In this document: piece after piece, positions 1 to 64,000 of the stretch
Numbering within the stretch: position 1 is the first letter of the stretch
Layout: every line of letters starts with the position of its first letter
Virus record (IMG/VR): IMGVR_UViG_3300050120_000230
Coordinates: 62,001 to 126,000 of that record
Strand: one strand, 5' to 3'
Length of the DNA stretch: 64,000 nt
Position numbers and translations under genes: made by a program
The notes under the pieces: generated by a model
What the model was told of the DNA's origin: nothing
Database searches by the model: none
Seen by the model: only the letters and a program-made list of their open reading frames with translations

Positions 1-98
1 TGCTGGGCGAGTTTTTCGTCTATCCGGGCTTGGAATTGCGATTCCAATTTGTCGGCGGCGGTCTTCAGCGCACGGTCCATGATGGTGTCCTGAAACAT
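1..98 (-). CDS. hypothetical protein, runs off the left edge
   Basis: ATG at 96-98 overlaps the stop of 98..601 (TGATG coupling); frame is open to the window edge (MFQDTIMDRALK...). Confidence 0.5.
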   Translation of the reverse strand, partial: MFQDTIMDRALKTAADKLESQFQARIDEKLAQ

Positions 99-601
99 CA
101 GTCTGCCTGTGCGAGGCGAAGGCTGAGCATGAAACGCTCCCACTCGCTCATCAGGAGAGGATTCTCCTTGATGGCCTGTAGGATCACTTCGAAATCTCGG
201 CCCATATGAATGTAGGTGATGGTCGCATCGACGACTTCGGTCACCGCGTTGTCGTCGATGGCGGGCATCGTGGGTATACCGGCCGCAAAGGTTGCGGTGG
301 CGGCGCCGTAGAGCGATGGGATCACGACGTTCTTGTTGTGCAAAGCACTCTGTGCAGCCTGCCCAATTTTGGCTTGGGCGACTTGCATGGGCTCGCGCGA
401 CTCGAACTGCAAACGCAGTCGATCTTCTTGTTGGCGGAACTCTTCGAGCCATCGATTTTCGATAGCTTGTTCCCGTTCGAAGATTTGATCTTGGGTCATC
501 GGGGTAGCGTCAATTTCCAACGCTTCCATGATTTCCTTAGTATAAACAGTCCTGCTCATGAGTCCTTTGGGGTAATGTGCGTAGTTATTTAGGCTCTTCA
601 C
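98..601 (-). CDS. hypothetical phage protein with C-terminal LMSEWERF motif
   Basis: ORF track; shares its C-terminal motif with 585..848. Confidence 0.6.
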   Translation of the reverse strand: MKSLNNYAHYPKGLMSRTVYTKEIMEALEIDATPMTQDQIFEREQAIENRWLEEFRQQEDRLRLQFESREPMQVAQAKIGQAAQSALHNKNVVIPSLYGAATATFAAGIPTMPAIDDNAVTEVVDATITYIHMGRDFEVILQAIKENPLLMSEWERFMLSLRLAQAD

Positions 602-848
602 GCATTTTTAGAGCAATCGTAAACCGTTCCCACTCACTCATGAGGAACGGATCGTCATGAATAGCATCGATAATCACCTTGAAATGCAAGCCGAGTTGAA
701 AAATATCGGAGGCGTTTTCAATAGAGACCTTGCCTATATTCGTGGGCCGATGCCAGTCGGCCATATTGTTGTGGCCGGAGATGATCCGTTTGAACTCTTG
801 GGCAAAGAGAAGCTCGGTAAGTTCTTTGTCTTCCATTTTCCTATCCAA
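585..848 (-). CDS. hypothetical phage protein with C-terminal LMSEWERF motif
   Basis: ORF track; paralogous C-terminus to the neighbouring gene. Confidence 0.6.
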   Translation of the reverse strand: MDRKMEDKELTELLFAQEFKRIISGHNNMADWHRPTNIGKVSIENASDIFQLGLHFKVIIDAIHDDPFLMSEWERFTIALKMREEPK

Positions 849-854
849 CGAAAC

Positions 855-882
855 GAGGGGCGAAGCCTCAGCCTCGCCCCTC
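855..882 (-). terminator. probable intrinsic terminator hairpin
   Basis: GAGGGGCGA...TCGCCCCTC inverted repeat downstream of the clamp gene; weak U-tract. Confidence 0.5.
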
Positions 883-981
883 TGGTCGCGTCAGGCCGAC
901 TGTGAGCCCTCCTGTCGCTACCGCCACCCGCGTGTGATTGCTCACCTCCCTTTTTGGATGCTGGCAGAGCGGCAGATCAGG

Positions 982-1725
982 TTATCGGTTGGCCCGAATG
1001 AAATAGTTGTAGATGCCGTGCGGGGTCTCGACGGCGATACCCAGCACGCCTCGGTTGGTGATCTTCAGCGTGGTAGGGTGCTGGCCGGTCAGCTTCATGA
1101 TCGAGAGGAACTGATGGGTGTTCCACGTCAGGTTGCCCTTCAGGTCGCCCTTGACGCCAGCTTCGAAGACCATGCTCACCCGGTGGTTCGCGGACTCTTC
1201 GTCGCCGATGTAGAACTGAAGGTCACCGTTCTTCGTCCGGGCGCCAAAGCACTTGTCAACTTCGGCGTAGAGGCTGGCCAGTTGCGAGAACTCGGTGACC
1301 TTGGACTTGGTCGGAACGACCGTAACGTCCCACGGGATGTTCGGAATGGTGGCCTGATCGGGAATGTGCTTCGGGTCCATCATGCGGAAATCGGCGTCGT
1401 TGCCGGTCACCTTGTTGCGGAACTCGAACTGCTCGACGGTCATGAGACCATCGCGTTCCTTCTTCTTCACGTTGAAGGTCGCGTCGTCGGTCAGATAATT
1501 CGGGAAGTTCAACAGGCCGCTGAGCAGATTGATGTTGGTCACACCAAACTCGCCCTCGAACTCGGCCAACGGTTGCTTCAGCGTGGCTTCGATGAAAAGG
1601 GTCTTGGTTTCATCGCAACCCTTGATGACCGTTTCTTCGTTGGTGCCAGTGACACGCAGCGCCTCAGTCAGGCCGCCAGTCTGCTTGACCAAGTCAAGAA
1701 GAACTTCTCTCATAGGTATCTCCAA
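982..1725 (-). CDS. probable sliding clamp / polymerase processivity factor (gp45-like)
   Basis: 247 aa, beta/alpha pattern and size typical of clamps, FGVTNINLLSGLL segment, lies downstream of the family B polymerase. Confidence 0.6.
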   Translation of the reverse strand: MEIPMREVLLDLVKQTGGLTEALRVTGTNEETVIKGCDETKTLFIEATLKQPLAEFEGEFGVTNINLLSGLLNFPNYLTDDATFNVKKKERDGLMTVEQFEFRNKVTGNDADFRMMDPKHIPDQATIPNIPWDVTVVPTKSKVTEFSQLASLYAEVDKCFGARTKNGDLQFYIGDEESANHRVSMVFEAGVKGDLKGNLTWNTHQFLSIMKLTGQHPTTLKITNRGVLGIAVETPHGIYNYFIRANR

Positions 1726-1758
1726 TCAATATAGACAGTGTAAGGGGGTCAGTAAGGG

Positions 1759-1986
1759 TTAGACAATATCTTCGTGTAGGTCGCAGGTATTAAGTCGAGT
1801 AGTTGCTTTCAGGAAAGTGTGAAGGGCACACTTGCCCAATCCTGAAATAGATTTGTCTTCAGTTTCGCTGAAATGCACGCAGTCACCACAGCTTCCGGGG
1901 ATCACGCCGAAACGAATTGGGTTCTCGTGCTTGCGAAATCCAGCAAGCTTGCCCATGACAATGGAAGTATCGACTTGGACGGTCAT
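1759..1986 (-). CDS. small Cys-rich hypothetical protein
   Basis: CxxC...C...C pattern; start overlaps the upstream stop. Confidence 0.5.
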   Translation of the reverse strand: MTVQVDTSIVMGKLAGFRKHENPIRFGVIPGSCGDCVHFSETEDKSISGLGKCALHTFLKATTRLNTCDLHEDIV

Positions 1987-2471
1987 ATTTGGAACAGCTT
2001 GAACAGCATGGCTGCCTGTTCATCTTCGAAGGAGAACACAAGGAACGAATGCTTCGGGCGCTTGCGTCTGTCCGCGAAAAGTTTCAACGACCAACTGCCT
2101 CGGGTTTGGGTATGAATCCATTCCGAGATCGACGCGAAATCGTATTGTGCCGTGATTCGCTTCGAAATTACGTTCTTGAATTCCTGATCGGGAACGAACC
2201 GCGTGAGGCTTTCCGGCGAGCAATCCATGATGATTTTTAGGCGTTGGCGATGTTCCCACGAACGCCCGTCAACTTCTTCTGCGTCTGGCTCGGGTGCTTC
2301 GAGTTTCAGGATGTGACACGGAACTTCATACCGAAATCGATGTCCGAAATCGGTGGTCGTGAGAACGATGAATGTGCCCTCTTTCGCAAGTTCAAGAAGG
2401 GCTTCGTTGGTCAGTTCCTCATCAAGAGAAGACAAAGAATTCATCTCCCATGGCTTCCACGGTTTCACCAA
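1983..2471 (-). CDS. hypothetical protein of the FKxxW-like family
   Basis: C-terminus FSFEDEQAAMLFKL; exact start uncertain because it overlaps the end of the polymerase gene. Confidence 0.6.
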   Translation of the reverse strand: MVKPWKPWEMNSLSSLDEELTNEALLELAKEGTFIVLTTTDFGHRFRYEVPCHILKLEAPEPDAEEVDGRSWEHRQRLKIIMDCSPESLTRFVPDQEFKNVISKRITAQYDFASISEWIHTQTRGSWSLKLFADRRKRPKHSFLVFSFEDEQAAMLFKLFQI

Positions 2472-5223
2472 GGTCCCACTTCAGAACGCCCAACAGGTTG
2501 TCCAACTTGTTGTCGATGATGGTCTGCTCCATCGCCTGATGGTCGAAGGGTAGGTTCTTGAACCACTGCGGAATGTGCGGCTCGTCGATAGGATAGGCGA
2601 TGCTGTCGATCTTCATCAGGTTCGGCTTGAGCTTGCACACGATGATCTTGGCGCCGTCGCCGATCCGCATGGAGTAGCGGTCGCCGCTGCTCTCACACAT
2701 CGTGTTCCAGTTCATGGCTGCCTTGACGTGGCCGGGCATGTTGACCTTGGCTTTGAAACCCGCCTTCATCTTCACCGCTTCGGACAGGCTCATGTTGCGG
2801 CCTGCGGCGTAGCGTTGGACGTAGTCGGTCAGTGCCGAGACTTTCTTCGGTGTGCCTTTTTCCCAGCCCGGCCGCGTGGAGAATTCCTTGCGGAACGTGC
2901 GGATTTGGTCGAACAGCATTTCCTTCTCTTCACCGCAAAGAAGGTCCATCAGCAATTTCTCAAGGAACGCCTGCATGAACTTGGGCGTGTCGGCGCGCTT
3001 CATGTCGAGGCCCATGGCCTTCAGCTTGCCGGGCTTGCCCTTGGTGTCCTGACGCTTGCCGTCCTTGTCATACATCAGCACGGCGTATTTCTTCTTCTTG
3101 ATGAAGAGTGCCTTGGAGGCCACCAGTTCGCGGCCTGCCGCGATGATGGCGCCACGAGCCAACGTCGTGTTGAACGTTTCGTGCATGAACTCGGGGAAAC
3201 TGCCGTTCACTTCTTCCGCAATGGCGTCGTAGAGAACGATGATGTTCTCGCGGGTCCATTCGAAATCTGCGTAGCGAGGGTCGTTCTTCAGAACTTCGTA
3301 GGCGCTGAAATACGAGCTATCGGTGTCGGCATAATAGATAGCAGCACCGCGATAATCGTACTCGCCCGTGATGACTTCGTTGATCTTCGCGTTCATGTGG
3401 CGAGCGATAGAACGGCCGGTCAACGTCACCGACTGACCAAGACGTTCGTCATAGAACCGCAGACCTTCGTTCAGAAGGGCGCCGTAGAGGGAGTTCAGCA
3501 AAATCTTACGAGCTTGTTGGCGCTGGTTCCAGAAACCTGCCCAGAAGAGGTGTTCCTTCTTCTTCGCCGGGTCGGTCTCAGCGTCGGCCAAGTTTTCGTA
3601 GTGAAGCTGTTTGCCCTGCATCTCCTGACGTTCGGAATACCACTTTGCCAGAAGCAGCGGGATCATGCCTTCCTTGTCCGTGCTGAACAGGGTGCCGTTG
3701 GCGGTGATGCAGACTTTGTTCTTCGGGTTGAAGACGTAATCGAACAGGTCCCGGCCAGACATGGTCTTGCTGGTGCCGTCTTCGAAATCGAGCGTCACCG
3801 GAGCGCCGTCTTTGGCGTGCATGTGATCGACTTCGAGCGTGCGGAAAATACCTTCCCACGCTTCGGCCCGGTCGATGCCACTGGCGATGCGCTGGGCGAC
3901 AAGTTCCATGGTCTCGGTCAGCCGAACTTGGCCGATGATCGTTTCCGGGCTCATGTTCAGGGCGCGGATGGCAGACGGATACAGCGAGTTGATGTCGCAG
4001 CAGCCAATCTCGTTATGCAGGCCCTTCTTCGGGTCAGCCACGTAGGCTCCGACCACCGGTGTCCGGTCATCGTCATCGTCCGACTCGGAATCATCGTCCT
4101 TGTCGAGCGCATACTCTTTCGGGCGGCGGTTCGGCACGACGAAGCCCATGTCGTGCATTTCGTTGATGATCGCCTGCTCGACGAGGGCCACCGATCCCAT
4201 GGTGGTCTTCAGAAGCACACAATTCGAGTGCGCGACCTGATTGGCCAGTTCGATGAACTTCTTCTTCTCGTCGATCTTGACCAGCAGCATCGTGTCTTGC
4301 CGGTTGTATTCGATGAATCGCTTGAAATCCTTCTTGTAGAGATCGTCGAGCGTGCCTTCGTAGACGGTCTTGTTCTCTCCAACTTCAATCTCGCCGACAT
4401 AGTCGAGGCGATAGGAGTGAAGCTGTTGCGGGTTGTGCTTCTGATAGAGTTCAAGGTAGTCAAGGTGAACTCGGCCCACGAGATCGTAGGTCGTGTGCAT
4501 CCGCTTGAACTTCATATATTCGCGAACCCGAGGAAGCTGGTTCCACAGGCAGAGATCGCGCGTCGAATCCTTACTCATCACTCGCGTGATGCGGTTCACG
4601 AGGTATGGAATATCGAAGCCCGTCGAGTTCCAGCCGGACAGCACATCTGCGTCGTCGATCAATTCAATGAACGACTTGAGAAGGTCCACTTCGTTGTCGA
4701 AGAGCACTGTGTCTTCAAACTGATCGACGATTGCCTGTGCTTCTTCGAGGCTGTAGGTCGGCGGGCACAGCACCATGGTCATCAGGCGCTTACCCAACGT
4801 CGTGTGCAGCGTAATGGCGGTGACCGGATTGAACGGATCGTCGGTAGGCGCGAAGCCGCGTTTCGGGTCGAAATCAACCTCGATGTCGAAGAAGCCGACG
4901 TTCAGTGTCGGGGCTTCGATGCCCTTGTAGTGGTCGGCGAGCGAGCGGAACACCGGGTTGATGTCGCTCTCGAAAATGCGGGGCGGTTTCTTGTTGGTCG
5001 GGGCGAACTGGATGCGGCCGACTTCCTTACGGAACTTCTGGCCGTTGTTGCTTGTGAACTTGCGGCAAGTGTCTCCGAAAATGGAAGTGTGGCTACCCTG
5101 CGGGTGCTCGTAATAGAAAACGTGCTCGGCATCGAACTCCGTCAGGACTCGTTCGTTGTTGATCCGTTCTGCGACGTAGATTTTGTCTTTCTGACGATCA
5201 TAGATCGCATCCACATAACTCAT
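2422..5223 (-). CDS. family B DNA polymerase (T4 gp43-like)
   Basis: Exo motifs FDIE and WNSTGFDIPY; Pol motifs DINSLYPS, KILLNSLYG, YADTDS, KKKY. Confidence 0.97.
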   Translation of the reverse strand: MSYVDAIYDRQKDKIYVAERINNERVLTEFDAEHVFYYEHPQGSHTSIFGDTCRKFTSNNGQKFRKEVGRIQFAPTNKKPPRIFESDINPVFRSLADHYKGIEAPTLNVGFFDIEVDFDPKRGFAPTDDPFNPVTAITLHTTLGKRLMTMVLCPPTYSLEEAQAIVDQFEDTVLFDNEVDLLKSFIELIDDADVLSGWNSTGFDIPYLVNRITRVMSKDSTRDLCLWNQLPRVREYMKFKRMHTTYDLVGRVHLDYLELYQKHNPQQLHSYRLDYVGEIEVGENKTVYEGTLDDLYKKDFKRFIEYNRQDTMLLVKIDEKKKFIELANQVAHSNCVLLKTTMGSVALVEQAIINEMHDMGFVVPNRRPKEYALDKDDDSESDDDDDRTPVVGAYVADPKKGLHNEIGCCDINSLYPSAIRALNMSPETIIGQVRLTETMELVAQRIASGIDRAEAWEGIFRTLEVDHMHAKDGAPVTLDFEDGTSKTMSGRDLFDYVFNPKNKVCITANGTLFSTDKEGMIPLLLAKWYSERQEMQGKQLHYENLADAETDPAKKKEHLFWAGFWNQRQQARKILLNSLYGALLNEGLRFYDERLGQSVTLTGRSIARHMNAKINEVITGEYDYRGAAIYYADTDSSYFSAYEVLKNDPRYADFEWTRENIIVLYDAIAEEVNGSFPEFMHETFNTTLARGAIIAAGRELVASKALFIKKKKYAVLMYDKDGKRQDTKGKPGKLKAMGLDMKRADTPKFMQAFLEKLLMDLLCGEEKEMLFDQIRTFRKEFSTRPGWEKGTPKKVSALTDYVQRYAAGRNMSLSEAVKMKAGFKAKVNMPGHVKAAMNWNTMCESSGDRYSMRIGDGAKIIVCKLKPNLMKIDSIAYPIDEPHIPQWFKNLPFDHQAMEQTIIDNKLDNLLGVLKWDLGETVEAMGDEFFVFS

Positions 5224-5259
5224 GATAAATACCTACGGTGACGATATATTTAGGCAAGA

Positions 5260-5967
5260 ATGTCCAAGAAAAAAACTACAGAAGAATTTATTTTTCAGTC
5301 CCAGAAAATCAATGGTGACCGTTATGATTACTCTTCGACTACTTACCTAAGAGCCCATGAGCATGTTGTAATAACCTGCAAAGAACATGGGTCATTCAGT
5401 CAACGAGCATGTGACCATCTTCATCAACAACAAGGATGCCCCAAATGTGCTCATAACTATCCACTGGATCGAGATGCTTTCATCCAAAGAAGCCGTGCGA
5501 TGTATGGAATGAAATTCCAAGTCATATCGGAATTCAAAGGAGTCAAGTATTCAATAACGTTGTCTTGCGAAAACCACGGGGATTTCAAGATAAAGGTCGC
5601 CCAATCTCATTTTCAAAAAGATGGTGGTTGTCCAAAATGCGTTCTTCAAAAAAGACTTGATAACCTGAAACCCGGAAATACCAGCAAGATCGAGACTAAG
5701 TGGCTCGATGATTTAGGTGTTCCTTTGCGTCAACATCGAATTGATTTGATCGAGGGTAGCGTAGTCGTCGATGGTTTCGATCCGAACACAAATACTGTGT
5801 ATGAGTGCTACGGTTCTTATTGGCATGGCAACCCAGAACTATATTCACCGGAAGACATCAATCCAACCCTCGGTGTGAGTTTCGGCCATCTTTACCAAAA
5901 GACCCTGCGGCGGGAAACTGTTCTCCGCGCCGCAGGATTCAATTTGGTCATGCGTTGGGTTCGTTAG
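5260..5967 (+). mobile_element. free-standing homing endonuclease-like gene (Zn-ribbon repeats plus Vsr/PD-(D/E)xK-like domain)
   Basis: two CxxHG...GCPKC units; VDGFD...YECYGSYWHGNP; AT-richer than flanks; opposite strand to neighbours; TAAATA at 5226-5231. Confidence 0.75.
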
Positions 5968-6227
5968 CGGCGGCCGGTGACTTCGAGAATTTCTTCGACG
6001 GTGTCGAACTGAATCTTCTCTTCTTCGATGGACGCCTTGTAGGCAACGCGGGCGGCCTTCATCAGGGTGCCCGGCTTCCAGCCGAACTCTTCGGCGATGG
6101 CCTTGGCGGTGTCCTTGAGACCAGCCTTCAGGTCGTCGGTTTCTTGGAACACGCGCATGGCGGAATCCATGAAGTCCTTCAGCTTGACGCGGTCGGTCGA
6201 AGTCAGGGTTTCGGTGTCGATGGCCAT
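5964..6227 (-). CDS. small dsDNA-binding protein (T4 DsbA / GapR-like)
   Basis: 87-aa helical protein with DLKAGLKDTAKAIAEEFG...LMKAARVAYK pattern; TTGACA-N18-TAAGCT promoter upstream. Confidence 0.65.
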   Translation of the reverse strand: MAIDTETLTSTDRVKLKDFMDSAMRVFQETDDLKAGLKDTAKAIAEEFGWKPGTLMKAARVAYKASIEEEKIQFDTVEEILEVTGRR

Positions 6228-6336
6228 GATGGCTAATTTCCTAATGCAAATGGGTAGGACAGATGCCGGGTAATTCCGGCTGACTTCTGAAGCTTAGCGA
6301 GTCTCGGACCCGCCTGTCAAATATGGTAAACGAGAA

Positions 6337-6543
6337 TCAGAAATTGGGGCCGCAGGAGGCGAGAAAACCAGTCGCAGTCATTTCGAGAAAGATGCGACCG
6401 TTGCGAGCGTGGATCAACATCCGGGGCAACATGGCGAAAGTTTTCTCACCATCTTCGAAGAAAGCCTCGCCATCACATTCGATAATTTCATCCAAAATGA
6501 ACTCATCGACAGCAACACGCATGTTGTCAGAAATCGAAGACAT
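6337..6543 (-). CDS. hypothetical protein
   Basis: ORF with purine-rich RBS. Confidence 0.45.
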   Translation of the reverse strand: MSSISDNMRVAVDEFILDEIIECDGEAFFEDGEKTFAMLPRMLIHARNGRIFLEMTATGFLASCGPNF

Positions 6544-6558
6544 AATACTCTCTTTTGC

Positions 6559-6586
6559 TTGACGTATCGGTAATTCGTGAGAAACT
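6559..6586 (+). promoter_or_regulatory. early-type promoter TTGACG-N11-CGTGA-GAAACT
   Basis: same motif and spacing recurs at 11254-11281(-), 14266-14293(+) and 41672-41699(+). Confidence 0.75.
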
Positions 6587-6614
6587 TTGATTATAGCAAT
6601 GACGGAGGCACATT

Positions 6615-6968
6615 ATGAGCTTGGCGGACAAACTTACGGACGGACAACTGGACTGCTGCATCGCCGAGTTCAAGCAACGCGGTGGCTTTGTCATGACCCG
6701 CGAGCAGGTTCGCAACATGCTGCGGGGCGAAAACCAACGGTTCCTCTGCCGCAAGCTGATCTCGGGCTACCCGGACGCGACACCGAACTCCGACCATGGC
6801 CTCGACACCTATGAACGCCACATCCTGCTGGACATCTTCGCCGAGCGCATTCTCGGTCGTCCGGCGTGGCCGATGATCGGCGAAATCGGCACCGAACATC
6901 ACGACACGTTCACCAGCGCCATCGTCAACGCCATTCACACCGGCAAGGTCGCCGGTTACGCCAACTGA
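6615..6968 (+). CDS. hypothetical early protein
   Basis: GGAGG RBS and the conserved promoter upstream. Confidence 0.7.
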   Translation: MSLADKLTDGQLDCCIAEFKQRGGFVMTREQVRNMLRGENQRFLCRKLISGYPDATPNSDHGLDTYERHILLDIFAERILGRPAWPMIGEIGTEHHDTFTSAIVNAIHTGKVAGYAN

Positions 6969-8020
6969 TTCTTCCGCTTCGCTTTCACCGCATTCGGCAC
7001 ACCCGGCGTTTCCGGGTTGTCGATTGACGAGAGAATGACCGGAGCTTGCTTGAAACTCGGTAGGTCCCACTTCGCGGTGAAATCTCGCAGTTCTCGCAGC
7101 GACAGGCCGTGGGCCTCGGCATAAGCCTTATCCCCGCCAGCGGCCATCAGAGCCCCGGCAAACGCCACTCTAGGCGCCACGTTGGCCGCCAGCAGAGTTT
7201 GCAGCACAACCGTTTCCATCCGAGAGTTTGAAGTGGCCTCGCGGATGTAGTCGTCGAACGCTTGCAGGGCCTCCGGGTAGATCGGTTGGATCAGATCGTA
7301 GACCGCCTGCGCGAACACACGAATTTCATACTGGGCGTGCGGGTCGAGCCGCAGCTTCAGAAGGTGCATCATGTTGTGCAAGTTCTGGGTCCAGTAGAGT
7401 TCGGTATAGTTGCCGACCGGAAGCACGGTTCGCGCCATCTCACGGGCAATGCCGTTGAACTCTTCGTCGAAGAGAGCGTCATCCTCATCGTAGGGGTCGT
7501 AGATCACTTCCCCAGCCTTGAAGGCGGCGTCGTCTTTCTCACCCAGCAGAGCTTGGTAGATGTCGTAGTTGTGGTCGTAAGCCGCCTGCATCATCCAACG
7601 CACGCCGGTAGTGTTAGGGCCGCTCAGAGCCCCCGCACGACCCTGCTTGTTGTCGCTGCTCTGGGACTGGATCATATCCGGTTCGGGTAGGTAGAACTCG
7701 TCGGTCATGACGGAGTAGCGGCCGGAATATTCGTTGAGGCTGGCGGTACGGTGACGAACCCACTGCCGCATGACGAAGATCGGCATCTTGATATGAAGTT
7801 TGATTTGGCACATCTCGAACGGCGAGGTGTGCTTGTGCCGCATGAGGTAGCGGATCAGGCCACGATCTTCGAGGACAGTCTTCGTGCCGTCGCCATAAGA
7901 GACGCGGGCTGCCTGAACGATAGAAGCGTCGGTGCCCATCGTATCCACGATACCGACGAAGCCGTGATCTAGCACGGACACGTATTTGGGATCACCCGCA
8001 ACTTCAATCTGCTTCGTCAT
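6956..8020 (-). CDS. thyX: FAD-dependent thymidylate synthase
   Basis: AARVSY, HTSPFE, RHRTASLNEYSGRY, HAQYEIR motifs; has a C-terminal extension. Confidence 0.95.
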   Translation of the reverse strand: MTKQIEVAGDPKYVSVLDHGFVGIVDTMGTDASIVQAARVSYGDGTKTVLEDRGLIRYLMRHKHTSPFEMCQIKLHIKMPIFVMRQWVRHRTASLNEYSGRYSVMTDEFYLPEPDMIQSQSSDNKQGRAGALSGPNTTGVRWMMQAAYDHNYDIYQALLGEKDDAAFKAGEVIYDPYDEDDALFDEEFNGIAREMARTVLPVGNYTELYWTQNLHNMMHLLKLRLDPHAQYEIRVFAQAVYDLIQPIYPEALQAFDDYIREATSNSRMETVVLQTLLAANVAPRVAFAGALMAAGGDKAYAEAHGLSLRELRDFTAKWDLPSFKQAPVILSSIDNPETPGVPNAVKAKRKNQLA

Positions 8021-8192
8021 AATTTGCCTTCAAACAATTCAGGTATGCAATGACCGCATCGGGATAAGCTTTGCCGGTAATACGGCGCGGCCCCTCTGGG
8101 GTGGCTCGATATAATTCCAACCTACCGGGCGACCCGATCAGTTGGCCATAATATTCGACTCCGTCGATGATGATAGTTTCAGTCCGAGTCAC
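8004..8192 (-). CDS. small hypothetical protein
   Basis: GTG at 8190-8192 fills the gap in an overlapping gene string; start uncertain. Confidence 0.4.
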   Translation of the reverse strand: MTRTETIIIDGVEYYGQLIGSPGRLELYRATPEGPRRITGKAYPDAVIAYLNCLKANYDEAD

Positions 8193-8475
8193 AGCTATCT
8201 TCGGTAGCTTCCGGTGGGTCGGGTTGTTTCGCACCGTCGATGGTGGAGAACTCGGCGCGGCCGTAGTTCTTGTCCGCCTTCGCAAGGCGGGCGGAAGCAC
8301 GCGTCAGCGCCTCGACGAGGGCTTGCGTCGCACCGTTGGTCAGTTCATGCGACGTGGTCGTGTTGCCCGTCCTGATCTCAAGCGTGAGGCCATAGTGGCT
8401 CTTGAGAACGCGGACGGTGGTTCCCCACGGCGCCGCACAGGTGGCGTAGAATTCTTCGAGAAGTTGGCCGGTCAT
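8179..8475 (-). CDS. hypothetical protein
   Basis: ATGA overlap with the stop of 8472..8705. Confidence 0.55.
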   Translation of the reverse strand: MTGQLLEEFYATCAAPWGTTVRVLKSHYGLTLEIRTGNTTTSHELTNGATQALVEALTRASARLAKADKNYGRAEFSTIDGAKQPDPPEATEDSCDSD

Positions 8476-8705
8476 TTTGTCAATCCCCGAACCGCCCACA
8501 TCACCGCTTGTTCGGCGTTGGTGACACCCAGAGAAGCTTCACGGCTCGGGCCGCTAGCGACGATCACATCGATCAGGGCTTGGCCTGCATCCTTGATCGC
8601 AACCATCTGAGTTTTCTCTGCATCAGAGAGCACGCGATATTGATGGCGGGCGGCATTGTTCGTAGTGCGCTCGTCAGAGGCACTGTCTACAGTTTCGGTC
8701 ATCAT
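8472..8705 (-). CDS. Acb2/Tad1-like nucleotide-signal sponge protein
   Basis: YRVLSDAEKTQMVAIKD...SREASLGVTNAEQAVMWAVRGL resembles the Acb2 (T4 Vs.4) helical-hairpin pattern. Confidence 0.65.
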   Translation of the reverse strand: MMTETVDSASDERTTNNAARHQYRVLSDAEKTQMVAIKDAGQALIDVIVASGPSREASLGVTNAEQAVMWAVRGLTK

Positions 8706-8745
8706 GAAATCCCTAAAATATGGTAAACCATATCAGGAATTGGGG

Positions 8746-9087
8746 TCAGATGTCCGTATCTTTCGGCGGATCGAGATCGCTCAGAGCGTTGAAGATCGTG
8801 CCCATGGCGGCGTCTTCGTCGGCTTGCACGCGGCGGTTCATTTCGTCGTAGATTTCGTTCACGCCTTTTTGGATGGCGAAACGGATTTTCTGGACGTTGA
8901 GAATGACGCGAGCTTCTGCAAGGCGCTTGCGCTCGGGGCCACGCATGACCTTTGCAAGCTCTTCACCCCGAAGGATGCGCTCGTTACCAGCGAAGTCGGT
9001 AACTTTAGCCAAAACGATGAATTCCAGAGGAACTTCATCGGGGTCAATGTTCTGGATAATATCGTCGAACAAATCACTAGGACTCAT
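8746..9087 (-). CDS. hypothetical late protein
   Basis: AGGAG RBS before the ATG at 9087; TAAATA at 9112-9117. Confidence 0.65.
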   Translation of the reverse strand: MSPSDLFDDIIQNIDPDEVPLEFIVLAKVTDFAGNERILRGEELAKVMRGPERKRLAEARVILNVQKIRFAIQKGVNEIYDEMNRRVQADEDAAMGTIFNALSDLDPPKDTDI

Positions 9088-9148
9088 GGGAAAGTCTCCT
9101 TGCACTGGGAATATTTATCCCCATGCAGAAGAACTCTTCGGCTTCCCT

Positions 9149-9415
9149 TTACCGAAGAGTTCCTAAATCACGCATACTTGAAATGTGTTCAAGTGCGGCA
9201 AGTATAACTGCCGCAGCTTTGACCATGTCTGCCTCGAAATCGTCGGCCAGAGGCTTTGTGTGCTTCCGGCTGGAACCGCTCGTCAAATAGGTCGCCGAGA
9301 TGGCGATCCAATCGTTCGGAGAGTTCTTCTCATCCCATTCCGAGCCCGGCAGGTTGAAGTGCCGTTCACGTTCGGAAAGGATGAGATCGACGATCTCTTG
9401 GCGACGCTGGGACAT
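9149..9415 (-). CDS. small helical protein, possibly all-alpha NTP-pyrophosphatase-like
   Basis: ILSERERH...DWIA...DMVKAAAVILAALE pattern. Confidence 0.5.
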   Translation of the reverse strand: MSQRRQEIVDLILSERERHFNLPGSEWDEKNSPNDWIAISATYLTSGSSRKHTKPLADDFEADMVKAAAVILAALEHISSMRDLGTLR

Positions 9416-10174
9416 TTAGCCGTTGGCCTTCTTGGCACGGCTCGGTGTCGCACGCTTTGCAGACGCCTTGGCTTTCGCCTTCACGGGCGTCTTGGCTTCG
9501 GTCACTTGGACCTTGGCCGGAGGCGGCACGCGCTTGGGCTGCGGACGCAGATGCGGCGCGTGCTGATAGGCACGTTCACGCTTGTTGGCCGCGTCCTGTT
9601 CCAGCATTTGAGCTTCCATCAGCAGGCCGTTGGCGATGCCGATGTCGTTCTCACTGGCTTGAGCGTTGTGGTTCGACGTGTGGGGGTTGAACTTTTCCTG
9701 ATTCGCGAACGGATCGACCGGGGTCTTGTGCTGGCCGACCGGCGAGGTGCGCGGTTGAGACGGAGCGGTTGCCTTGGCCGACTTGGCTTCGTTCAGCGCG
9801 TCCACGGCCGCATATTCATCCGGCAGAACCTTGCCCATCGCTTGCAGGATTTGACGCAGAGCGAACGGGCGATTCGGTTCGGGGAACATGATGACGTTGT
9901 TCACCGGCACGGGGATCAGCAGACCAGCTTGGTGCAGGGATTGCAGAACGGTGTCGGTGGTGTCCGGCATCAGGCGGCGTGCGAGCACGTTGCCGAGATT
10001 GGGATCGCCTTGGCCTTCGGGGCTTTCGACGACGGACATGAGAGCCTGTTCCCAACGCGGGGGCAGGTTGTCGGTGGAAACCACGAGGGCGTGGTCTTCA
10101 CGGTCGGGGATTTGCATGAACACGACAACGATACGTTGGTCGGTGTTTGCAATACGAGCGAGGTGTCTTTTCAT
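9416..10174 (-). CDS. hypothetical phage protein with Lys/Ala-rich tail
   Basis: GGGAG RBS, biased codon usage, coupled to the next gene. Confidence 0.7.
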   Translation of the reverse strand: MKRHLARIANTDQRIVVVFMQIPDREDHALVVSTDNLPPRWEQALMSVVESPEGQGDPNLGNVLARRLMPDTTDTVLQSLHQAGLLIPVPVNNVIMFPEPNRPFALRQILQAMGKVLPDEYAAVDALNEAKSAKATAPSQPRTSPVGQHKTPVDPFANQEKFNPHTSNHNAQASENDIGIANGLLMEAQMLEQDAANKRERAYQHAPHLRPQPKRVPPPAKVQVTEAKTPVKAKAKASAKRATPSRAKKANG

Positions 10175-10201
10175 TTGGTCTCCCAGAGGGGTAATGGGCC
10201 G

Positions 10202-10456
10202 TTAAGCCGCTGCTTCTTCTTCAGCAGGAGCTTCGGCGACCGGCGGGGCGGAATTGGCTTCGGCGAAGTCGAGGAATGCGGCGATCTTTGCGCGCACGGC
10301 CCGAACTTGTTCGATGGTGTTCCAGCCCTTGAAGGCGCCCTGCTCGCACGCGAAGTCGATGATCTTCAGGGCATTGGTGATGTCTTGGAGACCAAGGGTC
10401 GGGTCTTCGGTAGTAGTTTCCGAGGTGTATTCGACCGTTTCGGTTGCGTCAGTCAT
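10202..10456 (-). CDS. small acidic hypothetical protein
   Basis: AGGAG RBS; LQDI..ALKIIDFACEQGAFKG motif. Confidence 0.7.
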   Translation of the reverse strand: MTDATETVEYTSETTTEDPTLGLQDITNALKIIDFACEQGAFKGWNTIEQVRAVRAKIAAFLDFAEANSAPPVAEAPAEEEAAA

Positions 10457-10636
10457 CTTAGAGAAATCTCCTAAAAGAATGTAATATGCTCAACGTATAT
10501 GGTTAACAGAGAGCAAGTCAAAATAAATCGTTGCCTTTCAACAGCAACGACTCAAGAAATAGTTAGGTAATGGTGGGTGAGAACTTGATGATAACGCCAT
10601 AATAGAGGGCGTTTTCTAGGAAATCCAAAAGAAACG

Positions 10637-11230
10637 TTAGGATTTCCACCCAGAGCAAACGTCGGTCCTATGCACTCTACGCAAATACGTCGATTTGCCG
10701 GTGATATTGCATGGCATGATACCGCGCCTGTATTCTTCTCTGGTCGCAATATGCGTTCGCGAGAACTTACAGGTGTGGCAAATACGAGGGACATCGACCT
10801 TGATTTCTTGGTCTCCGCTAAGAAGAAGAGCGTAATCGCCTTTGGCGTGGCCGACGAGGATCAAACCATCTTCATGCTCGATCACGGCCCAACTATGGGC
10901 GGCGAGATTTGCGGCTTGGTAGCGATTGTGCGTGCCGAGTTTCGACATCGCATTTTCCCACTGTTCCTTCGACAGTTCTCCGGGGCCTGAAACCACCGGG
11001 AGCGACGCCATGAACTCTGCCTTGGCCGCCCAATCGGTGCGGTTCTTGGCGGCTTGGGTCTTCGCCGAATCAATCGCGGCTTCGAGTGTCTCGCCATCGG
11101 ACATGCCATATTTGGCATCTTCGTCGGCTTCACGCAGTTCAATCAATCGCGGACGCATTTCGCTGCGCTCCGCGACTTCACGAGTCTCTACGACTTCGTC
11201 CGTGAGCTGATTGATGATCGCGCAGAACAT
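10637..11230 (-). CDS. hypothetical early protein with Cys-rich C-terminus
   Basis: AGGAG RBS; conserved promoter at 11254-11281. Confidence 0.7.
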   Translation of the reverse strand: MFCAIINQLTDEVVETREVAERSEMRPRLIELREADEDAKYGMSDGETLEAAIDSAKTQAAKNRTDWAAKAEFMASLPVVSGPGELSKEQWENAMSKLGTHNRYQAANLAAHSWAVIEHEDGLILVGHAKGDYALLLSGDQEIKVDVPRICHTCKFSRTHIATREEYRRGIMPCNITGKSTYLRRVHRTDVCSGWKS

Positions 11231-11253
11231 TGGGACTCCTAAATGCGATCTTT

Positions 11254-11281
11254 AGTTTCTCACGTAAGTCGATTTCGTCAA
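11254..11281 (-). promoter_or_regulatory. early-type promoter TTGACG-N11-CGTGA-GAAACT
   Basis: reverse-complement copy of the recurrent motif. Confidence 0.75.
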
Positions 11282-11309
11282 CCAAAAGAAACGGCTTGAG
11301 AGTTTCCCC

Positions 11310-11912
11310 TCAAGCCGCCGCTAGTTGTTCAAACGTGACCGAACCGTTTTTGGACTTGCCACGACGCTTCGGCTTGATGAGGATGTTCTCCTCGGGCCAC
11401 ATCAAATGTTCCACCCACGAGTGGTGCGGAACCGCGAGCGGGAACTCGCGGCGCCTTGCGACCATCTCGTAGTAGGACGGCCGATGGGGCTTGATCTTCG
11501 GTTGAATACGGAAGTCGCAGCCCTTACGGCTGTTACAATCGTAGCAGGCCGAAGTGAGGTTTTCCCAAGTCGAGCGCCCGCCGAAGGTCTTCGGCGTGAC
11601 GTGGTCGAGATTCAGGTCATCCTCGTGGAACTGGCCCTGACAGTAGGCACAGCGATAGCGGTCCCTCAGCTTGATGTTGTCCGGGCTCAATTGGACACCG
11701 AGAGACGGGCGGATGTAGCGGGTGGTCATAACGACCGCCGGAACCTGCATCTCCATGCTCGGGCTATGCACGACCCAGTCTTCGTAGGTCGCGAGCACGT
11801 TCACGGATTGAAGCCAGATGGCCTTGACCGCGTCTTGCCAGATGAGAGAGGAAACCGGAAGGACGCTCACAGGCAGTCCATCGGCGTTGAGAACCAGAGT
11901 ATCACCAACCAT
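11310..11912 (-). CDS. HNH endonuclease (McrA-like)
   Basis: TLVLNADG N-terminus; RDRYRCAYC...LDHVTPK..GG.STWEN..SACYDCNSRK; AGGAG RBS before the ATG at 11912. Confidence 0.9.
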   Translation of the reverse strand: MVGDTLVLNADGLPVSVLPVSSLIWQDAVKAIWLQSVNVLATYEDWVVHSPSMEMQVPAVVMTTRYIRPSLGVQLSPDNIKLRDRYRCAYCQGQFHEDDLNLDHVTPKTFGGRSTWENLTSACYDCNSRKGCDFRIQPKIKPHRPSYYEMVARRREFPLAVPHHSWVEHLMWPEENILIKPKRRGKSKNGSVTFEQLAAA

Positions 11913-11979
11913 TTTTCTCTCTCCTTTCTTCAGTGTCTTTTCGGGATATTTATTCCCGAAAAACCCACTGTTTCGGGAG

Positions 11980-13197
11980 CTAGTGCTTGGTGAAGTTCTC
12001 CATTTTGAGACCTTCGGGGGTGAAGCGCAGATCGACGGATGAAAGATAACCACCCTTGCCAGACCCGGTATCAAGGAAGACGGCTCGGCCGCCTTGCTCG
12101 TTGGTCTGTGTAATCGGGGCGACATACGAGCGTGCGTCATGGCCCACGAACACGGTTGTGTTCGATGGCACTGCTTCAACCCAATTGTAGGTCCGGCGCG
12201 GACGATCCGTCGCCGTGAAAGGGGTGGGCGACGGTTCGAACTCACCGAACAAGGAAAAGTTTTCCATGCTCTTGTGATCCTGTGCTGCGGTCCACCACGA
12301 GGGATGGATGGCGGCATGTGTGAATACGTAGTTATCTAAAGTGAGTGTCAGCGCGGAACGGGCAACCAAACCACGGAACCGAGCCATCCAGCGATCCCTA
12401 CGAGGATTGCCGAGATTGCTCAACGCAGTTGTGGTGACCTTATTGCCTTCACTCAAACGCATCATATGCCTGCCGCGTTCGGTTTGGTCAATCCATCGAG
12501 CGATTTTTCTCTCGTGGTTACCCACAATGAGTTCGCCGTGGCCCCGCATTACTGTCCGATAGACTTCGTCCGCGCATTCGAGCGAACCCGGTCCATAGTC
12601 AACAACGTCACCCAAGAAAATAATAAAGTGACGACGCAAACGAGCCCAATCGATGGCGGCCAACAGAGAATGGTGCATCCCATGAATGTCACCGATGACG
12701 GTGATACCTTGGAACTTCCGCGCCAAAACATTCACTTCATTGTTGGCCAGCTTCGTAACTGGTTCGAGACTGCTGGTTCGTAGATCGATGACTTCGGCCA
12801 CTCCATCACCGCGCAAGATATCTCGCTCGGCTGAAAGGAACCGTTGCCGCAATTGCGGATCAGCGGCAGAATTGTCGCAAACCAGATAAAAGACCGGAAC
12901 CCCGGCTGCCAACCCGATATTGGCCAGCGCGACACGCCCGTCTCGTCTCAGGTTGGCGGCGTTGACGATTACGCGCTCCCCAAGCTTCAGTTTAGTTTCG
13001 ACCCGCCGATGGATTTCAGAGAAGACAACCCCGTCGATGTCTCGACGATATGTGTCTCCGCTCAGTTCAAAGCGAACGGCATCTGCACTGATGATTTCGT
13101 AGGCCGGGAAATAAGAAGCCAACTTCTCTTCATTTTCAGAAGGCGTAGGGCCGACTGTAATAACGAGACAGTGCAGGGGAACTAGTTTGTTCATCAT
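11980..13197 (-). CDS. polynucleotide kinase/phosphatase-like protein (kinase-like plus metallophosphoesterase, no ligase domain)
   Basis: GDIHG, GDVVDYG, GNHE, VGH, DTG phosphoesterase motifs; N-terminal domain has Pnkp kinase layout with a degenerate P-loop. Confidence 0.8.
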   Translation of the reverse strand: MMNKLVPLHCLVITVGPTPSENEEKLASYFPAYEIISADAVRFELSGDTYRRDIDGVVFSEIHRRVETKLKLGERVIVNAANLRRDGRVALANIGLAAGVPVFYLVCDNSAADPQLRQRFLSAERDILRGDGVAEVIDLRTSSLEPVTKLANNEVNVLARKFQGITVIGDIHGMHHSLLAAIDWARLRRHFIIFLGDVVDYGPGSLECADEVYRTVMRGHGELIVGNHERKIARWIDQTERGRHMMRLSEGNKVTTTALSNLGNPRRDRWMARFRGLVARSALTLTLDNYVFTHAAIHPSWWTAAQDHKSMENFSLFGEFEPSPTPFTATDRPRRTYNWVEAVPSNTTVFVGHDARSYVAPITQTNEQGGRAVFLDTGSGKGGYLSSVDLRFTPEGLKMENFTKH

Positions 13198-13272
13198 TGC
13201 ACTCTATATACTGTGCGACTCCACGTCAAAATTGTTGTGTAAGAAACGGCACAGTCATGCTAGGGTAAGATC

Positions 13273-13917
13273 ATGAAAGATTATGCCATTTACCTCGACC
13301 TTGACGGGGTCCTCGCTGACTATGATGGAGGTTTCCGTAGGGACCACCCGACCTTCAAGATCGACCCATCTCTGAACCGATCATCTCATCTCTTGCCGGG
13401 CTCCGGCTCCGAGCGCAAACGCGCAGCCTATGAACTCATCAAGGGCACGACGTTCTACGCCAATCTGCCCCTGATGCCCGGTGCGGAGAAACTCTACAAC
13501 TTCGTGCGTGACTCGCGGCCGATCATTCTGACGGCGGCTCCGAAATTCGGGGCCGGAGAAGAAGAATTCCACATCAATCCACATTGGCTGGGCGCCGCTT
13601 TCCACAAACGGAACTGGGTTGAGACCGTCTTCCTCCCCGCCGCCTCGTATGAACGGGCGTCTCTTTGGGGCAAGATTCTGACAAACATGACCTTCGACCA
13701 GCAAACCTCCCCGCGCCCTCGTATCCGTCTCGCCGATGATCGGTTCATCTGCACGTCCAGCGCGCGCAAGTTCCAATTCATGCATCGTAAAAAGTCGGAG
13801 CACCAGATTTTGGTTGACGACCGGCCCGATAACATCGAAGCTTGGAGGAACGCCGGTGGGATCGGAATCCTACATACGAGCGTCGATGACAGTATTGAGC
13901 AACTGAAGGCGCTGTGA
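13273..13917 (+). CDS. HAD-family 5'(3')-deoxyribonucleotidase
   Basis: YLDLDGVLAD, ILT, LVDD...NIEAW..AGGIGI. Confidence 0.85.
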   Translation: MKDYAIYLDLDGVLADYDGGFRRDHPTFKIDPSLNRSSHLLPGSGSERKRAAYELIKGTTFYANLPLMPGAEKLYNFVRDSRPIILTAAPKFGAGEEEFHINPHWLGAAFHKRNWVETVFLPAASYERASLWGKILTNMTFDQQTSPRPRIRLADDRFICTSSARKFQFMHRKKSEHQILVDDRPDNIEAWRNAGGIGILHTSVDDSIEQLKAL

Positions 13918-14249
13918 TTATGGAACTTAACGCCCAAACTCAGGTCCAAGCGAAGCAATTCGCGTCGAAGCTGCGTGCAATTCTCAACAAGATCGAGAAC
14001 GGCGGCTTTCAGATCGACGGGACCGGAGATACTCTCCGGGCGTTCGTCGGCATGACCGTGACGACTCTGGGCACCGATGCCTATGAAGAGGCTCGCGAAG
14101 CCATCGAGGCCGCCGTGGGCGAACAAGCGCAAGTCGTGGCCCTGATGAAATCCATCGTGGCCCGGATCGATGGTCTCAACTCCATGAACGATCATACTCT
14201 CAGCCTTGCCGAAAAACTCGGCATTACCGGCGGGATCAAGTGGGTCTAA
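13914..14249 (+). CDS. hypothetical protein
   Basis: coupled to the upstream gene. Confidence 0.55.
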   Translation: MIMELNAQTQVQAKQFASKLRAILNKIENGGFQIDGTGDTLRAFVGMTVTTLGTDAYEEAREAIEAAVGEQAQVVALMKSIVARIDGLNSMNDHTLSLAEKLGITGGIKWV

Positions 14250-14265
14250 TACTCACCGATTATCG

Positions 14266-14293
14266 TTGACCACCTCAGTATTCGTGAGAAACT
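14266..14293 (+). promoter_or_regulatory. early-type promoter TTGACC-N11-CGTGA-GAAACT
   Basis: recurrent motif with identical spacing. Confidence 0.75.
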
Positions 14294-14325
14294 ACCTTAT
14301 CGACCGCTGATAGGGAGTTCTTCGC

Positions 14326-14712
14326 ATGACTGACAAGGCCCGCGCTGAGATCGTTGCCGGAGTCATCTACGAACAACTCGGTGGCTCGAAATTCATCGCC
14401 ATGACCGGCGCCAAGAACCTGATCTTCGGGACCGATGGTCTCGGCTCGCTGTCGTTCAGCATCGGCCGCAACAGCAGCAAGGCCAACCGGGTCAAGATCA
14501 CGCTGGCGGGCAGCGATACCTACACCGTTCGTTTCTCCCGCTTCACGGCGCCGAAGGTGACCAAGATGTTCAATGACGCCGGTGAAATGCTCGGCGTCGA
14601 TGTCGTCATGGACACCGACAAGGAACTGAAGCTGATCGACGGCGTCTACGCCAACATGCTGCGCGAGGTGTTCACCGGGTTCACCGGCCTCTACACCAGC
14701 CTGCGAGGCTAA
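14326..14712 (+). CDS. hypothetical early phage protein
   Basis: GGGAG RBS, strong codon bias, QLGG.KFIAMTGAK motif. Confidence 0.75.
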   Translation: MTDKARAEIVAGVIYEQLGGSKFIAMTGAKNLIFGTDGLGSLSFSIGRNSSKANRVKITLAGSDTYTVRFSRFTAPKVTKMFNDAGEMLGVDVVMDTDKELKLIDGVYANMLREVFTGFTGLYTSLRG

Positions 14713-14716
14713 TATC

Positions 14717-15214
14717 TTGAGGCACATCGCCCACGAACCACCGTTGGAAAACGTCTATCCAGAGTTCTGGAAGATGAACGATACCGCGCGCGCCGCGCTG
14801 CTGTCGTCGAACGACCTTCAATGGATAATGACGTGTATCTCGCGTGACTTGCGGATGACGTTCGATATCGGCAAGAGCGACCAGTGGAACGGGCTGGCGT
14901 GGTCCAACACACTCCTGCATGAAGGCAAGGACGACTTCACCAGTGGGTGGACCTTCGCACTGCATCTGCGGATGAAAGACCCGCTGACGCCAGCGATCCT
15001 TCGAGAACATCTTCTGCTCAGCCGAGTCCATGTCGGGCAGGGCGAGCATCGCATGAGCGGGCTCGATAACAACGGTCGAAATATTGTGCTACGGTGCTAC
15101 CTACTGGCCGACGATTTCGCCACGCTGATGTTTTGGAGGAAAAGCATCGGCATGGATACCGAACCCGGCCCGACGCACAGCCGTCCGCCAAAGAACATTG
15201 TCAGTCGAGTCTAG
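14717..15214 (+). CDS. hypothetical protein
   Basis: ORF in a co-directional string; start uncertain. Confidence 0.55.
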   Translation: MRHIAHEPPLENVYPEFWKMNDTARAALLSSNDLQWIMTCISRDLRMTFDIGKSDQWNGLAWSNTLLHEGKDDFTSGWTFALHLRMKDPLTPAILREHLLLSRVHVGQGEHRMSGLDNNGRNIVLRCYLLADDFATLMFWRKSIGMDTEPGPTHSRPPKNIVSRV

Positions 15215-15223
15215 GGGGAAGAA

Positions 15224-15622
15224 ATGATAAACGCAGCAGCAGTTCGCAGCCTGATGGGAGAAGTGCTGAGTGAACACGGCCTTCTCGTGCAAGGCTTTGC
15301 TCACACCTACGGAATCGACGTTGCCCTGCTTGCGCGAGATGAAGAACTCGTTCGTAGCTGGGTCGCCGATCTTCCCGGTGAGTTTCTCTTCGAAGGAGGC
15401 GGTGGCTGGTCGGCCCTCAACCTCTGTCAGAACAAAGATGGGTCCATGTGGACCGGAGCCCAGATGACGACAGAGACACTCTTCGTCTTGGCATCGGCGC
15501 TCGGCATGGCCAAGTTTTTGGCGCCAAAGGAAATGTGGTCATCGCTGCCGGGTGGGATGCCCTACGTGGTCTTCACGTTGACTGGGTTTCCCGCGACGGC
15601 AGATCAAACCGTCGAAGCTTGA
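15224..15622 (+). CDS. hypothetical protein
   Basis: AGGGGG RBS; GGGGWSALNLC...MWTG motif. Confidence 0.7.
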   Translation: MINAAAVRSLMGEVLSEHGLLVQGFAHTYGIDVALLARDEELVRSWVADLPGEFLFEGGGGWSALNLCQNKDGSMWTGAQMTTETLFVLASALGMAKFLAPKEMWSSLPGGMPYVVFTLTGFPATADQTVEA

Positions 15623-15751
15623 GATCGGCCAATCCACTTTCGCGCTTCATCTCGTTTCGAAACTTGTTACGATTCGAGCGAGCACGAACGACTTCGGGTT
15701 CCTCCAACGGAGGGAGAGCCCACGGATAGGGTTTATTCCACGGTTGCTTGG

Positions 15752-16015
15752 TCATTTTTCAATTTCCGGCAGGTTTAGTTTCAGAATGCGGACGTGGTCC
15801 ATCACTTCGTCCATGTTTTTCTGCATACCCTTGAGGACCGATTCGAGAGTAAGAAGTTCGAACTTCAGGAGTTCGTTGACTCCTCGCAGCGTGGCGCGAT
15901 CTGTTTTCAGATCGGCGATTTCTTGGTCTTTCTCAGCGAGCGCAGCTTCATGCTTGCGCTGAAGTCGAGTCAGAGGCGTATCAATCCTGTTCTGGGTCAC
16001 CTTGGCTCCATTCAC
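15752..16015 (-). CDS. coiled-coil hypothetical protein
   Basis: heptad pattern; overlapping gene string. Confidence 0.55.
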   Translation of the reverse strand: MNGAKVTQNRIDTPLTRLQRKHEAALAEKDQEIADLKTDRATLRGVNELLKFELLTLESVLKGMQKNMDEVMDHVRILKLNLPEIEK

Positions 16016-16394
16016 TCATTTGTGTTTTGAAATTGAACACATCAATCCAAGACGACAGGCCGATGAAAACGTGGCCATTCTCTCGCGGCCATAGTCGAGA
16101 TGCCCGCCATGGCCCGGTTAGATTGGCGTGACACCATTCACCGATTTCATCGACAAACTCGCAGGTTTCGAGAGTTCTGAATTCGGGATTGCTTGCACGA
16201 TCCTGCGTGCACATGCGAAGCCAAGTCTTGTAATTCAGATAGACGTATCCGGGCGGGATGGTGACCCGCAGCGAGAACGGCTCGATATGCGATAGGACCA
16301 GCGGCCCCTTCCGACGAAGCACAACCACAGGCTTGGGAGCCTTCGCCACCTTGGGCGGGAACTCATCGGAAGGGAGACGCCTGAACGGATGCAT
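15981..16394 (-). CDS. hypothetical protein (distant FKxxW-like family)
   Basis: IGEWCHANLTGPW...DVFNFK; TGATG coupling. Confidence 0.55.
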   Translation of the reverse strand: MHPFRRLPSDEFPPKVAKAPKPVVVLRRKGPLVLSHIEPFSLRVTIPPGYVYLNYKTWLRMCTQDRASNPEFRTLETCEFVDEIGEWCHANLTGPWRASRLWPRENGHVFIGLSSWIDVFNFKTQMSEWSQGDPEQD

Positions 16395-16750
16395 CAGGCT
16401 GTCGCGGCCACCTTGGGACGCGGCCTACGCCCACGCCGCTTGCCTTGGGCGATCATTCCACCGGTCTCGTTGATCCCGTAGATGCCGCCCAGACGATCCA
16501 GAGGCATACCGTCCACCGCGACCACGTCGTGGGACTTCAGGGTGCGCTTCTGGCCGTCCACGGTGGACAGGGTTTCGAAAATGACCGTGTTGCTGGCCTC
16601 TTGCACTCGCACCGATTGAATGAAGAATGTGCCCCGCGTGCGGGCAATGGCCCGGCCGGAGATGTCCACGCCCATGTAATAGGCGTCCAATTCGGTGTTC
16701 TGCTTGATGATTCCGGCTTCGATGAGTTTGCGGACGAGGGCAATATTCAT
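16394..16750 (-). CDS. hypothetical protein with basic C-terminus
   Basis: overlapping gene string; KRRGRRPR tail. Confidence 0.65.
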   Translation of the reverse strand: MNIALVRKLIEAGIIKQNTELDAYYMGVDISGRAIARTRGTFFIQSVRVQEASNTVIFETLSTVDGQKRTLKSHDVVAVDGMPLDRLGGIYGINETGGMIAQGKRRGRRPRPKVAATA

Positions 16751-17421
16751 TTAATATCTTTCTTCAACAATGCTTCAGTCTGACTCCGCACGTATTCGTA
16801 GAGAGCCATTTTCACGTAAAAAATGTCGTTTTCGTTCTTCAAATACAGTCTACGACGCTTCGAAAATGTGTAGAGATAGCGCCGGTCGTTCTTCTTGTTG
16901 TGGAATAGTTCGAGCACCCGTTCGTCTAGGTGATCGGCGAGAGCTTTTTCGTATTGCTCCTTGAACTCGATGCAGTAGCGATATTTGCCCCAAAACAAAC
17001 TGTCGCGAAGCAGGAGTTTATTGTTCTGAGAGAGCGCCGTGACCTGATCTAGGTTCTCCGGCCGGAACACATCTGTGATGTGCTTGCGGTTCTTCTCGAT
17101 GAAGTGTTTGGCAGCCTCCTGATCCTTGAAGAAGAAACTGAAGGTGTGGCCACCATTGTTCATCGAGCGCCAGCCGGATTTTTCCGGGCAATGCCGCATT
17201 CGGGCGTAATAAAACACCTTGCGGGCTTGTCTATGTTCCAGCCACGCTTGATAGATTCGTTTGTCTTCGACTGAGTTTCCACCCCAACAAACCTTGTCGG
17301 GACGCTTCAGGTCTTCGAATACCAGAACCTTGAAGGGATACTCGTTCCAGAAAATACGAGTGATTGGCTGATAGTTGATATTCTTGTGCTTGTCGAAATC
17401 GCCAACTAGGCTAGTCATCAA
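16747..17421 (-). CDS. hypothetical protein with internal duplication
   Basis: IFWNEYPFKV and LFWGKYRYCI repeated modules. Confidence 0.65.
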   Translation of the reverse strand: MMTSLVGDFDKHKNINYQPITRIFWNEYPFKVLVFEDLKRPDKVCWGGNSVEDKRIYQAWLEHRQARKVFYYARMRHCPEKSGWRSMNNGGHTFSFFFKDQEAAKHFIEKNRKHITDVFRPENLDQVTALSQNNKLLLRDSLFWGKYRYCIEFKEQYEKALADHLDERVLELFHNKKNDRRYLYTFSKRRRLYLKNENDIFYVKMALYEYVRSQTEALLKKDIK

Positions 17422-17500
17422 AATCTCTTAATGAAAAATGACAGCAACAGATCATGGTTAATGCCATGACCCTTAAAATAAGCACCTGAAATTGGTGCCG

Positions 17501-17539
17501 GTAGACAACCCCGAGGCCGTAATTGACCTCGGGGTCTAC
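17501..17539. terminator. hairpin downstream of clpA
   Basis: GTAGAC-AA-CCCCGAGG...CCTCGGGGTCTAC inverted repeat; no clear U-tract. Confidence 0.45.
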
Positions 17540-17551
17540 ATAGCAGTTCTG

Positions 17552-19816
17552 TTAGCTGCTGACCACGATTTTTTGGTCAACCACATCGATTTTCGCGACA
17601 CCAGAGACCTTCAGGTTCCCGGTCACCATGAGCCGAGAGAGCGGCTTCTTGATGTTGTCGTTGATGACGCGTTTCAGCGGGCGGGCGCCCATCTCTTCGT
17701 CGAAACCATTGGCGGCGAGCCATTCCCGAGCTTCCGACGACACGTCGAGGGTGACGTTGCGATGGCCGGTCATCTCGGCGAGTTGCCCGATGAACTTGTC
17801 CACGATCAGGAGGATGTGCTCACGCTTCAGACGGTCGAACTTCACGATGGCGTCGAGGCGGTTACGGAACTCCGGCGAGAACATGCGCTTGATGACCGGT
17901 TCGTCGGCATCCACGCTCTTCTGGGCTCCGAAGCCGATCTTGTTGCGAGCCAGTTCGGCCGCCCCGGCGTTGGAAGTCATGATGAGGATGACATTGCGGA
18001 ACGAAACCGTCTTGCCAGTGGACGAAGTCAGCTTCCCGTCGTCCATCACCTGAAGCAGGATATTGAACACGTCCGGGTGAGCCTTCTCGATCTCATCCAG
18101 CAGAAGGATGGAGTGCGGGTTGGTGTCCACGTCGTTGACCAGCTTGCCACCGCCAGCGTCGCCTTCACCGTAGCCGACGTAGCCCGGAGGCGCCCCGATC
18201 AGCTTGGCGACCGAATGCTTCTCCATGTATTCCGACATGTCATACTTGAGCAGCGGGATGCCGAGCGTTTCCGCAAGCGTTCGGGCGGCTTCCGTCTTAC
18301 CCACGCCGGTCGGGCCGGTGAACAGATAAGCGCCGGACGGGAGATTGGGCTCGCGCAGACCCGCGCGGGAAACGAACACCGCGTCAGTAAGCGCCGTCAG
18401 CGCCGAGTCTTGACCGATGACCTTCACCTTGAGATCGTCTTCGAGACGAGTGAGCTTTTCGGTCTCGTCTTCGGCAACTTCCCGAGCCGGGATGTGAGCG
18501 ACCTTGGCCACTTCCACTTCGATCTCGGCGACTTCGATGACCGTCTTGCGTTGATCGGCCGGGAGAATGCTTTGGCGGGCGCCCGCGTTGTCGATCACGT
18601 CAATCGCCTTGTCCGGCAATTGAGCGTTCGTCACGTAGCGCGTCGTCAGGTCCACCGCCGCGTCCAAAGCTTCATCCGTATAGGTGACGCCATGGAACGC
18701 TTCGTAGTTGCCCTTCAGGCCGCGCAGGATCAGCTTAGCGTCATCGGGCGACGGTTCATTGATGTCCACCTTCTTGAAGCGGCGCTTCAGAGCGCCGTCT
18801 TTTTCGAAGTGCTTGCGGTATTCTTCCTGTGTGGTCGAACCCATGCAGCGCAGGGTGCCCTTGGCCAGCGCGGGCTTCAGAAGGTTCGCCACGTCCAACG
18901 AACCTTGGCTACCGGAGCCAGCACCCATGACGGTGTGGATTTCGTCGATGAACAGAATGGCGCCGGGGATCATCTCGACAGCCTTGATGACTTGCTTCAT
19001 CCGCTCTTCGAAGTCGCCTCGGAAGCGAGTGCCTGCCACGAGGCTGCCGATGTCGAGCGAGAACACCTTGGACTCGGCGACCACGTCCGGCACTTCCTTG
19101 CGAACGATCTTGAGCGCCAGACCTTCGGCCAGCGCGGTCTTACCGACACCGGGTTCACCAACGAGGATCACGTTGTTCTTGGTGCGGCGGGCGATGATCT
19201 GAATGATCGTCATGATCTCGTCGGCGCGGCCGATCAGCGGATCGATCTTGGCGTCAGCGGCCTGCTTGTTCAAGTTCGGGGCGTATTGTTCGAGGAAAGC
19301 TTCTGCTTCCTCCGGCGTGCCCATCGGCACTTGTTGCTGCGGGCTATCGGCTCCGGCGTTTTCCCGCCGGTCAGCGCGCTTCGAGCCGTGAGAGAAATGT
19401 TTCTTCACCGCCAGCGGACTGACACCCATCTTCAGAAGAAGCGTAACCGCGAAATTGTCTTCGTGGGGCATTTCCAGCAGATGCAGGAACAGGTCTTGCG
19501 GGGTGGCCTTACCACGACCGGACATCGCCGCATAACCGACTGCGCGCGTGATGACTTCATCGAGACTTGCTGTGGGGCGCGGCTGGGTGAAGGTGATGGG
19601 ATAGGCGTCCGTGTCGAGATGCGCGCTGATCTCTTCGAGAACTTCCACCGCATCGACGTTCAGGGCGGCCAGTGTCGCGACCACTTCGACTCGCTCAAGA
19701 AGCGAAGCGAGAAGGTGTTCCATGGTCACATATTCGTGGCCCTTGAGACCGGCAAGCGCCTGTGCCCGGTAGATGGTTTCGACTGTGTTGTCATCGGGTC
19801 CGAGTTCATTCGACAT
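17552..19816 (-). CDS. clpA: ATP-dependent Clp protease ATP-binding subunit ClpA
   Basis: N-domain ([10 protein letters not shown]), two Walker A motifs ([16 protein letters not shown]), IGF ClpP-docking loop, no ClpB middle domain, GARPL. Confidence 0.93.
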
Positions 19817-19828
19817 AAAATGCTTCTT

Positions 19829-20320
19829 TCAAATGTTTTTCGCGCGTCGTGCCTTGGCTGTCTTGAGAGACAGTGGGCCTACCAAATCCACGAAGCGGAC
19901 CCCGTTGAGGTGATCGGTTTCATGAAGGTAGCAGCGGGCTGCGAGATTTTCAAACTTTTCGTTTACGAGATTTCCCGACGAATTCGTGAACTGAGCTTCG
20001 ATGGAAACCGGGCGGGCAATTTTCAGCCACAGGTCGGGGAAACTGAGGCAGCCCTCAAGGTCGCGATCTTTCTTGGTGGAGATCGACACCACCGTGGGAT
20101 TGAAACACGCGCGAGGTTGGCCATCCGTGTCCATGACGAACATGCGATAGAGCAGCCCGACTTGCGGTGCGGCCAATCCCACTCCCCGGTTCGAGAACAT
20201 CATCTCGAACATATCCGCCACCAAAGCTGATGGATCGGTCGGGGGCTTGGAAAAATCGAAAATAGGGGCGACGAGACTAAGGATTGGATCGTCCTCGTCC
20301 ACCAAGCGAAGCTGACTCAT
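19829..20320 (-). CDS. def: peptide deformylase
   Basis: GVGLAAPQ, EGCLS, HETDHLNG. Confidence 0.95.
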   Translation of the reverse strand: MSQLRLVDEDDPILSLVAPIFDFSKPPTDPSALVADMFEMMFSNRGVGLAAPQVGLLYRMFVMDTDGQPRACFNPTVVSISTKKDRDLEGCLSFPDLWLKIARPVSIEAQFTNSSGNLVNEKFENLAARCYLHETDHLNGVRFVDLVGPLSLKTAKARRAKNI

Positions 20321-20432
20321 TTCACCTTTCAAGACTGGCCGGGGCCAATCATGATCGAACTCACCTTACCGACTACCCGATCACGCACTCGGCCACTGAA
20401 AATCTCGTATACCAAATAGATAATACGGACAA

Positions 20433-21260
20433 TCAGTTTTGCAAGCTCTTAATTTCGCGGAGAAGTTCGATTTGGCGTTCGTTCACCAGTGAGGGAACTG
20501 TGACGCTTATTGTGACGATATGATCCCCACGCACGTCGCTGCCGATGACCGGCATCCCCCGGCCGGAAATCCTGATCTGGTGGCCGGTCTGGACACCCGG
20601 AGACGCTTCCACTTCGATCTCATCGCCGTCGATGGTCAACACTTTGAGCTTGATGCCAAGCATGGCGTCGATGGCGTTGATCGAAACGTCGGAGAACAGA
20701 TACTTGCCGTCGCGGCCGAACGGAAGGTCCGGGCGGATCGAAATGGTCACGAAGAGATCACCGGGCGGCGTGCCAGCGTGCACGTTCTCGCCAGCACCAG
20801 CCACGCGGATGCGCGTCCCGTTATCAACGCCTGCCGGAATCTTCAGACGGATTTCTCGATCCAGCAGCTTGAGGTTCACTTCGCAGCCACGGAACGCGTC
20901 GATGAATCCGATAGCGCAGTGCGAGGTGTAGTGACGGTTCGTCGTTTGCTGGCGGCGCTGCATCTCACGGATCATCGCTTCGATGTCCGGCGGCGCCCCT
21001 CCAAAACCAAAATGGAACTCATGGGCGCCATTTTGCTGACGGTGGCCAAAATCATGAGTAGGATTTCTCAGCGCGGCACGTTTTTCTGCGGTGTTGACCG
21101 CATTGTAGGCCGAGTTGATTTCTTTGAAACGACCTTCAGCACTAGGGTCACCGGCGTTGGCATCGGGGTGATGCTTCTTCGCTAGAGTTCGGAATGCAGA
21201 TTTGATTTGATCGTCGTTAGCATCCTGTGCAACGCCGAGGACGCTATAGGGATCGTTCAT
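20433..21260 (-). CDS. dnaJ: DnaJ-family co-chaperone without Zn finger
   Basis: J-domain with HPD; C-terminal KIPAGVDNG and PGDLFV; no CxxCxGxG repeats. Confidence 0.9.
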   Translation of the reverse strand: MNDPYSVLGVAQDANDDQIKSAFRTLAKKHHPDANAGDPSAEGRFKEINSAYNAVNTAEKRAALRNPTHDFGHRQQNGAHEFHFGFGGAPPDIEAMIREMQRRQQTTNRHYTSHCAIGFIDAFRGCEVNLKLLDREIRLKIPAGVDNGTRIRVAGAGENVHAGTPPGDLFVTISIRPDLPFGRDGKYLFSDVSINAIDAMLGIKLKVLTIDGDEIEVEASPGVQTGHQIRISGRGMPVIGSDVRGDHIVTISVTVPSLVNERQIELLREIKSLQN

Positions 21261-21649
21261 TTTGCTTTTGGCAAAGCCTTTGCTTCTTCTTGGAGGCGGC
21301 TGGGATCATTCACAACTCCCGTAAGGAAGTCGATGATTGCCTTCTGCTGCTTGATGTAAGTCTTAACATCAACCAGATTCCCAGACAATTTCTTAAAATT
21401 GGCCTCATCAAGGGTGAACAGAGTCACATTACCGCCATTCGCCTGAAGACTGGCGCCTAGAGCTTTCAACTCGTCAGCGTTATAGACCTTCCACTCGACA
21501 GACTGTGGCACCACGGGGTCGGCCTTGGGCACATCGATATGCGGGACAATGGAGACAGGCTGAATAACGACACGCGGCGGGGGTGCCGTGGCACATGCGG
21601 CAAGGCTCGCCGCCAGTGCGACGATCATCAAAAAACGAGGCGTTCTCAT
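21257..21649 (-). CDS. probable outer-membrane spanin (lipoprotein)
   Basis: signal peptide with LAAC lipobox, Pro-rich linker, coiled-coil; overlaps the i-spanin-like gene. Confidence 0.65.
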   Translation of the reverse strand: MRTPRFLMIVALAASLAACATAPPPRVVIQPVSIVPHIDVPKADPVVPQSVEWKVYNADELKALGASLQANGGNVTLFTLDEANFKKLSGNLVDVKTYIKQQKAIIDFLTGVVNDPSRLQEEAKALPKAK

Positions 21650-22062
21650 TTGGTGATCTCCTGAATCTCAGCAAAGATGCCGTTGGTGGTGTCGTTCGCC
21701 CACTTCTCGACGGCTTCGGGGTGGGCTACGGCGATTGTGTCCGCATCGTAGTTGTTGATCGCTTGGTGCTGCACTACACCGGTCTGACGGATATCGGCGA
21801 TCTGTGCATTTGTCGCAGCTTCGGCCGCTGCAACCCGCTTCGCCTCGTCATCCTTTGCCGCATTCAGCGCCGCGACGGTATCGGCATTGGCTTCAGATCG
21901 CCCGGCGGTGTGCGCGTCCGAGATTTCCTTCGCGATATGGGCCTCATACGCTTGGTATGCTTTGTAGGCGCCGAACAGCAGGCTGATGACGGCAAAACCG
22001 ATGCCGATCTTCAGACCCCAACTCTTGAAACCACCCTTAACTCGATCAAAGAAACTACTCAT
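21646..22062 (-). CDS. probable inner-membrane spanin
   Basis: N-terminal TM helix followed by Ala-rich coiled coil; GGAGG RBS; TAAATA at 22087-22092. Confidence 0.65.
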   Translation of the reverse strand: MSSFFDRVKGGFKSWGLKIGIGFAVISLLFGAYKAYQAYEAHIAKEISDAHTAGRSEANADTVAALNAAKDDEAKRVAAAEAATNAQIADIRQTGVVQHQAINNYDADTIAVAHPEAVEKWANDTTNGIFAEIQEITK

Positions 22063-22181
22063 GTCAGACCTCCGAGCAGAATCCAGTATTTAGTTATGGT
22101 AATCGTCGTATTTAATCGTTGACGAAACACAAATCGGAGATACCCTGAAATTCTCTTTCACTTTCAACGAGGAGGCTCAGA

Positions 22182-22595
22182 ATGGTTGTCGTGCTGGTTA
22201 TAGCAGCGATCTTAGCGTTCCTGCCTCGTTGGTTCTGGAAAGTGCTGGCCGGTGCTCTAGTCGGCCTGTTCGTCATCACTCGATTGATGATGCCGACATC
22301 GGAAGCTGAACGTTTTGGACACTTCGTTGGCCACAAAGCAGGCGGCCGTGATCTCCAAATAGAGATGGTGGCCGACAATCAGGGTCATCATGACTTCACC
22401 GTGACCAACAACAGCGGCCTGCTGGTGGAAAACGTCATGCTGGCTTGTCAGAACACCGCCGGTGATACCTACCCGGTTCGGTTGGATGCCATCATCCGTC
22501 CCCACACCACCATCACCGAGTCCACCTATGACATCCATGGTGAGCCGAGAAGCACATGTGGATTCTCTTCGTGGGATGCATATCGGGCTAGCTAG
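22182..22595 (+). CDS. membrane-anchored hypothetical protein
   Basis: two N-terminal hydrophobic helices; GAGGAGG RBS; TTGACG promoter upstream. Confidence 0.7.
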   Translation: MVVVLVIAAILAFLPRWFWKVLAGALVGLFVITRLMMPTSEAERFGHFVGHKAGGRDLQIEMVADNQGHHDFTVTNNSGLLVENVMLACQNTAGDTYPVRLDAIIRPHTTITESTYDIHGEPRSTCGFSSWDAYRAS

Positions 22596-22599
22596 AAGA

Positions 22600-23320
22600 G
22601 AGTCTGAAGGCGAACATACGTCCGCCTTCAGGGATTAGCTCGTCTCTATGCTCACTACGTTCGCATTCGTCTCGCTATCCATCTTCTGTAAGCCCGAAGG
22701 GAAGATGAACGTTATATCCTAGATTTTAAGTTGCCTTTCTCTCCCCCGCACAGCCCCGAAGGGGCGGGCAAGAGAGAGAATGACGGCTACATCCTGAGTT
22801 TCGTAGCTGCTCAACCCGTGGTGCTCCGACCTCTCGGAAGCTGGCGGTTCCCCGATACCAGCTATAGCCACGCATCTCGACCTAACTCACCGGACTGTCG
22901 GATTGGGGGCCTAGTCGAACTGGATGTGGCAAACAGCCTTTTGCATCCGCCGACGCCTTGCGTCCTCGGTAGTCATTATTTGATCTGAACGGTTTTGTGT
23001 CTCACGCGCCCGCCGGTTGAGAGACGGGTCACGTATGGGGAGGCGCCAAAGTGCTCAAGGCACACTTCCCCTCTTTGTTTTGAGCGGCTAAGCCGCCCTG
23101 CGATTTCGTGAACGAGATGTTCACCGAGCTTGCCCATCCAAAAATGTTCGCTAACATGGAGTTGCACCATGCCGGACAGAAGAGGTGGTCTCGTTTCGGC
23201 GCGCTGCCATCGAACCGGTCTTTATATTACCAGCCAGATTTGTTGGGTGGGGTGACCCTATACTTCCCCTGCGCTATGGCAAATGCCCCGGTAGGGCAGA
23301 TTGAAGTCGGACTGTAGAAT
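22600..23320 (-). ncRNA. candidate large structured non-coding RNA (~720 nt)
   Basis: no credible ORF; more than a dozen hairpins with nested long-range stems; two C-UUCG-G tetraloops on the minus strand; strand and ends uncertain. Confidence 0.55.
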
Positions 23321-23328
23321 CGAGTCAG

Positions 23329-23718
23329 ATGATGAGTCAAAATGAATCACGAAAAGACATCATCGTTCGGCATAGAGCTTACGAAGATGAGAACCTCGAC
23401 AGTTATCGTTCTTCGACGGGCGGATTTCGGATATTGGACCTCTATACAGCTAGTTATGCTCTAGTTGCACGCTCATCTTTTAACCATCCACCACCGTTTC
23501 GATACATGTTCATCAAAAATCGAGCGGGTGGAGATGCTGCGTCGATGCGGTCTTACATCCGTAGCTGCATGAGTTTCGCAATCCTTGAAAGGATCATCCC
23601 CGATATCGACTTCCTGTCCTCGGACGTTGGAACCAATGTCGATCTGGCGTTCAATAATCGACGGGATTTGGCTCTTTTCAGGGTGATGTTTCCTGATACG
23701 GCCACTCTGCGAAGATAA
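23329..23718 (+). CDS. hypothetical protein (FKxxW-like C-terminus)
   Basis: LAFNNRRDLALFRVMF. Confidence 0.5.
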   Translation: MMSQNESRKDIIVRHRAYEDENLDSYRSSTGGFRILDLYTASYALVARSSFNHPPPFRYMFIKNRAGGDAASMRSYIRSCMSFAILERIIPDIDFLSSDVGTNVDLAFNNRRDLALFRVMFPDTATLRR

Positions 23719-23752
23719 ATAAGGTCGCAGTTAAACAGGAGCGACCATCTCA

Positions 23753-23935
23753 ATGGCCCAGATTCAGAAGCAAACGATCACGATCACTCTCAGTAAGCTC
23801 GTGAAGACCGGCGACACCGCCGCAGACATGGGGCCGGAAGGCTTCGAAGCGGCTCTGGAAGCCGTCGTCACGGAATTGGTGGACGACGGCTCGGTGATCG
23901 TCGAAGTCGATAGCCTCACGCCGCCGACAGCGTAA
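23753..23935 (+). CDS. small late protein
   Basis: TAAATA at 23716-23721; AGGAG RBS. Confidence 0.65.
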   Translation: MAQIQKQTITITLSKLVKTGDTAADMGPEGFEAALEAVVTELVDDGSVIVEVDSLTPPTA

Positions 23936-24407
23936 CCACTACCGGATCGATGAGGCTGGACTGATAGTCATCTTCGATCCGGTAGATCAATTCGCGGAAG
24001 GACCGTTTGGCCTCTTCCGCATCAGAATTGGTGAGTCGGCCGTAAAGTTCGGCGACCATGTCATGGATCACTGTGCCGGGTTTCTGAGATTTTGCGATTT
24101 TCTCGCGCATCTCAGTCGGAATTTCGGTGCGATCCCAGAGCGCCTTCACGGCAGCATCACCCGCAAATTGAAAACCGGCGACCGGGTCATAGAATTTCGG
24201 CATCTGACCTTTGGATCGTTGCGGAGCGAACCGCATAGCCATGAAGAGGACGAACGCCCCATAGGGGATCGGGAGTCCTTTCATGAAAATGAAGGGCGCC
24301 AAGCTTTCCCCATCGGTGAACGTCTCAACGAACGGTCGCTCCCGTTCCATGATACTGACGACGATCCCACGATTGAGACAGTCGGACGGGATTTGTTCAA
24401 TATTCAT
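23916..24407 (-). CDS. hypothetical protein
   Basis: overlaps the end of the nucleotidyltransferase gene. Confidence 0.55.
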   Translation of the reverse strand: MNIEQIPSDCLNRGIVVSIMERERPFVETFTDGESLAPFIFMKGLPIPYGAFVLFMAMRFAPQRSKGQMPKFYDPVAGFQFAGDAAVKALWDRTEIPTEMREKIAKSQKPGTVIHDMVAELYGRLTNSDAEEAKRSFRELIYRIEDDYQSSLIDPVVVTLSAA

Positions 24408-25023
24408 CGACCGTCAACGTTTCTTTGGGGTTGAAGTTTTCCAGATCGACCCCGAACATATCTCGCAAGACGCCGGGGCCGGGCGTGAAGCCATAGGCAC
24501 AATATTTCGCGAGCCGGGCTGCGGTGGGGCGAGTGGGTGTGCGATGCAAGGTCAGCGTCTTGGCCGCCAAGGCAGCAGGCGCCCGATCATCGGCCAAGAG
24601 TGATCCGCCATCCGTGGCGAACATCGTCGCCGTCAGATCGAAATCATCGAGCAGTTCATCCGCCGAAGCGTAGTAGCGCCCCTTCACGAACTGGAAAGTG
24701 ACGATCTCTTCGACCTCACCCTCCATGAAGCCCAGTTCGAACTTGTTCGATTTCGGGTGCTTGAACTCGTTGACCACTCGCCACTGAGGCCGCTCGAAGG
24801 TCCGAACGTGTTCTCGAATCGAGGAACACACCCATTCGTGCACTTTCTCGCTCGGGGAGAAAATGTCGATGTCGGAATTACCGATGACCGTCTCACCATC
24901 GGCGAGGCGACGACAAATCCCTCCGGCGACCCACGGGCCGTATTCCAAGTTCAGAAACGGCAGCACAGTCGAGATGCGACGAACGATTGGATTGTCGTCG
25001 GCGAGAAGCGGCAAATGGATCAA
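24397..25023 (-). CDS. Pol-beta-fold nucleotidyltransferase (CCA/poly(A) head-domain-like)
   Basis: VAGGICRR...SDIDIF catalytic signature, LLDDFDLT (RDFT-like), RLAKY...GF. Confidence 0.75.
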   Translation of the reverse strand: MIHLPLLADDNPIVRRISTVLPFLNLEYGPWVAGGICRRLADGETVIGNSDIDIFSPSEKVHEWVCSSIREHVRTFERPQWRVVNEFKHPKSNKFELGFMEGEVEEIVTFQFVKGRYYASADELLDDFDLTATMFATDGGSLLADDRAPAALAAKTLTLHRTPTRPTAARLAKYCAYGFTPGPGVLRDMFGVDLENFNPKETLTVDEY

Positions 25024-25123
25024 AACAAGGCCCGTCTTGCTAATTTAATATGGTTTACGAGAATGGTTTACGGCGGCCTAAGTCCCCTGTCAACCCACCT
25101 CCTAGCTCGCATAAATACCCGTC

Positions 25124-25522
25124 ATGGGTCGTCAATCTATCGTCTTGCTGAGCGTGCAATCCTACGAAGTCATTCATGTGGGTGAACCCGTTCGAGTTGA
25201 TAATTGGTATTCAGACCCGGAACATCTTCACACAATCGCTGTGGTCGCCAGTCATTTTCGCGGCAGAGTGAGTGTAGAGGCGTCGATTAAAGTAAAGCCG
25301 ACAGAGTCGGATTGGTTTCCTGTTCCGTTGAACGATCAATACTACGTTGACTATCCACATCTAGGGTATGGACATGAAACCTCAACTCTTGGTTTCAGTT
25401 TTCCCGGTCGGTATGTTTGGCTTCGCGCCAAGATTGACAGATCGTTGGTGATCCCACTCGACGCAGGCGAACTAATGGTCGCCGCCTGTGGTTTCATTGA
25501 TCGCATTTTGCTTAACATTTGA
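25124..25522 (+). CDS. late protein, probably virion-associated
   Basis: TAAATA at 25112-25117; all-beta pattern; heads the structural cluster. Confidence 0.65.
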   Translation: MGRQSIVLLSVQSYEVIHVGEPVRVDNWYSDPEHLHTIAVVASHFRGRVSVEASIKVKPTESDWFPVPLNDQYYVDYPHLGYGHETSTLGFSFPGRYVWLRAKIDRSLVIPLDAGELMVAACGFIDRILLNI

Positions 25523-25579
25523 TCCCGACGCTACAGTATAGGCGCCGCATAAATACCGATAATATTTGGGGAGATACCT

Positions 25580-27505
25580 ATGCCTTCCGTTGACAGCAGC
25601 CGCGTTAAGACTACCGGAACCGGTGCAATTACCTATGCCGATCAAAACTCGGCCAATTCTGCCGCCGATGCGGCTGCCGCCGATATCGCACCGGATCAGG
25701 TGATTGTCCGCTCTGTTCAGGGCGACAACATCGGCGACGGAGAAGGCATTTTCGCGGGGTCGAACGGCTCCGATAGCGTCATGCTGCAATTCAAGTCGCT
25801 CCAAGCTGGCGACGGAATCAACATTGCGGACGACGGCTTCACGATCACCATCACGAACACCGCCAACAGCGGCGGTGGTGGCGGGGGCGGCGGTGGTCCG
25901 TCTGACGGATACCATCTCACGCTCGGCAATGCGGTCACCGAAGGCGACGGTTCTTGGAGCGGCGGCGCCGTGGCTCTGACCGACAGCACGTCGGTTTCGA
26001 ACGCGGTCGATAAGATCAACACGCTTCTGGGTCTCCTTGTCCCGGCTGGCCCAACCGCTTTCCCCGGCGGCTCGCTGGCTGTCATCAATACGGTCGGTAA
26101 CAACCCTGTTTTGGCGCTCAGCGCCGCAGATCACGCAAACTCCGGTATCTCGGCGGGCTCTTCCGTTACCCGTATCGTCACCTCTTCGGTGTCGAGCAAC
26201 GTCTTCAACGACGTGGGTCCGGGTGAAAGCGGAACGATCACCCTGCTCATCAACAATGCTTCGGCTGCGGCACATACGCTGAACGGCACCAGCGACAACG
26301 GCACTTACAGTGGCCTCGTCATCGCTGACCAAAAAGCGTTCCCTGTTTCTCAGCCGGGTTTCTGGAAATCCATCGACGTGTCCGTTGCGGGCGCGGGTGT
26401 GGCGCCGGGCGTCAACAAAATGAAACTGAGCCACAGCGGCGCGGGCACGACCAATGAAGTCGTGTTTGTGCGCGATGACATGGTCTCCACTCCGACGATC
26501 AGTCCGAGCAGCGTCACGGAATCGTCCAACGGCGCCGTGGCTTTCTCTTCCGGTGTTCCGCACTACGGTGCGAATGCAAACCTGCTGGTCGGGCTCTCGT
26601 TCACGAACCTGTCTGGTGAAACCTACTACGGCGGCACCGATGTCCTCACGGTCTCGGGCACCAACGGCGTGCTGGCCGATCAGACTTTCAGCTATGCAAA
26701 CCTCGGCATCAACACCCCGGTCACCCACCAGATCACTTCGGCTACGGCCGTCACCCCGGTCATCGTTCCGGTCAACGGCACGACCCACGGCTCTGGCCTG
26801 ATCCAAGGCACGATCAAGAATGTGAATGGCGCCAGCGGCGTTACTTCACTTTCCTCTTCCATCGTGTTGGTCAAGCGCGGCGCGGCTGCGAGCAACAAGG
26901 TTGACGAACTTAGCATTCCGGTTGCGGGCCTTGGCTCCGCACCGAACAACAACAATGCAATCCGTGTGAACATCGGGGCGACCGGCGATGAACCGACTGG
27001 TTCGGTTACCTCGTGGGATGCGACGGCTACTCTCCCGACCTACGAAGCGGCGGTTGTCGCGGGCATTCTGTCGAACAATCAGACGAACTATCTGACTGGC
27101 TTCCTACCGGTTGGCCCGAACCTTTCGACTGGCCGTAACGGCGCGCAATACGCCACGTTCAGCTTCCAACGTTCGGCTGTCTCCACGTTCAAGATCAACG
27201 TGACCGGCACCTACCACGGTGTCTGGATCAAGCTGCCGGGCGTCTCGGACAACGGCACGATCTCGCCCAACGCCACCAACGGCTGGTGGGATGCGACCAA
27301 GTCCTACAACGGCGCGGGCGTCCCCGGTAACGCCAGCGACCCTTCAGCGGGTTGCGCGGTCGGCTCGGTCATGGCGGGAGCAAGCGGAGCTTACTCGATT
27401 ACGTTTGGTCCCCAAACCTCCACTAACTCGAACTCGAATACGATCCTCGTTCGCATTCGTCTGGACGCTGGTCAGAGCATCACTGCTCTCAGCTTCAGCA
27501 ATTAA
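25580..27505 (+). CDS. virion structural / fibre-associated protein
   Basis: G/S/T/N-rich, TAAATA at 25550-25555, paralog of 47925..49754. Confidence 0.75.
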   Translation: MPSVDSSRVKTTGTGAITYADQNSANSAADAAAADIAPDQVIVRSVQGDNIGDGEGIFAGSNGSDSVMLQFKSLQAGDGINIADDGFTITITNTANSGGGGGGGGGPSDGYHLTLGNAVTEGDGSWSGGAVALTDSTSVSNAVDKINTLLGLLVPAGPTAFPGGSLAVINTVGNNPVLALSAADHANSGISAGSSVTRIVTSSVSSNVFNDVGPGESGTITLLINNASAAAHTLNGTSDNGTYSGLVIADQKAFPVSQPGFWKSIDVSVAGAGVAPGVNKMKLSHSGAGTTNEVVFVRDDMVSTPTISPSSVTESSNGAVAFSSGVPHYGANANLLVGLSFTNLSGETYYGGTDVLTVSGTNGVLADQTFSYANLGINTPVTHQITSATAVTPVIVPVNGTTHGSGLIQGTIKNVNGASGVTSLSSSIVLVKRGAAASNKVDELSIPVAGLGSAPNNNNAIRVNIGATGDEPTGSVTSWDATATLPTYEAAVVAGILSNNQTNYLTGFLPVGPNLSTGRNGAQYATFSFQRSAVSTFKINVTGTYHGVWIKLPGVSDNGTISPNATNGWWDATKSYNGAGVPGNASDPSAGCAVGSVMAGASGAYSITFGPQTSTNSNSNTILVRIRLDAGQSITALSFSN

Positions 27506-27520
27506 TCAAAGGCATTTGCA

Positions 27521-30500
27521 ATGACCATTTCAGATCAAGATAAGGTAGACTTCCTCTGGAAGAAAGTGATTTTCGGTTACACGAAGACTGCTTCTGGAAC
27601 TGTCAAGCTCGGCTCGAACGAGAGCATTGCCTCGCCGTTCCCTGTGAACCCGGATAACATCTGGGCTGAAGCTGACCAGATCGCGGCGTCTCCTACGGCG
27701 AACACAACCGCGCAGGTTGGTGTCTTCAAGGGTGCAACGCGTATCCAAATGACGGTGGACCCGTCTTCCCCGCCGAACCAAACGTGGTTGGCGACGGGCA
27801 CCCACAATCTGCTCACCAGCCTGATGGGCGACTTCATTTCGCCGATCTACGGCCCCGGCTACAACGTGGCTGCCTATATCGGTGATCCGAACGTCGGCCC
27901 GGCCGCGCGAATTTTCCCCGATACGACGAACGAAGAGTTCGTGTTCGATTACTCGGCGGGCGTGCTGAATTTCCTCGGAAACATTCCGGCTTCGAAGCCT
28001 GCCACTATTGGCTCTGGCACAGTCTCGGTTTCCACGAACGGCGTCTATCTTGAAGCCTATCGCTACATCGGCACCAAGGGCGGCGGTGGATCGAGCGGTT
28101 CATTCGTCTCCAAGACCGGCGACACGATGTCCGGCCCGCTGGTGTTCGACTACACCTCTAACTCTGGCCAAACCGTTTTGGTGTTCTCGAACACTACAGC
28201 AAACGCCTTCGCCGGTATCGGGTCTCTGCAATCCGGCGAAACCCGCATCTTTGCCGATAGCAACAATGCTCTGAGCTTCGGTCACGTCTCCACGACGGAT
28301 GGCGTCACCTATCACGAAGACATGCGTCTCGGCGCTGATGGCGTCCTGAACATCGGCACCGGCAGCGGAGATGGTTTCATTACCGTCGATAACGGCAATC
28401 GCATCGTGTTCGGTGATATCGCCAACGGTTCGGTCAATGAGCAGATGGTTATCGATGCCAATGGCGTCGTCTACATCGGCGGCAACATGGTCTACCACAC
28501 CGGCAACCTCGATCTTGAGTCTCTGACTCTGACGAACACCGGTGTGACCGCAGGCACCTACACCTCCACAAACATCGTGGTTGATGCTCAAGGTCGCATC
28601 CTATCCGCCAGCAATGGTTCGGGCGGCGGCGGTGGTGGCGGCAACGGCACGGTGACCGAAGTCAGCATCGGTGGCTCGACCAGTGTTTCTGTTTCGGGCG
28701 CTCCTATCACGACAGACGGCACGTTCGTCATCGATCTGACCAATACTGGCGTTTCGGCTGGCACCTATGCGAAGGTCAGCGTTGACGCCAAGGGCCGCGT
28801 CCAATCGGGTTCTGGCCTCGCCAGCGGCGACGTGACCTCGGCTCTGGGCTTCACGCCGCTTCAGCACAACGAAACGATCACTGTCTCGGGAGACGTTACC
28901 GGCTCAGGCACGTCTTCGCTTGCTCTGACGCTCACCAACTCCGGCGTCACGGCTGGCACCTACAACAAAGTCATCGTCGATGCGAAGGGCCGCGTCGTCG
29001 GCTCCGGCGCGCTGACCTCGTCGGATGTTGATACGGCGCTGGGCTATACCCCGACCAATGCCGCCACGGCCATTGTCTTCACGGGCGATGTCACGGGTTC
29101 GGGCACCAATCCGATCAACCTGTCTCTGGCCAATACTGGTGTCGCAGCAGGCACATATACTCTCGCAACTTTGGTTGTCGATGCGAAAGGCCGCGTTCTG
29201 GCAGTCTCCAATGGCAGCGCCGTTGGCGGTTCCAACGGAACGGTTACGAGCGTCTCGGCAGTCGGTTCGGCCGACATCCACGTCAATGGTTCGGCGACGA
29301 TCACCACCACGGGTACTTTCACTTTCGATCTGGCCAACACCCCGGTTGCGGCAGGCGTCTACTCGCTCGCCACGATCTCGGTTGATGCCAAGGGTCGTAT
29401 CATCGCGGCGGCCAACGGCACAGCGGGCTCCGGCACGGTTACTAGCGTGGGCGTCAGTTCCACGACGTTGAACGTCTCTGGTAGCCCGGTCACTACGGCT
29501 GGCGTCATCTCTATCGACCTGACGAACACCGGCGTCACTGCTGGCACCTATGAAAAGGTGACCGTGGATGCACAAGGCCGCATTCATGCAGGTGCTGCTC
29601 TCGCAAGTGGTGATGTGACTTCGGCTCTGGGCTTCACTCCGCTTCAACACAACGAAGCGATCACCATTTCTGGCGACGCGGCCGGAACGGGTGCATCTGC
29701 AATCGCTTTGACGTTCGCTAACACTGGCGTCGCGGCGGGCACTTATTCTGCCGCAAACATCGTCGTTGACTCCAAGGGTCGTATCCTCTCGGCTGCCAAC
29801 GGCGCGGCCGGTGGCGGAAGCGGCACGGTTACCTCTGTGGACGTTACGGGTTCGGCCGACATCTCGGCAGTTGGTGGACCAATCACAGTCTCGGGCGCTA
29901 TCGCTCTGGGTCTATCGAACACCGGCGTCGTCGCTGGCACCTATACTCTCACCAACCTGACGGTTGACTCCAAGGGTCGTATCACCTCGATCCAGAATGG
30001 CACCGCTTCCGGCGCCGGAACTGTTACCTCAGTTTCGGTCACCGGCGACGGCGCGATCTCGTCCACCGGCGGGCCGATCACCAACACGGGCACAATCGCT
30101 CTCACGTTGTCCAACACGGGCGTTGCACATGGCACCTACACGAAGGTCATCGTTGATCTCCAAGGCCGTGTGACGGGCTCTCTGGCCCTCGCAAACACAG
30201 ACGTGACGACAGCCCTCGGCTTTACGCCGATTGCCAACACGATCATCGATCTCGGCTACACCCCGCTTCAGCACAACGAAAGCATCACCGTCGTTGGTGA
30301 TGTGGTCGGCGTTGGTTCGACCACTCTTTCGCTGGCTCTGCAAAACACCGGCGTGACCGCAGGCACCTACGAAAAGGTGACTGTGGACGCAAAGGGTCGG
30401 GTTCTCTCCGGCGGCGCGCTCGCCTCCGGCGATGTCACCACGGCGCTGGGCTTCACTCCGATTTCCGGCATCGTCAGCGGAGACGTTACGACGGCGCTGG

Positions 30501-31393
30501 GCTTCACTCCGCTTCAGCACAATGAGACCATCACGGTCTCCGGCGACGCTTCAGCCACCGGCACAACGACTCTGGCTCTGACGCTGGCCACCACTGGCGT
30601 CGCGGCGGGCACCTACACGAAGTTCACCGTTGACACCAAGGGCCGCGTCCTCACCGGTCTCGCTCTGGCGAACACGGATGTAACGACGGCGCTGGGCTTC
30701 ACTCCGCTTCAGCACAACGAAACGATCACCCTGTCGGGTGACGTGGTTGGCTCTGGTGCAAATGCTATCGCCACCACGCTGACGAACACCGGCGTGACAC
30801 CGGGCACCTACACCTCCACGAATATTGTGGTCGATGCGAAGGGCCGTATCACGGCTGCTTCGAACGGCACTGGTGGCGGTGGTGGTTCTCTCGCGATCAC
30901 GAAGGCAAACGCTTCCATCGTTTCCGCAGCTTCGACGCTGAACTTCACCGGTAACGGTGTGACCGTCGTGGACCAAGGTTCTGGTGTAGCTCACATCGAC
31001 ATTCCGAGCAACGTCGAATGGGTTTCGTTCCTGTATTCGGGCACCACGCCTCAGCTTACGGGCGGTGATGCAATTCAAGCCAATTCGGCTGGCGTTGTCG
31101 CGACGATCACTGATGGTTCGACTTCGACCGTCACGTTCACGTTCACCGGATATCCTTTCCCGCCGACCTCCATTGCGGTCATGGGCCAGTCATATACTGC
31201 GAACGTCTTCAACTATCAGAACATGAACCCGACCTTCACGAGCAGTGCGATTCCGGGTGGAAACACCAGTGCGGCTCCGTCGATGTTTGGTGCGTTCTCT
31301 TCGATCTCGTTGAAAATTCCGGGTGGTGTTACGGGGGCTTCTACTACGAGCGCCCTGCAACGTCCGCGCGGTTACGTGATGTTCAAGTTCTAA
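27521..31393 (+). CDS. long fibre protein with tandem repeats
   Basis: 12 copies of L.NTGV.AGTY....VD.KGR interleaved with ALGFTP and GTVTSV modules. Confidence 0.85.
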   Translation: MTISDQDKVDFLWKKVIFGYTKTASGTVKLGSNESIASPFPVNPDNIWAEADQIAASPTANTTAQVGVFKGATRIQMTVDPSSPPNQTWLATGTHNLLTSLMGDFISPIYGPGYNVAAYIGDPNVGPAARIFPDTTNEEFVFDYSAGVLNFLGNIPASKPATIGSGTVSVSTNGVYLEAYRYIGTKGGGGSSGSFVSKTGDTMSGPLVFDYTSNSGQTVLVFSNTTANAFAGIGSLQSGETRIFADSNNALSFGHVSTTDGVTYHEDMRLGADGVLNIGTGSGDGFITVDNGNRIVFGDIANGSVNEQMVIDANGVVYIGGNMVYHTGNLDLESLTLTNTGVTAGTYTSTNIVVDAQGRILSASNGSGGGGGGGNGTVTEVSIGGSTSVSVSGAPITTDGTFVIDLTNTGVSAGTYAKVSVDAKGRVQSGSGLASGDVTSALGFTPLQHNETITVSGDVTGSGTSSLALTLTNSGVTAGTYNKVIVDAKGRVVGSGALTSSDVDTALGYTPTNAATAIVFTGDVTGSGTNPINLSLANTGVAAGTYTLATLVVDAKGRVLAVSNGSAVGGSNGTVTSVSAVGSADIHVNGSATITTTGTFTFDLANTPVAAGVYSLATISVDAKGRIIAAANGTAGSGTVTSVGVSSTTLNVSGSPVTTAGVISIDLTNTGVTAGTYEKVTVDAQGRIHAGAALASGDVTSALGFTPLQHNEAITISGDAAGTGASAIALTFANTGVAAGTYSAANIVVDSKGRILSAANGAAGGGSGTVTSVDVTGSADISAVGGPITVSGAIALGLSNTGVVAGTYTLTNLTVDSKGRITSIQNGTASGAGTVTSVSVTGDGAISSTGGPITNTGTIALTLSNTGVAHGTYTKVIVDLQGRVTGSLALANTDVTTALGFTPIANTIIDLGYTPLQHNESITVVGDVVGVGSTTLSLALQNTGVTAGTYEKVTVDAKGRVLSGGALASGDVTTALGFTPISGIVSGDVTTALGFTPLQHNETITVSGDASATGTTTLALTLATTGVAAGTYTKFTVDTKGRVLTGLALANTDVTTALGFTPLQHNETITLSGDVVGSGANAIATTLTNTGVTPGTYTSTNIVVDAKGRITAASNGTGGGGGSLAITKANASIVSAASTLNFTGNGVTVVDQGSGVAHIDIPSNVEWVSFLYSGTTPQLTGGDAIQANSAGVVATITDGSTSTVTFTFTGYPFPPTSIAVMGQSYTANVFNYQNMNPTFTSSAIPGGNTSAAPSMFGAFSSISLKIPGGVTGASTTSALQRPRGYVMFKF

Positions 31394-31405
31394 GAAAGCA
31401 ATTTT

Positions 31406-33364
31406 ATGTTCATTGACATCCCAGCGAAAGTTATTTCGGGCACAGCCGACACGATCAATGCATTTCAATTCTGGCCGTATGAAACGCCGGGTGACATCTA
31501 TTGGTCGGGCGGCTCGGCGCCCAAATACTATCAGTGGAATGTCACTGTAAACATCACGGAACAAACCCACAGCAGCAATAAGACTCGCAAACCGTTCGCA
31601 TTCAACGGTAGTGATGTGTCTGTCGGTGACTATATGGCAGATACCGTGAATGGTGTTGCGGTGAAAATTGTCAGTATTTCCAGCAAAAGTGACACGCAAA
31701 TCACATGCCTCGTCGAGGATGTGCTGCGTTACAACACTTTCCGCAACCCAAACCAATTGGCTGTTGGTATTTTCGCCGAACGAAGCAGTGTGCTGATCTT
31801 CCAATTGAACGAAGAGGGTCTACCCATCGTCGATAACTCGCCGTCATCGGTGAGTGCCAATTTCTATGCCAATCTCTCTTCTCGCTTCATCAACATGGAG
31901 CAAAGCTATAATTTCGTCCTGAACAAACCCGCTCATGGTTTTGCTTTGGGTGATCTCATCGGCGCTGATCCTCACGGTAATACGTTTGTCTTGGCGAACT
32001 CGGCATACCCGTATCTCATCGGCACGGTGACCAATGTCGATTTGGGACCGGACCAGTTCATGGTCAACCCGTTCCAAAAAGTCATAGATGGATACCCGTC
32101 GCTGATCGGTAACGTCGCGACGATCATCTATGCAGACCCAGTAGACGAAGGCGAATATTCGCTGACCGGACAACAGCCTGTTCTCATCAAGCTGCGTCAA
32201 CAGACGAATACCGTGGTCATTGGGTCCAACCTCGATAGCAATTCGTCCGTCGATGTTGGGAGCACATTCACTCTCAACGGTGAAGAAATCGTGGTCGCAA
32301 ATGTTGGTTCGCCAAATGATTTTGTGACAGCTTGTAATTTGCAGTCGTCGAATACATCGGTCATGGCTGCAATGATTGAAAACGCGCCATCCGTTACGAC
32401 TTCTCCTGCGTTGATTAATGACTTTTCGGTCGTGGCGTTGCAACTGCCAGCCTCGGCAAAAATCAATGGTGTGACGGTCACTTTCACGACTTCGACCAGT
32501 GGTTCTAGTTCTCTTGGTCCCGGTTTCGCTGACCAGTTTGATATTGCGGCCGACATCAATACCGCCGCAATTTCTGGCATTGTCGCTTCTGCCGACTCTT
32601 CCGGTTTGACTCTGCGGAATGATGATCTGGCTCCAATCGTGTTGGAAAACATCGGCGTCGATGGATTGGGAAATCCGTTTGCGGGCGCGCACTCTTCGAC
32701 CGGCTTGGCGTTGCTGACATCTCTGGGCGACAGTTTCATCCAATTGACGGGTAACGGCGCCATTGCCATCAATCTTTTCGATACGGTCAATTCTCCGACA
32801 CAAGACTTTGGCCTCATCAGTGCTGAAAACGGAATCAAAGCCGCTGCCATGACTATCGAGCAGGGCATCCGTGAAGCATCGACCTATGTAGTTTCCAATA
32901 TCGCAGCGCGTGATGCTCTTACCGCTTTTGTCGGTGACCAAGCCTATGTCACCGATCAAGGAAATGGCGAATGGGCGTTCTTCATCTTCACGCTAGATAG
33001 TGTGTGGGTTGAGATCGCCAACAAGGACTCGTCGGAAACCGACGCTCAGTCTGTCGAACTCGCAATCTCCGCGACTTCCAATGCGTCGGCGACTATTCAC
33101 ACGATTTCGAACAACCGTAGGGTCACGTTCGTAACGGTCACGGTTCTTGACGCGTTCAACGCGCCCGCCACGGTCACCGTGGGCGACAGCGCGGATCACA
33201 CACGTTTGATGACCGTAGATCAGAATGATTTGACAGCAATCGGAGATTATTCGACCACTCCGTCATATACCTATGCGGGTGGTTTTGACACCGATATCAA
33301 CCTATACTTTAATGCGGACGGTGCGACTGTCGGCAATGCAATTGTGGCCATCACGTATACTTAA
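31406..33364 (+). CDS. virion structural protein
   Basis: within the structural operon; C-terminal part paralogous to 46827..47909. Confidence 0.7.
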   Translation: MFIDIPAKVISGTADTINAFQFWPYETPGDIYWSGGSAPKYYQWNVTVNITEQTHSSNKTRKPFAFNGSDVSVGDYMADTVNGVAVKIVSISSKSDTQITCLVEDVLRYNTFRNPNQLAVGIFAERSSVLIFQLNEEGLPIVDNSPSSVSANFYANLSSRFINMEQSYNFVLNKPAHGFALGDLIGADPHGNTFVLANSAYPYLIGTVTNVDLGPDQFMVNPFQKVIDGYPSLIGNVATIIYADPVDEGEYSLTGQQPVLIKLRQQTNTVVIGSNLDSNSSVDVGSTFTLNGEEIVVANVGSPNDFVTACNLQSSNTSVMAAMIENAPSVTTSPALINDFSVVALQLPASAKINGVTVTFTTSTSGSSSLGPGFADQFDIAADINTAAISGIVASADSSGLTLRNDDLAPIVLENIGVDGLGNPFAGAHSSTGLALLTSLGDSFIQLTGNGAIAINLFDTVNSPTQDFGLISAENGIKAAAMTIEQGIREASTYVVSNIAARDALTAFVGDQAYVTDQGNGEWAFFIFTLDSVWVEIANKDSSETDAQSVELAISATSNASATIHTISNNRRVTFVTVTVLDAFNAPATVTVGDSADHTRLMTVDQNDLTAIGDYSTTPSYTYAGGFDTDINLYFNADGATVGNAIVAITYT

Positions 33365-33472
33365 CACTATACCACAACAAACCCTATAGGCGGATAAATA
33401 ACTCCACTGCTGTGGCGAGGACATTAAGCCTGTCTGACCCGCACATTCTCAAATCCTATAGGAGAATACTTA

Positions 33473-36400
33473 ATGGCTAATATCAAGAACTTCGGTATCG
33501 TTGGTGTTGGCGCCGGGGTCCAGTTTGGTAAGGGTGGCGCGCAGCTTATCCAAACCACTGGAACCTTTGCTGCGAAGAATGCTGCGGGCAATGCTTTTGT
33601 CCGTTTCCAGATCGCAGATGGCGCCAGCGACGGTGATGCTGTTACGTTCAATCAGCTTACGAACGCCGTAAGCTCGATTGGCAACACCACCACTGCCATC
33701 CAAACCGAACTCGACGCTGTCGAAGCCGGTGCTGGTCTGGGCACCGATGGCTCCTACGTGGCGCCGGTCGGCTCGAACTACCTCGCAAATGCAACGACTC
33801 TGAAGGCAGCGGACGCGCTGCTCGACGCAGCCATTTTTGCGGAAGCCACCACGCGCGCTGCTGCTGACTCGGCTCTGTCGAACGCAATCGCCAACGCGGC
33901 TGCTTCTACGGGCGGCATTCAAGCTGAACTCGACCAAGTCGAAAACTCGGTTGGTCTGGGCACCGATGGCACGCTGACCCTCGCGGCCGGTAACTACCTC
34001 GGTTCCGCAACCGATCTGGTCAATGCAATCGAAACCCTCGACGGCGTCCTCGGCGACACCGCCGCCATCGCTGCTGAAGCGAACTCCACTGCGACACAAG
34101 CGTCCTCGGACGTTGCGAACGCACTGGGTGAAATCACGCAGAACACCACTGACATCGCGAACGTCTCCACTCGTGTTGACGTTCTGGAAGCAAACGAAAC
34201 CTCGGTCACTGGCCTACTGACCGGTCTCCGTACCGATGTTGATTCCAACTCGGCCATTCTCGCTGGTGAAATCACCCGCGCCGAAGCCGCTGAAGGCAAC
34301 CTCAGCAACTCGATCACCACCGAAGTTTCACGCGCCACGGCAGCCGAAGGCGTTCTCACCAACGCAGTCGTCACCGAAACCTCGCGTGCAACTGATGCTG
34401 AAGGTGTCCTGACCACCGCAGTCGTGACCGAAACGTCCCGCGCCACGGCAGCCGAAGGCGTTCTCACCAACGCAGTCGTCACCGAAACCTCGCGTGCAAC
34501 GTCCGCTGAACTGGCTCTGGGCAACTCCGTTGCCGCTGCCAACGCTGCAATCGCCGCCGAAGTCGTCCGTGCAACTGGCGCTGAAGCGGCTCTCGATGGT
34601 CGTCTGACCACCGTTGAAACCGACTACATCAACAAGGACGGCACCGTCGCAATGACCGGCGCCCTCGACATGGGCAACAACGTTATTCATAACGTTTCGA
34701 CCCCGGTTGATGACAACGACGCAGCGAACAAGGCTTTCGTCACCGGCCTCATCGCTGGTATCGGCAACGCCTTCAACTACAAGGGCACTGTCGCACCGGG
34801 CGTCGATGCTGGTAACGCAACTGTTCTGGCTTCCACGCCCGCAGTTGGTGATTACTACAAGGCCACGAGCGACGGTTACCTGATCGGCGCCGACGATGGT
34901 TCGGTTGCTTTCCACGTTTTCCACAACGATGGTGTTGTTCGCAACACTGACGGCGGCTGGGATACGATTGGTCACACCGACTCGACCGTTGCTGGAACGT
35001 CTGGCGAAATCACCGTCACGGGTACTGTTGACACCGGCTACGTGGTTGGTATCGATGCGACCTATACGGCCGCTCGCCATCAAGAAGTGACGGACGAAGC
35101 TAACGCTCGCGCCGCCGCTGACGCCACCCTCACTGCCGCCATCGCTGGCGCTAATGCGGCTGTCGCAACTGAAACCACCCGTGCCATGCAGGCCGAATCG
35201 GACCTGACCAACTCGGTCGTCTCCGAAACGTCCCGTGCAACTACTGCTGAAGGTGTTCTCACCAACGCAGTCGTGACCGAAACCTCGCGTGCAACCGCTG
35301 CTGAAGGTGTTCTCACGAACGCCGTCGTCACGGAAACCTCGCGTGCAACCGCTGCTGAAGCTCTGATCGCAAACTCCGTTTCGACGGAAACCGCTCGCGC
35401 TGAAGGCATTGAAGCCGGTCTCCGCACCGACGTTGACGCAGCTAACGCCGCGATCATCGCCGAAGTGACCCGCGCTGAAGGTATCGAAGCCGGTCTCCGC
35501 ACCGACGTTGACGCCGCAACCGCAGCAGTTGGAACGGAAACGGCTCGCGCCGAAGCCGCCGAAGCCGCACTGGCCAACTCTATTGCTTCCACCAACTCCA
35601 ACGTCTCGACCCTGTCGGGCCGCGTGGATGTTCTGGAAGCCGCTGAAGAGCACGCCGTTTCGGACGAAGCCAACGCTCGTATCGCCGCCGACAACCTCAT
35701 CAACGCCAACGTCGCTGCTGTCGCTTCGAATGTCGCTAACGCGCAATCGGAAATCGACTCCATCGAAACCGGTGCTGGTCTGGATGCAAACGGTCACTAC
35801 GTCGCCAACACTGGTGCTCACTACATTGCGACTGCAACGAGCCTCTTCGATGCAGACAACATGCTGGACAACGCTGTCGCCGCACTGGCAACGGAACTGG
35901 CCACCCTGTCGCAAGACACCATCAAGACTGAAGACGGCCTGAACTCGGTTCACGTCGCTGACGGCCTCATCACGACGAAGTTGGACGTTGCTGGAACCGC
36001 AACCGTGGTCTCGACCATGGTCGCAACCGCCAACACCAACACGGCTCTCGCACTGGACTTCAGCGCGGCAGACGAAGTCAAGCTGGCAGCTTCCGGTACT
36101 TCGGCCGACGTTGATCTTCGCCTCACCGCGCAAGGTTCTGGCCACGTCATCATCGGTGAAACCGGTGTTGGTGTGATCCAAGCTGACGACGGCTACGACA
36201 TGACCATCGCAGGCGGCACGGGTGCAAACCTGAACCTCCAAGGCACCTTGGTCAACGTCCAAGACGGCAGCGGCACCAACGTCGCGGTCTTCGCTGGCGT
36301 TGCTGGTGCAACTGCATGGGCCACCGTCGCGAACGGCAACACCGCTGTCACCTTCGGTGCGGCTGGTGCAGCTTCCAACCTCGATCTCGTCTTCGCACCC

Positions 36401-36835
36401 AAGGGTGGCGGCGTCGTCAATATGTCTTCGGCTCGCGTCATCAACGTCGCGAACGCCACGGCATCGACGGACGCAGTCAACAAGGGTCAACTCGATGCAG
36501 CCCTCTCGACCGCTTCGGTCGGCGTGGTCAAGACTGTCGTCGCCACTCTGCCCGCCACTTCGGGCTCGGTGACCCTCGGCACGATCACGGGCACCGTCCT
36601 GCGCGTCCGCGTTCTGGTCAGTAACACCTACGACGCTGGTTCCACCATCGTTGTCGGTAACTCGACTACCGCGAACGATCTGGCCGCTGACACGGACATC
36701 GATGAAGGCACCGCTGGCATCTATGTCATCGAAACCGCGAAGGACTACTCCGCAATCACCGTCACCGCGACCGTCACGAATACGACTGGTCTGAACGGCG
36801 CTGCGAAAGTCATCGTCGAATATCTGGCTTCGTAA
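33473..36835 (+). CDS. coiled-coil fibre protein
   Basis: 18-aa ETSRATAAEGVLTNAVVT repeats, DA(V/A)N-type neck motifs, TAAATA at 33395-33400, AGGAG RBS. Confidence 0.85.
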   Translation: MANIKNFGIVGVGAGVQFGKGGAQLIQTTGTFAAKNAAGNAFVRFQIADGASDGDAVTFNQLTNAVSSIGNTTTAIQTELDAVEAGAGLGTDGSYVAPVGSNYLANATTLKAADALLDAAIFAEATTRAAADSALSNAIANAAASTGGIQAELDQVENSVGLGTDGTLTLAAGNYLGSATDLVNAIETLDGVLGDTAAIAAEANSTATQASSDVANALGEITQNTTDIANVSTRVDVLEANETSVTGLLTGLRTDVDSNSAILAGEITRAEAAEGNLSNSITTEVSRATAAEGVLTNAVVTETSRATDAEGVLTTAVVTETSRATAAEGVLTNAVVTETSRATSAELALGNSVAAANAAIAAEVVRATGAEAALDGRLTTVETDYINKDGTVAMTGALDMGNNVIHNVSTPVDDNDAANKAFVTGLIAGIGNAFNYKGTVAPGVDAGNATVLASTPAVGDYYKATSDGYLIGADDGSVAFHVFHNDGVVRNTDGGWDTIGHTDSTVAGTSGEITVTGTVDTGYVVGIDATYTAARHQEVTDEANARAAADATLTAAIAGANAAVATETTRAMQAESDLTNSVVSETSRATTAEGVLTNAVVTETSRATAAEGVLTNAVVTETSRATAAEALIANSVSTETARAEGIEAGLRTDVDAANAAIIAEVTRAEGIEAGLRTDVDAATAAVGTETARAEAAEAALANSIASTNSNVSTLSGRVDVLEAAEEHAVSDEANARIAADNLINANVAAVASNVANAQSEIDSIETGAGLDANGHYVANTGAHYIATATSLFDADNMLDNAVAALATELATLSQDTIKTEDGLNSVHVADGLITTKLDVAGTATVVSTMVATANTNTALALDFSAADEVKLAASGTSADVDLRLTAQGSGHVIIGETGVGVIQADDGYDMTIAGGTGANLNLQGTLVNVQDGSGTNVAVFAGVAGATAWATVANGNTAVTFGAAGAASNLDLVFAPKGGGVVNMSSARVINVANATASTDAVNKGQLDAALSTASVGVVKTVVATLPATSGSVTLGTITGTVLRVRVLVSNTYDAGSTIVVGNSTTANDLAADTDIDEGTAGIYVIETAKDYSAITVTATVTNTTGLNGAAKVIVEYLAS
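34316..35365 (+). repeat. two blocks of coding 54-bp tandem repeats
   Basis: GAAACCTCGCGTGCAAC...GAAGGTGTTCTCACCAACGCAGTCGT units at about 34316-34506 and 35216-35365. Confidence 0.8.
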
Positions 36836-36881
36836 GAAGTTGAGGGGGAGGCTCGGGCCTCCCCTTCTATTCAGAATTGAG

Positions 36882-36910
36882 AAAGGCGGGGATCACTCCC
36901 CGCCTTTTTT
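36882..36910. terminator. intrinsic terminator, possibly bidirectional
   Basis: AAAGGCGGGGA-TCAC-TCCCCGCCTTTTTT. Confidence 0.85.
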
Positions 36911-36928
36911 GATGCCTGAGCATCAGAT

Positions 36929-37068
36929 TGGAACCGCGTGCCGGATTTGCACCGGCTATTTCTCACTCTCGGCCAGCTTGCTGGCTTCCGCTATATGACT
37001 ACGATTACCTCGTCCGAAGTCTCAAATACTTTGGAGTCAACGACTTTCGCATCACGGAGTGACGCGGA
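36929..37068 (-). ncRNA. tRNA-like RNA (acceptor stem, T-arm, CCA) with non-tRNA interior
   Basis: 5' TCCGCGT pairs with 3' ACGCGGT-T-CCA; T-arm GCCGG-TGCAAAT-CCGGC; TTGACA-N17-CATGGT promoter upstream. Confidence 0.65.
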
Positions 37069-37135
37069 TTGAACACCCGAAGGCGAAACATCACCATGCC
37101 AATCAACGACGATCTTGTCAACGCATAAATAATGG

Positions 37136-37600
37136 ATGAGCATTCGCCAATTCATGAATATCATCGTCGAATCCTATGAGGATGAAGACGATGAGTATCA
37201 GGCTCCCACGCCAGAAGAGTATACGCTCAAGGCCGGGACGACTGTTTATCATGGCACGAATGGACGGTTTGATGAACGACACGGTCTATCGAGCCCATCG
37301 TGGGTGACCGATTCCATCGAAACCGCCAAATATTTCGCTACGTGGAAGCCAGATGAAGGCAAAGCTCGTCTCACTACGTGGAAGATAAACGGTGATTTGC
37401 GTCTGGCCATCATGACTACGGAATATCTCGACTACTGCCACGAAGACCTTTGCTACGAAGACCCCGAAGACATCCTCGCCCATCTCCGTCGAGAAGGCTT
37501 TGATGGATGGATCATCCCAGACAATTACGGAACTCGGCAGGCTGACATTCTTCTGAATGACGCCAATATGCTGGACTATGTGAAGAGCACACGCCTATGA
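37136..37600 (+). CDS. ADP-ribosyltransferase-like late protein
   Basis: VYHGT, SWVTDSIETAKYFA, GFDGWI motifs; TAAATA at 37126-37131. Confidence 0.55.
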   Translation: MSIRQFMNIIVESYEDEDDEYQAPTPEEYTLKAGTTVYHGTNGRFDERHGLSSPSWVTDSIETAKYFATWKPDEGKARLTTWKINGDLRLAIMTTEYLDYCHEDLCYEDPEDILAHLRREGFDGWIIPDNYGTRQADILLNDANMLDYVKSTRL

Positions 37601-38232
37601 ACCGCCCAGCCAATTTTTCCCACTACATCAAGATCAAAACAACGGAGCCTCTAGACAAGGCAACCATGAAGACGTGGTTCGATTGTGCGAAAGAGTTTCT
37701 TCCGGGTGGCGTTATCGCGTCGGTGCAAACTACGGACGACCAAGGGTCTCTGCGTAGCGCCACCATGGTTCATCGTGAAGTGGGTGGCGCCCACGAATAT
37801 ATCATCCCGCTGTCTCGCGATCTGCTCGACAAGGAAGTGCAACCGGTCATTGACGCATTGGCGTCAGAACTTCCCGATCTGGACTTCGATCTTGAGGTGT
37901 CGTCGGCACAAGCTGGTCTCTTGACCGAACCGGAAGTCATCGAAGTCGCGGACAACAAATACACTGACCTCTGCACTGCATGGGCGCGTAAACAGCACGA
38001 AACATGGCTGCATGATCGTACCGACGCGGGCTGGCGCTATGGCCCCAGCATGAGCGTGAAAAATAAAACTCACCCGCTCCTGCGGCCGTGGCATGATCTC
38101 CCAGATCAATTTCGAAAAATTGATACGTCTCAGCCGCAAGCATTGCTCGATCTTTTGAACGATCAGGGCTACGCGGTGATCGGCAAGGCCGAACTCGAAG
38201 GCATCATGCGTCTGCTCAAAGGCGGCGTCTGA
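37597..38232 (+). CDS. protein with C-terminal RyR repeat domain
   Basis: ARKQHETW....DAGWRYG.....KTHPLLRPWHDLP. Confidence 0.8.
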   Translation: MNRPANFSHYIKIKTTEPLDKATMKTWFDCAKEFLPGGVIASVQTTDDQGSLRSATMVHREVGGAHEYIIPLSRDLLDKEVQPVIDALASELPDLDFDLEVSSAQAGLLTEPEVIEVADNKYTDLCTAWARKQHETWLHDRTDAGWRYGPSMSVKNKTHPLLRPWHDLPDQFRKIDTSQPQALLDLLNDQGYAVIGKAELEGIMRLLKGGV

Positions 38233-38291
38233 GATTCTTATTGCACAGCTACCCTTGTTCCACCAAAGTGGGATGGTTAATTGGGGGCATA

Positions 38292-38501
38292 ATGGAAGTC
38301 GCGCTGGTAATTTGGTTGGGAGGTGGGTTTCTCCTGTGGGTCACCTATCGGTTGACGCACGGGGATGCTTCGGCTGATGTTCACGCCCCGCCACAGAAAA
38401 CCTTGCTCGGCGCCATCATGTGGCCGTTCTATCTGGGCAATTTCTTGCTCCACAAAGCCGGTCAGTTAGTCGGCCTGCGACCTAAAACCGACGACGAATG
38501 A
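38292..38501 (+). CDS. small membrane protein
   Basis: two hydrophobic segments, GAIMWPFY. Confidence 0.5.
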   Translation: MEVALVIWLGGGFLLWVTYRLTHGDASADVHAPPQKTLLGAIMWPFYLGNFLLHKAGQLVGLRPKTDDE

Positions 38502-38538
38502 TGTTGATCTGGTAAACCATACGAGATACGTTTCTGGT

Positions 38539-39894
38539 ATGGATGCTGTCTCGATCATTAATAGCCTCGCCGCCACAACCAAGCGCACCGAAAAAGAACA
38601 AATCCTCATGGGTGCGTTCATGGGTGGGCACCGTGAGTTTTTCATCGCGTCCCAGATGGCCTACGACATTCTGGTGACGTTCGGCGTCAAGAAGGTCGCC
38701 GAGATCGATGATGACGACGATAGTCCCGGCGAGTTCACGTTCGCCGATTTCCTCAGTCTGGCGGGGAAGCTCCGTCGCCGGGAACTCACCGGCCACGCTG
38801 CCCGCGACGCCATCCATGATGCGGCCGAACGCTGCCACATTCCCACTTGGAACACGTTCTATCGTCGGGTCCTTCTGAAGGATTTCCGCTGCGGTGTGGA
38901 CACTTCGACCATCAATCGGGTCCTGAAGAAACTATCGGACACCGAACCGGAAGCCCGGCAATTGATGATCCCGGTTTTCGACTGCCAGTTGGCACACGAC
39001 GGCGCCAAACCAGAACATCAGAAAAAGGTTTCCGGCACCAAGATGCTGGATATCAAACTCGATGGTGTCCGGCTGTTGACGATCCTCGATAAGGAAGAGG
39101 GCACGGTCACCCAATACACTCGCAACGGAAAGGTGAATGCCAACTTCACCGAAATTCGTGAAGGACTGGAAAGTCTGCTCACGACGTTGCCGGGGTCTAT
39201 CGTGCTCGATGGCGAAGTGATGTCGCTGAATTTCCAAGATTTGATGCGACAAGTGAACCGCCGAGAAGGCGTGGACACCAGTCAATCTCGTTTGGCAGTC
39301 TTTGATATCATCCCACTCAAGGATTTCCGTGCGGGTATCTGCAACATCCCCCAGTCCATGAGGCAGCACATTCTCGCCGATCTTGAACAGAGCGGCGATC
39401 TGAAGCAGCACACCAACGGGCTTGTCTACGTCATCCCGAAGGTGACCGTTGATTTGAACACGCCGGAAGGTCAACTAAGTTTCAAGGAGTTCAACAAGCA
39501 AGCCATAGCCGCCGGTTACGAGGGCATCATGGTCAAGGACCCTACCGCTCCCTATGAACTGAAACGCTCGTTCGCATGGTTGAAGATCAAGCCGTTCATT
39601 GAAGTCAGCTTGACCATCGTGGGCTACGAAGAAGGTTCGGGCAAATACGCCGGAATGCTCGGGGCTTGGGTCATGAAGGGCGAAGACGATGGAGTCGAGA
39701 TCGAAACCAACGTTGGCGGTGGGCTCAGCGATGCAGAACGCGTGGAATATTGGGAGAAGCGCGACAAACTGATCGGAATGATCGGCGAAGTTCGAGCCGA
39801 CGCCAAAACGCTGGAAGACGGCGGGACGGTTTATTCGCTTCGTTTCCCTCGCTGGAAGGGCTTCCGAGGCACCGTCCCCGGCGAAAAACTCTGA
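38539..39894 (+). CDS. ATP-dependent DNA ligase
   Basis: KLDGVR, LDGEV, FDII, EGIMVK, WLKIK, SLRFPR. Confidence 0.95.
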   Translation: MDAVSIINSLAATTKRTEKEQILMGAFMGGHREFFIASQMAYDILVTFGVKKVAEIDDDDDSPGEFTFADFLSLAGKLRRRELTGHAARDAIHDAAERCHIPTWNTFYRRVLLKDFRCGVDTSTINRVLKKLSDTEPEARQLMIPVFDCQLAHDGAKPEHQKKVSGTKMLDIKLDGVRLLTILDKEEGTVTQYTRNGKVNANFTEIREGLESLLTTLPGSIVLDGEVMSLNFQDLMRQVNRREGVDTSQSRLAVFDIIPLKDFRAGICNIPQSMRQHILADLEQSGDLKQHTNGLVYVIPKVTVDLNTPEGQLSFKEFNKQAIAAGYEGIMVKDPTAPYELKRSFAWLKIKPFIEVSLTIVGYEEGSGKYAGMLGAWVMKGEDDGVEIETNVGGGLSDAERVEYWEKRDKLIGMIGEVRADAKTLEDGGTVYSLRFPRWKGFRGTVPGEKL

Positions 39895-40286
39895 TGCTGG
39901 ATAGCTACACCGTTCCTATGGAGCGACATGGTCGAGCAAAGTTCAACGCTCGACATTCGCCCGACCGGTGTGAGTTCTACAACAGCGACGAACTCCGGCG
40001 GGCAGGCCATATCCAGTGGTCTCCCGCAAATCTTCGCGACAAAGAAATGCTCGGTGTGTTTCACACGATCCGAACGATAGACGAAATGTATGCTCTCGTC
40101 TCTCAACCGATCACGAGAGAAGTTCTGGAAGAGTCCATGGAGGCCGCGACAACGCTACTCCGCATGAACATGCACTTCGACGCATGGACCAGTATGGAAG
40201 TGTCTGACGGCGTTCAAAATAGGCTGGGATTTTTCTTTCGGCGCCGTGAAGACGCACTCATGTTTAAGATGGTGTGGCCGTCCTAA
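39894..40286 (+). CDS. hypothetical protein of the FKxxW family
   Basis: TGATG coupling to the ligase; ends FFFRRREDALMFKMVWPS. Confidence 0.65.
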   Translation: MLDSYTVPMERHGRAKFNARHSPDRCEFYNSDELRRAGHIQWSPANLRDKEMLGVFHTIRTIDEMYALVSQPITREVLEESMEAATTLLRMNMHFDAWTSMEVSDGVQNRLGFFFRRREDALMFKMVWPS

Positions 40287-40293
40287 ATACAGG

Positions 40294-40932
40294 ATGCGCG
40301 TTGACGATATTTTCCCGCCCGAAGTCATCGACGAAGATATTCGGAAATGGATGGGTGGCGCTCTGGCGGCCGGTGCTCTCGCCGCCGCCCCTGTGGGCAT
40401 GAAAAACGTCCACGATACCAACGCTCAAGCGTCCATCGCCCAAGACATCGCAGTGCTGGCACAGACCATGTGGGGCGAGGCCCGGAACCATGGCACGGTG
40501 GGCATGTTGGCCATCGGCAACGTCGTCAAAAACCGCGCCGAGTCAGATCGCGGCCTGACATTTGGTCACGGAATTAGGGGTGTCGCGCTGAAGCACAAGC
40601 AATTTTCTTGCTGGAACCCGAGCGATCCGAACCGCGACAAAATCGAAGAAATGAAAAAACTGGATCAAGATATCAAGAGCCATGTCTCTCCTGATCCGAA
40701 AGTTCCGTTCGATCAGTGGTTCAAGGCGTTTCAGACAACACCAGAATTCGGTGAGTTTAAGGCGTGGCGTGAAGCTTATTTCTTGGCTCAGAAAATCATG
40801 TTGGACCAAGTTCCAGACCCCACAAAAGGGGCTTTCTTCTATCATACGACCTCCGTTCACCCTCGTTGGTCTATCGGTGCTGAACCGATCAGTCAGGTCG
40901 CAAATCACGTTTTTTATCAACGAGTGCACTAA
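40294..40932 (+). CDS. SleB/CwlJ-like cell wall hydrolase
   Basis: LAQTMWGEARN, V.NR, QFSCWN, DPTKGAFFYH, NHVFY; TAAATA at 40284-40289. Confidence 0.9.
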   Translation: MRVDDIFPPEVIDEDIRKWMGGALAAGALAAAPVGMKNVHDTNAQASIAQDIAVLAQTMWGEARNHGTVGMLAIGNVVKNRAESDRGLTFGHGIRGVALKHKQFSCWNPSDPNRDKIEEMKKLDQDIKSHVSPDPKVPFDQWFKAFQTTPEFGEFKAWREAYFLAQKIMLDQVPDPTKGAFFYHTTSVHPRWSIGAEPISQVANHVFYQRVH

Positions 40933-41036
40933 TCGTCGCGCGACAATTGAATCATTTTGGTTGACGAAACCGTTTCGGTATATATTTTACGCTCCATAGT
41001 TCGCGGGTAACACCGCATACATTGGAGCAGAGCCAT

Positions 41037-41597
41037 ATGTCGCCTTTCGGAATCCGCCCTGACGAACGCGTCGCCGTTTTCATCGACGGCCCCAATCTCT
41101 ATGCGGCAGCCAAACAAGCTCAGGTCGAAATCGACTACAAGAAGATGCGTGAGCACTTCGAAACGTCGTCGCAGTTCATTCGCGCCTACTACTACACCGC
41201 CATGGCCGACGACGAGGAAGAGTTCAACCCCGTCCGTCCCCTGCTCGATTTCCTCGGCTACAACGGCTTCTCGCTGGTGACCAAGCCGATGAAGCAGTTC
41301 ACCGACGAGACCGGCCGCAAGCGCAACAAGGGCAACATGGACATCGAGATCGCGGTGGACATGCTGGGTCTCGCCGACCGCCTCGACCACATCATCCTGT
41401 TCTCCGGCAACGGCGACTTCCGCCGCGTGACCGAAGCCGTGCAGGACAAGGGCGTTCGTGTCACGGCCGTTTCCACGAAGGATGGCGGCTCCACGATGAT
41501 CGCCGATGAGCTTCGCCGTCAGGTGGACAGCTTCGTCGATGTCAAGGATTTGGCCGGTATTCTCGGCCGCGCGCCGCGAGCCGTCACCCGCGACTGA
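41037..41597 (+). CDS. NYN-domain (LabA/DUF88) protein
   Basis: FIDGPNL, KGNMDIEIAVD, SGNGDF, LRRQVDSFVD. Confidence 0.9.
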   Translation: MSPFGIRPDERVAVFIDGPNLYAAAKQAQVEIDYKKMREHFETSSQFIRAYYYTAMADDEEEFNPVRPLLDFLGYNGFSLVTKPMKQFTDETGRKRNKGNMDIEIAVDMLGLADRLDHIILFSGNGDFRRVTEAVQDKGVRVTAVSTKDGGSTMIADELRRQVDSFVDVKDLAGILGRAPRAVTRD

Positions 41598-41639
41598 ACA
41601 ACCCGATTTGCACCCTGTGCCGGTGCATTTTGGAAGACT

Positions 41640-41669
41640 GGGGCGTCCTACGGGGCGCCCCTCTTTTTT
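41640..41669 (+). terminator. intrinsic terminator
   Basis: GGGGCGTCC-TACG-GGGCGCCCC followed by a T-tract. Confidence 0.85.
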
Positions 41670-41671
41670 GG

Positions 41672-41699
41672 TTGACCAAATAGTTTTCCGTGAGAAACT
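41672..41699 (+). promoter_or_regulatory. early-type promoter TTGACC-N11-CGTGA-GAAACT
   Basis: recurrent motif with identical spacing. Confidence 0.75.
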
Positions 41700-41729
41700 T
41701 CAATCAAGAGCGAAACGCGGAGGCACATC

Positions 41730-42089
41730 ATGCAAGTCCACATCAAGAAGATGAACCGGGTGATCGAAACCACCGACGACCGTGGTGGCCTCGGCAAGAC
41801 CATCGGCTTCTACGAAATGAAGTCGGAAGCTGAAGCGGTGGCAAAAGGTCGTGGCTGGTACGGCGGCGATGCTCGCCTGATCTCGACCCGCATCCTGCAA
41901 GTGGTGGAAATCGTGGACGGCTCACCGGTCGCCAAGAATTACGTGCTGGACAACACCTTCTCCGACCCGGTGGCTCTGGAAGTCGATCTGGTGCAGGACG
42001 CCCGAGACAAGCTCGAAGCCGTCCAAGCGAAGGCCAAGAGCACGTTCACGGCTGAAGAACTCGCCATGCTGAAGCTCAATTTGCCCTAA
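41730..42089 (+). CDS. hypothetical early protein
   Basis: GGAGG RBS and the conserved promoter. Confidence 0.7.
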   Translation: MQVHIKKMNRVIETTDDRGGLGKTIGFYEMKSEAEAVAKGRGWYGGDARLISTRILQVVEIVDGSPVAKNYVLDNTFSDPVALEVDLVQDARDKLEAVQAKAKSTFTAEELAMLKLNLP

Positions 42090-42147
42090 CACATATAGGA
42101 AACAGCAGTTTTCTATGCACGTTCCAGCGACGTGTATAGAAACTGGC

Positions 42148-42756
42148 TCAAATCCACGCCAATGTGGCTTCGCCCTTATAGTCGTGGTCCCAGACGAACC
42201 ACGCGAAGGCGATCATCCCAGAGTTCTTCATTTTCTCACCGTTCCGCGTCATCGATAGACGCTTGGAGAACACATAGACGCGTTTGAGCGGTGTGCTCTC
42301 GAACATTTTCTTTCGCCTGCCGCCCTCAAGAAATTGCAGCTTGCAGAGCATGGCTACCTTGCCCGTGGTGAGTAGCAGCGATTGATAGATAAACTCTTCG
42401 GCCAGTTTGAACGGAGGATTCGTGATGATGTTCGCCGGGCGCTCACGCTCGTTATAAGTTTCGATCTCATTCAGGAAGTTCTTGTCTCCCACGCCGTAGC
42501 CCCGATAGTTCAAATCGGTAGCTCTGATCTCGTGGCCATGCGCTTCGAGCACCTTGCAGATGGCGCCGTCGCCGCAAGCAGGTTCCCAGATCAATCCTTC
42601 AAAAGTTTCGTGGGCCAGTAACGCTTCTGTCGCCTCGGGAGGCGTGGGGTAGAAATCGTCATCTGGCCGCCCGGCCGAAGTGCCTACTAGGCTCTGCGCG
42701 CGCTTGAGTTTGGGATCAATAGGAGTGTCGGGGAAAAAGATAAGGGGTTCGCTCAT
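42148..42756 (-). CDS. amino (N6-adenine type) DNA methyltransferase
   Basis: DDFYPTP, WEPACGDG, IITNPPF. Confidence 0.85.
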   Translation of the reverse strand: MSEPLIFFPDTPIDPKLKRAQSLVGTSAGRPDDDFYPTPPEATEALLAHETFEGLIWEPACGDGAICKVLEAHGHEIRATDLNYRGYGVGDKNFLNEIETYNERERPANIITNPPFKLAEEFIYQSLLLTTGKVAMLCKLQFLEGGRRKKMFESTPLKRVYVFSKRLSMTRNGEKMKNSGMIAFAWFVWDHDYKGEATLAWI

Positions 42757-42967
42757 TGCGAAGGTATTTAGTACGGACTTTACTCATCCTGAGTTAGGTG
42801 AAGTCAACGACTATTTCGGTGGTTTTCCACCAATGAAGTTCTAAGGCTGCGCGTGGCACCCCTGCGACCATGAGGGCTGCTTCCGCGTTTTCCGTGGCGC
42901 TTCGAAGAGGGTTCAATAGTTCTACTTGCATCTGAGCGAATTGATGGGGGCTGACCACGCGCAACAT

Positions 42968-44509
42968 TCACTTTTTCTCCGTAATGAGTTGCTTCAGCCG
43001 TTCTTCAACTCTTTCGAGCACACTAGACCAGTTTCGTGGTTCTTCCTGATGGAAGATTTCCACAGTCGGATACCAAGGACTATCGGTGCGATCTTTCAGC
43101 CAGCGCCAGCATCCATCAAATCGTGAAAGCAACCACGTCGGTTTGCCAAGGGCTGCTGCGAGGTGAGCCGTGGACGTATCGACAGCGATCACCAGATCGA
43201 GTTGAGAGATGACCGCTGCCGTATCCAGAAAATCGAAATCCGGTTCGAGGACTTGATGTGGATAAAGTTCTGGCGGCAAGGCAGTTAGATGATCTGTTGC
43301 ACGGTCACCAAATTGTAGACTGAAAAAATCTGCATCTAGTTCCAGTAGGCCGACGAACCACATGAGTTCAATGGATCGCCGATTATCGATGAGTTTCATC
43401 TCGTGGGCGTCACGAGATTGGCCCGCCCAGACGATGCCAACTTTGAGTCGGGAACCTTTGATTTTGCGAGTTTGTATAAGTTCATCGGGCACCGTCAAAT
43501 AGGGAACGGTTGCTGGAATCGTTTCCAATATAGTGCCTAGCAACATCGGCGCGTTCAGCATCGGGCATTCGAAATCATAGTCCAGATCATCCCGACTATC
43601 GACCACCGGAACACCGAGTGCGTCGAACAAACGAAGCAATGGTGTAGGCACAAGAATTGTGAGTTCTAGACCGGCGGCCACCAACAACGGTGCGAAGCGC
43701 ACGAATTGAATGCTGTCCCCGAAACCTTGTTCATGGCAAAACAGAACACGTTTGCCGATCCCGTCTTCCAAATTGGTGAGGATTGGTTTTTGGAACTTGG
43801 CTACATCCGGCTTTGCCATGGGGCAGTCCCAGCGCCGCCCATAGAGCCGCCACCCTGTCGAATAGTCTCCGAGCTTCAGACGTAGTGTGGCTCGATTGAA
43901 ATCCATCTCTGGACTGTCTACTGGTGAATCCGCCGCAAGCGCATCGAACGCCTCCAACGCCTCGTCCTCTCGGCCGATATCGCTGAGCGTGACGGCTCGG
44001 TTCAAGCGGGTTCGAATACGACCAGCGTTGTCATCACCGTTAAGGGCCAAGGCACGGTCGTAGAGGGCCAAAGCGTTCTCATGCTGGCTCAGGCGGCGAT
44101 AGACGTTAGCGAGGTTCATAGCGGCCTCCCAGTGCGCTGGATCGGCATCCAGAGCTTGCAGGAGAGCATCGCGTGCGTCGTCGTGTCGATTTAGAGCAGT
44201 GAACACATTTGCTGCGTTGAAGCAGAGGTTGGCGTCTGCTGAAAAATCTTTCAGACCGTTCAGGGCATAGGTGAGCGCGTGATCGGCTGCCTTTGCTTCT
44301 AGGAACCCGACACAGGCATTGGAGAACCAATCCGCACGAGGTTGCACAAGACTGCTTGCCATGAGCAAAGTGTCTGCTTCGTCAAATCGCCCCAGCGCGA
44401 TGAGCGATAGGCCGGTGACGTGCATGATCTCGGCGGACTGAGCGCCCACTTGCAGAACATCGAGATGTTCGCCTGCAAAATATTTCGTCCAAACGTCTTC
44501 CGGGTTCAT
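42968..44509 (-). CDS. TPR-repeat protein fused to a GT-B (family 9-like) glycosyltransferase domain
   Basis: TPR helices, then EQGFGDSIQFVRF, KVGIVWAG, DLVIAVDTSTAHLAAALG, SPWYP. Confidence 0.85.
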   Translation of the reverse strand: MNPEDVWTKYFAGEHLDVLQVGAQSAEIMHVTGLSLIALGRFDEADTLLMASSLVQPRADWFSNACVGFLEAKAADHALTYALNGLKDFSADANLCFNAANVFTALNRHDDARDALLQALDADPAHWEAAMNLANVYRRLSQHENALALYDRALALNGDDNAGRIRTRLNRAVTLSDIGREDEALEAFDALAADSPVDSPEMDFNRATLRLKLGDYSTGWRLYGRRWDCPMAKPDVAKFQKPILTNLEDGIGKRVLFCHEQGFGDSIQFVRFAPLLVAAGLELTILVPTPLLRLFDALGVPVVDSRDDLDYDFECPMLNAPMLLGTILETIPATVPYLTVPDELIQTRKIKGSRLKVGIVWAGQSRDAHEMKLIDNRRSIELMWFVGLLELDADFFSLQFGDRATDHLTALPPELYPHQVLEPDFDFLDTAAVISQLDLVIAVDTSTAHLAAALGKPTWLLSRFDGCWRWLKDRTDSPWYPTVEIFHQEEPRNWSSVLERVEERLKQLITEKK

Positions 44510-44554
44510 CTTTCAAGTATAAACCGCCCGCCCTTCCTCACGCTAAATATATCA

Positions 44555-45604
44555 ATGCGATACCGTGAAATCATTGGCGAACATGCCCCGACCATCGCAG
44601 ATGCGACAAAGAAGAACGGCATTGATCGGAAGATCGCGAATAAGATGGTAGACCCCAAGGGGTATTTTCATCCCAAGGCGCCCATCTCTGAGCGAGATAA
44701 TCTGTCGGCGTGGTTTTCTGGTTCGAAAGTTGTTGACGAACACGGTCAACCCAAACGAATGTATCACGGTAGTAACACCGCGTTCTCGTCATTCGACCCC
44801 GATAAAGCAAATCCCAATTCACTCGTCGGGCCGGGATTTTATTTCACGTCGAGTCCAGAAGTTGCCGGAGGAACCGGTGGCGCCCAGAACGATGAAGAGC
44901 TACGAGCGAAAGCCGCCTTCAATCAGGCAGGCTACGCTTTTCAAGGCACCAAGTTTGAAATCGCCCCGCTGACACCTCGTCAAATCGAACACTTCCGCCG
45001 TATCTTCAACAGCAAGCAGGTTGAGCACGACTGGCGAAACGATATCGGCTCTCGCGAAAGCTGGCAACGAGCCGACAAAGCGTTCGATCAAGGACCCGAG
45101 GCCCTTGCAAAATGGATCGCGAACGAAGCTCCGCAGTGGGTCAAAGATCGCATGAAATTGCAACCCGTCCAAACGACTACGCCGACCGTGTATCCGGTTT
45201 ATCTTTCGATCAAGCACCCGTTCGAAATGGACCTACGCCTCAACCCGGAAGAGGCACAGGAAATGCGTCGCCATATGTGGGAAGCTTCGAAAGAGTTTTT
45301 CGAAGGCGGCGAGCATGGTGAGACATTTGAGAACGCGACCGGCGGCTATCGTGGCACGAAGCGCGATACCTACGCCGGGGATGTCTGGGAATGGATGTTG
45401 AAGCGAGTTTTCAGTAGTGATCGTGGCCGGGCTACGGCGACCCTAAAGCGCATGGGTTATGACGGTATCCATCACACCGGCGGCCGAAACATCGGCACCA
45501 TGGGCGAACACGACGTGTGGGTGGCTTTCTATCCCAATCAAATCAAGTCGGTCTTCGCCCAGAAGTTCGATGCCGACAGCCACGACATCGGAGAATCACG
45601 CTAG
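44555..45604 (+). CDS. ADP-ribosyltransferase-like late protein (polyvalent-protein ART type)
   Basis: WFSGSKVVD..G.P..MYHGS, GPGFYFT, VYPVYL, GYDGI, VAFYPNQIKS; TAAATA at 44544-44549. Confidence 0.7.
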   Translation: MRYREIIGEHAPTIADATKKNGIDRKIANKMVDPKGYFHPKAPISERDNLSAWFSGSKVVDEHGQPKRMYHGSNTAFSSFDPDKANPNSLVGPGFYFTSSPEVAGGTGGAQNDEELRAKAAFNQAGYAFQGTKFEIAPLTPRQIEHFRRIFNSKQVEHDWRNDIGSRESWQRADKAFDQGPEALAKWIANEAPQWVKDRMKLQPVQTTTPTVYPVYLSIKHPFEMDLRLNPEEAQEMRRHMWEASKEFFEGGEHGETFENATGGYRGTKRDTYAGDVWEWMLKRVFSSDRGRATATLKRMGYDGIHHTGGRNIGTMGEHDVWVAFYPNQIKSVFAQKFDADSHDIGESR

Positions 45605-45605
45605 A

Positions 45606-46079
45606 TCATTTCGGTTTCTTGAGGTTAGCAACAGCTATCGCTAAACTAGATGGGTGAAACTTGGGGACCGACAAAGTTAGCTTTGCCTTCTCATCAGCAG
45701 CAAGGAAGACATGATGACTTCCAAACAAATATTTCCCCACAGGATTGCTTCTGAAATGGCGATGCGTGGCCACTTCTAATACAACGATCTCATCGTCATA
45801 CTCGATGTAGTAAACCCTGATATCGTTGCTGTGGAGATCGGGCAGGATAGTCAGGTGCTTTAGACCATGATCCAGTCTCAAGAAATCTTTCGATGGATCG
45901 CTGTTTCCATATTGATAGATAGGAAGAGAGTTTGCGGTGGTTACGTTCTCACGCAACTCTGCTAACGCCAGTTTGATCTCGGTTTTGAAGCGAGTAAGCG
46001 ACTTGTCGATGTGGAAAGTTGTCGCGTGACGGAAACCAAGTTTCTTCTTCGCAATCGTTTCTGTAGTCTTACGCAGCAT
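45606..46079 (-). CDS. RelE/YafQ-like putative mRNA interferase
   Basis: basic protein; LKHLTILPD...RVYY...VLEVATHRHF resembles the YafQ C-terminal core. Confidence 0.5.
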   Translation of the reverse strand: MLRKTTETIAKKKLGFRHATTFHIDKSLTRFKTEIKLALAELRENVTTANSLPIYQYGNSDPSKDFLRLDHGLKHLTILPDLHSNDIRVYYIEYDDEIVVLEVATHRHFRSNPVGKYLFGSHHVFLAADEKAKLTLSVPKFHPSSLAIAVANLKKPK

Positions 46080-46119
46080 GATACGCGCATAGTCCTAGAA
46101 AATATACTCAGAGTCTATT

Positions 46120-46401
46120 TCAATCGAAATACTTATCCAAAAACGCACTATATTCACTAGGCGTCATGCTAGTAACATCTGTTCCACGATCCACATCAGC
46201 AATATTTGCTTTTGCAATAAGATCAGACACTTTTCTAGAAGAGTCGAATACCAAAGTATCTAGTATGGGAGTGAAATCGATTGGAATACTAAAGACACCA
46301 AACAAGTTTGAGGTGTCCGTTTGCGGCATAGAAAATTGCAGTTGGCCATCGAAGGCTAACGTGGAGGTCAAAAAATCCATAGGTGCCTTGGTAGTCTCCA
46401 T
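46120..46401 (-). CDS. small acidic protein, putative antitoxin
   Basis: directly upstream of the RelE-like gene; AT-rich; TAAATA at 46407-46412. Confidence 0.45.
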   Translation of the reverse strand: METTKAPMDFLTSTLAFDGQLQFSMPQTDTSNLFGVFSIPIDFTPILDTLVFDSSRKVSDLIAKANIADVDRGTDVTSMTPSEYSAFLDKYFD

Positions 46402-46441
46402 CTGAGTATTTATGCGCGCTATCGGATGATGTTGTCTATAA

Positions 46442-46470
46442 GAAAAGGCCCCGAGGTTCGGGGCCTTTTC
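46442..46470. terminator. bidirectional intrinsic terminator
   Basis: GAAAAGGCCCCGA-GGT-TCGGGGCCTTTTC. Confidence 0.85.
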
Positions 46471-46479
46471 CTAGTTCAT

Positions 46480-46710
46480 TTACTCGTCGTTGACGAAGAC
46501 GCCGGTGACTTTCACCGATACGATGGCCGTCAGTGGAATGTAGAGTCGGGGCGCCGTATCCGGCATGTTCGAGAAGATCAGCAGGCCGTTGTCCAGAACT
46601 TCGGCCATTCCAGCGCCGAGATAGGTAGTTCCATCCACGCACACGATGTCGTAGGTATCAGTGGGATTGTCTGAAGCATAAGTGCTCAGAGCCGTAGTAA
46701 CATTCGACAT
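46480..46710 (-). CDS. small hypothetical protein
   Basis: AAGGA RBS; bounded by hairpins. Confidence 0.6.
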   Translation of the reverse strand: MSNVTTALSTYASDNPTDTYDIVCVDGTTYLGAGMAEVLDNGLLIFSNMPDTAPRLYIPLTAIVSVKVTGVFVNDE

Positions 46711-46826
46711 ATCAAAAGTCCTTTACTCGGTTAATACCGTAACTTTGTCTCAAAGCAAGACGATAGTCAAAAAGAAACGCCCCCAAGTTTCCTTGAGGGC
46801 GCCCTTTATTCATTGACGAACTTGGA

Positions 46827-47909
46827 TTAGGCCCAAGTAATCGTGATCTTCGCCGCACCTTGTGTCGGGCTACCGGTGTAGTAGACCAGAACGTCGGTGT
46901 CTTCGGCTGAATCGAACTGATAGACCGGATACACGACGTAAACGCCGAGTGTTTGCAGGTCCACTTCGGAGTTGTCCAGCAGACGGGAGTTGTTGGCCGC
47001 ATCACCAATGGTGATATCGGCGCTGCCGTCGAACACGGTCGTAACTTCGATGCTCACTTCAACGACGCGTGTGCCGTTGCCAACCGTGCCAACCAGATCA
47101 TCGCCGTCACCAACGAAGTTGCTGTTGCTGATCGGAATGGATTGGGTCAGGGCGTCGGTGCGTGCCGAAGCTTGCGTCGCGATGCACTGCCATGCAGAAC
47201 CAGTCCACAGGTAGTCAGCGAACTCACCCGTGCCAGCGTTAGCCGGATCACCGCTGGCGTCGAGGACGTGGGCGATGTCACCGACGTTCGGCACCAGAGC
47301 ATCACGAGCCGTGATGTCAGCGACGACACTGGTCTTGGAAGATTCACCGATAGCAGCGATGCTGGTGTCCAGCGTCGTGCCGATGTAGTGATAGACTTCG
47401 ATGTAAACGCTGTCCGTGGCGACGCCAACAACGCCCGAACCGATAGTGGCGGTGATGCCCGAAGGAATCGTGCCAGTGAAGTTCAGGGTGCCGGAGACGT
47501 AGTCGAAGACGTATTCTTGGCCAGTCGTATCAGGGAAGATACGAGCAGCTTTGGCGCCGTTGGGATCACCGAGCCACACGCGGACGAGATAACCCGAACC
47601 GAAGGTGGTGGGGATGAAGTTCCCCATGCCAGCGCCCCAAGTCACGTTCGCCGGAGAAGTGGTGTCCATGACCAGTGCGATACGTGCAGCGCCGTAATAC
47701 TTGTGCACGGTGGCCGTGGTCGAACTCGGCGGAATGAGAGGAATGCTCGTGGTGTCCGATTGCGTCCACACGTTCGTGGCGTAAACGGGAAGCGGCGAGG
47801 AAACGGTTTCGTTGGAACCAGACTTCGTCAGCGAAGACGCGGTCTTGGAGGTTCCGAAGATCACCTTCTTCCAGAGGAAGTCCAGTTTTTCTGTGTCAGA
47901 AATGGTCAT
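46827..47909 (-). CDS. virion structural protein (mosaic paralog of 27521 and 31406 ORFs)
   Basis: MTISD..K.DFLWKKVIFG N-terminus; VVADITARDAL and terminal beta domain. Confidence 0.75.
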   Translation of the reverse strand: MTISDTEKLDFLWKKVIFGTSKTASSLTKSGSNETVSSPLPVYATNVWTQSDTTSIPLIPPSSTTATVHKYYGAARIALVMDTTSPANVTWGAGMGNFIPTTFGSGYLVRVWLGDPNGAKAARIFPDTTGQEYVFDYVSGTLNFTGTIPSGITATIGSGVVGVATDSVYIEVYHYIGTTLDTSIAAIGESSKTSVVADITARDALVPNVGDIAHVLDASGDPANAGTGEFADYLWTGSAWQCIATQASARTDALTQSIPISNSNFVGDGDDLVGTVGNGTRVVEVSIEVTTVFDGSADITIGDAANNSRLLDNSEVDLQTLGVYVVYPVYQFDSAEDTDVLVYYTGSPTQGAAKITITWA

Positions 47910-47924
47910 TGGTCAATGCTCCCC

Positions 47925-49754
47925 TTAGTTCGTGAAGCTGAGAGCAGTGATCGACTGACCGGCATTCAAACGAATGCGGACGAGGATTTGATTGCCCGTT
48001 GCGGAGGTTGAAGAAGCGGTGCCGAAAGTCATCTGGAAGGTGCCCGAAGAACCGTTCATCACGGCGCCAGAAGCGCAACCAGCGGTCAATTCGCCAGCAC
48101 CACCGGGAACGCCAGCGCCCGCGTAGGCGACAAAGGCGTTCCACCATGCACCACCAACTGCGTTCGGCGAGACGCCGGAGTTGTCGGAGACGCCCGGCAG
48201 GCCGATCCACACACCGGCGTAGGTGCCGGTGACGGTGATCTTGAACTGCGAGAGCGCGGTGCGGTTGAAGGAGAACGTCACATACTGTGCAGCGTCTTGA
48301 CCCGAGAGGTTCGGACCAGCGGGCAGAAAGCCCGTGCTGTAGTTGGTCGTGTCGTTCTTGAGGGCGCCGCCGACGACCGTTGCATCCCAAGTGTGGATGG
48401 AAGCCGATTGGACCCAAGTGTTGGCTGCGAGGACCGGAGTGTTGCCCGTAGCTTGGCCGACGCGAACCGCGTTGCTGTTGCTCGGAGAAGAACCCAGACC
48501 AGTGACCGGGACGCTGAGTTCGTCAACGCGAGTGGTCGTGCCGTTCTTGACCAGAATGACGGAGGACGGAGAGGCAGTGCCACCCTGACCGTTGACGTTC
48601 GTGCCAGCCAGCGAAATCGTGCCCGAGTTGTGCACGTTCGAGGGGTTGACGCTGAGAGTCACCGTGGACATCGCCGTGGCCGTCGTGGTGTTTGCCGCGA
48701 TGGGGGTGGAGATACCGACGTTGGCGTAGGTGAAGGTCTGCGTCGAAAGGATCGAGTTGGTTGCACCAATCGACAACGGCGAACCGTTGAAGTAGGTTTG
48801 ACCAGCGAGGTTCGAAATCGAACCACCGACCGTCAGGGTAGCGCCCGTGTTGTAGTGCGGGACGCTCGACGAGAAGGCGACGGTGCCGTTCGAGAGTTGG
48901 GCCACAGTCGGCGACGTGATCGCCGGAGTTGCGACCAAGTTGTCACGAACGAACGTGACGAGGTTCGTAGAACCAGCGGCCGTATCGGTGATCTTGGCGT
49001 TGTTGACGCCGAGTTGCGTTGCCGCGCCAGAAACCGAGACGTTGACCGATTTCCAGAAGCCCGGAGTAGCGACCGGATAATCTGCTTGGCCGGAGATAAC
49101 GAGGCCGCCGTAGGTGCCGTTGTCTGCGATACCCGTCAGGGTGTGTGAACCAACCGAAGAGTTGTTGACCAGCAGCGAAAGCGTGCCGCTTTCACCCGGA
49201 CCCATGTTCGTGAACGAGTTCGAGCTTGCGAGTGTCGTTGATGTGATACGCGTGACGGCCGTACCGGCAGTGGTGCCGGTGCTGGCGTTGTCTTGCGCGC
49301 CGGAAGCCAAAACAGGCGAAGAACCAACCGAAGCGACGGTCAGTGCGTTTGCGTTCGGGAAGTTCGGCGGGGCGTTCGGGACGAGCTTGCCGAGGATTTC
49401 GTTGAGTTGGTCAACTGCTTCGGAAACCACGGTGCTGTTGGTCAGCGGGACCGCACCGGGGGACCAAGAACCGTCGCCGTAAGCAACGATGTCGCCAAGA
49501 ATAAGGTGGAAACCATCTGCAACGCCTGCGTTTGAGATGGAGTTGCTCAGGCTCGAATCGAGCGCGTTAAGCTGCGAAAGGGTAACAACGTCGGTATTCG
49601 CGACGGCGGCTGCCGCGCGAATAGTGGTCAACGAGATACCATCGGCACTCCGCGCCTCGACAACCGATCCATTCACCTTAAGACGAGGACCAGCCTTGCC
49701 AAGTTGAAGATCGGGGCCAACGCCCGAAAGTCCGAAGTTTTTTGTGTCTGCCAT
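47925..49754 (-). CDS. virion structural protein (mosaic paralog of 33473 and 25580 ORFs)
   Basis: MA..KNFG..GVG...Q.GK.G N-terminus; body ends ILVRIRLNAGQSITALSFTN; TAAATA at 49787-49792. Confidence 0.75.
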   Translation of the reverse strand: MADTKNFGLSGVGPDLQLGKAGPRLKVNGSVVEARSADGISLTTIRAAAAVANTDVVTLSQLNALDSSLSNSISNAGVADGFHLILGDIVAYGDGSWSPGAVPLTNSTVVSEAVDQLNEILGKLVPNAPPNFPNANALTVASVGSSPVLASGAQDNASTGTTAGTAVTRITSTTLASSNSFTNMGPGESGTLSLLVNNSSVGSHTLTGIADNGTYGGLVISGQADYPVATPGFWKSVNVSVSGAATQLGVNNAKITDTAAGSTNLVTFVRDNLVATPAITSPTVAQLSNGTVAFSSSVPHYNTGATLTVGGSISNLAGQTYFNGSPLSIGATNSILSTQTFTYANVGISTPIAANTTTATAMSTVTLSVNPSNVHNSGTISLAGTNVNGQGGTASPSSVILVKNGTTTRVDELSVPVTGLGSSPSNSNAVRVGQATGNTPVLAANTWVQSASIHTWDATVVGGALKNDTTNYSTGFLPAGPNLSGQDAAQYVTFSFNRTALSQFKITVTGTYAGVWIGLPGVSDNSGVSPNAVGGAWWNAFVAYAGAGVPGGAGELTAGCASGAVMNGSSGTFQMTFGTASSTSATGNQILVRIRLNAGQSITALSFTN

Positions 49755-49875
49755 TGTGTCTATCTCCGAAAGGGGACTCCTTTCGTTATTTAGATAGAAC
49801 AGCGTAAGGATTCACATCCCCGATTACTTCGAGAACGGACTCAGGCCAATGGTCTACTTTTATTTATACAGGAGG

Positions 49876-49908
49876 AAAAAGAGTGGAGGGGAGCCGAAGC
49901 TCCCCCTT
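49876..49908 (-). terminator. terminator after tmRNA
   Basis: GGGGAGC-TTCG-GCTCCCC hairpin followed by CTCTTTTT on the minus strand. Confidence 0.7.
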
Positions 49909-50172
49909 GGGTAATAAGGACACCATCTCTGCCCTCAAAGGAGTTACGCGGCGAGCGCGTAGTCCATGCTAACGTTGTCGTTGGCATTTAGAAATGTGAA
50001 CTGATTGGCGGTCGTTTCTTACCGGGATTCTCGCAAACCTTTTACCGTCGCCAATCGAAAGCTGTTCGCCCCCGCACTTCCCGGTGACAACGCCGGAGAA
50101 AGATTGGTGGAGGCGCGGGGATTCGCACCCCGGTCTTGCCGACTTATTCTGATGTGGTCATCAAATCCAAGG
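49900..50172 (-). ncRNA. ssrA: circularly permuted (two-piece) tmRNA
   Basis: acceptor piece ends CGCCTCC-ACCA at 50105; coding piece starts GGGGGCG at 50073 (G3-U70 Ala identity); tag ANDNVSMDYALAA-stop at 49985-49944; outer ends approximate. Confidence 0.95.
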
Positions 50173-50188
50173 CTATTTAGCGATTTTT

Positions 50189-50428
50189 CTAGGGATAAGT
50201 CAAGCGATCTTCATCGCGGATGTGTGGATGTTTTTCCAACTCCACCAGAAGTTCGAAGATTTGTAGAACGACAAGCAGGCCATCCTTTGATCCGTCGTCG
50301 TATTGCCATTTCTTGTAGATGATCTCGCGCAGCGGATTGAGTATTTTCGCCGAAGCGTTAAGGCGGTGAAATTCGGCCTCGTCCTTGAACCCGTGACGTT
50401 GGACCATTTCTTCAATTCGATTTCTCAT
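50189..50428 (-). CDS. hypothetical protein
   Basis: start overlaps the serS stop. Confidence 0.55.
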
Positions 50429-51945
50429 AGTTTCTTCTTCTTAAAGATTTCGACCAGTCCATCGACGAAATCTTCCAAACGCCCTTCGTCAGAATACCCG
50501 CCGCACATGTTCGGCCCGTCAATCGCGTAGATCGCTTTCGCTTCCGGCGGATTCAGTTCGACCCGTTCCTCAATGCCAGCCGCTTCAAGCTTCGCGTTGA
50601 GGCGTTCGATGAATGCGTTCCGCTCGGCCGCCTCATCACCGCCAATGAGCCATCGGTCATCTCGATTCGCCGTTGGGCTGTTCATATAAGGACGAAGCGC
50701 CTCGGGGATGAGAATTGAGCCATCTTCCCGTTGGTAGGTTTCAAGGATAGCCACCAGCGCGCGCCCGACGGCCACGCCAGACCCGTTGAAGGTGTGGATG
50801 AACTTAGTGCCTTTGGTTTCCCCAGCCGGGCGATAGCGAGCGTTCATGCGGCGAGCTTGGAAATCGCCGCAGTAGGAAATGCTCGAAATCTCGCGGAAGG
50901 CATTCTGGCCGGGTAGCCACACTTCGATGTCGTAGGTTTTGGAGGCCGAGAACCCCATGTCCCCGACCGACAGAAGCATGACGCGATAGTGCAACCCCAG
51001 CGCCTTCAGCATGTGCTCGACACTGCCGAGCATTCGCTCGTGTTCCATTTCGTGAAGAGCCACTTCCTCGGACACGAGTGAGACGAGTTCGACCTTGTTG
51101 AACTGATGCTGCCGGATCATCCCTCGCGTGTCGCGCCCGGCCGAACCCGCTTCCGCACGGAAGCAGGGCGTCAGGGCACAATAGCGCCCGAGTTCACCCC
51201 AGTGTAGCACGCTGTCGCGCACCATGTTCGTCAGGGACACTTCCGCCGTTGGGATCAGATAGCGGCCGTCCGTTGTCTTGAAGAGGTCTTCTTCGAACTT
51301 GGGAAGCTGCCCGGTGCCGAACATCGACTCTTCGCGGACCAACAGCGGCGGCGCCACTTCGGTGTATCCGTTATTTTCCGTGTGGAAATCGAGCATGAAT
51401 TGCCCGAGCGCACGTTCTAGCCGGGCCATTTTCCCTTTCAGGAAAACGAAGCGCGCGCCAGACACCTTGGCTCCGGTCTCGAAATCCATGCCGAGGGGTT
51501 CACCGAGATCGAAGTGTTCTTTCGGTGTGAAAGAAAACGACGGTTTCACACCTTCACGGCGAATCTCAATGTTGTGATCCGCGTCGGGTCCGAGTGGCAC
51601 GCCCTTCATTGGCAAGTTCGGCAGGCGAGACAGATGGTGCATCACGACTCGATGGTCTTCTTCTACCTGCGGGGTGAGTTTTTCGATGTCGGCTTTGACG
51701 GTGACCATCTCGGCCTTCAACGCCTCCACGATCTCCATGGCGGCCTTGTCGCGCATCAACTGCCCGATCTCACCGGAGATCGCATTGCGACGCTGCTGAG
51801 CCTTCTCAAGAGCCTGTAGACCGTTCCTGTGCCGGGCATCCGCCATCAGCAACAGCTTGATGAGCGTTGGGCTTTCCAAGCGATAGTGCAGGCGGGAAAT
51901 AACCTCGCCTTGATTCTCGCGGATATAATTCAGGTCAAGCATCAA
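50425..51945 (-). CDS. serS: seryl-tRNA synthetase with C-terminal extension
   Basis: N-terminal coiled-coil arm, [49 protein letters not shown]. Confidence 0.95.
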
Positions 51946-51993
51946 ATGTCCTCGTCGCCATATCCATAATCAATAACATGCTTCGAGCATCGA

Positions 51994-52947
51994 TCAAGCA
52001 TCCTCCCCGATCCATTCTTGGTCATGCTCGACGTTTGTATCATAAATCGAGAACTCTGAAATGGTCTTCGGCACAACGAAACCGTCTCGTTCCAAGTTCT
52101 GAACCAATCCTTCGCACTCTGTTTTGAAAGCCTCGTAAGTGCCAACGTAGTTGCGCTTCGTAGCCATCATCACGAACTCCGTGGCCGAGATGCGTTTGAA
52201 CGCATTCCGAGATAGGTGGAAGTCGTAGGCGGCCTCGCGAGAACGAAGGTCGGCCAGCGTTTTATCGGTGACCACAATATTGAAGTGGGCTTCGAAGTAG
52301 CAATCCTTCGGCATGATCGGGTTTTTGTGCACCGCAGACGGCGCCGCCGGATGCCAAGGAACGGTCTCCACTTTCTCTCGCACGACCGTAAAGCCACCCG
52401 CCTTAAGGCTCTTCGAAATGCGTCGCACTTCGGTGATGGCGCTCGTGTTGTCGCCCATGTGCAGGCTCGACGTTTGCGTATCGAGCATGATCGTCTTACC
52501 CATGGTATTGTGCATATCGATCAGCAGCGGTTTCACCCCGATCATGGCACAAGCTCGTTTGAAATCTTCGAGCCGCTCGGCCGAATCAGTAACAAGGCCG
52601 CCCGCCACGGTGACGTGGATTTCGTAGGGCAGCGGATAGACGGCCTTACTTTCTCGCGTTTGGAGTTCTTCCCAGTATGCCGCCTTGCGGAACATCATGG
52701 ACTTGATGTCCTCGTGTCCGTAGTCGAGGTCATAGGCGACCGAGAGCGCGCAGAGGATCACATCGGCGACTTCTTCAAGAATGCGCTCTTTGGCCACGAA
52801 CCGATGAGTGGTGGAATGCGCTCCCTCATAAGGAAGCACCACTTTGGCCAGTTCTCCGACTTCTTCGGCGGTTTTCAGCGCCTTTTGCCCGAGAGTTTTC
52901 CTGTCGAGCGACGACAGCTTGGCGATATAGTCGAGAAGTTCGTCCAT
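51994..52947 (-). CDS. MazG-like NTP pyrophosphohydrolase fused to an uncharacterised domain
   Basis: KTAEEVGELA...EEVADV; C-terminal YEIHVTV...REKVE...YFEAH...SRN domain. Confidence 0.75.
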   Translation of the reverse strand: MDELLDYIAKLSSLDRKTLGQKALKTAEEVGELAKVVLPYEGAHSTTHRFVAKERILEEVADVILCALSVAYDLDYGHEDIKSMMFRKAAYWEELQTRESKAVYPLPYEIHVTVAGGLVTDSAERLEDFKRACAMIGVKPLLIDMHNTMGKTIMLDTQTSSLHMGDNTSAITEVRRISKSLKAGGFTVVREKVETVPWHPAAPSAVHKNPIMPKDCYFEAHFNIVVTDKTLADLRSREAAYDFHLSRNAFKRISATEFVMMATKRNYVGTYEAFKTECEGLVQNLERDGFVVPKTISEFSIYDTNVEHDQEWIGEDA

Positions 52948-53342
52948 CACATCCATCTCAATTTGAAAAGTACCGCGTCGTTTTCGCGCTCGAACCCGAT
53001 GCTCCAAGCATCGAGATAATCTACGTCGTTCGCCGCACAATGTTTGGCTTCGAGCAGATCAAACCAGAAGATTATTTCACATGCTCCAATGTGAAACTGA
53101 TCTACCCATTCCATGAAAGACACGGTCGGCCGCAGGAGAAACGGCCCAGACCACGGAGACGGATCGTCATCCAGTTTGGGTCGATTATCGACAGGGTGAC
53201 GCTCGTAGTTTTTGAGGGCGAACTCCGGCCATTCATTCAGCATGACTCTATGGGGTAGGCGCCCAGCCCAGCGATCTACCGGTTTCCAGTTGGCTGCACC
53301 GAGACCGATAGGGTTTATGGCTGACCGCTTCATCCGATCCAT
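52947..53342 (-). CDS. FKxRW-family hypothetical protein
   Basis: ends IGFERENDAVLFKLRWM. Confidence 0.7.
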   Translation of the reverse strand: MDRMKRSAINPIGLGAANWKPVDRWAGRLPHRVMLNEWPEFALKNYERHPVDNRPKLDDDPSPWSGPFLLRPTVSFMEWVDQFHIGACEIIFWFDLLEAKHCAANDVDYLDAWSIGFERENDAVLFKLRWM

Positions 53343-53536
53343 CGCATCTTGAACAGTACGGCATCTTCATCGTTTTCAAAACGAACTGTATGCCGGGAAG
53401 GAGGATGATCGGCGAAATGAAACTCGTGAGGTGCTCGCAGGTTGCTACGACACCATTTCTCGATTTCCGGCTTCAATCTGCCGCCGATATTATCGATGCA
53501 GTCAAGATTTTCAAATGAGACAGTTTTCGATGACAT
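53330..53536 (-). CDS. FKxRW-family hypothetical protein
   Basis: ends VRFENDEDAVLFKMRWIG. Confidence 0.7.
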   Translation of the reverse strand: MSSKTVSFENLDCIDNIGGRLKPEIEKWCRSNLRAPHEFHFADHPPSRHTVRFENDEDAVLFKMRWIG

Positions 53537-53781
53537 CACGACCATCTCATTTTGAAAACGATGAAATCTGCATCACGCCCAAACGCACAATGGTAGCCAT
53601 TGAACACGGCGCCATACTGCGTCAAGTCAGCATTGATGGTGTTTTTTTGTTGTGCCCTGATATTTTTCAGAGACACGCCAAGTGTTGGGTCATACGAGAT
53701 CATATTCAAATGATCTATGAAGTTCTGCCAAAATTTCGGACTGTCATGGTAGCCATTGATTTCGAGGATCATCCGATCCAT
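53536..53781 (-). CDS. FKxRW-family hypothetical protein
   Basis: ends AFGRDADFIVFKMRWS. Confidence 0.7.
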   Translation of the reverse strand: MDRMILEINGYHDSPKFWQNFIDHLNMISYDPTLGVSLKNIRAQQKNTINADLTQYGAVFNGYHCAFGRDADFIVFKMRWS

Positions 53782-54137
53782 CTCATTTTGAACATGACAG
53801 CATCGCGCACATCAGAAAATGAAATCTGCCATCTCTTGACGCCCAATGGCGCGTCTCGATCACCCAGCCATCCGTATCGTTCCATCATGTTTTTGAAACG
53901 CATACACAACGCTTTGTATTCCGCCTCGCCGTTTTGCACCGAATATGGTGAGACTTCGATTCGCCGAAGACGATAGTTTCCGCGAAGAGACCCGGCCCAT
54001 TCTTTGAACATTGGACTGATTACGACGGACCATCTGCCCGCAACGGTTTCTGATTTTTGGAAATCCCAAAGTATCTTGCTGATCGAACGGTCAAGCACGA
54101 CGACTTTGTGCTCTAGGTCCACCGAAGTTTCACCCAC
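53769..54137 (-). CDS. FKxRW-family hypothetical protein
   Basis: ends ISFSDVRDAVMFKMRWIG. Confidence 0.7.
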   Translation of the reverse strand: MGETSVDLEHKVVVLDRSISKILWDFQKSETVAGRWSVVISPMFKEWAGSLRGNYRLRRIEVSPYSVQNGEAEYKALCMRFKNMMERYGWLGDRDAPLGVKRWQISFSDVRDAVMFKMRWIG

Positions 54138-54424
54138 AACAGATGTTCCTCTGTTTGCACGACCACGATGATCCCAGATTTCGGACTTTCGAACAGCAGT
54201 TCGTAGTCAATACCATTGAGTTTGGCCCACTCATCAAACTCGGGCGTCGCCATAGGTTCGAGACCGTAAGAAAGGTTCAATGACCCGTGTTTTTTGATAT
54301 ATTCTTCGGCATCATCCGGCATTTTCGGCGAGATAATTTTGATCCCGGCGACGGCTGGATTGGCGACGAAATGAAACTCTTTGGCCATGGTAAATTCGTT
54401 TACCAGTTCCGACAGCACACGCAA
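54113..54424 (-). CDS. FKxRW-family hypothetical protein (divergent)
   Basis: ends TEEHLLWVKLRWT. Confidence 0.65.
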   Translation of the reverse strand: MRVLSELVNEFTMAKEFHFVANPAVAGIKIISPKMPDDAEEYIKKHGSLNLSYGLEPMATPEFDEWAKLNGIDYELLFESPKSGIIVVVQTEEHLLWVKLRWT

Positions 54425-54427
54425 GCA

Positions 54428-55168
54428 TTATACGATGGGTGGAATTGGATCGCCTAAGCCGCTGTTGCTCCCATCTATGGGAGGCGGGGGCGTAACGCTC
54501 GTGGGTATGGGGTTCAAGATGGCGAGCAGAGCATCGCTACCGGCGGCGCCGATGACGCCTTTGAACGAAATGTCCGAAAACATCTGCACGAGATGCAACG
54601 CATCTGAGTAGTTGTTGAGAGTCAATGCGCTTGCTGAATTGAAATTGTCTTGAGCCGTAATCGATGCAGGCACGGTAGATGGAATGGCCAATATCTGGGA
54701 CACTCTGTCTGCCAGCGCATCCATTGCATCGCCGATTGTCAAAATCGGCAAGCTCGATGGGATCAGGTTCGGATCGCCCAGATTATCGAGAATGTCTCCG
54801 CAAGAGTCGATGGCCGCCACGAAACTTCGAGCCGCGAATTCGGCACCGAATGCAGCAGATATGGATGCAGTATCGTCTAGGTTGCTGATAGACGAGAACA
54901 CCGCCATTCGTTCAACCAACGTCGGAAGATTGGCGGCGATGTAGGTGGACAACGCAGGCATGTTTGTCGGATCGAAATCGTCGAGCATCGTTTTGTAGCC
55001 CAACAAGGTTGTGGACTCGGCCGGAAAGGCACTGGCAGCCGATTGAAGATGAGCTTGAACGTTCGACACTTCCGTAGACGAATTGGCAAGGCGCGGAGCA
55101 AGTGTGGAATCGACGTGCGTGCCAGCTTGAAGCAGAGCGAAGACGGCTGTGACAGCGTCCGTCATCAT
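54428..55168 (-). CDS. hypothetical acidic helical protein
   Basis: ATGA coupling to the upstream peptidase gene. Confidence 0.6.
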   Translation of the reverse strand: MMTDAVTAVFALLQAGTHVDSTLAPRLANSSTEVSNVQAHLQSAASAFPAESTTLLGYKTMLDDFDPTNMPALSTYIAANLPTLVERMAVFSSISNLDDTASISAAFGAEFAARSFVAAIDSCGDILDNLGDPNLIPSSLPILTIGDAMDALADRVSQILAIPSTVPASITAQDNFNSASALTLNNYSDALHLVQMFSDISFKGVIGAAGSDALLAILNPIPTSVTPPPPIDGSNSGLGDPIPPIV

Positions 55169-56022
55169 GCGCTCCTTGGAAGGTTCGCGTGGTATGGAGA
55201 ACTGCCGGTCATCGTGTAACCGATTCGCAGAGAAGAGTTGCCACCGGTCTTACGATTGGCGATGTGCATCCAACCGGGACTGCTATCTCCTTGGAACTCA
55301 AGCAAGAATTGCGTGAACGGGATGTTTGCACTGTTGAGGATTTTCTTCGCAATCTGACGAAGATCGTCCCGGCCGATTCGCGTGCCACCGTTGAAGAAAT
55401 GCAAATCGACGGCTGAGCCGATGTTGTGATCGGAACCGTTCGTGTTGTTGCGAAAACCACTACCGATTTTGAAGGACAATCCACCGCCGTTGGCAGCCAG
55501 CCAATCCTTCAGAGGATCAATAGAGTTCGTCGCAAGGAACTTGAGATTGCAGATCACATCAGCCCGCGCCATGTTTTTGGCAGTGGTGTTGGGAATCGCG
55601 TGGGACAGTGAGGATTGATAGGTCGCGGATGAGAAATCAGCCACGGTGTAGTAGCGCGAGATTTTCGTGGAGTCCGGCGAACTATTGCTGAACTCACCGC
55701 AAGTCACGTCCTTGGATTGGGCATTTGGAGCCGAAACGTTGTCTGAACCGGGGTCTTCCGCATTGGCGGTGGTTGCCCGTTCGATAGCGTCGGCGGTGCC
55801 TTCTCCATATTTCTGAGCCAGATAGGCATGACGTTCCGCAGGGGTCATGTCTTCGGTTTCCATGGAGTTACCCTCGGTCACCAACACGTCTGGCGCCACA
55901 CCGCCGGGGCCGGAGCCCGCGCCGCCGCCATCGACAAAGTGAGAGGACGCGCCGGTGATGACCGAACCCGTCTTCCCATCGACTTTCACGATGCTCCCAA
56001 CTCTGGCGACGGCGAACGACAT
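55165..56022 (-). CDS. M15-like Zn peptidase with short PAAR-like N-terminus
   Basis: SGFR...SDHNIGSAVD...WMH; N-terminus VARVGS...GSVITGASSHFVDG. Confidence 0.7.
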   Translation of the reverse strand: MSFAVARVGSIVKVDGKTGSVITGASSHFVDGGGAGSGPGGVAPDVLVTEGNSMETEDMTPAERHAYLAQKYGEGTADAIERATTANAEDPGSDNVSAPNAQSKDVTCGEFSNSSPDSTKISRYYTVADFSSATYQSSLSHAIPNTTAKNMARADVICNLKFLATNSIDPLKDWLAANGGGLSFKIGSGFRNNTNGSDHNIGSAVDLHFFNGGTRIGRDDLRQIAKKILNSANIPFTQFLLEFQGDSSPGWMHIANRKTGGNSSLRIGYTMTGSSPYHANLPRSA

Positions 56023-56024
56023 GC

Positions 56025-56363
56025 TTAGACCTTCAGCAGGCCGCCGGTCGGAATATCGAGACCGGTGGTCATCTTCACGTATTGCGAGCCCACGTCAGCG
56101 CGGGGCTTGAAGGGATCGGTGACCAAGCGGTCCCGCACGATGCGAAACTTTGTCGTGCCCTCGTCCCCAGACAGCATGAACGGCAGGAAGCCAAGGCGAG
56201 CTTCGCTCGGGCCGACCATCTGCATTTGAACGATGACGGGTTTTGACACCGTAATCGAGCCGTCGTCTTGAGCAACCAGCTTAGCGATGACTTCTTCACC
56301 CGTCGAAAGACGGAAGCCGATGGTGTCGTTGACGGCGACGCCGTCTTTCTTCTCAATGAGCAT
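56025..56363 (-). CDS. small beta-rich (Sm-like pattern) phage protein
   Basis: FRLSTGEEVIAK...KP...QY.KMTTGL; GGAG RBS. Confidence 0.65.
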   Translation of the reverse strand: MLIEKKDGVAVNDTIGFRLSTGEEVIAKLVAQDDGSITVSKPVIVQMQMVGPSEARLGFLPFMLSGDEGTTKFRIVRDRLVTDPFKPRADVGSQYVKMTTGLDIPTGGLLKV

Positions 56364-56600
56364 TACTTCAAAATCTCCAAAAGGTTACTCAATATAGTCG
56401 AGTAGAGCGGCAAATCCTAATTTCATCGGAAAAAGTGCCACCATAATATTTAGGCATTCGATAAGCCACTGACACCCGTAGGTAAATAGAAGATTGCGGC
56501 GTTTGGTTCCAGTCGCGGTCATAAACTACGGTTCTATTGACCGCCTAGAATCACCGTCCGGCTAAATACTGAAAAGCCGATTTCTCGGAGGTCTTACTAA

Positions 56601-59543
56601 ATGGCTACACTCGTTTCACCGGGCGTCGATGTCGAAATCATTGACGAATCGTTCTATGGCGGCGCTGGTCCGGGCACCGTTCCGCTCGTCGTTTTCGCGA
56701 CCGCAGCGAACAAGGCATCTCCTTCGGGAACCGGAATTGCCCCCTATACCGCTCCTTCCCAAGCAGGAAAGCTCTTCCTTGCGACTTCGCAACGTGAGTT
56801 GATCCAGAACTTCGGCACCCCGAACTTCAAGACTGTTCAGGGCACCCCGGTTCATGGCTACGAACTGAACGAATACGGGCTGCACGCAGCCTATCAGTTC
56901 CTCGGTATCTCGAACCGCTGCTACGTTCTGCGCGCAGACATTGACATGTCTCAGCTTGAGGCATCTTCCACGGCTCCGGTCGCCCCGCCGCTTCCCGGCA
57001 CCTACTGGCTCGACCTGACCCAAACCCAATTCGGTATCTTCCAGTCGAACGGTAACCCGTCGTCTGGTCTGGCTTGGGAAACGCAACCGACGCTCGCCGC
57101 GACCGCTGGCAACATCACCACGACGATGGATGACGTGGACGTTCCGTCCGCTTCTTTCGGCGCGGATGGCCAATTCGCTGTCGTCGTCACCATGTCGAAC
57201 AATCTGATCTATGAAAAGCTGAACGGTGCATGGCTGCAAGTCGGTTCGACTGCTTGGGCCGCCGCGCGCCCGACAACGGTCACCGGCCGCTCGAACCCGA
57301 GCCTGATCGCCACGACCGACACCTTCGAGATCAATGGTCACACGGTTGCATTCGATCAGATTTGGGACGGCACCGCCTACACCATTCAAGGCACTGGCGC
57401 CCTTTCGGAAATCGTCACGAACATCAACGCTGCTGCTATCGCGAACATCGTCGCCACCGTCTCCGGCGCTGGCGCTCTGGTTATTCGCGAATCGGCTGGT
57501 GGGAACATCGTTCTCAGCGCCCTGAACGGCACCCCGCTGACCACGCTCGGTTTGGCTCCCGGCCTGACGGCTGGCGTCACCGTTGACCAAACCAACACTC
57601 CGCAATACCCGGCCAACCGTGCCGCAGGTTCGGTGTGGGTCAAGGGTAATCCGCCGAACCATGGTGCAAGCTGGAAAGTCAAGCTTTGGAACGCAACGGC
57701 TGGTGCATTCGTCACCGTCCCGGCTCCGTTCTACCCGTTCAACTCTATCCTGAGCGACGGCAACTCCTCGAAGGACCAAGCTGCTTCGGCCGCATTTGGC
57801 ACTATCGCAACCGGAACGATCTACGTCGGCTTCGACGCTTCCAACGGCACGCAACAACTGCGTCGTTGGAACGGCACTGGCTGGGAAAACCTGATCTATG
57901 AAGCAGGCACGATCCCGCCGACCAGCCCTCCGGCAGACGGCACTTTCTGGTATAACACCAACTTCCGCGCCGACATCATGTATGGCGATGGCAATCAGTG
58001 GCTCGGCTACGCTCGTAAGTTCACGGCAACCGATCCCGCTGGCGTTCTGATCTCGGGCTCCGCTCCGACGACCCAGTCTGACGGCACTGCTCTGGTTGAC
58101 AACGATCTGTGGATTGATTCCAGCGATCTCGAAAACTACCCGATGCTGTATCGCTACGATACGACGTTGGCCCGTTGGAACCTGATCGACAACACCGACC
58201 AAACCTCTCCGTTTGGTATCGTGTTCGCCGACGCTCGCTCGAACTCTGGCACGAACTACACCAACAACCCGCACCCCGGCACGTACAACTACGGTTCGGA
58301 ACTCTCGGTTGATATGGTGCTGTCGAACTTCCTCGAACCCGACGCGCCCGATGCACGCACCTACCCGGATGGTATGCTGCTGTTCAACACGCGTTATTCG
58401 ACGAACAATGTCAAGGAATGGAAGCCCCTCTACTTCGCGCAGGGCGGCTTTGATCCGAACACGAACTTCACCCAATCCACCTATCACAACAGCGGCAGCA
58501 ACGCGATCTTCCCGGTGCTCGGCACCACGGGTATCTGGGTCACGGCAAGCGGCAATGACGTTGACGGCACACCCTTCATGGGTCGCAAGGCCGTTCGCGT
58601 CCTGATCGTTCGCTCGCTCGAAGAGATGATTACTCTGAACGACGATATTCGTTCGGAACTTGTCTACTTCAACCTGCTCGCGGCTCCGGGTTACCCGGAA
58701 CTGATGAACGAGATGGTGACGTTGAACACCGATCAGAAGGAAGTTGCCTTCATCGTTGGTGACACTCCGATCCGTCTGACTCCCGGTGGCACCGATGTCA
58801 CTTCGTGGGCGAACAACGGTAAGAACGTTGCTTCCACTGGTGAAGACGGTCTCACCGTCGCCAACGAATACGTCGGCGTCTACTACCCGTGGGGTCTGAG
58901 CACCGATCTGAGCGGCAATGAAGTGATGATCCCGCCCAGCGCCATCGCGCTGAGCACTCTGGCCTACAACGACCAAGTTGCTTACCCGTGGTACGCCCCG
59001 GCTGGCTTCCGTCGTGGTCTCGTGACCAACGCTTCGTCGGTCGGTTACCTGACTTCGGAAGGCGAGTTCAAGCCCGTCATCCTGAACCCCGGTCAGCGCG
59101 ACGTTCTTTACACCAACAAGATCAACCCCATCGCCTACATTCCGGGCCGTGGTCTGGTGGTCTACGGTCAGAAGACGCTCAACGCGGATCAAACCGCACT
59201 CGACCGCGTCAACGTCGCCCGTCTTGCCAACTACTTGAAGTATAACCTTGACAACATCGTCAAGCCGTTCCTCTTCGAGCAGAACGATTCGCAAACTCGT
59301 GCTTCGGCTCAAGCAACCGTTTCAGGTTTCCTGAATGGTCTGGTTGGTCTGCAAGCCCTGTCTGACTACGCAGTGATCTGCGACGACTCGAACAACACTT
59401 CGAGCCGCATCGACGCGAACGAACTCTGGATCGACATCGCCATCAAGCCGCTGCACGCCATCGAGTTCATCTATATCCCGGTGCGTATTCTCAACACCGG
59501 CTCCGACCTTGCAACGGCCGTCTCACAGACAGTCTCCCTGTAA
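56601..59543 (+). CDS. contractile tail sheath protein (gp18-like)
   Basis: LVSPGV..EIIDES N-terminus; YYPW, PPS, WYAPAG.RRG, LYTNKINPI, YGQKT, DRVNVARL, FLFEQND; TAAATA at 56563-56568. Confidence 0.95.
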   Translation: MATLVSPGVDVEIIDESFYGGAGPGTVPLVVFATAANKASPSGTGIAPYTAPSQAGKLFLATSQRELIQNFGTPNFKTVQGTPVHGYELNEYGLHAAYQFLGISNRCYVLRADIDMSQLEASSTAPVAPPLPGTYWLDLTQTQFGIFQSNGNPSSGLAWETQPTLAATAGNITTTMDDVDVPSASFGADGQFAVVVTMSNNLIYEKLNGAWLQVGSTAWAAARPTTVTGRSNPSLIATTDTFEINGHTVAFDQIWDGTAYTIQGTGALSEIVTNINAAAIANIVATVSGAGALVIRESAGGNIVLSALNGTPLTTLGLAPGLTAGVTVDQTNTPQYPANRAAGSVWVKGNPPNHGASWKVKLWNATAGAFVTVPAPFYPFNSILSDGNSSKDQAASAAFGTIATGTIYVGFDASNGTQQLRRWNGTGWENLIYEAGTIPPTSPPADGTFWYNTNFRADIMYGDGNQWLGYARKFTATDPAGVLISGSAPTTQSDGTALVDNDLWIDSSDLENYPMLYRYDTTLARWNLIDNTDQTSPFGIVFADARSNSGTNYTNNPHPGTYNYGSELSVDMVLSNFLEPDAPDARTYPDGMLLFNTRYSTNNVKEWKPLYFAQGGFDPNTNFTQSTYHNSGSNAIFPVLGTTGIWVTASGNDVDGTPFMGRKAVRVLIVRSLEEMITLNDDIRSELVYFNLLAAPGYPELMNEMVTLNTDQKEVAFIVGDTPIRLTPGGTDVTSWANNGKNVASTGEDGLTVANEYVGVYYPWGLSTDLSGNEVMIPPSAIALSTLAYNDQVAYPWYAPAGFRRGLVTNASSVGYLTSEGEFKPVILNPGQRDVLYTNKINPIAYIPGRGLVVYGQKTLNADQTALDRVNVARLANYLKYNLDNIVKPFLFEQNDSQTRASAQATVSGFLNGLVGLQALSDYAVICDDSNNTSSRIDANELWIDIAIKPLHAIEFIYIPVRILNTGSDLATAVSQTVSL

Positions 59544-59570
59544 GGACTCCTCACCTACCTCCGAAGAACT

Positions 59571-59600
59571 GGGCGGCCTCGCAAGGGCCGCCCTTTTCTT
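59571..59600 (+). terminator. intrinsic terminator
   Basis: GGGCGGCC-TCGCAAG-GGCCGCCC followed by TTTTCTT. Confidence 0.85.
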
Positions 59601-59794
59601 TAGGGATTGAAATCCCACAGCTTCATCGCCCAGTTGGTGCCGTCCGTGGCGACGTGCCAAACTTGGATGAATCCAGCCTCGGGCTTGGCGAAATGTTCGC
59701 GAAACGCGGTGGCGGCTTCGGCTCGGGTGGCAACGTCACGTTCACCGGCTGACGTTGTGATGCGATAAGCGTCTTCGCTCTTTTGCTCAGCCAT
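59600..59794 (-). CDS. hypothetical protein
   Basis: AGGAG RBS. Confidence 0.55.
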   Translation of the reverse strand: MAEQKSEDAYRITTSAGERDVATRAEAATAFREHFAKPEAGFIQVWHVATDGTNWAMKLWDFNP

Positions 59795-60101
59795 TCGAAA
59801 CTCCTATGATTGATACGTCTCTAGAGTAATGTTCCAAGGGCAGGAACGATACCACGGTTTGACTACGTTTGTCCCACCGATATCCAACAAGTTGACCTTG
59901 GATTTCGATTATTCCCTCACGATGCTTGGTGGAGTGGTAGAAAACACGTTTGTTTTGTATACGGGCTAGCACATCCGAGACATCATCATCGGACAACATC
60001 AGTCCGTATCGTTCCATCAAACGAACATGGGCGTGTTGTGTAATGCGGCTCATTTTCCGTTGGCCCGCCGAGTCTCCCACGCAGCGCGGCGGCGCTTCCA
60101 A
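59787..60101 (-). CDS. hypothetical protein
   Basis: ITQHAHVRLMERYG motif; true start probably the downstream ATG near 60053. Confidence 0.55.
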   Translation of the reverse strand: MEAPPRCVGDSAGQRKMSRITQHAHVRLMERYGLMLSDDDVSDVLARIQNKRVFYHSTKHREGIIEIQGQLVGYRWDKRSQTVVSFLPLEHYSRDVSIIGVSNG

Positions 60102-60548
60102 TCCGCATATTCAGTCTCGAATACATATCCGAGTTCTGGTGCATATACTATCTTGCGCGTAGGGTGCATTAGCGCGTGATAGGCGCCGCCGCCGCCGAAT
60201 GGTCGGCCGAAAATGTTGCTCTGTTCGTTGATGCCGCGTTCGCCGCCGAAGGTCATCCAGTGGACTAGGATACGATCCTCTTTCACCCACTTGACCCAAG
60301 CACGCGTGGTTCTCCCACCGGGATGACTTTTGTCCTGCCACGGAAACCGCACCACTACCTCGTCACCGACCTCCAATGAGTTCACCCACGCAGCCAATCC
60401 GTTTTTTCGGAGGCGCTTGATTTTACTCAGACGTTGGCGGGCTTTGCGTTCTCGTTTTCGAATGGCCTCGGGGCTATGCTCAAGTTCCCACATGAGTTCA
60501 AGGTCGCCCTTTTCACCGGGACGCAACTGCTCTGACATACCTAACATG
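60050..60548 (-). CDS. hypothetical basic protein
   Basis: GGAGG RBS before the ATG at 60548; TTGACG promoter upstream. Confidence 0.6.
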
Positions 60549-60621
60549 CGGGTCCTCCGGCTGTCTTGAGAACAAAATACCCCGCTATTAGATTTCGTCA
60601 ACGAAAATAAATACATGTGCT

Positions 60622-60882
60622 ATGCACCGGAGAGGTTCTCGACCTATCAAAGTCTTCGTCAAGTCGAAGATCGGTTTAGAGTGCTTTCTCGTGGAGAACG
60701 ACGATATTTTCGACGCGGCTCTACCTTTCATACGCCGCCTCCATGGCTTGGGCTACAGTAAAGCGATCACCTCGAAGACTCAGAATACAATGGCAAGTCT
60801 ATTGGTTCACAAAGAGACGGCCGAGCCAGCAATGGTCACAAGTTGCCGATTACATACAAAGAACTACCAAAGTAAAAGCTAA
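60622..60882 (+). CDS. hypothetical protein
   Basis: TAAATA at 60608-60613. Confidence 0.4.
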   Translation: MHRRGSRPIKVFVKSKIGLECFLVENDDIFDAALPFIRRLHGLGYSKAITSKTQNTMASLLVHKETAEPAMVTSCRLHTKNYQSKS

Positions 60883-60884
60883 AT

Positions 60885-61104
60885 ATAACTGAACGATGGA
60901 TGTCGTTCCTGCAAGGATTTCGGTCCTGAACCTATAATCTCATGTGTTGGCGACTAGGAGACGTGCGCTTAGCGTGTAAAGGTAAGGGTCGGGTAAGCTC
61001 CGACTGGCATATGGGAATGCGGGAGTTCACCCGCTAAAGCAGTTATGTTTCAACTTCGGTTGGACGTTAGGCGGTCGGGGGTCAAACCTCGGCCGTCTTT
61101 TTTC
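60885..61104 (+). ncRNA. candidate multi-hairpin ncRNA
   Basis: TAAATA at 60880-60885, closing stem ATAACTG/CAGTTAT, consecutive hairpins including two UUCG loops, terminator at the 3' end. Confidence 0.55.
61070..61104 (+). terminator. intrinsic terminator
   Basis: GGCGGTCGGGGG-TCAA-ACCTCGGCCGTC-TTTTTT. Confidence 0.8.
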
Positions 61105-61201
61105 ATTTGCAAATAAAACACCGAGTTTAATGAACTATCCTAAATAAATACACAAGCCGGATGAATAATCGGCAATCAATTTAGATACATGAGGTGATGT
61201 C

Positions 61202-61786
61202 ATCGCTACGCTACAGAATTTTGGAGTCCCTCTCGGCGGCGGTGCTGGTCGCGGTGGTTTGCTCATGCCGAAGACCCGACAGAAGTTCCGCGTGCGTGTC
61301 ACGCAGTTCGGCCCGGTCAACGGTGGACTTGAACTCACCCAACAGGTGGTAACAGTCGGTCGTCCGCAAATGCAGCAGCAAGCGCAGGAAGTCCACTCCT
61401 ACAACTCTATCGGTTACTACGCCGGTAAGGCCGTTTGGCAAGAAATCTCGATGACGGTTCGTGACGATGTTTCGAACGCCGTCAGCCGTCTTGTCGGTCA
61501 CCAGATGCAGAAGCAGATGAACTTCTTCCAACAGACTTCTGCTGAAGCAGGCGCCAACTACAAGTTCGGCATGTTCATCGAAACCCTCGACGGCGGCAAT
61601 GACGCTGTTCTGGAACAATGGATTCTGGAAGGCTGCTTCCTCGCATCCGTCAACTACGAATCGTTCGACTATTCGTCCAGCGACGCAATGACCATCGAAA
61701 TGAGCATCCGCTACGACAACGCGACCCAGCAGGGTGGCCTCATGCCCGTTAGCCCGGAACTCGGCGTCGGCCCGATGCTCGCATAA
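61202..61786 (+). CDS. tail tube protein; probable ATC start
   Basis: LMPK...FRV, RP, YYAGK..W, W.LEGCF...Y...DY, I.YDNA pattern; GAGGT RBS 6 nt before the in-frame ATC at 61202; TAAATA at 61141. Confidence 0.85.
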   Translation: MATLQNFGVPLGGGAGRGGLLMPKTRQKFRVRVTQFGPVNGGLELTQQVVTVGRPQMQQQAQEVHSYNSIGYYAGKAVWQEISMTVRDDVSNAVSRLVGHQMQKQMNFFQQTSAEAGANYKFGMFIETLDGGNDAVLEQWILEGCFLASVNYESFDYSSSDAMTIEMSIRYDNATQQGGLMPVSPELGVGPMLA

Positions 61787-61801
61787 GATCGGAATAGTCC
61801 A

Positions 61802-63208
61802 ATGGTGGATTATTTCGTTCGCAGCCCTCGGCAAGCTACTACCATCTATGGTTTGGATGGTAATAGCGCGCCGAGAAGCAGAAGTCAGTTCTACGTTCGG
61901 TTCCGCAGGACTAGCAATGGCCAAGCGAGTAGCGGATGGCAAGACAATCTGGGGTTCATGGTCAAGTCGTTGGATCGACCGTCCGTGCAACCCCAGCTTG
62001 ACGAAGTCAACCAATATAACAAGAAACGCTGGATCACTACCGGCTTCAAGCTGCAACCCATGCGGATCGTTCTCTACGATACCGCAGACAGCTTGGTCAT
62101 GCGGATGTGGGATGAGTATTCTCGTTGGTATTTCGGCGACTTCAACCAAGACGATGAAACTCAATTTCGATATGACGTGACGACCGCTGATTTCCTCGGT
62201 GATGACATCGGCTTTGGTTTCGTGCCTCGTCCATCGGCGGCGTCAACTGATGGTAAGGACTCTTCACTCGATCTGAACTCACAATTCTTCTTCGATGCTA
62301 TCGAAGTCTATCAAGTCTTCGGTGGTGAGTTCACGCAGTTCGATCTCATCAATCCCAAAATCGGCACGTTTGACCCGGACGAACTCGATTACTCGGCTTC
62401 CGAGCCCGCGACGATTTCGATGACGCTCAATTTTGAAGCGATCATCTATCGCAACGGTGGTGCACCGACACCGATCAGCAGTAATTCCGACATCGCTGCC
62501 GTGTTCGATGAAGACTTCGACGGTGACACCTTCGATGTGACCGGCGCGGCCGTGCGACACAATCTCTCGACGATGTCACCTTCGTTGATCCCGTTCGGCG
62601 TCGATGACTTTCGCCGCGATCCGATCTCGGAAGCTACCGGGCTTTTGGACAATTCGGGTAACACCATCGGCGGCGGCGCCCTTGGGCAATTCGGTAATCT
62701 GGATTTTGGATCACTGCGCGCAGCCGTGCGAGCAGGGAAGGGCATCGCGGGAGATGTCTCCTACTTGGCCAGTGGCAACATCGGCCTATCCACTCTCTTG
62801 AACTTGCCGGTTGGAGGATCGTCCTCAACGATTAACGATCTACAATCGCGCCTTGGCCTGCCGCAACAGTCCCCGCGCGCGATCCTCGGTTCCACACTTG
62901 ACGCTGCCACGGGCGCTCTTAAGGGGCGCGGCGGCGGTAGTGAGTTCGGAGACGACTACATCGACGATAATCTCGTTGGCGGTGTCGCGGCTAGTGCCTC
63001 CATCGACGACAGCAGTATCGGTGACCAATTGACACCAACTGGTCAGAGCGGATTGCTTCTGAACTCGCAGTCTTACGGCGTCATCAATGCACAACGTCCG
63101 AGTTACAGCCAAATTGGCTACAACGACAGCTATTCGACTTCATACAGCAGCAACAGTAGTGATGACAGTCTGTCAATTTCTACTGATTCGGACCCCATCG
63201 ATATCTAA
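61802..63208 (+). CDS. tube-fold baseplate/tail protein
   Basis: VKSLDRPSV....NQYNKKR, LINPKI..FD.DELDYS tube-like motifs; follows the tube gene. Confidence 0.7.
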   Translation: MVDYFVRSPRQATTIYGLDGNSAPRSRSQFYVRFRRTSNGQASSGWQDNLGFMVKSLDRPSVQPQLDEVNQYNKKRWITTGFKLQPMRIVLYDTADSLVMRMWDEYSRWYFGDFNQDDETQFRYDVTTADFLGDDIGFGFVPRPSAASTDGKDSSLDLNSQFFFDAIEVYQVFGGEFTQFDLINPKIGTFDPDELDYSASEPATISMTLNFEAIIYRNGGAPTPISSNSDIAAVFDEDFDGDTFDVTGAAVRHNLSTMSPSLIPFGVDDFRRDPISEATGLLDNSGNTIGGGALGQFGNLDFGSLRAAVRAGKGIAGDVSYLASGNIGLSTLLNLPVGGSSSTINDLQSRLGLPQQSPRAILGSTLDAATGALKGRGGGSEFGDDYIDDNLVGGVAASASIDDSSIGDQLTPTGQSGLLLNSQSYGVINAQRPSYSQIGYNDSYSTSYSSNSSDDSLSISTDSDPIDI

Positions 63209-63654
63209 TGGCAAAGTCTAAGTTCAGTCAGGGACAATATGCTCCCAATCATCCCGAAAAGATCATTGGCAAGACGCCAATTGTCTATAGGTCTAGTTGG
63301 GAAATGAGCTTGATGCGGGTATTCGATGAGAACCCCGCAGTCCTGCAATGGAGTTCCGAAAGCATTTCTATTCCGTATCAAAATCCGTTGACTGGTAAAT
63401 GGTCTTTGTATCTTCCCGACTTCTTCGTGATATATATGGATAAGAACAACGGAAAGCACGCAGAGATCATTGAGATCAAACCGTGGAAGGAAGACCCGAG
63501 AAACCCGGCCAAAGCCAGTGCTCGCACTAGACTGACACAGGCTATCAATCAAGCAAAGTGGACCGCTGCTATGGTCTACTGTCAGAAACGGAAATGGCAT
63601 TTCCGCATCATGACTGAGCGTGATCTGTTCGGCCTACCCGGTAAGAAGAAATAA
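63208..63654 (+). CDS. head completion nuclease (T4 gp4 / TnsA-N-like)
   Basis: YRSSWE, WSSE...IPY, YLPDF, EIKP, N.AKW.AA...C, F.IMTE. Confidence 0.9.
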   Translation: MAKSKFSQGQYAPNHPEKIIGKTPIVYRSSWEMSLMRVFDENPAVLQWSSESISIPYQNPLTGKWSLYLPDFFVIYMDKNNGKHAEIIEIKPWKEDPRNPAKASARTRLTQAINQAKWTAAMVYCQKRKWHFRIMTERDLFGLPGKKK

Positions 63655-63657
63655 CCC

Positions 63658-64000
63658 ATGACCAAAATGATTGAACACACCTTGAATCTTCCGAGCATGG
63701 AAGACATTCTGAAGAGCACTGAGCCCACGGGCGATGCTGACGCAGAATTGGAACTGGAATTTGACAACGCGATCAACGAAGCCGCACTGAGTTCGGCTGT
63801 CGCACTCGCGGACGCGGCGGACAGGCATTTGGCGATCCAAGATGGAGACGGCCATTCGCAAGCGATGGACGAAATCCACAAAGAGACACTGAAGACGGCC
63901 CGTGACCTCGTCGATCTTGGTTTCAACGTCGATCAACGGTCGGCCGCCACCATCTTCGAAAAAGCCAACATGATGTATAAGACCGCACTCGATGCGAAGA
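63658..64000 (+). CDS. partial acidic helical protein, possibly terminase small subunit
   Basis: open frame MTKMIEHTLNLP...DLVDLGFNVD.R.A..IFE to the window edge; function inferred only from pattern and context. Confidence 0.45.
   Translation, partial: MTKMIEHTLNLPSMEDILKSTEPTGDADAELELEFDNAINEAALSSAVALADAADRHLAIQDGDGHSQAMDEIHKETLKTARDLVDLGFNVDQRSAATIFEKANMMYKTALDAK

What the first reader, a model, noticed from the sequence alone, without database searches (positions are those of the whole stretch)
17552..22092. Spanin-DnaJ-deformylase-ClpA string: a phage proteostasis module that pairs logically with the tmRNA
Seen: TAAATA, i-spanin, o-spanin, dnaJ (ATGA-coupled to the o-spanin), def and clpA are co-directional. 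ClpA keeps the IGF loop and no clpP or clpS is in the window. Known: ClpAP degrades ssrA-tagged proteins, and deformylation is the first step in N-terminal processing. Inference: with serS and ssrA, the phage encodes much of a translation quality-control pathway and may redirect host ClpP and DnaK during late infection.
Basis: partly seen in the sequence, partly recalled or inferred. Interest (0 to 1): 0.65.

Follow-up and report, generated by a model that had tools for sequence, protein, structure and literature searches.

The report
Jumbo-phage spanin–DnaJ–deformylase–ClpA operon
A giant phage of an Agrobacterium/Sinorhizobium-phage lineage carries one probable operon with two lysis proteins, a DnaJ-like co-chaperone, a peptide deformylase and a ClpA unfoldase; its DnaJ-ClpA core recurs in many large phages, and because this phage also encodes ClpP, ClpS and ClpX it does not need the host's protease.

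Summary
Window 17552-22092 (minus strand) holds, in order:
- a CTAAATA promoter-like element;
- a T4-type i-spanin/o-spanin pair;
- a zinc-finger-less (class B) DnaJ;
- a peptide deformylase with all three catalytic motifs;
- a full-length ClpA whose IGF sits at the E. coli IGL position;
- three conserved hairpins after the clpA stop.

Both ATGA overlaps are real.

The window is part of a 415-kb phage record. Elsewhere, that record encodes ClpP (catalytic triad intact), ClpS and ClpX, so "redirecting host ClpP" is unnecessary. No Hsp70, GrpE or SmpB was found, so use of host DnaK remains a reasonable inference.

- Among 78 viral contigs with a related DnaJ, 67 have ClpA directly downstream (22 clusters below 70% ClpA identity). 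Def lies between them in about a third.
- In 72 bacterial ClpA loci the upstream neighbour is ClpS (45) and never DnaJ or Def.
- In 8 large phage genomes with the pair: ClpS 8/8, ClpP 7/8, ClpX 6/8, Hsp70 0/8, tmRNA 4/8.

The genes are already annotated in Atu_ph07, AP-J-162, Phosso and PA5oct. This is a new member of a known kind, plus a modestly new synteny observation.

The parts
22087..22114 (-). Two TAAATA copies upstream of the i-spanin: distal at 22114-22109, proximal CTAAATA at 22093-22087, ending 24 nt before the ATG. Candidate phage promoter (-10-like element).
   Evidence: Read. Genome-wide enrichment 19-fold with a sense bias. The proximal copy is conserved in L012; the distal copy is not.
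21646..22062 (-). i-spanin candidate, 138 aa, with an N-terminal transmembrane helix followed by a charged helical region.
   Evidence: phrog_739 'Rz-like spanin', E 2.4e-4, over the full profile. Homologues sit at the same place in Phosso and Atu_ph07. Atlas gives only weak leads, to DUF2570, DUF2514 and Rz. ATGA overlap with the next gene.
21257..21649 (-). o-spanin, 130 aa, an outer-membrane lipoprotein of the T4 PseT.2 type. Lipobox LAAC; Ala at +2.
   Evidence: phrog_812, E 1.1e-12. Atlas feature score 0.96 to PF26831 Phage_T4_Spanin clusters and TM 0.55-0.60 to 'spanin outer lipoprotein subunit'. L16, A17 and C19 are invariant in three phages.
20433..21260 (-). Class B (CbpA / Thermus DnaJ2-like) J-domain co-chaperone, 275 aa. 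It has a J domain with HPD and a DnaJ C-terminal domain, and no zinc finger.
   Evidence: PF00226 6.7e-21 and PF01556 2.4e-33, with no DnaJ_CXXCXGXG hit. One-piece alignment to T. thermophilus DnaJ2 (6psi, 4j80) and 3lz8. H31, P32 and D33 invariant. ATGA overlap with the o-spanin.
19829..20332 (-). Peptide deformylase, 167 aa from the TTG start; probably 163 aa from the ATG at 20320.
   Evidence: PF01327 6e-36; phrog_2890 2.5e-34. Motifs GVGLAAPQ, EGCLS and HETDH are in the translation and aligned to 1lme. Start context.
17552..19816 (-). ClpA unfoldase, 754 aa: N-domain, D1 and D2 AAA+ modules, IGF ClpP-docking loop, no M-domain.
   Evidence: TIGR02639 7e-266; phrog_4871 1.4e-262. End-to-end alignment with E. 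coli ClpA, with IGF at the IGL position. Motifs conserved in 68 phage homologues.
17449..17539 (-). Three consecutive hairpins after the clpA stop. The middle one (17499-17481) is followed by a U-tract. Candidate terminator cluster marking the 3' end of the unit.
   Evidence: Terminator-like hit. MFE -48.1 kcal/mol, z -5.36, 0 of 200 shuffles as good. The same three hairpins occur in L012, z -5.54. The alignment is 85% identical.
49944..50181 (-). Permuted (two-piece, alpha-type) tmRNA with tag reading frame ANDNVSMDYALAA. It lies 28 kb from the string.
   Evidence: RF04321 123 bits; RF01849 83 bits. ARAGORN missed it.
50425..51945 (-). Seryl-tRNA synthetase, 506 aa, next to the tmRNA.
   Evidence: PF02403 1.3e-18 and PF00587 4.6e-31.

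Best explanation
The region is one probable transcription unit of a jumbo myovirus-type phage. The record holds 415 kb and is about 72% complete. Its nearest named relatives are Sinorhizobium phage Phosso and Agrobacterium phage Atu_ph07.

A phage-specific [A/C]TAAATA promoter-like element drives five genes: a T4-type two-component spanin, a zinc-finger-less class B J-domain co-chaperone, an active-looking peptide deformylase and a canonical ClpA. Three hairpins then end the unit.

The core of the unit is the dnaJ-(def)-clpA block. This is an old, vertically kept feature of a broad lineage of large phages, in which dnaJ has taken the place that clpS holds next to clpA in bacteria.

Proposed mechanism (inferred):
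- ClpA assembles with the phage's own ClpP and is tuned by the phage's own ClpS, giving a phage-encoded ClpAPS N-degron/unfolding protease alongside a phage ClpXP.
- The J-protein, having no phage Hsp70, recruits host DnaK to phage clients.
- The deformylase adds deformylation capacity for bulk phage protein synthesis.
- The spanins act at lysis and share the unit because of timing, not because they take part in proteostasis.

Shown: gene identities, motifs, overlaps, synteny, co-occurrence. Inferred: co-transcription, timing, partners, substrates.
For: Gene identities and motifs.

Unit boundaries:
- Promoter-like motif only at the head, conserved in L012.
- ATGA overlaps and a 12-nt def-clpA gap.
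- Conserved hairpin cluster after clpA.

Phage's own partners:
- ClpP, 260 bits, with the triad aligned to E. coli.
- ClpS with NDDYTP and His kept.
- ClpX above the NCBIfam cut-off.
- ClpA N-domain with ClpS in the complex test: weak support, score 0.52 against a best control of 0.00. Runs agree in at least 73% of contacts and partner pLDDT is at least 83. That mark was reached by 51 of 78 solved pairs and 2 of 108 mismatches, but passes at 0.60 or below are more often wrong than right unless the guess was likely beforehand.

Conservation:
- The same string occurs in Phosso; Atu_ph07 has it without def; PA5oct has DnaJ-ClpA.
- 67 of 78 IMG/VR loci have ClpA directly after DnaJ, 21 of them with Def between.
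- These make 22 clusters below 70% ClpA identity, with [I/L]GF in 66 of 68.
- Of 72 bacterial loci, ClpS is upstream in 45 and DnaJ or Def in 0.
- Phage and bacterial ClpA are split by one branch, SH-aLRT 100.

Co-occurrence in 8 genomes: ClpS 8, ClpP 7, ClpX 6, Hsp70 0.
Against: - No expression data.
- The 100-112 nt dnaJ-def gap could hide an internal start or stop. In L012 a 162-aa ORF sits there.
- TAAATA also precedes the DNA polymerase, so it may not be a late-only signal.
- ClpA scores below NCBIfam's equivalog cut-off (884 against 993 bits).
- The ClpS-ClpA prediction is only 'weak support' and may reflect memory of solved E. coli complexes.
- One complete relative (G002, 338 kb) has ClpA and ClpS but no ClpP or ClpX, so ClpP-independent action or use of host ClpP exists in the lineage.
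- The record is about 72% complete, so absences (Hsp70, GrpE, SmpB, MetAP, GroES) are provisional.
Confidence: 0.6

Rival explanations
1. Phage ClpA docks on host ClpP and, with serS and the phage tmRNA, forms a translation quality-control pathway that degrades phage-tagged proteins late in infection.
For: - IGF loop present.
- The tmRNA tag ends in YALAA, a canonical Clp degron.
- No ClpP in the window.
- A complete relative (G002) has ClpA, ClpS and tmRNA but no ClpP or ClpX, so host ClpP use is plausible there.
Against: - This phage encodes its own ClpP, ClpS and ClpX.
- tmRNA co-occurs with DnaJ-ClpA in only 4 of 8 genomes, against 8 of 8 for ClpS.
- From established knowledge, ClpXP is the main ssrA protease and ClpS blocks ClpAP action on ssrA tags.
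- No SmpB in the record.
- The tmRNA lies 28 kb away in another gene cluster.
Confidence: 0.15
2. ClpA and the J-protein act mainly as ClpP-independent assembly chaperones or unfoldases for virion or other phage proteins, as proposed for jumbo-phage AAA+ proteins (PMC7824862). Proteolysis is secondary.
For: - In CBB and Vibrio phage 2.275.O, ClpA sits alone among structural genes. In PA5oct, DnaJ-ClpA lies between virion proteins.
- Here it shares a unit with lysis genes.
- G002 lacks ClpP.
- From established knowledge, E. coli ClpA alone remodels P1 RepA, as DnaK and DnaJ do.
Against: - The ClpP-docking tripeptide is kept in 66 of 68 homologues.
- ClpP is present in 7 of 8 genomes and ClpS in 8 of 8.
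- The ClpP triad is intact.
Confidence: 0.2
3. The gene order is inherited synteny without functional coupling. The five genes merely share a position and perhaps a promoter.
For: - Def is patchy: 16 of 44 representatives, with at least 6 changes on the ClpA tree.
- L012 has an extra ORF in the block.
- Some phages have ClpA without DnaJ, and 11 of 78 DnaJ loci lack ClpA.
Against: - DnaJ-ClpA adjacency with gaps of 6-150 nt persists down to about 41% ClpA identity across 22 clusters, while the flanks vary.
- Def, when present, always lies in the same slot.
- The cellular partner gene clpS has been displaced in every phage case.
Confidence: 0.2
4. The two small proteins are not spanins. They are some other membrane protein/lipoprotein pair that works with the chaperones.
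For: - The i-spanin evidence is weak: phrog_739 at E 2.4e-4, no tblastn hit, Atlas scores below 0.9 for named families.
- No endolysin or holin is adjacent.
- The lipoprotein stays linked to DnaJ-ClpA in many lineages: 35 of 76 loci, against 0 of 62 downstream of ClpA.
Against: - The o-spanin matches the T4 spanin family by profile, language-model features and predicted fold.
- The lipobox is invariant and has no Asp at +2.
- The i-then-o order with overlap is the classical separated or overlapped architecture.
- From established knowledge, T4 itself keeps its spanins away from e and t.
Confidence: 0.1

Closest known systems
Sinorhizobium phage Phosso (PV764938), genes 191-195; also Sinorhizobium phage AP-J-162, gp154 and gp155 (PMC11242549)
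   Same: Identical order: small membrane protein, small lipoprotein, DnaJ-like, peptide deformylase, Clp ATPase. ClpA is 52.5% identical. Phosso also has ClpP, ClpS, ClpX and a permuted tmRNA.
   Different: Only 21-53% amino-acid identity and no nucleotide match. In Phosso the two small genes are annotated as hypothetical, not as spanins.
Agrobacterium phage Atu_ph07, gp292 ClpA and gp293 DnaJ (MF403008; PMC6102473)
   Same: Two small genes, DnaJ, then ClpA in the same order. ClpA is 49.9% identical. The published annotation lists ClpA, ClpX, ClpP, ClpS and DnaJ.
   Different: No deformylase anywhere in the genome and no tmRNA. It additionally has ClpB. The paper found no spanins and did not discuss the DnaJ-ClpA linkage.
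Pseudomonas phage PA5oct, gp297 (DnaJ) and gp298 (ClpA), MK797984
   Same: DnaJ lies directly upstream of ClpA. The genome also has ClpS, ClpP and ClpX.
   Different: ClpA is 45.5% identical. The J-protein is shorter (229 aa). There is no Def and no spanin pair upstream, and the pair is flanked by virion proteins.
Bacterial clpS-clpA operon and the ClpAPS N-degron protease (E. coli 1ksf, 6w1z, 1mbx)
   Same: Domain order, Walker motifs, pore loops, IGL/IGF loop, ClpS N-degron pocket residues and ClpP triad.
   Different: In bacteria clpS sits directly upstream of clpA (45 of 72 loci), never dnaJ or def. In this phage clpS is about 315 kb away and dnaJ-def holds that position.
T4 spanins PseT.3/PseT.2 (Pfam PF26831 Phage_T4_Spanin)
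   Same: The o-spanin matches this family by features and fold. It is a two-gene i-then-o arrangement detached from the endolysin and holin.
   Different: Here the pair is translationally coupled to a chaperone gene. The i-spanin is very diverged.
Phage peptide deformylases (cyanophage S-SSM7 PDF, PDB 3uwa; phrog_2890)
   Same: Same family and motifs.
   Different: It is about 163-167 aa and aligns to residue 162 of bacterial PDFs of 170-171 aa, so the C-terminal segment is present. The cyanophage enzyme is shorter (154 aa). The genomic context, between dnaJ and clpA, is different.

Membership tests
ClpA (class I Hsp100 unfoldase coupled to ClpP) | Two AAA+ modules with Walker A/B and pore loops (KYR-type in D1, GYVG in D2) | tested here: met
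   [41 protein letters not shown] and GYVGYG are present and conserved in 68 phage homologues. Pfam AAA_2, AAA and AAA_lid_9 hits.
ClpA (class I Hsp100 unfoldase coupled to ClpP) | ClpP-docking IG[L/F] tripeptide in D2 | tested here: met
   KIGFG aligns to E. coli SIGLI. Among 68 phage homologues: IGF 60, LGF 6, MGI 2.
ClpA (class I Hsp100 unfoldase coupled to ClpP) | No ClpB/ClpC-type middle domain; ClpA length and one-piece alignment | tested here: met
   754 aa. One stretch, residues 20-742, aligns to residues 15-732 of 1ksf. ClpB and ClpC match only in two pieces.
ClpA (class I Hsp100 unfoldase coupled to ClpP) | Score above NCBIfam's equivalog cut-off (TIGR02639, 993 bits) | tested here: not met
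   884 bits over positions 7-733 of 734. ClpA is the best family and coverage is full, but the protein is too diverged for the trusted cut-off. I therefore treat it as a diverged phage branch of ClpA; the tree splits it from 15 bacterial ClpA.
ClpA (class I Hsp100 unfoldase coupled to ClpP) | N-domain that binds ClpS | tested here: inconclusive
   Clp_N hit at residues 18-67. Complex test of ClpA 1-150 with phage ClpS gave weak support: 0.52 against a best control of 0.00, at least 73% contact agreement, partner pLDDT at least 83.
Class B J-domain protein (CbpA / T. thermophilus DnaJ2 type) | J domain with the HPD tripeptide | tested here: met
   PF00226 6.7e-21. H31, P32 and D33 invariant in three phages.
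Class B J-domain protein (CbpA / T. thermophilus DnaJ2 type) | DnaJ C-terminal substrate-binding domains without the CxxCxGxG zinc finger | tested here: met
   PF01556 2.4e-33 and no zinc-finger family. One-piece match to the 280-aa DnaJ2 (6psi, 4j80) and to 3lz8. Class A DnaJ matches in two pieces with a gap.
Class B J-domain protein (CbpA / T. thermophilus DnaJ2 type) | Stimulates the ATPase of an Hsp70 partner | not testable with these tools
   No Hsp70 in this record or in 7 related genomes, so the partner would be host DnaK. This is an inference.
Peptide deformylase | Motifs G-x-G-x-A-A-x-Q, E-G-C-x-S and H-E-x-x-H (metal ligands and catalytic Glu) | tested here: met
   GVGLAAPQ, EGCLS and HETDH in the translation, aligned to 1lme. 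PF01327 at 123.8 bits against a 22.8 cut-off. NCBIfam subfamily 117.6 bits against 125, just under the cut-off.
Two-component spanin (T4 PseT.3/PseT.2 type) | o-spanin: lipobox Cys, no Asp at +2, family match | tested here: met
   LAAC-AT. L16, A17 and C19 invariant. phrog_812 1.1e-12. PF26831 clusters at 0.96 and fold TM 0.55-0.60.
Two-component spanin (T4 PseT.3/PseT.2 type) | i-spanin: N-terminal transmembrane helix, helical periplasmic domain, family match | tested here: inconclusive
   A hydrophobic stretch near residues 17-35 and a charged remainder. phrog_739 only at E 2.4e-4. No tblastn hit. Named Atlas families all below 0.9.
Two-component spanin (T4 PseT.3/PseT.2 type) | Disrupts the outer membrane at lysis | not testable with these tools
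   Needs complementation or deletion in a cultured phage.
T4-type late promoter | TATAAATA -10-like element, no -35 element, read by a gp55-type sigma | tested here: inconclusive
   The consensus here is [A/C]TAAATA; exact TATAAATA occurs only 3 times. It is strongly enriched upstream of genes. It fronts the tail sheath but also the DNA polymerase. gp55/gp33 homologues were not searched.
trans-translation plus Clp degradation pathway | tmRNA whose tag ends in a Clp degron, with SmpB | tested here: inconclusive
   Tag ANDNVSMDYALAA. No SmpB in the 72%-complete record. tmRNA present in 4 of 8 DnaJ-ClpA genomes.

The most novel reading that the evidence does not exclude
The class B J-protein may be a dedicated partner of phage ClpA. 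This would explain why dnaJ has replaced clpS as the gene fused to clpA across at least 22 diverged lineages of large phages. On this reading it delivers clients to ClpA, or bridges host DnaK to ClpA, creating a phage-specific Hsp70-Hsp100 bi-chaperone/protease without the M-domain that normally mediates this coupling in ClpB. The co-inserted deformylase would tie the machine to nascent phage proteins.
Probability: 0.15. Interest if true: 0.7.

Novelty: new member of a known kind. Interest (0 to 1): 0.4.

Why it matters
The finding corrects a tempting story. This phage is not stealing host ClpP: it carries a complete Clp toolkit (ClpA, ClpX, ClpP, ClpS) split over two loci, and lacks only the Hsp70 that its J-protein needs.

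The comparative result is the useful part. DnaJ-(Def)-ClpA is a conserved block in many large phages, opposite to the bacterial clpS-clpA arrangement, with ClpS always present elsewhere in the genome. This gives a concrete, testable hypothesis about how jumbo phages organise protein quality control. Cultured models exist in which to test it (Phosso, Atu_ph07, PA5oct).

The work also supplies spanin candidates for a phage group where none had been found (PMC6102473), and a genome-wide promoter-like motif.

Tried and rejected
- Megablast of the region against INPHARED phages found no match.
- The search for related loci with the single DnaJ protein found nothing. It worked only with the three-phage alignment A1.
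- ARAGORN found no tRNA or tmRNA in the window. The permuted tmRNA was found only by Rfam.
- tblastn of the i-spanin against phages found no match. The o-spanin hit only 'hypothetical proteins' in Atu_ph07 and pelagiphage HTVC008M.
- Complex prediction was busy once, then ran. The result is only 'weak support', and I report it as such.
- A simple longest-ORF gene call was misled by a 912-aa antisense shadow ORF over clpA and def. It was replaced by a self-trained codon-usage call.
- The PA5oct transcriptome paper (PMC7318152) does not mention gp297 or gp298, and its promoter motifs (TATAATA and TTGAC) differ from TAAATA.
- The idea that TAAATA marks only late genes was dropped, because it also fronts the DNA polymerase and a methyltransferase.
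- The dnaJ-def gap has no significant structure (z -1.96) and no promoter or terminator hit on the coding strand.
- The large protein searches (search for homologous proteins, the search of protein representatives) were not used, because the family scans left no protein of the string open.
- No alternative genetic code was used.

Full report
**What is there**

The window is bases 62001-126000 of a 415,409-bp IMG/VR virus record that CheckV rates about 72% complete. Between 22062 and 17552 on the minus strand lie five tightly packed ORFs.

A self-trained codon-usage gene call keeps exactly these five. It rejects a 912-aa antisense shadow ORF that a naive longest-ORF call had preferred.

Profile scans give these identities:
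- ClpA: TIGR02639 7e-266; phrog_4871 1e-262.
- Peptide deformylase: PF01327 6e-36.
- A DnaJ-type protein with a J domain and a DnaJ_C domain.
- Two small proteins matching PHROG families annotated 'Rz-like spanin': phrog_812 at 1e-12 and phrog_739 at 2e-4.

Both junctions, i-spanin/o-spanin and o-spanin/dnaJ, read AAATGA, so the stop and start codons overlap. def and clpA are 12 nt apart. dnaJ and def are 100-112 nt apart, depending on the def start.

**The proteins**

*ClpA.* It aligns in one piece with E. coli ClpA (residues 20-742 against 15-732, E 2.8e-210). The Walker motifs, the pore loops and the ClpP-docking loop are in place; KIGFG lies opposite SIGLI. ClpB and ClpC match only in two pieces, so there is no middle domain.

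*The J-protein.* It carries HPD. It aligns in one piece with the zinc-finger-less T. thermophilus DnaJ2 and with 3lz8, but in two pieces with class A DnaJ. It is therefore a class B, CbpA-like co-chaperone rather than DnaJ proper.

*The deformylase.* It has GVGLAAPQ, EGCLS and HETDH.

*The 130-aa protein.* It has a lipobox, LAAC, followed by Ala-Thr, and the lipobox is invariant in the Phosso and Atu_ph07 homologues. The ESM Atlas places it with clusters carrying PF26831 Phage_T4_Spanin (score 0.96). Its model resembles a 'spanin outer lipoprotein subunit' (TM 0.55-0.60).

*The 138-aa protein.* It has an N-terminal hydrophobic helix and a charged remainder. Its family evidence is weak. I accept the pair as a T4-type spanin, with the o-spanin well supported and the i-spanin supported mainly by position and topology.

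**The transcription unit**

TAAATA is a real signal in this genome.
- It is the most enriched hexamer in the intergenic DNA upstream of genes: 63 sense copies against 3.3 expected, and 25 antisense. 100 of the 140 genomic copies are intergenic. The consensus is [A/C]TAAATA.
- Two copies precede the i-spanin. The proximal CTAAATA ends 24 nt before the ATG and is conserved in the closest relative L012; the distal one is not.
- No copy lies inside the string.

After the clpA stop there are three strong hairpins. The middle one is followed by a U-tract. Together they fold far better than shuffles (z -5.4, 0 of 200), and they are kept in L012 (z -5.5).

This anatomy fits one unit running from 22092 to about 17449, but no expression data could be obtained.

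'Late' is not established. The motif fronts the tail sheath and tail-fibre-like genes, but also the DNA polymerase and a DNA methyltransferase.

**What the rest of the genome says**

The record itself encodes all of these:
- ClpP at 406476-407075 (261 bits). It aligns to E. coli ClpP with Ser, His and Asp kept.
- ClpS at 398623-398919, with the NDDYTP pocket and His kept.
- ClpX at 393844-395163, with its zinc finger (539 bits, above NCBIfam's cut-off).

No Hsp70, GrpE, SmpB, methionine aminopeptidase or GroES was found. The record is incomplete, so these absences are provisional.

A complex prediction of the ClpA N-domain with phage ClpS gave weak support. The score was 0.52 against a best control of 0.00, with at least 73% contact agreement and partner pLDDT of at least 83. 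The mark was reached by 51 of 78 solved pairs and 2 of 108 mismatches, but passes at or below 0.60 are often wrong unless the guess was likely beforehand, and similar complexes have been solved.

**Relatives**

There is no nucleotide match in the phage collection. By protein, the nearest named phages are Sinorhizobium phage Phosso (ClpA 52.5%) and Agrobacterium phage Atu_ph07 (49.9%).
- Phosso has the same five genes in the same order.
- Atu_ph07 has the same order without def and has no def anywhere.
- PA5oct has DnaJ directly before ClpA.
- CBB and Vibrio phage 2.275.O have ClpA alone among structural genes.

With an alignment of the three J-proteins I fetched 80 IMG/VR loci, out of 370 relatives.
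- Of the 78 with room downstream, 67 have ClpA directly after DnaJ on the same strand. 21 of those have Def between.
- The ClpA proteins fall into 22 clusters below 70% identity and keep [I/L]GF in 66 of 68.
- A lipobox ORF lies within 1.6 kb upstream in 35 of 76 loci. The controls were 12 of 76 on the antisense strand and 0 of 62 downstream of ClpA.

In contrast, 72 bacterial ClpA loci have ClpS directly upstream in 45 and never DnaJ or Def.

On a quick maximum-likelihood tree, 44 phage and 15 bacterial ClpA are separated by a single branch (SH-aLRT 100). The bacterial sample is small and biased, and the tree is unrooted. Def presence needs at least 6 changes on that tree, so it is an accessory that always uses the same slot.

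**Co-occurrence**

I compared eight genomes that carry DnaJ-ClpA: this one, Phosso, Atu_ph07, PA5oct and four IMG/VR records of 230-561 kb.

| Feature | Present in |
|---|---|
| ClpS | 8 of 8 |
| ClpP | 7 of 8 |
| ClpX | 6 of 8 |
| Hsp70 | 0 of 8 |
| Permuted tmRNA | 4 of 8 |
| Standard tmRNA | 0 of 8 |

The complete 338-kb record G002 has ClpA, ClpS and tmRNA but neither ClpP nor ClpX.

**tmRNA**

The window does hold a permuted tmRNA next to serS. Its tag reads ANDNVSMDYALAA. The degron is canonical. However, from established knowledge such tags go mainly to ClpXP, and ClpS inhibits their degradation by ClpAP. Together with the 4-of-8 co-occurrence, the claimed special pairing of this string with the tmRNA is weak.

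**Literature**

- The Atu_ph07 paper lists ClpA (gp292), DnaJ (gp293), ClpX, ClpP, ClpS and ClpB. It notes that ClpA is conserved in Rak2-like phages and reports no spanins (PMC6102473).
- AP-J-162 has a deformylase (gp154), DnaJ (gp155), six Clp proteins and a tmRNA (PMC11242549).
- Iyer et al. note sporadic DnaJ, ClpA/ClpX, ClpP and ClpS in jumbo phages and propose host Hsp70 recruitment and assembly roles (PMC7824862).
- None of the papers I read describes the DnaJ-(Def)-ClpA linkage or its contrast with clpS-clpA.

**Verdict**

The thing itself is a new member of an already annotated gene set of Atu_ph07-like jumbo phages.

The best-supported mechanism is a phage-encoded ClpAPS/ClpXP system, a J-protein that must borrow host DnaK, and extra deformylase capacity. 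These are expressed from one unit together with the spanins.

The modestly new points are:
- the breadth and tightness of the DnaJ-ClpA linkage;
- the displacement of clpS from its bacterial position next to clpA;
- the spanin assignment;
- the promoter-like motif.

Noticed in passing
Whole record G000; examples in the window at 37126 (+), 9117 (-), 42770 (-): The distance from the end of TAAATA to the start codon is bimodal. About 30 genes have it 3-6 nt before the start codon and about 27 have it 20-38 nt before. If the motif is a -10-like element, the first class would give leaderless or nearly leaderless mRNAs.
   Followed up: partly
G000:C1:405484-406461 (L005:10484-11461, +), outside the window: A 325-aa AAA+ ATPase of the classical (Cdc48/proteasomal) type ends 15 nt before clpP. 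It could be a further unfoldase partner of the phage ClpP.
   Followed up: no
G000:C1:393844-407075, outside the window: ClpX, ClpS and ClpP lie within 13 kb of one another. The same order and spacing recur in a 561-kb IMG/VR record (215.3, 218.7 and 223.4 kb) and in PA5oct (169.8, 172.7 and 180.4 kb). This is a second conserved Clp neighbourhood, separate from DnaJ-ClpA.
   Followed up: partly
window 17492-20230 (+): A 912-aa open frame runs antisense to clpA and def. It is rejected by codon usage and is a shadow ORF that could mislead automatic annotation.
   Followed up: yes
window 49944-50181 (-) and 50425-51945 (-): A permuted alpha-type tmRNA with tag ANDNVSMDYALAA lies next to a seryl-tRNA synthetase. 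ARAGORN did not detect it. No SmpB is present in the record.
   Followed up: partly
window 25580-27505 (+) and 47925-49754 (-): Two paralogous proteins of the unknown-function family phrog_8578 (E 6e-199 and 4e-182). Each has TAAATA 30-38 nt upstream.
   Followed up: no
L012:3155-3643 (+): The closest relative (ClpA 83% identical) has an extra 162-aa ORF between dnaJ and def, where the window has only about 100 nt.
   Followed up: no
IMG/VR record behind L018 (G002, 338,435 bp, direct terminal repeats, 100% complete): This record has DnaJ-ClpA, ClpS and a permuted tmRNA but no ClpP and no ClpX. It is a natural case in which a phage ClpA with an IGF loop would have to use host ClpP or act alone.
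   Followed up: partly
Whole record G000, upstream regions: GTTGAC and TTGACG are enriched about 5-fold and 3-fold upstream of genes. They may be the -35 elements of host-type (early) promoters.
   Followed up: no
G000:C1:408254-410655 (L005:13254-15655, +), outside the window: A T4 Rnl1-like RNA ligase and a protein with a GatB/YqeY domain follow the clpP region. They are further RNA/translation-related genes.
   Followed up: no

What the first reader, a model, noticed from the sequence alone, without database searches (positions are those of the whole stretch)
22600..23320. ~720-nt ORF-free region that is almost continuously base-paired: candidate large ornate RNA
Seen: this is the longest non-coding gap in a gene-dense window. 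Stems include CTGAAGGCG/CGCCTTCAG, CATCTTC/GAAGATG, TTCTCTC/GAGAGAA enclosing GCCCC-GAA-GGGGC, GCTAC/GTAGC, and CGTGG/CCACG enclosing TCCGA/TCGGA and AGCTGG/CCAGCT. Others are TCGAC/GTCGA, GGATG/CATCC, GACGC/GCGTC, GTCTC/GAGAC, GCGGC/GCCGC, GTGAAC/GTTCAC and TGCCC/GGGCA. A long-range AATGAC/GTCATT pair closes a multi-stem domain. Two loops read C-UUCG-G on the minus strand, favouring that strand. Known: phages carry large structured RNAs such as GOLLD and ROOL of unclear function. Inference: a large ncRNA, or alternatively a structured replication origin or packaging site.
Basis: partly seen in the sequence, partly recalled or inferred. Interest (0 to 1): 0.8.

Follow-up and report, generated by a model that had tools for sequence, protein, structure and literature searches.

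The report
New large structured phage RNA
The gap holds a gene for a roughly 700-base, intricately folded non-coding RNA, conserved in a dozen uncultured huge phages and matching no catalogued RNA family, which would add one to the very few large "ornate" RNAs known.

Summary
The window comes from a 415-kb uncultured huge phage. The ORF-free stretch 22596-23328 is real. Homologous, syntenic stretches were found in 11 other distinct huge-phage sequences (47-95% identical to each other).

They show block-wise nucleotide conservation, no conserved ORF and heavy compensatory base-pair change. In the central 300 nt, 95.6% of cells pair against 80.6% in shuffles, 30 of 50 pairs have double changes, and 0 of 500 shuffles reach that.

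Two H-type pseudoknots, a three-way junction with a GNRA loop, a long 3' arm and a tandem-G·A hairpin are supported.

The RNA most likely lies on the minus strand (about 23304 to 22600, some 700 nt). Evidence: a conserved TTGACT-N17/18-TAnnnT promoter flanked by palindromic operator-like boxes, a terminal hairpin, and an excess of G·U over A·C.

MFE z-score alone is not decisive, because other windows of this genome score as low.

There is no Rfam match (GOLLD, ROOL, OLE, introns, RNase P all negative), no tRNAs nearby and no origin-like repeats.

Two copies of an AGGAU-type motif change in concert across lineages, which suggests two sites for one co-evolving partner. Function is unknown. The best guess is a trans-acting scaffold or self-assembling RNA.

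The parts
23335..23340 (-). -35 element TTGACT of the RNA's promoter
   Evidence: Consensus scan. Present in all 11 complete homologs as TTGACT or ATGACA, with a 17-18 nt spacer.
23311..23316 (-). -10 element TACAGT (TAnnnT type). The inferred start of the RNA is about 7 nt downstream, near 23304.
   Evidence: The start site is inferred, not measured.
23315..23326 (.). Proximal operator-like box, GACTCGATTCTA on the minus strand. It matches the palindrome AGAATCGATTCT at 10 of 12 positions and sits in the spacer, just upstream of and overlapping the -10. On the plus strand it reads TAGAAT..., a possible -10 for the divergent gene at 23329.
   Evidence: Present in most of the 11 complete homologs (9-12 of 12 matches in ten; degenerate in L006). 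Perfect palindrome in L038.
23342..23350 (.). Distal box upstream of the -35. It is only a half-site (GATTCA) in the window's clade and a full second copy of the palindrome in L016, L017, L037 and L038.
22600..23304 (-). Body of the proposed non-coding RNA, about 700 nt (667-777 nt in homologs).
   Evidence: nhmmer and CM homology to 11 other sequences. Lengths and identities. No conserved ORF.
23284..23298 (-). Absent from L014, L018 and L006.
   Evidence: The distance from the -10 to the first conserved helix varies from 15 to 41 nt.
23201..23274 (-). 5' domain closed by helix GCGC (23271-23274 / 23201-23204). It contains an H-type pseudoknot: stem A 23266-23269 / 23249-23252 and stem B 23255-23258 / 23245-23248. 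It also contains hairpin 23229-23233 / 23215-23219.
   Evidence: The same pseudoknot architecture forms in all 11 sequences, with changes such as GGGG/CCCC to GGAG/CUCC, GGGC/GCCC and GGUG/CACC. Shuffled sequence gives it in 21% of trials per sequence.
23108..23171 (-). Two conserved hairpins: CAUGG/CCAUG (23167-23171 / 23155-23159) and GUGAAC/GUUCAC (23119-23124 / 23108-23113).
   Evidence: Compensatory changes seen in the alignments. The rest of this stretch is not resolved.
23084..23097 (-). GCGGC/GCCGC hairpin, an insertion found only in the window's sequence.
23037..23071 (-). Helices 1 and 2 of the central domain (23067-23071 / 23037-23041 and 23059-23062 / 23044-23047).
   Evidence: 98-100% of cells paired, with double changes in 4 of 9 pairs. 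There are five U·G pairs at one position, which would be mismatches on the plus strand.
23003..23035 (-). Hairpin (23025-23035 / 23003-23012) whose loop carries CUCAACC (23015-23021).
   Evidence: all 6 scored pairs show compensatory change. The stem sequences are entirely different in L017 and L038.
22810..22816 (-). GGUUGAG, the distal strand that pairs with the hairpin loop CUCAACC (23015-23021). This H-type pseudoknot closes a domain of about 200 nt.
   Evidence: helix 3. Examples: CUCAUCC/GGAUGAG in L010, CUCAAUC/GAUUGAG in L018, L029 and L037. Also inverted repeat I6.
22817..22872 (-). Three-way junction: helix 22867-22872 / 22817-22822; hairpin 22857-22862 / 22840-22845 capped by GG/CC and a GGAA (GNRA) loop at 22848-22851; hairpin 22834-22838 / 22825-22829.
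Evidence: helices 7-10: 96-97% paired, 11 of 19 pairs with double changes.
22900..22965 (-). Long-range helix GGAC.. (22962-22965) with ..UCC (22900-22903), plus GG/CC (22956-22957 / 22908-22909). It encloses hairpin GGAUG/CAUCC (22944-22948 / 22922-22926).
Evidence: helices 5-6 (all 6 pairs with double changes, e.g. GAUAC/GUAUC, GAGAC/GUCUC, GCGAC/GUCGC). for GGAUG/CAUCC.
22728..22792 (-). Long 3' arm: base GUAGCC / GGCAAC, stem UUCUCUCUC.. (22766-22780) / GGGGGAGAGAA (22737-22747), and a variable tip.
   Evidence: It forms an end-to-end hairpin in 11 of 12 homologs despite lengths of 60-113 nt. Duplex z-scores are -2.6 to -7.8 against shuffles.
22789..22799 (-). Twin motif, copy 1 (ACUCAGGAUGU).
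   Evidence: Changes in concert with copy 2 across lineages.
22714..22724 (-). Twin motif, copy 2 (AUCUAGGAUAU).
   Evidence: 64 of 80 positions are identical within genomes against 44.6 for random pairing of genomes, with 0 of 20000 permutations as high.
22680..22707 (-). A hairpin or two occur here in most homologs but cannot be aligned.
22632..22680 (-). Helix GGAU.AGC (22674-22680) / GCU.AUCC (22632-22639), enclosing a hairpin with tandem G·A pairs (GCGAAC GUA GUGAGC, 22650-22664).
   Evidence: 6 of 10 pairs with double changes. Fully different helix sequences occur in L018 and L006.
22604..22631 (-). Terminal GC-rich hairpin, terminator-like. It lies between the RNA and the convergent plus-strand gene that ends at 22595.
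   Evidence: Scan hit. A hairpin is present at this place in all homologs with different sequences. The U-tract is weak.

Best explanation
The gap encodes a stand-alone non-coding RNA of about 700 nt on the minus strand.

Shown: the sequence is conserved at a syntenic place in a clade of huge phages and evolves under strong selection for a multi-domain fold. The fold includes two H-type pseudoknots, a three-way junction with a GNRA loop, a long helical arm and a tandem-G·A hairpin. No protein is encoded.

Inferred from conserved signals: host-type RNA polymerase starts at a TTGACT-N18-TACAGT promoter (start near 23304). A dimeric DNA-binding regulator controls it through palindromic AGAATCGATTCT-like boxes that flank the -35. 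The transcript ends at the hairpin 22631-22604.

Inferred by analogy and from the twin co-evolving AGGAU-type motifs: the folded RNA acts in trans as a structural particle. It would be either an RNA-protein complex or a self-assembling RNA of the GOLLD/ROOL kind, and it would offer two identical sites to one partner that co-evolves with it. Its biological role during infection is not known.
For: Homologs and synteny.

Covariation: 95.6% paired against 80.6% shuffled and 30-45% in slid controls; 30 of 50 pairs with double changes; 0 of 500 shuffles; 6 of 6 pairs.

Non-coding.

Strand: promoter with fixed geometry in 11 of 11 complete homologs; terminal hairpin; G·U 38 against A·C 12 in the CM alignment and 55 against 33 in the set of pairs predicted on both strands; MFE z -3.7 on minus against -0.9 on plus.

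Independence from neighbours: the flanking genes differ between homologs (the upstream plus-strand gene is absent in L014 and L018; the divergent gene is absent in L014 and L038) while the RNA stays.

Twin motif.
Against: There are no transcript data, so the start, end and strand rest on sequence signals. The -10 is weakly defined beyond 'TA', and the invariant bases there could belong to the operator or to a plus-strand TAGAAT promoter. The terminal hairpin lacks a good U-tract in most homologs, so read-through into the downstream minus-strand lysis and chaperone genes is possible. The G·U/A·C test uses related sequences and is only modest in the unbiased set (p about 0.02). About a third of the RNA (23080-23200 and parts of 22870-23000) has no settled structure. 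No partner protein was identified. Trans action and assembly are analogy, not evidence.
Confidence: 0.6

Rival explanations
1. It is a long cis-acting leader. The minus-strand transcript continues past the hairpin into the spanin-DnaJ-deformylase-ClpB genes, and the fold controls their expression by attenuation or processing.
For: In L014 and L018 the element lies directly upstream of, and on the same strand as, those genes, with only about 40-50 nt between them. The terminal hairpin has a poor U-tract.
Against: In most homologs (8 of the 11 complete loci) a conserved convergent plus-strand membrane-protein gene sits between the element and the operon, so any read-through would be antisense for about 400 nt. 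700 nt with two pseudoknots is far beyond known leaders. No riboswitch or leader family matches.
Confidence: 0.12
2. It is a ribozyme: a new large catalytic RNA (self-processing, or acting on another RNA) rather than a passive scaffold.
For: Its size, pseudoknots, GNRA loop and strictly invariant single-stranded blocks (for example AACCGUUC, CUCAA, GAACUCAG) resemble large ribozymes.
Against: No similarity to group I or II introns, RNase P or any self-cleaving class. No split gene flanks it, so it is not an intron. Nothing points to a substrate.
Confidence: 0.12
3. The functional strand is the plus strand. The fold would be a 3' UTR of the membrane-protein gene (22182-22595) or a 5' UTR of the gene starting at 23329.
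For: Both neighbours are on the plus strand. An invariant TAGAAT lies on the plus strand at 23315-23320. Alifold energies are similar on both strands.
Against: A·C mismatches on plus outnumber G·U, with several positions mismatched in about half of the sequences (U·G x5, G·U x6, U·G x7). The plus-strand MFE is no better than shuffles. The TAGAAT lies at the 3' end of the element on that strand, so it cannot drive it. Both neighbouring genes are dispensable in some homologs.
Confidence: 0.08
4. It is a DNA-level element (replication origin or packaging site) that forms structures in single-stranded DNA.
For: It lies where leftward and rightward gene blocks diverge, and cumulative GC skew peaks near 22 kb.
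Against: No iterons, direct repeats or AT-rich tract (GC 52%). The skew follows gene orientation across the whole window. Nested long-range helices and pseudoknots with strand-specific G·U tolerance are the signature of RNA.
Confidence: 0.03

Closest known systems
ROOL and GOLLD RNAs (large 'ornate' RNAs of phages and prophages)
   Same: Phage-encoded, 600-800 nt, multi-domain with several pseudoknots, no obligate neighbouring protein gene, function unknown (sizes and properties from PMC12286853).
   Different: No sequence or structure match to their Rfam models. Not next to tRNA islands: there are no tRNAs in the 64-kb window. It is found only in one clade of huge phages, apparently of Alphaproteobacteria, at one syntenic place. 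It has its own operator-flanked promoter. Oligomer formation is untested.
OLE RNA
   Same: About 600 nt, highly structured, and works with partner proteins (PMC12286853). That is a model for how a large RNA can be a scaffold.
   Different: OLE is bacterial (extremophilic Firmicutes) and sits beside its partner gene. Here there is no match to the model and no conserved RNA-binding neighbour. The always-present 56-60 aa protein gave no informative match.
Csr/Rsm-type sponge RNAs
   Same: Repeated GGA-containing motifs next to hairpins. CAGGAUG resembles the CsrB repeat (my recollection, not tested).
   Different: There are only two copies. In L016, L017 and L037 both copies read AGCAU, without GGA. 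The RNA is far more structured than a sponge.
Short candidate structured RNAs catalogued from IMG/VR (PMC10690425)
   Same: Same data source and the same discovery logic (covariation in phage intergenic regions).
   Different: Those motifs are 29-151 nt long. A 700-nt RNA is not described there. Whether fragments of it are among the 8495 motifs could not be checked.

Membership tests
GOLLD / ROOL / OLE / HEARO / raiA (Rfam large RNA families) | Match to the family covariance model | tested here: not met
   Nothing at the gathering threshold in the window or in six homolog loci. No match to any of them up to E = 10 in 22200-23700.
GOLLD / ROOL | Frequent location next to tRNA islands in phages or prophages | tested here: not met
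   ARAGORN finds no tRNA in the 64-kb window. The neighbours are chaperone, lysis and tail genes.
GOLLD / ROOL | Phage-encoded, over 550 nt, multi-pseudoknot fold supported by covariation | tested here: met
GOLLD / ROOL | Homo-oligomeric cage | not testable with these tools
   Needs in vitro transcription with cryo-EM, native gels or SEC-MALS.
Group I / group II introns, RNase P, tmRNA | Match to the family model; for introns, a split host gene | tested here: not met
   No Rfam match. The flanking ORFs are complete, unrelated genes. The window's tmRNA is elsewhere, at 49944-50168.
Independent bacterial-type transcription unit | -35 and -10 hexamers with 16-18 nt spacing upstream, stem-loop terminator downstream | tested here: inconclusive
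   The promoter geometry is conserved in 11 of 11 homologs. The terminal hairpin is conserved but its U-tract is weak. There are no transcript data.
Replication origin | Iterons or initiator boxes, AT-rich unwinding element | tested here: not met
   Only two weak two-copy direct repeats. GC 52%.
Protein-coding gene | Conserved ORF, codon-position pattern of substitution | tested here: not met

The most novel reading that the evidence does not exclude
This is the founding member of a new class of large functional RNA: either a self-assembling RNA particle or a ribozyme. It would be specific to huge phages of Alphaproteobacteria, switched on by a dedicated repressor-controlled promoter, and would carry two identical recognition modules that co-evolve with an unidentified phage or host partner.
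Probability: 0.3. Interest if true: 0.9.

Novelty: new variant of a known kind. Interest (0 to 1): 0.8.

Why it matters
Only a handful of bacterial or phage RNAs above 500 nt with elaborate conserved folds are known: rRNA, RNase P, group II introns, OLE, GOLLD, ROOL and HEARO. Each has led to new biochemistry or unexpected architecture. This one is a clean new case. It has clear boundaries, 12 diverse sequences, two covarying pseudoknots and a regulated promoter. It also shows an unusual pair of motifs that evolve in concert, which gives a direct handle for finding its partner. It further shows that huge phages, already known for carrying translation and chaperone genes, carry large RNAs that current RNA libraries miss.

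Tried and rejected
- Rfam at permissive thresholds on the region gave only chance-level hits.
- blastn of the element against 50,697 GenBank phages found no match. The cultured relatives (phiCbK and CcrColossus-like phages) share the 641-aa tail-module protein but not the locus or the RNA.
- The flanking orphan proteins were used as bait in IMG/VR and returned only the source contig.
- Degenerate DNA pattern scans recovered the true homologs L020, L028, L029 and L030/L035. They also returned coding-sequence false positives (L021-L027, L031-L034, L036), which were discarded after nhmmer and inspection.
- MFE z-score as a discriminator was rejected after the genome-background control.
- MAFFT-based alifold failed on the length-variable 3' arm and on the 5' pseudoknot. 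It was replaced by anchor-based per-sequence analysis.
- The idea that the always-adjacent 56-60 aa protein is a ribbon-helix-helix repressor for the palindromic boxes was not supported. Its N-terminus looks like CopG to my eye, but there was no Pfam, PDB or Atlas support and the model was poor.
- A search for trans targets complementary to two invariant single-stranded blocks within the window gave chance level only.
- A search for an intramolecular partner of the twin motif found none that co-varies.
- CsrA-sponge reading: the GGA is lost in one clade.

Full report
**What the window is.** The flanking proteins and a 641-aa neighbour place the window on IMGVR_UViG_3300050120_000230, a 415-kb viral contig. 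It encodes a family-B DNA polymerase, DNA ligase, seryl-tRNA synthetase, a ClpB-like ATPase, DnaJ, peptide deformylase and a 980-aa tail sheath protein. It also carries a permuted, alpha-proteobacterial type tmRNA at 49944-50168. The 641-aa protein has relatives in Caulobacter and Brevundimonas giant phages. Together with the tmRNA type, this suggests an alphaproteobacterial host; that is an inference.

**The observation.** The interval 22596-23328 holds only short ORFs with negative coding scores. Folding energy alone is not convincing. The minus strand folds 3.4-3.7 sd below dinucleotide shuffles and the plus strand 0.9-2.0 sd below. However, 26 control windows across the same 64 kb average -1.45 sd, and three of them reach -3.1 to -4.1. 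The claim 'more paired than chance' therefore had to be tested by comparison with relatives.

**Relatives.**
- A related 578-kb phage contig (L006) carries a syntenic stretch that nhmmer aligns to window 22712-23348 at E = 7.6e-34, while tblastx finds nothing protein-like there.
- Using orthologs of the 641-aa protein as handles, and degenerate DNA patterns built from invariant blocks, I collected 11 further distinct copies: L020, L010, L012, L014, L018 (identical to L028), L029 (partial), L006, L017, L016, L037 and L038.
- They come from contigs of up to 578 kb in JGI, ENA, NCBI and Logan assemblies.
- All complete copies lie between the ClpB-deformylase-DnaJ block and a small conserved 56-60 aa gene, a Gad2-like nucleotidyltransferase and the tail module.
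- Pairwise identity of the element runs from 47 to 95%, and its length from 667 to 777 nt.
- One more distant phage locus without the synteny (L019), and the CcrColossus locus, lack it. GenBank phages give no blastn hit.
- No stop-free stretch is shared, and variation shows no codon periodicity.

**Structure.**
- *Central domain.* For the central 300 nt (window 23079-22784), RNAalifold predicted 50 pairs, 29 of them with compensatory change. After realignment to a covariance model, 95.6% of pair cells are standard pairs. This compares with 80.6% when partners are shuffled among sequences and 30-45% when partners are slid by 1-3 columns. Thirty of the 50 pairs show double changes, and none of 500 shuffles reaches any of the five measures.
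- *Central pseudoknot.* A hairpin at 23035-23003 has all six scored pairs covarying, with wholly different stems in L017 and L038. Its loop, CUCAACC, pairs with GGUUGAG about 200 nt downstream (CUCAUCC/GGAUGAG in L010; CUCAAUC/GAUUGAG in three lineages). This is a classical H-type pseudoknot with a very large third loop.
- *Inside that domain* lie a long-range helix that changes completely between lineages (GGAC.., GAUAC/GUAUC, GAGAC/GUCUC, GCGAC/GUCGC), the GGAUG/CAUCC hairpin, and a three-way junction. One arm of the junction ends in a conserved GNRA loop (GGAA or GAGA).
- *5' domain.* It is closed by a GCGC helix and holds a second H-type pseudoknot. All 11 sequences can form it with matching changes in both stems, and it also holds a covarying hairpin.
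- *3' domain.* It has a long arm that pairs end to end in 11 of 12 sequences, although its length varies from 60 to 113 nt. It also has a variable hairpin, a helix enclosing a hairpin with tandem G·A pairs, and a terminal GC-rich hairpin.
- *Unresolved.* About a third of the molecule (roughly 23080-23200 and parts of 22870-23000) remains unresolved.
Among the five is the proposed long-range AATGAC/GTCATT closure.

**Strand and ends.**
- On the minus strand, a -35 TTGACT (ATGACA in one clade), a 17-18 nt spacer and a TAnnnT-like -10 are found at the same place in all 11 complete copies. They are followed after 15-41 variable nucleotides by the first conserved helix.
- The -35 is flanked by boxes resembling the palindrome AGAATCGATTCT. 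There are two perfect or near-perfect copies in L038, L037, L017 and L016, and one copy plus a half-site in the window's clade. This looks like an operator for a dimeric regulator.
- The other end is a hairpin (22631-22604) that the scan scores as terminator-like on the minus strand. It is present in every homolog with different sequence, although the U-tract is weak. It faces the stop codon of a convergent plus-strand gene.
- In helices supported by covariation, G·U pairs on the minus strand outnumber A·C by 38 to 12. In the unbiased set of pairs predicted on both strands the count is 55 to 33.
- The MFE asymmetry points the same way.
- I therefore place the RNA on the minus strand, from about 23304 to about 22600, with roughly 80% confidence in the strand.

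**An unexpected feature.**
- The 3' domain carries two copies of a motif: ACUCAGGAUGU at 22799-22789 and AUCUAGGAUAU at 22724-22714. Each lies just 5' of a hairpin arm.
- Across lineages the two copies change together. Both gain an A in L012. Both read GGGUGAAU in L018, AGCAUC in L016/L017, AGCAUAG in L037 and GGGAUG in L029.
- Within-genome identity is 64 of 80 positions, against 44.6 for random pairing of genomes, with 0 of 20000 permutations as high.
- I found no complementary segment inside the RNA that follows these changes.
- The simplest reading is two equivalent sites for one partner that co-evolves with the RNA. Gene conversion between duplicated modules is the alternative.

**What it is not.**
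- No Rfam family matches, at gathering or permissive thresholds, in the window or in six homolog loci. This excludes GOLLD, ROOL, OLE, HEARO, introns, RNase P and known riboswitches as relatives.
- There are no tRNAs in the window, so the typical GOLLD/ROOL neighbourhood is absent.
- There are no iterons or AT-rich tract. The GC-skew turn near 22 kb follows gene orientation.
- The IMG/VR-wide catalogue of phage RNA motifs reports only motifs of 29-151 nt.
- I found no paper describing this RNA.

**How it probably works.**
- Shown: a conserved, non-coding, elaborately folded sequence with its own conserved promoter-like and hairpin signals.
- Inferred: host-type polymerase transcribes a discrete RNA of about 700 nt under the control of a regulator that binds the palindromic boxes. 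The RNA then folds into a compact particle and acts in trans.
- By analogy with ROOL, GOLLD and OLE, and because of the twin motifs, I favour a scaffold or self-assembling particle that binds two copies of one partner.
- A ribozyme, a giant leader for the downstream lysis and chaperone genes (plausible in L014 and L018, where no gene intervenes), a plus-strand UTR, and a DNA element are ranked below it, for the reasons given under rivals.

**Limits.**
- There are no expression data.
- The 12 sequences come from perhaps 8-9 independent lineages.
- Shuffle controls ignore phylogeny.
- Full-length covariance search of public collections and R-scape were not available.
- The 5' and 3' domain structures rest partly on per-sequence analysis rather than on a single alignment.

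Noticed in passing
window 49944-50168 (-): A permuted (two-piece, alpha-proteobacterial type) tmRNA gene: 123 bits to tmRNA_permuted and 83 bits to alpha_tmRNA. ARAGORN did not report it.
   Followed up: no
window 11700-12432 (-) and 53100-53832 (both strands): These windows fold as far below shuffles as the finding (z -4.07, and -4.14 / -2.70). They overlap stretches where a crude gene caller found no gene. The second has no Rfam match, but it does contain ORFs of 71-181 aa.
   Followed up: partly
window 46080-46826: An ORF-poor stretch of about 750 nt with the lowest GC of the window (47%). It is as long as the finding's gap.
   Followed up: no
window 23315-23352; same place in L016, L017, L037, L038: Palindromic AGAATCGATTCT-like boxes flank the -35 of the RNA promoter. 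The divergent plus-strand gene (ATG at 23329/23332) starts only 8-11 nt after a plus-strand TAGAAT, so it may be a leaderless mRNA sharing this control region.
   Followed up: partly
window 23753-23935 (+) and orthologs (alignment A5): A small acidic 56-60 aa protein is present next to the RNA in nearly all homolog loci examined (mean column identity 63%). No family, structure or Atlas hit explains it.
   Followed up: partly
window 24397-25023 (-), 21257-22062 (-), 22182-22595 (+): The neighbours are a Gad2-like nucleotidyltransferase (a family named for anti-Gabija proteins), two Rz-like spanins and a conserved membrane protein with invariant cysteines. The RNA therefore sits between lysis/chaperone genes and a possible anti-defence gene.
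   Followed up: no
window 27521-31393 (+): The 1290-aa protein has a weak hit to the photosystem II PsbR family (E 1.3e-6, residues 408-469), which recurs faintly in the L019 ortholog. It is probably a low-complexity or chance match within a tail-module protein.
   Followed up: no
L019 (GCA_043956695.1, contig of 1.14 Mb): A relative of the 641-aa tail-module protein lies on a 1.1-Mb contig with phage-like neighbours (thymidine kinase, DHFR, cell-wall hydrolase) but without the chaperone block or the RNA. This is either a very large phage genome or a chimeric assembly.
   Followed up: no

What the first reader, a model, noticed from the sequence alone, without database searches (positions are those of the whole stretch)
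25580..49754. Two-gene minus-strand cassette is a domain-shuffled condensation of the four-gene fibre operon
Seen: 47925..49754 joins the N-terminus of 33473 (MA..KNFG..GVG...Q.GK.G) to the body of 25580 (DG.HL.LG...GDGSWS.GAV through ILVRIRL.AGQSITALSF.N). 46827..47909 joins the N-terminus of 27521 (MTISD..K.DFLWKKVIFG, ARIFPDTT..E.VFDY) to the C-terminus of 31406 (VV..I.ARDAL plus the terminal beta domain). A similar terminal domain also ends 33473. Inference: shared terminal domains act as modular connectors, so long and short subunits could chain into a branched or segmented appendage such as head or tail fibres.
Basis: partly seen in the sequence, partly recalled or inferred. Interest (0 to 1): 0.65.

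Follow-up and report, generated by a model that had tools for sequence, protein, structure and literature searches.

The report
Modular jumbo-phage fibre genes with plug-and-socket ends
Six genes of a giant bacterial virus encode surface-fibre proteins built from a small set of interchangeable end-pieces. The same end-pieces always meet at the same gene boundaries in dozens of related viruses, which suggests the proteins join end to end, although no contact was shown directly.

Summary
P0005 (47925-49754, minus) has the N-terminus of P0004 (33473) and the body of P0001 (25580). P0006 (46827-47909, minus) has the N-terminus of P0002 (27521) and the C-terminal domains of P0003 (31406). The same terminal jelly-roll also ends P0004.

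The window belongs to a 415-kb Atu_ph07/PA5oct-type jumbo myophage. Homologues of these modules were detected by mass spectrometry in Atu_ph07 and PA5oct virions.

The two-gene cassette is not a recent condensation. It is an old paralogue, conserved in synteny in many 0.4-0.6-Mb phage contigs and in Salicola phage SCTP-2.

The new result comes from about 75 related loci. Genes ending in module B are followed by genes starting with module C in 43 of 44 unique cases. X-ending genes are followed by E-starting genes in 9 of 9 cases. There are 26 unique cases of a D2-ending gene followed by an A-starting gene.

I read these boundaries as head-to-tail docking joints. The long operon would be a serial fibre, A1-B | C-repeats-X | E-D | A-coil-D2. 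The short cassette, A-B | C-D, would be a segment whose free ends fit the D|A joint.

Binding is inferred, not shown: the one complex prediction gave no verdict. Whether the fibres sit on the head or the tail is unresolved.

The parts
25124..25522 (+). 132-aa protein directly upstream of the long operon. It is a homologue of PA5oct gp185 (virion protein by MS) and of ORFs upstream of related fibre loci.
   Evidence: phrog_13657 / phrog_14467 'virion structural protein'. A jackhmmer search hits PA5oct L005 1315-1749 and loci L029, L030, L033, L035.
25580..27505 (+). P0001, 641 aa. N-terminal module A1 (aa 1-105, ending in a Gly9 run), then body module B (aa 106-641; nt 25895-27502).
   Evidence: phrog_8578, E 6e-199; sister to L021_9728.
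27521..31393 (+). P0002, 1290 aa. Plug module C (aa 1-187; nt 27521-28081), a linker domain, about 12 repeats of ~65 aa (aa 341-1110), and C-terminal module X (aa 1101-1290; nt 30821-31390).
   Evidence: (phrog_9417, E 4e-74; tail-fibre repeat phrog_7389). Module X is shared with L021, L071 and many proteins that sit upstream of E+D genes.
31406..33364 (+). P0003, 652 aa. Module E (aa 1-488), D1 (491-554) and the D2 jelly-roll (557-651; nt 32876-33358). It is the orthologue of PA5oct gp181 and SCTP-2 gene 16.
   Evidence: (34% identity over the full length to PA5oct and SCTP-2).
33473..36835 (+). P0004, 1120 aa. Plug module A (aa 1-72; nt 33473-33688), a long alanine-rich coiled coil with 18-aa periodic blocks, a YadA-stalk-like neck motif (aa 988-1015), and terminal D2 (aa 1029-1117; nt 36557-36823).
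   Evidence: (PF05662 at 28.3 bits against a cut-off of 28.4).
36940..36956 (+). Terminator-like hairpin after the long operon.
   Evidence: This is a consensus scan only.
47925..49754 (-). P0005, 609 aa. Plug module A (aa 1-72; nt 49539-49754), then body module B (aa 77-609; nt 47928-49526).
   Evidence: The AF2 model has pLDDT 88.6 and shows tandem beta-sandwich domains plus a C-terminal beta-sandwich at 408-609.
46827..47909 (-). P0006, 360 aa. Plug module C (aa 1-182; nt 47364-47909), then D1-D2 (aa 188-360; nt 46830-47348).
   Evidence: The AF2 model has pLDDT 84. D2 (aa 250-360) is a jelly-roll.
46775..46804 (-). Strong terminator-like hairpin (13-bp stem) just after the P0006 stop codon.
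49887..49906 (-). Terminator-like hairpin upstream of P0005. With the hairpin at 46775-46804 it makes the short cassette look like a transcription unit of its own.

Best explanation
The six genes encode subunits of modular virion fibres of an Atu_ph07/PA5oct-type jumbo myophage. Each protein has an N-terminal 'plug' (A, A1, C or E), a variable shaft, and a C-terminal 'socket or tip' (B, X or D1-D2).

Across related phages the same C-terminal module of one gene always meets the same N-terminal module of the next gene: B|C, X|E and D|A. I read these boundaries as head-to-tail docking joints. The precedent is the T4 long tail fibre, where gene order equals assembly order.

On this reading:
- The four-gene operon builds a serial fibre: P0001 (A1-B) :: P0002 (C-repeats-X) :: P0003 (E-D1D2) :: P0004 (A-coiled coil-D2).
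- The two-gene cassette is an old paralogue of the B|C core carrying an A plug and a D1-D2 end: P0005 (A-B) :: P0006 (C-D1D2).
- The cassette's free ends are the two halves of the D|A joint. It could therefore plug onto a D knob (of P0003, P0004 or P0006) as a branch or an extension. It would use the same plug as P0004 and present the same kind of end as P0003.

What is shown: the domain sharing, the boundary rules, the age of the paralogy, the virion presence of homologues, and the fold classes.

What is inferred: that the boundaries are physical joints, the polarity (N-terminus proximal), and the place on the virion.
For: 1. Module sharing is highly significant.

2. The B|C rule holds in 43 of 44 unique cases, with a gap of -1 to 24 nt.
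- It holds across at least six different N-terminal contexts of B proteins: A, A1, C, part of E, the phiCbK-type N-terminus, and long unknown N-termini.
- It holds across four contexts of C proteins: C alone, C+D1D2, C+long shaft, and C+B.
- Proteins of architecture C+B are themselves followed by another C-start gene. Examples are CcrSC, CcrColossus, Atu_ph07 gp326/325/324, L029 and L037.

3. The duplicated DNA runs as one piece across the B|C gene boundary: short-cassette positions 548-1968 align to long-operon positions 632-2063 at 65% identity. The junction sequence is nearly the same in both copies.

4. The most conserved stretches over 41 pairs are the C-terminal domain of B (aa 458-609) and residues 1-20 and 101-140 of C. 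In the monomer model the N-terminal ~45 residues of C have low confidence.

5. X|E holds in 9 of 9 unique cases. D2|A is seen in 26 unique pairs, plus two more boundaries in an unrelated 347-kb record.

6. Homologues were detected in Atu_ph07 and PA5oct virions. The C-only protein gp324 is in the Atu_ph07 virion, so it is not merely a chaperone.

7. D1-D2 resembles the knob and foot of the trimeric R4C/RcGTA tail fibre (Z 7.8-8.2) and the tip of the phage 7-7-1 tail fibre (Z 7.8).

8. Both cassettes are conserved in the same convergent synteny in relatives: L008, L009 and L011 have a P0004-like gene on the opposite strand 7-9 kb away, and L012 and L021 lie on one contig.
Against: - No direct evidence of contact. 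The complex prediction of B (77-609) with C (1-190) gave no verdict. It is listed only as tried.
- Gene adjacency can persist through co-expression or plain synteny without physical docking. Most D|A pairs are orthologous arrangements (E+D followed by A), so they are less independent than the B|C cases.
- A-start genes are not always preceded by a D2 end. Exceptions are 14 A+B genes and 6 tandem 'second A' genes. D2 is also a terminal domain with no downstream partner in 26 unique genes. D2 therefore cannot be only a socket.
- B folds confidently as a monomer of beta-sandwich domains. This is unlike classical intertwined trimeric fibres.
- phiCbK gp73 and gp74 were not among the 8 proteins detected in phiCbK virions, although that survey had low depth.
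Confidence: 0.55

Rival explanations
1. Parallel, independent fibres. Each protein attaches by its N-terminal module directly to a virion site (baseplate, neck or capsid), and its C-terminal module is a receptor-binding tip. Shared N-termini then mean shared virion sites, and shared C-termini mean shared receptors. The gene-boundary rules reflect only co-inheritance and co-expression.
For: This is the orthodox reading of mosaic phage fibre genes. D2 is a terminal jelly-roll or lectin-like 'foot' with no downstream partner in P0004- and P0006-type genes. The A+B genes of short cassettes have no D2-ending gene upstream. The complex prediction gave no support (which is not evidence either way).
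Against: - It does not explain why B is never the end of an operon (43 of 44 cases followed by C).
- It does not explain why C+B fusions are again followed by a C gene.
- It does not explain why the B|C unit is kept intact while both outer ends are swapped.
- The same B|C pair occurs in siphophages (phiCbK group) and in myophages with unrelated capsid genes and different tail types. A direct common virion site for C is therefore unlikely.
Confidence: 0.3
2. Capsid-anchored 'hairs' with reversed polarity. The D2 jelly-roll is a cement-protein-like capsid-binding domain, so P0003, P0004 and P0006 sit on the head and project their N-terminal parts outward. These would be the capsid-associated whiskers seen on Atu_ph07 and the hairy fibres on the capsid and tail of phAPEC6.
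For: - The best structural neighbours of D2 are phage capsid cement proteins: KHP30 Z 11.0, Pam1 Z 10.5, KHP40 Z 9.6, GP4 Z 9.3, against about 8 for other jelly-rolls.
- Atu_ph07 has 'hairy whiskers' that are mainly capsid-associated (PMC6102473).
- phAPEC6 has unassigned fibres on hexamer centres and on the tail (PMC7247149).
- In phiCbK the B and C genes lie between the head genes and the candidate head-filament gene.
Against: - phiCbK-like phages have B and C but no D, so D cannot be the general anchor of B|C assemblies.
- In Atu_ph07 a D2-like domain was found only inside a 4450-aa open frame, away from the B/C genes.
- Z 9-11 at 12-15% identity for a jelly-roll is suggestive only.
- No standalone D2-like cement gene was found.
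- PA5oct-type phage MIJ3, which has the E+D and A proteins, is described with long kinked baseplate fibres rather than head hairs (PMC6892783).
Confidence: 0.2
3. C-start proteins are assembly chaperones or tip adhesins for the B protein, in the manner of lambda/P2 Tfa or T2/S16 gp38, and not segments of a chain.
For: A gene that immediately follows a fibre gene and acts on its C-terminus is the classical tfa/gp38 arrangement (established knowledge, not tested here). phiCbK gp74 is little more than the C module (232 aa).
Against: C proteins carry shafts of up to 2710 aa or a further B body. Atu_ph07 gp324 and gp325 are virion proteins by MS. The tip-adhesin variant is compatible with the best explanation and is really a special case of it.
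Confidence: 0.1
4. The two oppositely oriented cassettes form an inversion or recombination switch, like the Mu G segment, that swaps fibre ends.
For: The cassettes are convergent and share a similar B|C core.
Against: The inverted repeats are only 73-83% identical, and the longest near-exact stretch is about 18 nt. Third-codon-position identity is only modestly higher at the junction, 0.62-0.75 against 0.25-0.73 elsewhere. None of the genes scanned between the cassettes matched an invertase or recombinase family. Each paralogue has its own orthologues.
Confidence: 0.02

Closest known systems
Caulobacter phage phiCbK gp73/gp74, CcrColossus gp87/gp88/gp89 and Atu_ph07 gp326/gp325/gp324 (phrog_8578 + phrog_9417)
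   Same: These are direct homologues of modules B and C at 50-57% identity, with the same B|C gene boundary. The Atu_ph07 proteins are in virions by MS.
   Different: They are annotated only as hypothetical or 'tail protein', and no function or structure is published in the papers I could read. The phiCbK-type phages lack A, D and E and use another N-terminus. They are siphophages whose capsid genes are unrelated to the window phage.
T4 long tail fibre (gp34-gp35-gp36-gp37) and the T2/S16 gp38 tip adhesin
   Same: It works like this: adjacent genes encode successive segments joined end to end, and gp38 caps the tip of gp37 through its N-terminal domain.
   Different: No sequence or fold relation was found. 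B is a string of beta-sandwich domains, not an intertwined beta-helix. The joints here are inferred from gene order only.
Branched receptor-binding complexes of CBA120 (TSP1-4), G7C (gp63.1/gp66) and RaK2/K64-1-type jumbo phages
   Same: Paralogous fibre or spike proteins share N-terminal adaptor modules that dock on one another, which gives branched appendages (established knowledge). The window phage belongs to the wider Atu_ph07/PA5oct lineage next to the RaK2-like phages.
   Different: Pfam detected no T4 gp10-like or other named adaptor domains in the six proteins. No depolymerase domains were found. The modules here (A, C, E, B, X, D) are different families.
Pseudomonas phage PA5oct gp185 and gp181-gp179
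   Same: gp181 is the full-length orthologue of P0003 (34% identity). gp180 and gp179 begin with module A, and gp179 shares a coiled coil with P0004. gp185 is the homologue of the 132-aa protein upstream of P0001. All were detected in virions, and the gene order is the same.
   Different: PA5oct has no B or C modules. In their place it has a 2236-aa 'tail protein' and a 1006-aa 'minor tail protein'.
R4C/RcGTA tail fibre (rod-knob-foot) and the tip of the phage 7-7-1 tail fibre
   Same: D1-D2 aligns with the knob and foot (Z 7.8), and D2 aligns with the lectin-like foot (Z 8.2, rmsd 2.7 over 100 residues). The C-terminus of the 7-7-1 fibre gives Z 7.8.
   Different: Sequence identity is 8-12%, and the Z values are near the background for jelly-rolls. 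This is similarity of fold only.
Jelly-roll capsid cement proteins (Pam1, KHP30/KHP40, GP4, BPP-1)
   Same: These are the best structural matches of D2: Z 9.3-11.0 for the first four, and Z 6.5 for BPP-1, which is in the background range.
   Different: Cement proteins are small standalone proteins (124-155 aa in the matched chains). D2 here is the C-terminal domain of 360-1120-aa fibre proteins, and no standalone D2 gene was found.

Membership tests
phrog_8578 (module B; phiCbK gp73 family) | Full-length match to the family profile | tested here: met
   P0001 matches at E 6e-199 (profile positions 93-651 of 652). P0005 matches at E 4e-182.
phrog_9417 (module C; phiCbK gp74 family) | Match to the 231-position profile at the N-terminus | tested here: met
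   P0002 aa 1-226 at E 4e-74. P0006 aa 1-221 at E 2e-62.
phrog_4042 (module D) | Match to the 129-position profile at the C-terminus | tested here: met
   P0006 at E 5e-10 and P0003 at E 2e-6. P0004 is weak by PHROG (E 5.5e-4) but reaches E 7e-9 with a family-specific profile.
B|C gene-pair architecture (this report's rule) | A gene ending in B is followed within about 25 nt by a gene starting with C | tested here: met
   The gap is 15 nt in both window copies. The rule holds in 43 of 44 unique cases in relatives.
Serial multi-protein fibre of the T4 long-tail-fibre kind | Successive gene products physically joined end to end | tested here: inconclusive
   Only gene-order evidence is available. 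The complex prediction of B+C gave no verdict.
Serial multi-protein fibre of the T4 long-tail-fibre kind | Components present in the virion | tested here: met
   Met for homologues only: Atu_ph07 gp324-326 and gp287, and PA5oct gp179-181 and gp185. This was not tested for the window phage itself, which is uncultured.
Trimeric autotransporter YadA stalk (PF05662) | Score at or above the Pfam gathering threshold | tested here: not met
   P0004 scores 28.3 bits against a cut-off of 28.4. P0005 scores 17.2 bits. This is only a short neck-type motif (D.V...QL), so the proteins are not filed as members.
Jelly-roll capsid cement/decoration proteins | Jelly-roll fold similar to solved cement proteins | tested here: met
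   Z 9.3-11.0 to KHP30, KHP40, Pam1 and GP4 over 104-109 residues.
Jelly-roll capsid cement/decoration proteins | Small standalone protein bound on the capsid lattice | tested here: not met
   D2 occurs only as the C-terminal domain of three large proteins in this genome. A word search found no standalone relatives. Capsid binding cannot be tested with these tools.
Branched RBP adaptors (T4 gp10-like / CBA120 XD type) | Recognisable adaptor domain at the N-terminus | tested here: not met
   No such Pfam family was hit in any of the six proteins at E <= 0.1. There are also no PDB sequence relatives for P0002, P0003 or the P0005- and P0006-family profiles. P0001 and P0004 were not searched against PDB on their own.
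phiCbK head filament (gp76) | Homology of the long C-start proteins or any window protein to gp76 | tested here: not met
   tblastn and BLASTP gave no hit.

The most novel reading that the evidence does not exclude
The heterodimer P0005::P0006 (A-B::C-D1D2) is a self-compatible building block. Its D end could accept the A plug of another copy, or of P0004, and its A plug could fit the D knobs of P0003, P0004 or P0006. The phage could then assemble segmented or branched filaments of variable length from a few subunits. These filaments would be the so far unassigned 'hairy whiskers' of Atu_ph07-type jumbo phages. The same B|C joint would be what phiCbK-type phages use in their own accessory filaments.
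Probability: 0.15. Interest if true: 0.75.

Novelty: new variant of a known kind. Interest (0 to 1): 0.55.

Why it matters
Mosaic phage fibres are a known theme, but the families involved here (phrog_8578, 9417, 4042, 4302) have no assigned function and no solved structure.

They occur in model or cultured phages, including phiCbK, Atu_ph07, PA5oct and SCTP-2. The filaments, whiskers and kinked fibres of some of these have no identified proteins, and the same is true of the related jumbo phage phAPEC6, which was not checked for these modules.

The boundary rules B|C, X|E and D|A give a simple, testable grammar for which proteins should join which. That turns the question 'what are the hairs and filaments made of?' into a handful of pull-down and cryo-EM experiments in culturable phages. 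The rules could also guide annotation of fibre loci in metagenomic megaphages.

Tried and rejected
- Complex prediction of P0005 77-609 with P0006 1-190 scored 0.00, no verdict. It is evidence neither for nor against binding.
- I guessed that phiCbK gp75 is the D domain split off. This was rejected: profiles of D1 and D2 do not hit gp75 or Colossus gp90.
- I guessed that long C-start proteins (up to 2710 aa) are relatives of the phiCbK head-filament candidate gp76. This was rejected: no BLAST hit with or without the low-complexity filter.
- Recent gene conversion or an inversion switch between the cassettes was rejected.
- Stop-codon readthrough fusing B to C was rejected. P0001 and P0002 are in frame with one TAA between them, but the short cassette has two stops, and gaps in relatives are multiples of three in only 17 of 44 cases.
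- Megablast of both cassettes against phage genomes found nothing.
- Sequence searches of PDB with the two family profiles, P0002 and P0003 gave no relatives.
- A word search with D2 alone for standalone relatives found none.
- The search for related loci with the short A and D2 alignments failed because no conserved stretch was usable. It was replaced by a degenerate DNA pattern for the A motif.
- The fold of module C (aa 50-180) could not be assessed. Atlas leads (YomF_N, PTL_trimer) are weak.
- The B body gave only weak matches, Z <= 6.7, to Ig/FnIII tandems and to beta-sandwich domains of phage baseplate and nozzle proteins.
- The Pfam 'PsbR' hit in P0002 lies in Gly/Thr-rich repeats, and I take it as compositional.
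- The large representative-protein search and the reads tools were not used. No alternative genetic code was needed.

Full report
**1. What is in the sequence**

The region holds a plus-strand operon of four large genes:
- P0001, 25580-27505, 641 aa.
- P0002, 27521-31393, 1290 aa.
- P0003, 31406-33364, 652 aa.
- P0004, 33473-36835, 1120 aa.

About 10 kb further on there is a minus-strand pair: P0005 (47925-49754, 609 aa) and P0006 (46827-47909, 360 aa).

- P0001 106-641 matches P0005 77-609 at 55% identity, E 2e-170.
- P0002 1-185 matches P0006 1-178 at 53% identity, E 8e-57.
- P0003 489-651 matches P0006 189-359 at 34% identity, E 2e-20.
- P0004 1-72 matches P0005 1-72 at 36% identity, E 1e-6.

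A profile of the last ~95 residues of the P0006 family also hits P0004 1029-1117 at E 7e-9. The third claim therefore holds too.

I name the modules as follows:
- A: N-terminus of P0004 and P0005 (phrog_4302-like).
- A1: N-terminus of P0001.
- B: body of P0001 and P0005 (phrog_8578).
- C: N-terminus of P0002 and P0006 (phrog_9417).
- X: C-terminus of P0002.
- E: first 488 aa of P0003.
- D1-D2: C-terminus of P0003 and P0006 (phrog_4042). D2 alone ends P0004.

The modules occur nowhere else in the 415-kb record.

P0002 carries about 12 repeats of ~65 aa of the tail-fibre type. P0004 is a long alanine-rich coiled coil with 18-aa periodic blocks.

**2. What genome this is**

The window is positions 62001-126000 of a 415,409-bp IMG/VR virus record. 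It encodes a 980-aa tail sheath, a tail tube protein, a head-closure protein and a family-B DNA polymerase.

The sheath is closest to Agrobacterium phage Atu_ph07 and Sinorhizobium phage Phosso (47%), then the PA5oct group, then Salicola phage SCTP-2. The phage is therefore an uncultured jumbo myophage of that lineage. It has no homologues of the phiCbK capsid, scaffold or portal proteins.

**3. Relatives of the modules**

- B and C are shared at 50-57% identity with the phiCbK-like siphophages of Caulobacter and Brevundimonas, and with Atu_ph07, Phosso and SCTP-2.
- P0003 has full-length orthologues in PA5oct-type Pseudomonas phages and in SCTP-2.
- PA5oct gp181 (E+D), gp180 (A-start) and gp179 (A plus coiled coil) are annotated as detected in virions by ESI-MS/MS. 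So is gp185, the homologue of the 132-aa ORF at 25124-25522.
- In Atu_ph07 the three consecutive genes gp326 (X+B), gp325 (C+B) and gp324 (C) were all detected in the virion proteome, with 9, 13 and 6 peptides. gp287 (E part) was detected too (supplement of PMC6102473).

phiCbK gp73 and gp74 were not among the eight proteins detected in that phage (PMC3556154), which was a shallow survey.

**4. Age and direction of the duplication**

The fused architectures of the short cassette are not peculiar to this genome.
- Full-length P0006-type proteins (340-365 aa) and P0005-type proteins (~600 aa) occur on many metagenomic contigs of 0.4-0.6 Mb and more.
- The pair A+B / C+D1D2 is found intact in SCTP-2 (genes 230/231) and in 12 of the 35 loci fetched with the P0005-family alignment.
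- In a maximum-likelihood tree of B modules, P0005 groups with the short-cassette orthologues. P0001 is sister to the long-operon gene of contig 3300034072_000758, which also carries a short cassette. The C tree shows the same main groups.
- The convergent layout, with the long operon about 7-10 kb from an oppositely oriented short cassette, recurs in L008, L009 and L011.

The cassette is therefore an old, conserved paralogue and not a recent condensation.

At the DNA level the two copies align at ~65% identity as one piece that runs across the B|C gene boundary. The boundary sequence is nearly the same in both. What was duplicated is a B|C core, and the outer ends differ: A1 versus A, and repeats-X versus D1-D2.

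**5. The boundary rules**

I annotated all ORFs of about 75 related loci with module profiles. This gave three regularities.

(i) B|C. Forty-three of 44 unique genes ending in B are followed, after -1 to 24 nt, by a gene beginning with C. The one exception has its C gene 5 kb downstream.
- The rule holds whatever precedes B: A, A1, C, part of E, a phiCbK-type N-terminus, or long unknown N-termini.
- It holds whatever follows C: nothing, D1-D2, shafts up to 2710 aa, or another B.
- When C is fused to B (CcrSC, CcrColossus gp88, Atu_ph07 gp325, L029, L037), yet another C-start gene follows.

(ii) X|E. All 9 unique X-ending genes are followed by an E-start gene.

(iii) D|A. There are 26 unique cases of a D2-ending gene followed, after 10-152 nt, by an A-start gene. 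Two more such boundaries lie in an unrelated 347-kb record.
- The D2-ending genes without an A gene downstream are mainly the operon-terminal ones (P0004 type and P0006 type).
- The A-start genes without a D2 gene upstream are the A+B genes of short cassettes and tandem 'second A' genes, as in PA5oct gp179.

The four-gene operon thus reads A1-B | C-repeats-X | E-D | A-coil-D2. All three of its internal boundaries are of conserved types. The short cassette reads A-B | C-D, and its two free ends are the two halves of the D|A boundary.

**6. Structure**

AlphaFold2 models with family alignments are confident: P0006 has pLDDT 84 and P0005 has pLDDT 88.6.

*D2 (P0006 250-360)* is a jelly-roll.
- Its best neighbours are phage capsid cement proteins: KHP30 Z 11.0, Pam1 Z 10.5, KHP40 Z 9.6, GP4 Z 9.3.
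- Next come the lectin-like 'foot' of the trimeric R4C/RcGTA tail fibre (Z 8.2; D1-D2 against knob plus foot, Z 7.8) and the tip of the phage 7-7-1 tail fibre (Z 7.8).
- These values are only a little above the jelly-roll background, so they indicate a fold class and not a function.

*B* is a string of beta-sandwich (Ig/FnIII-like) domains with a C-terminal beta-sandwich at 408-609. All matches are weak, Z <= 6.7.

*Other parts:*
- The first ~45 residues of C are strongly conserved yet modelled with low confidence.
- Over 41 B|C pairs, the most conserved stretches are the C-terminal domain of B and residues 1-20 and 101-140 of C. This fits an interface but does not prove one.
- A contains a beta-hairpin followed by a 'D.V...QL' neck motif and a short helix. 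This motif scores just under the Pfam YadA_stalk threshold in P0004.
- There are no sequence relatives in the PDB.

**7. Mechanism proposed, and its status**

I propose that the boundary pairs are docking joints, so that products of adjacent genes join head to tail. This follows the T4 long tail fibre, with C proteins behaving like the gp38-type tip-binding adhesin and its extensions (the comparison rests on established knowledge).
- The long operon would form one serial fibre.
- The short cassette would form a shorter two-protein segment.
- Through its A plug and D1-D2 end, that segment could branch from or extend the long fibre. Alternatively it could compete with P0004 for the D knob of P0003.

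My estimates:
- The six proteins are modular virion fibre or adhesin subunits: about 0.9.
- B docks C: about 0.65.
- D docks A: about 0.45.

The only direct test available, a two-chain complex prediction of B with C, returned no verdict and counts for nothing either way.

**8. Where on the virion**

This is unresolved.

For a tail or baseplate fibre:
- P0002 matches tail-fibre repeat families.
- D1-D2 resembles the R4C fibre knob and foot.
- The PA5oct homologues lie among 'tail' genes.
- PA5oct-type phage MIJ3 is described with long kinked baseplate fibres.

For head or whisker structures:
- D2's best matches are capsid cement proteins.
- Atu_ph07 shows mainly capsid-associated 'hairy whiskers'.
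- phAPEC6 has unassigned fibres on the capsid and tail.
- The phiCbK B and C genes sit between head genes and the candidate head-filament gene.

B|C occurs in both siphophages and myophages with unrelated capsid genes and different tail types. The N-terminal module of the first protein (A, A1 or the phiCbK type) is therefore the likely virion-specific adaptor, and B|C is a portable core. This is inference.

**9. Comparison and novelty**

Modular, mosaic and branched phage fibres are well known. The families here are unannotated, and I found no description of the B|C, X|E and D|A grammar in the papers searched. I class it as a new variant of a known kind.

Noticed in passing
window 44420-45604 (+) and 42968-44509 (-): A 394-aa ORF with an ART-PolyVal ADP-ribosyltransferase domain (PF18760, E 4e-18). 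Its first ~90 nt overlap, on the opposite strand, the start of a 513-aa TPR protein that has a weak glycosyltransferase-9 match. The true start of the plus-strand ORF may lie further in.
   Followed up: no
window 50425-51945 (-), 51994-53040 (-): A histidyl-tRNA-synthetase-like protein (phrog_16140, E 3e-142) and a MazG-like pyrophosphatase lie just upstream of the short cassette.
   Followed up: no
window 37597-38232 (+), 38539-39894 (+), 40246-40932 (+), 42148-42756 (-): Genes between the two cassettes are not structural: a RyR-domain protein, an ATP-dependent DNA ligase, an endolysin-like protein and a DNA methyltransferase.
   Followed up: partly
window 25124-25522 (+): A 132-aa ORF just upstream of P0001 is homologous to PA5oct gp185, a virion protein by MS. 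It recurs upstream of fibre loci L029, L030, L033 and L035. It may be a further part of the fibre locus.
   Followed up: partly
window 27503-27523 and 47907-47927: P0001 and P0002 are in the same frame, separated by one TAA and five sense codons. The short cassette has TAA and TGA in that spacer. Spacer lengths in relatives show no frame preference (17 of 44 are multiples of 3), so readthrough is unlikely.
   Followed up: yes
window 27521-31393 (P0002 aa 408-469): A Pfam hit to PsbR (photosystem II 10-kDa protein; 29.1 bits, above the cut-off) falls in the Gly/Thr-rich fibre repeats. I take it as a compositional artefact.
   Followed up: no
Atu_ph07 NC_042013.1 135241-135489 (-): A D2-like jelly-roll (E 1e-10 with the D2 alignment) lies inside an open frame of 4450 aa. 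This giant protein may be another fibre or whisker component.
   Followed up: no
L037 10955-19087 (IMGVR_UViG_3300009103_000035): A C-start protein of 2710 aa follows a C+B protein. It is not related to the phiCbK head-filament candidate gp76 despite its similar size.
   Followed up: yes
L027 8627-14676 (IMGVR_UViG_3300024239_000355): This locus has unusual fusions, E(1-274)+B and C+B (1049 aa). It is also the only case where the next C-start gene lies 5 kb away instead of adjacent.
   Followed up: no
window 1-64000: ARAGORN found no tRNA gene in the window. Structural genes (sheath 56601-59543, tube 61802-63208, head closure 63208-63654) are interspersed with replication and nucleotide-metabolism genes (PolB 2422-5223, ThyX 6956-8020), as in other jumbo phages.
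   Followed up: no
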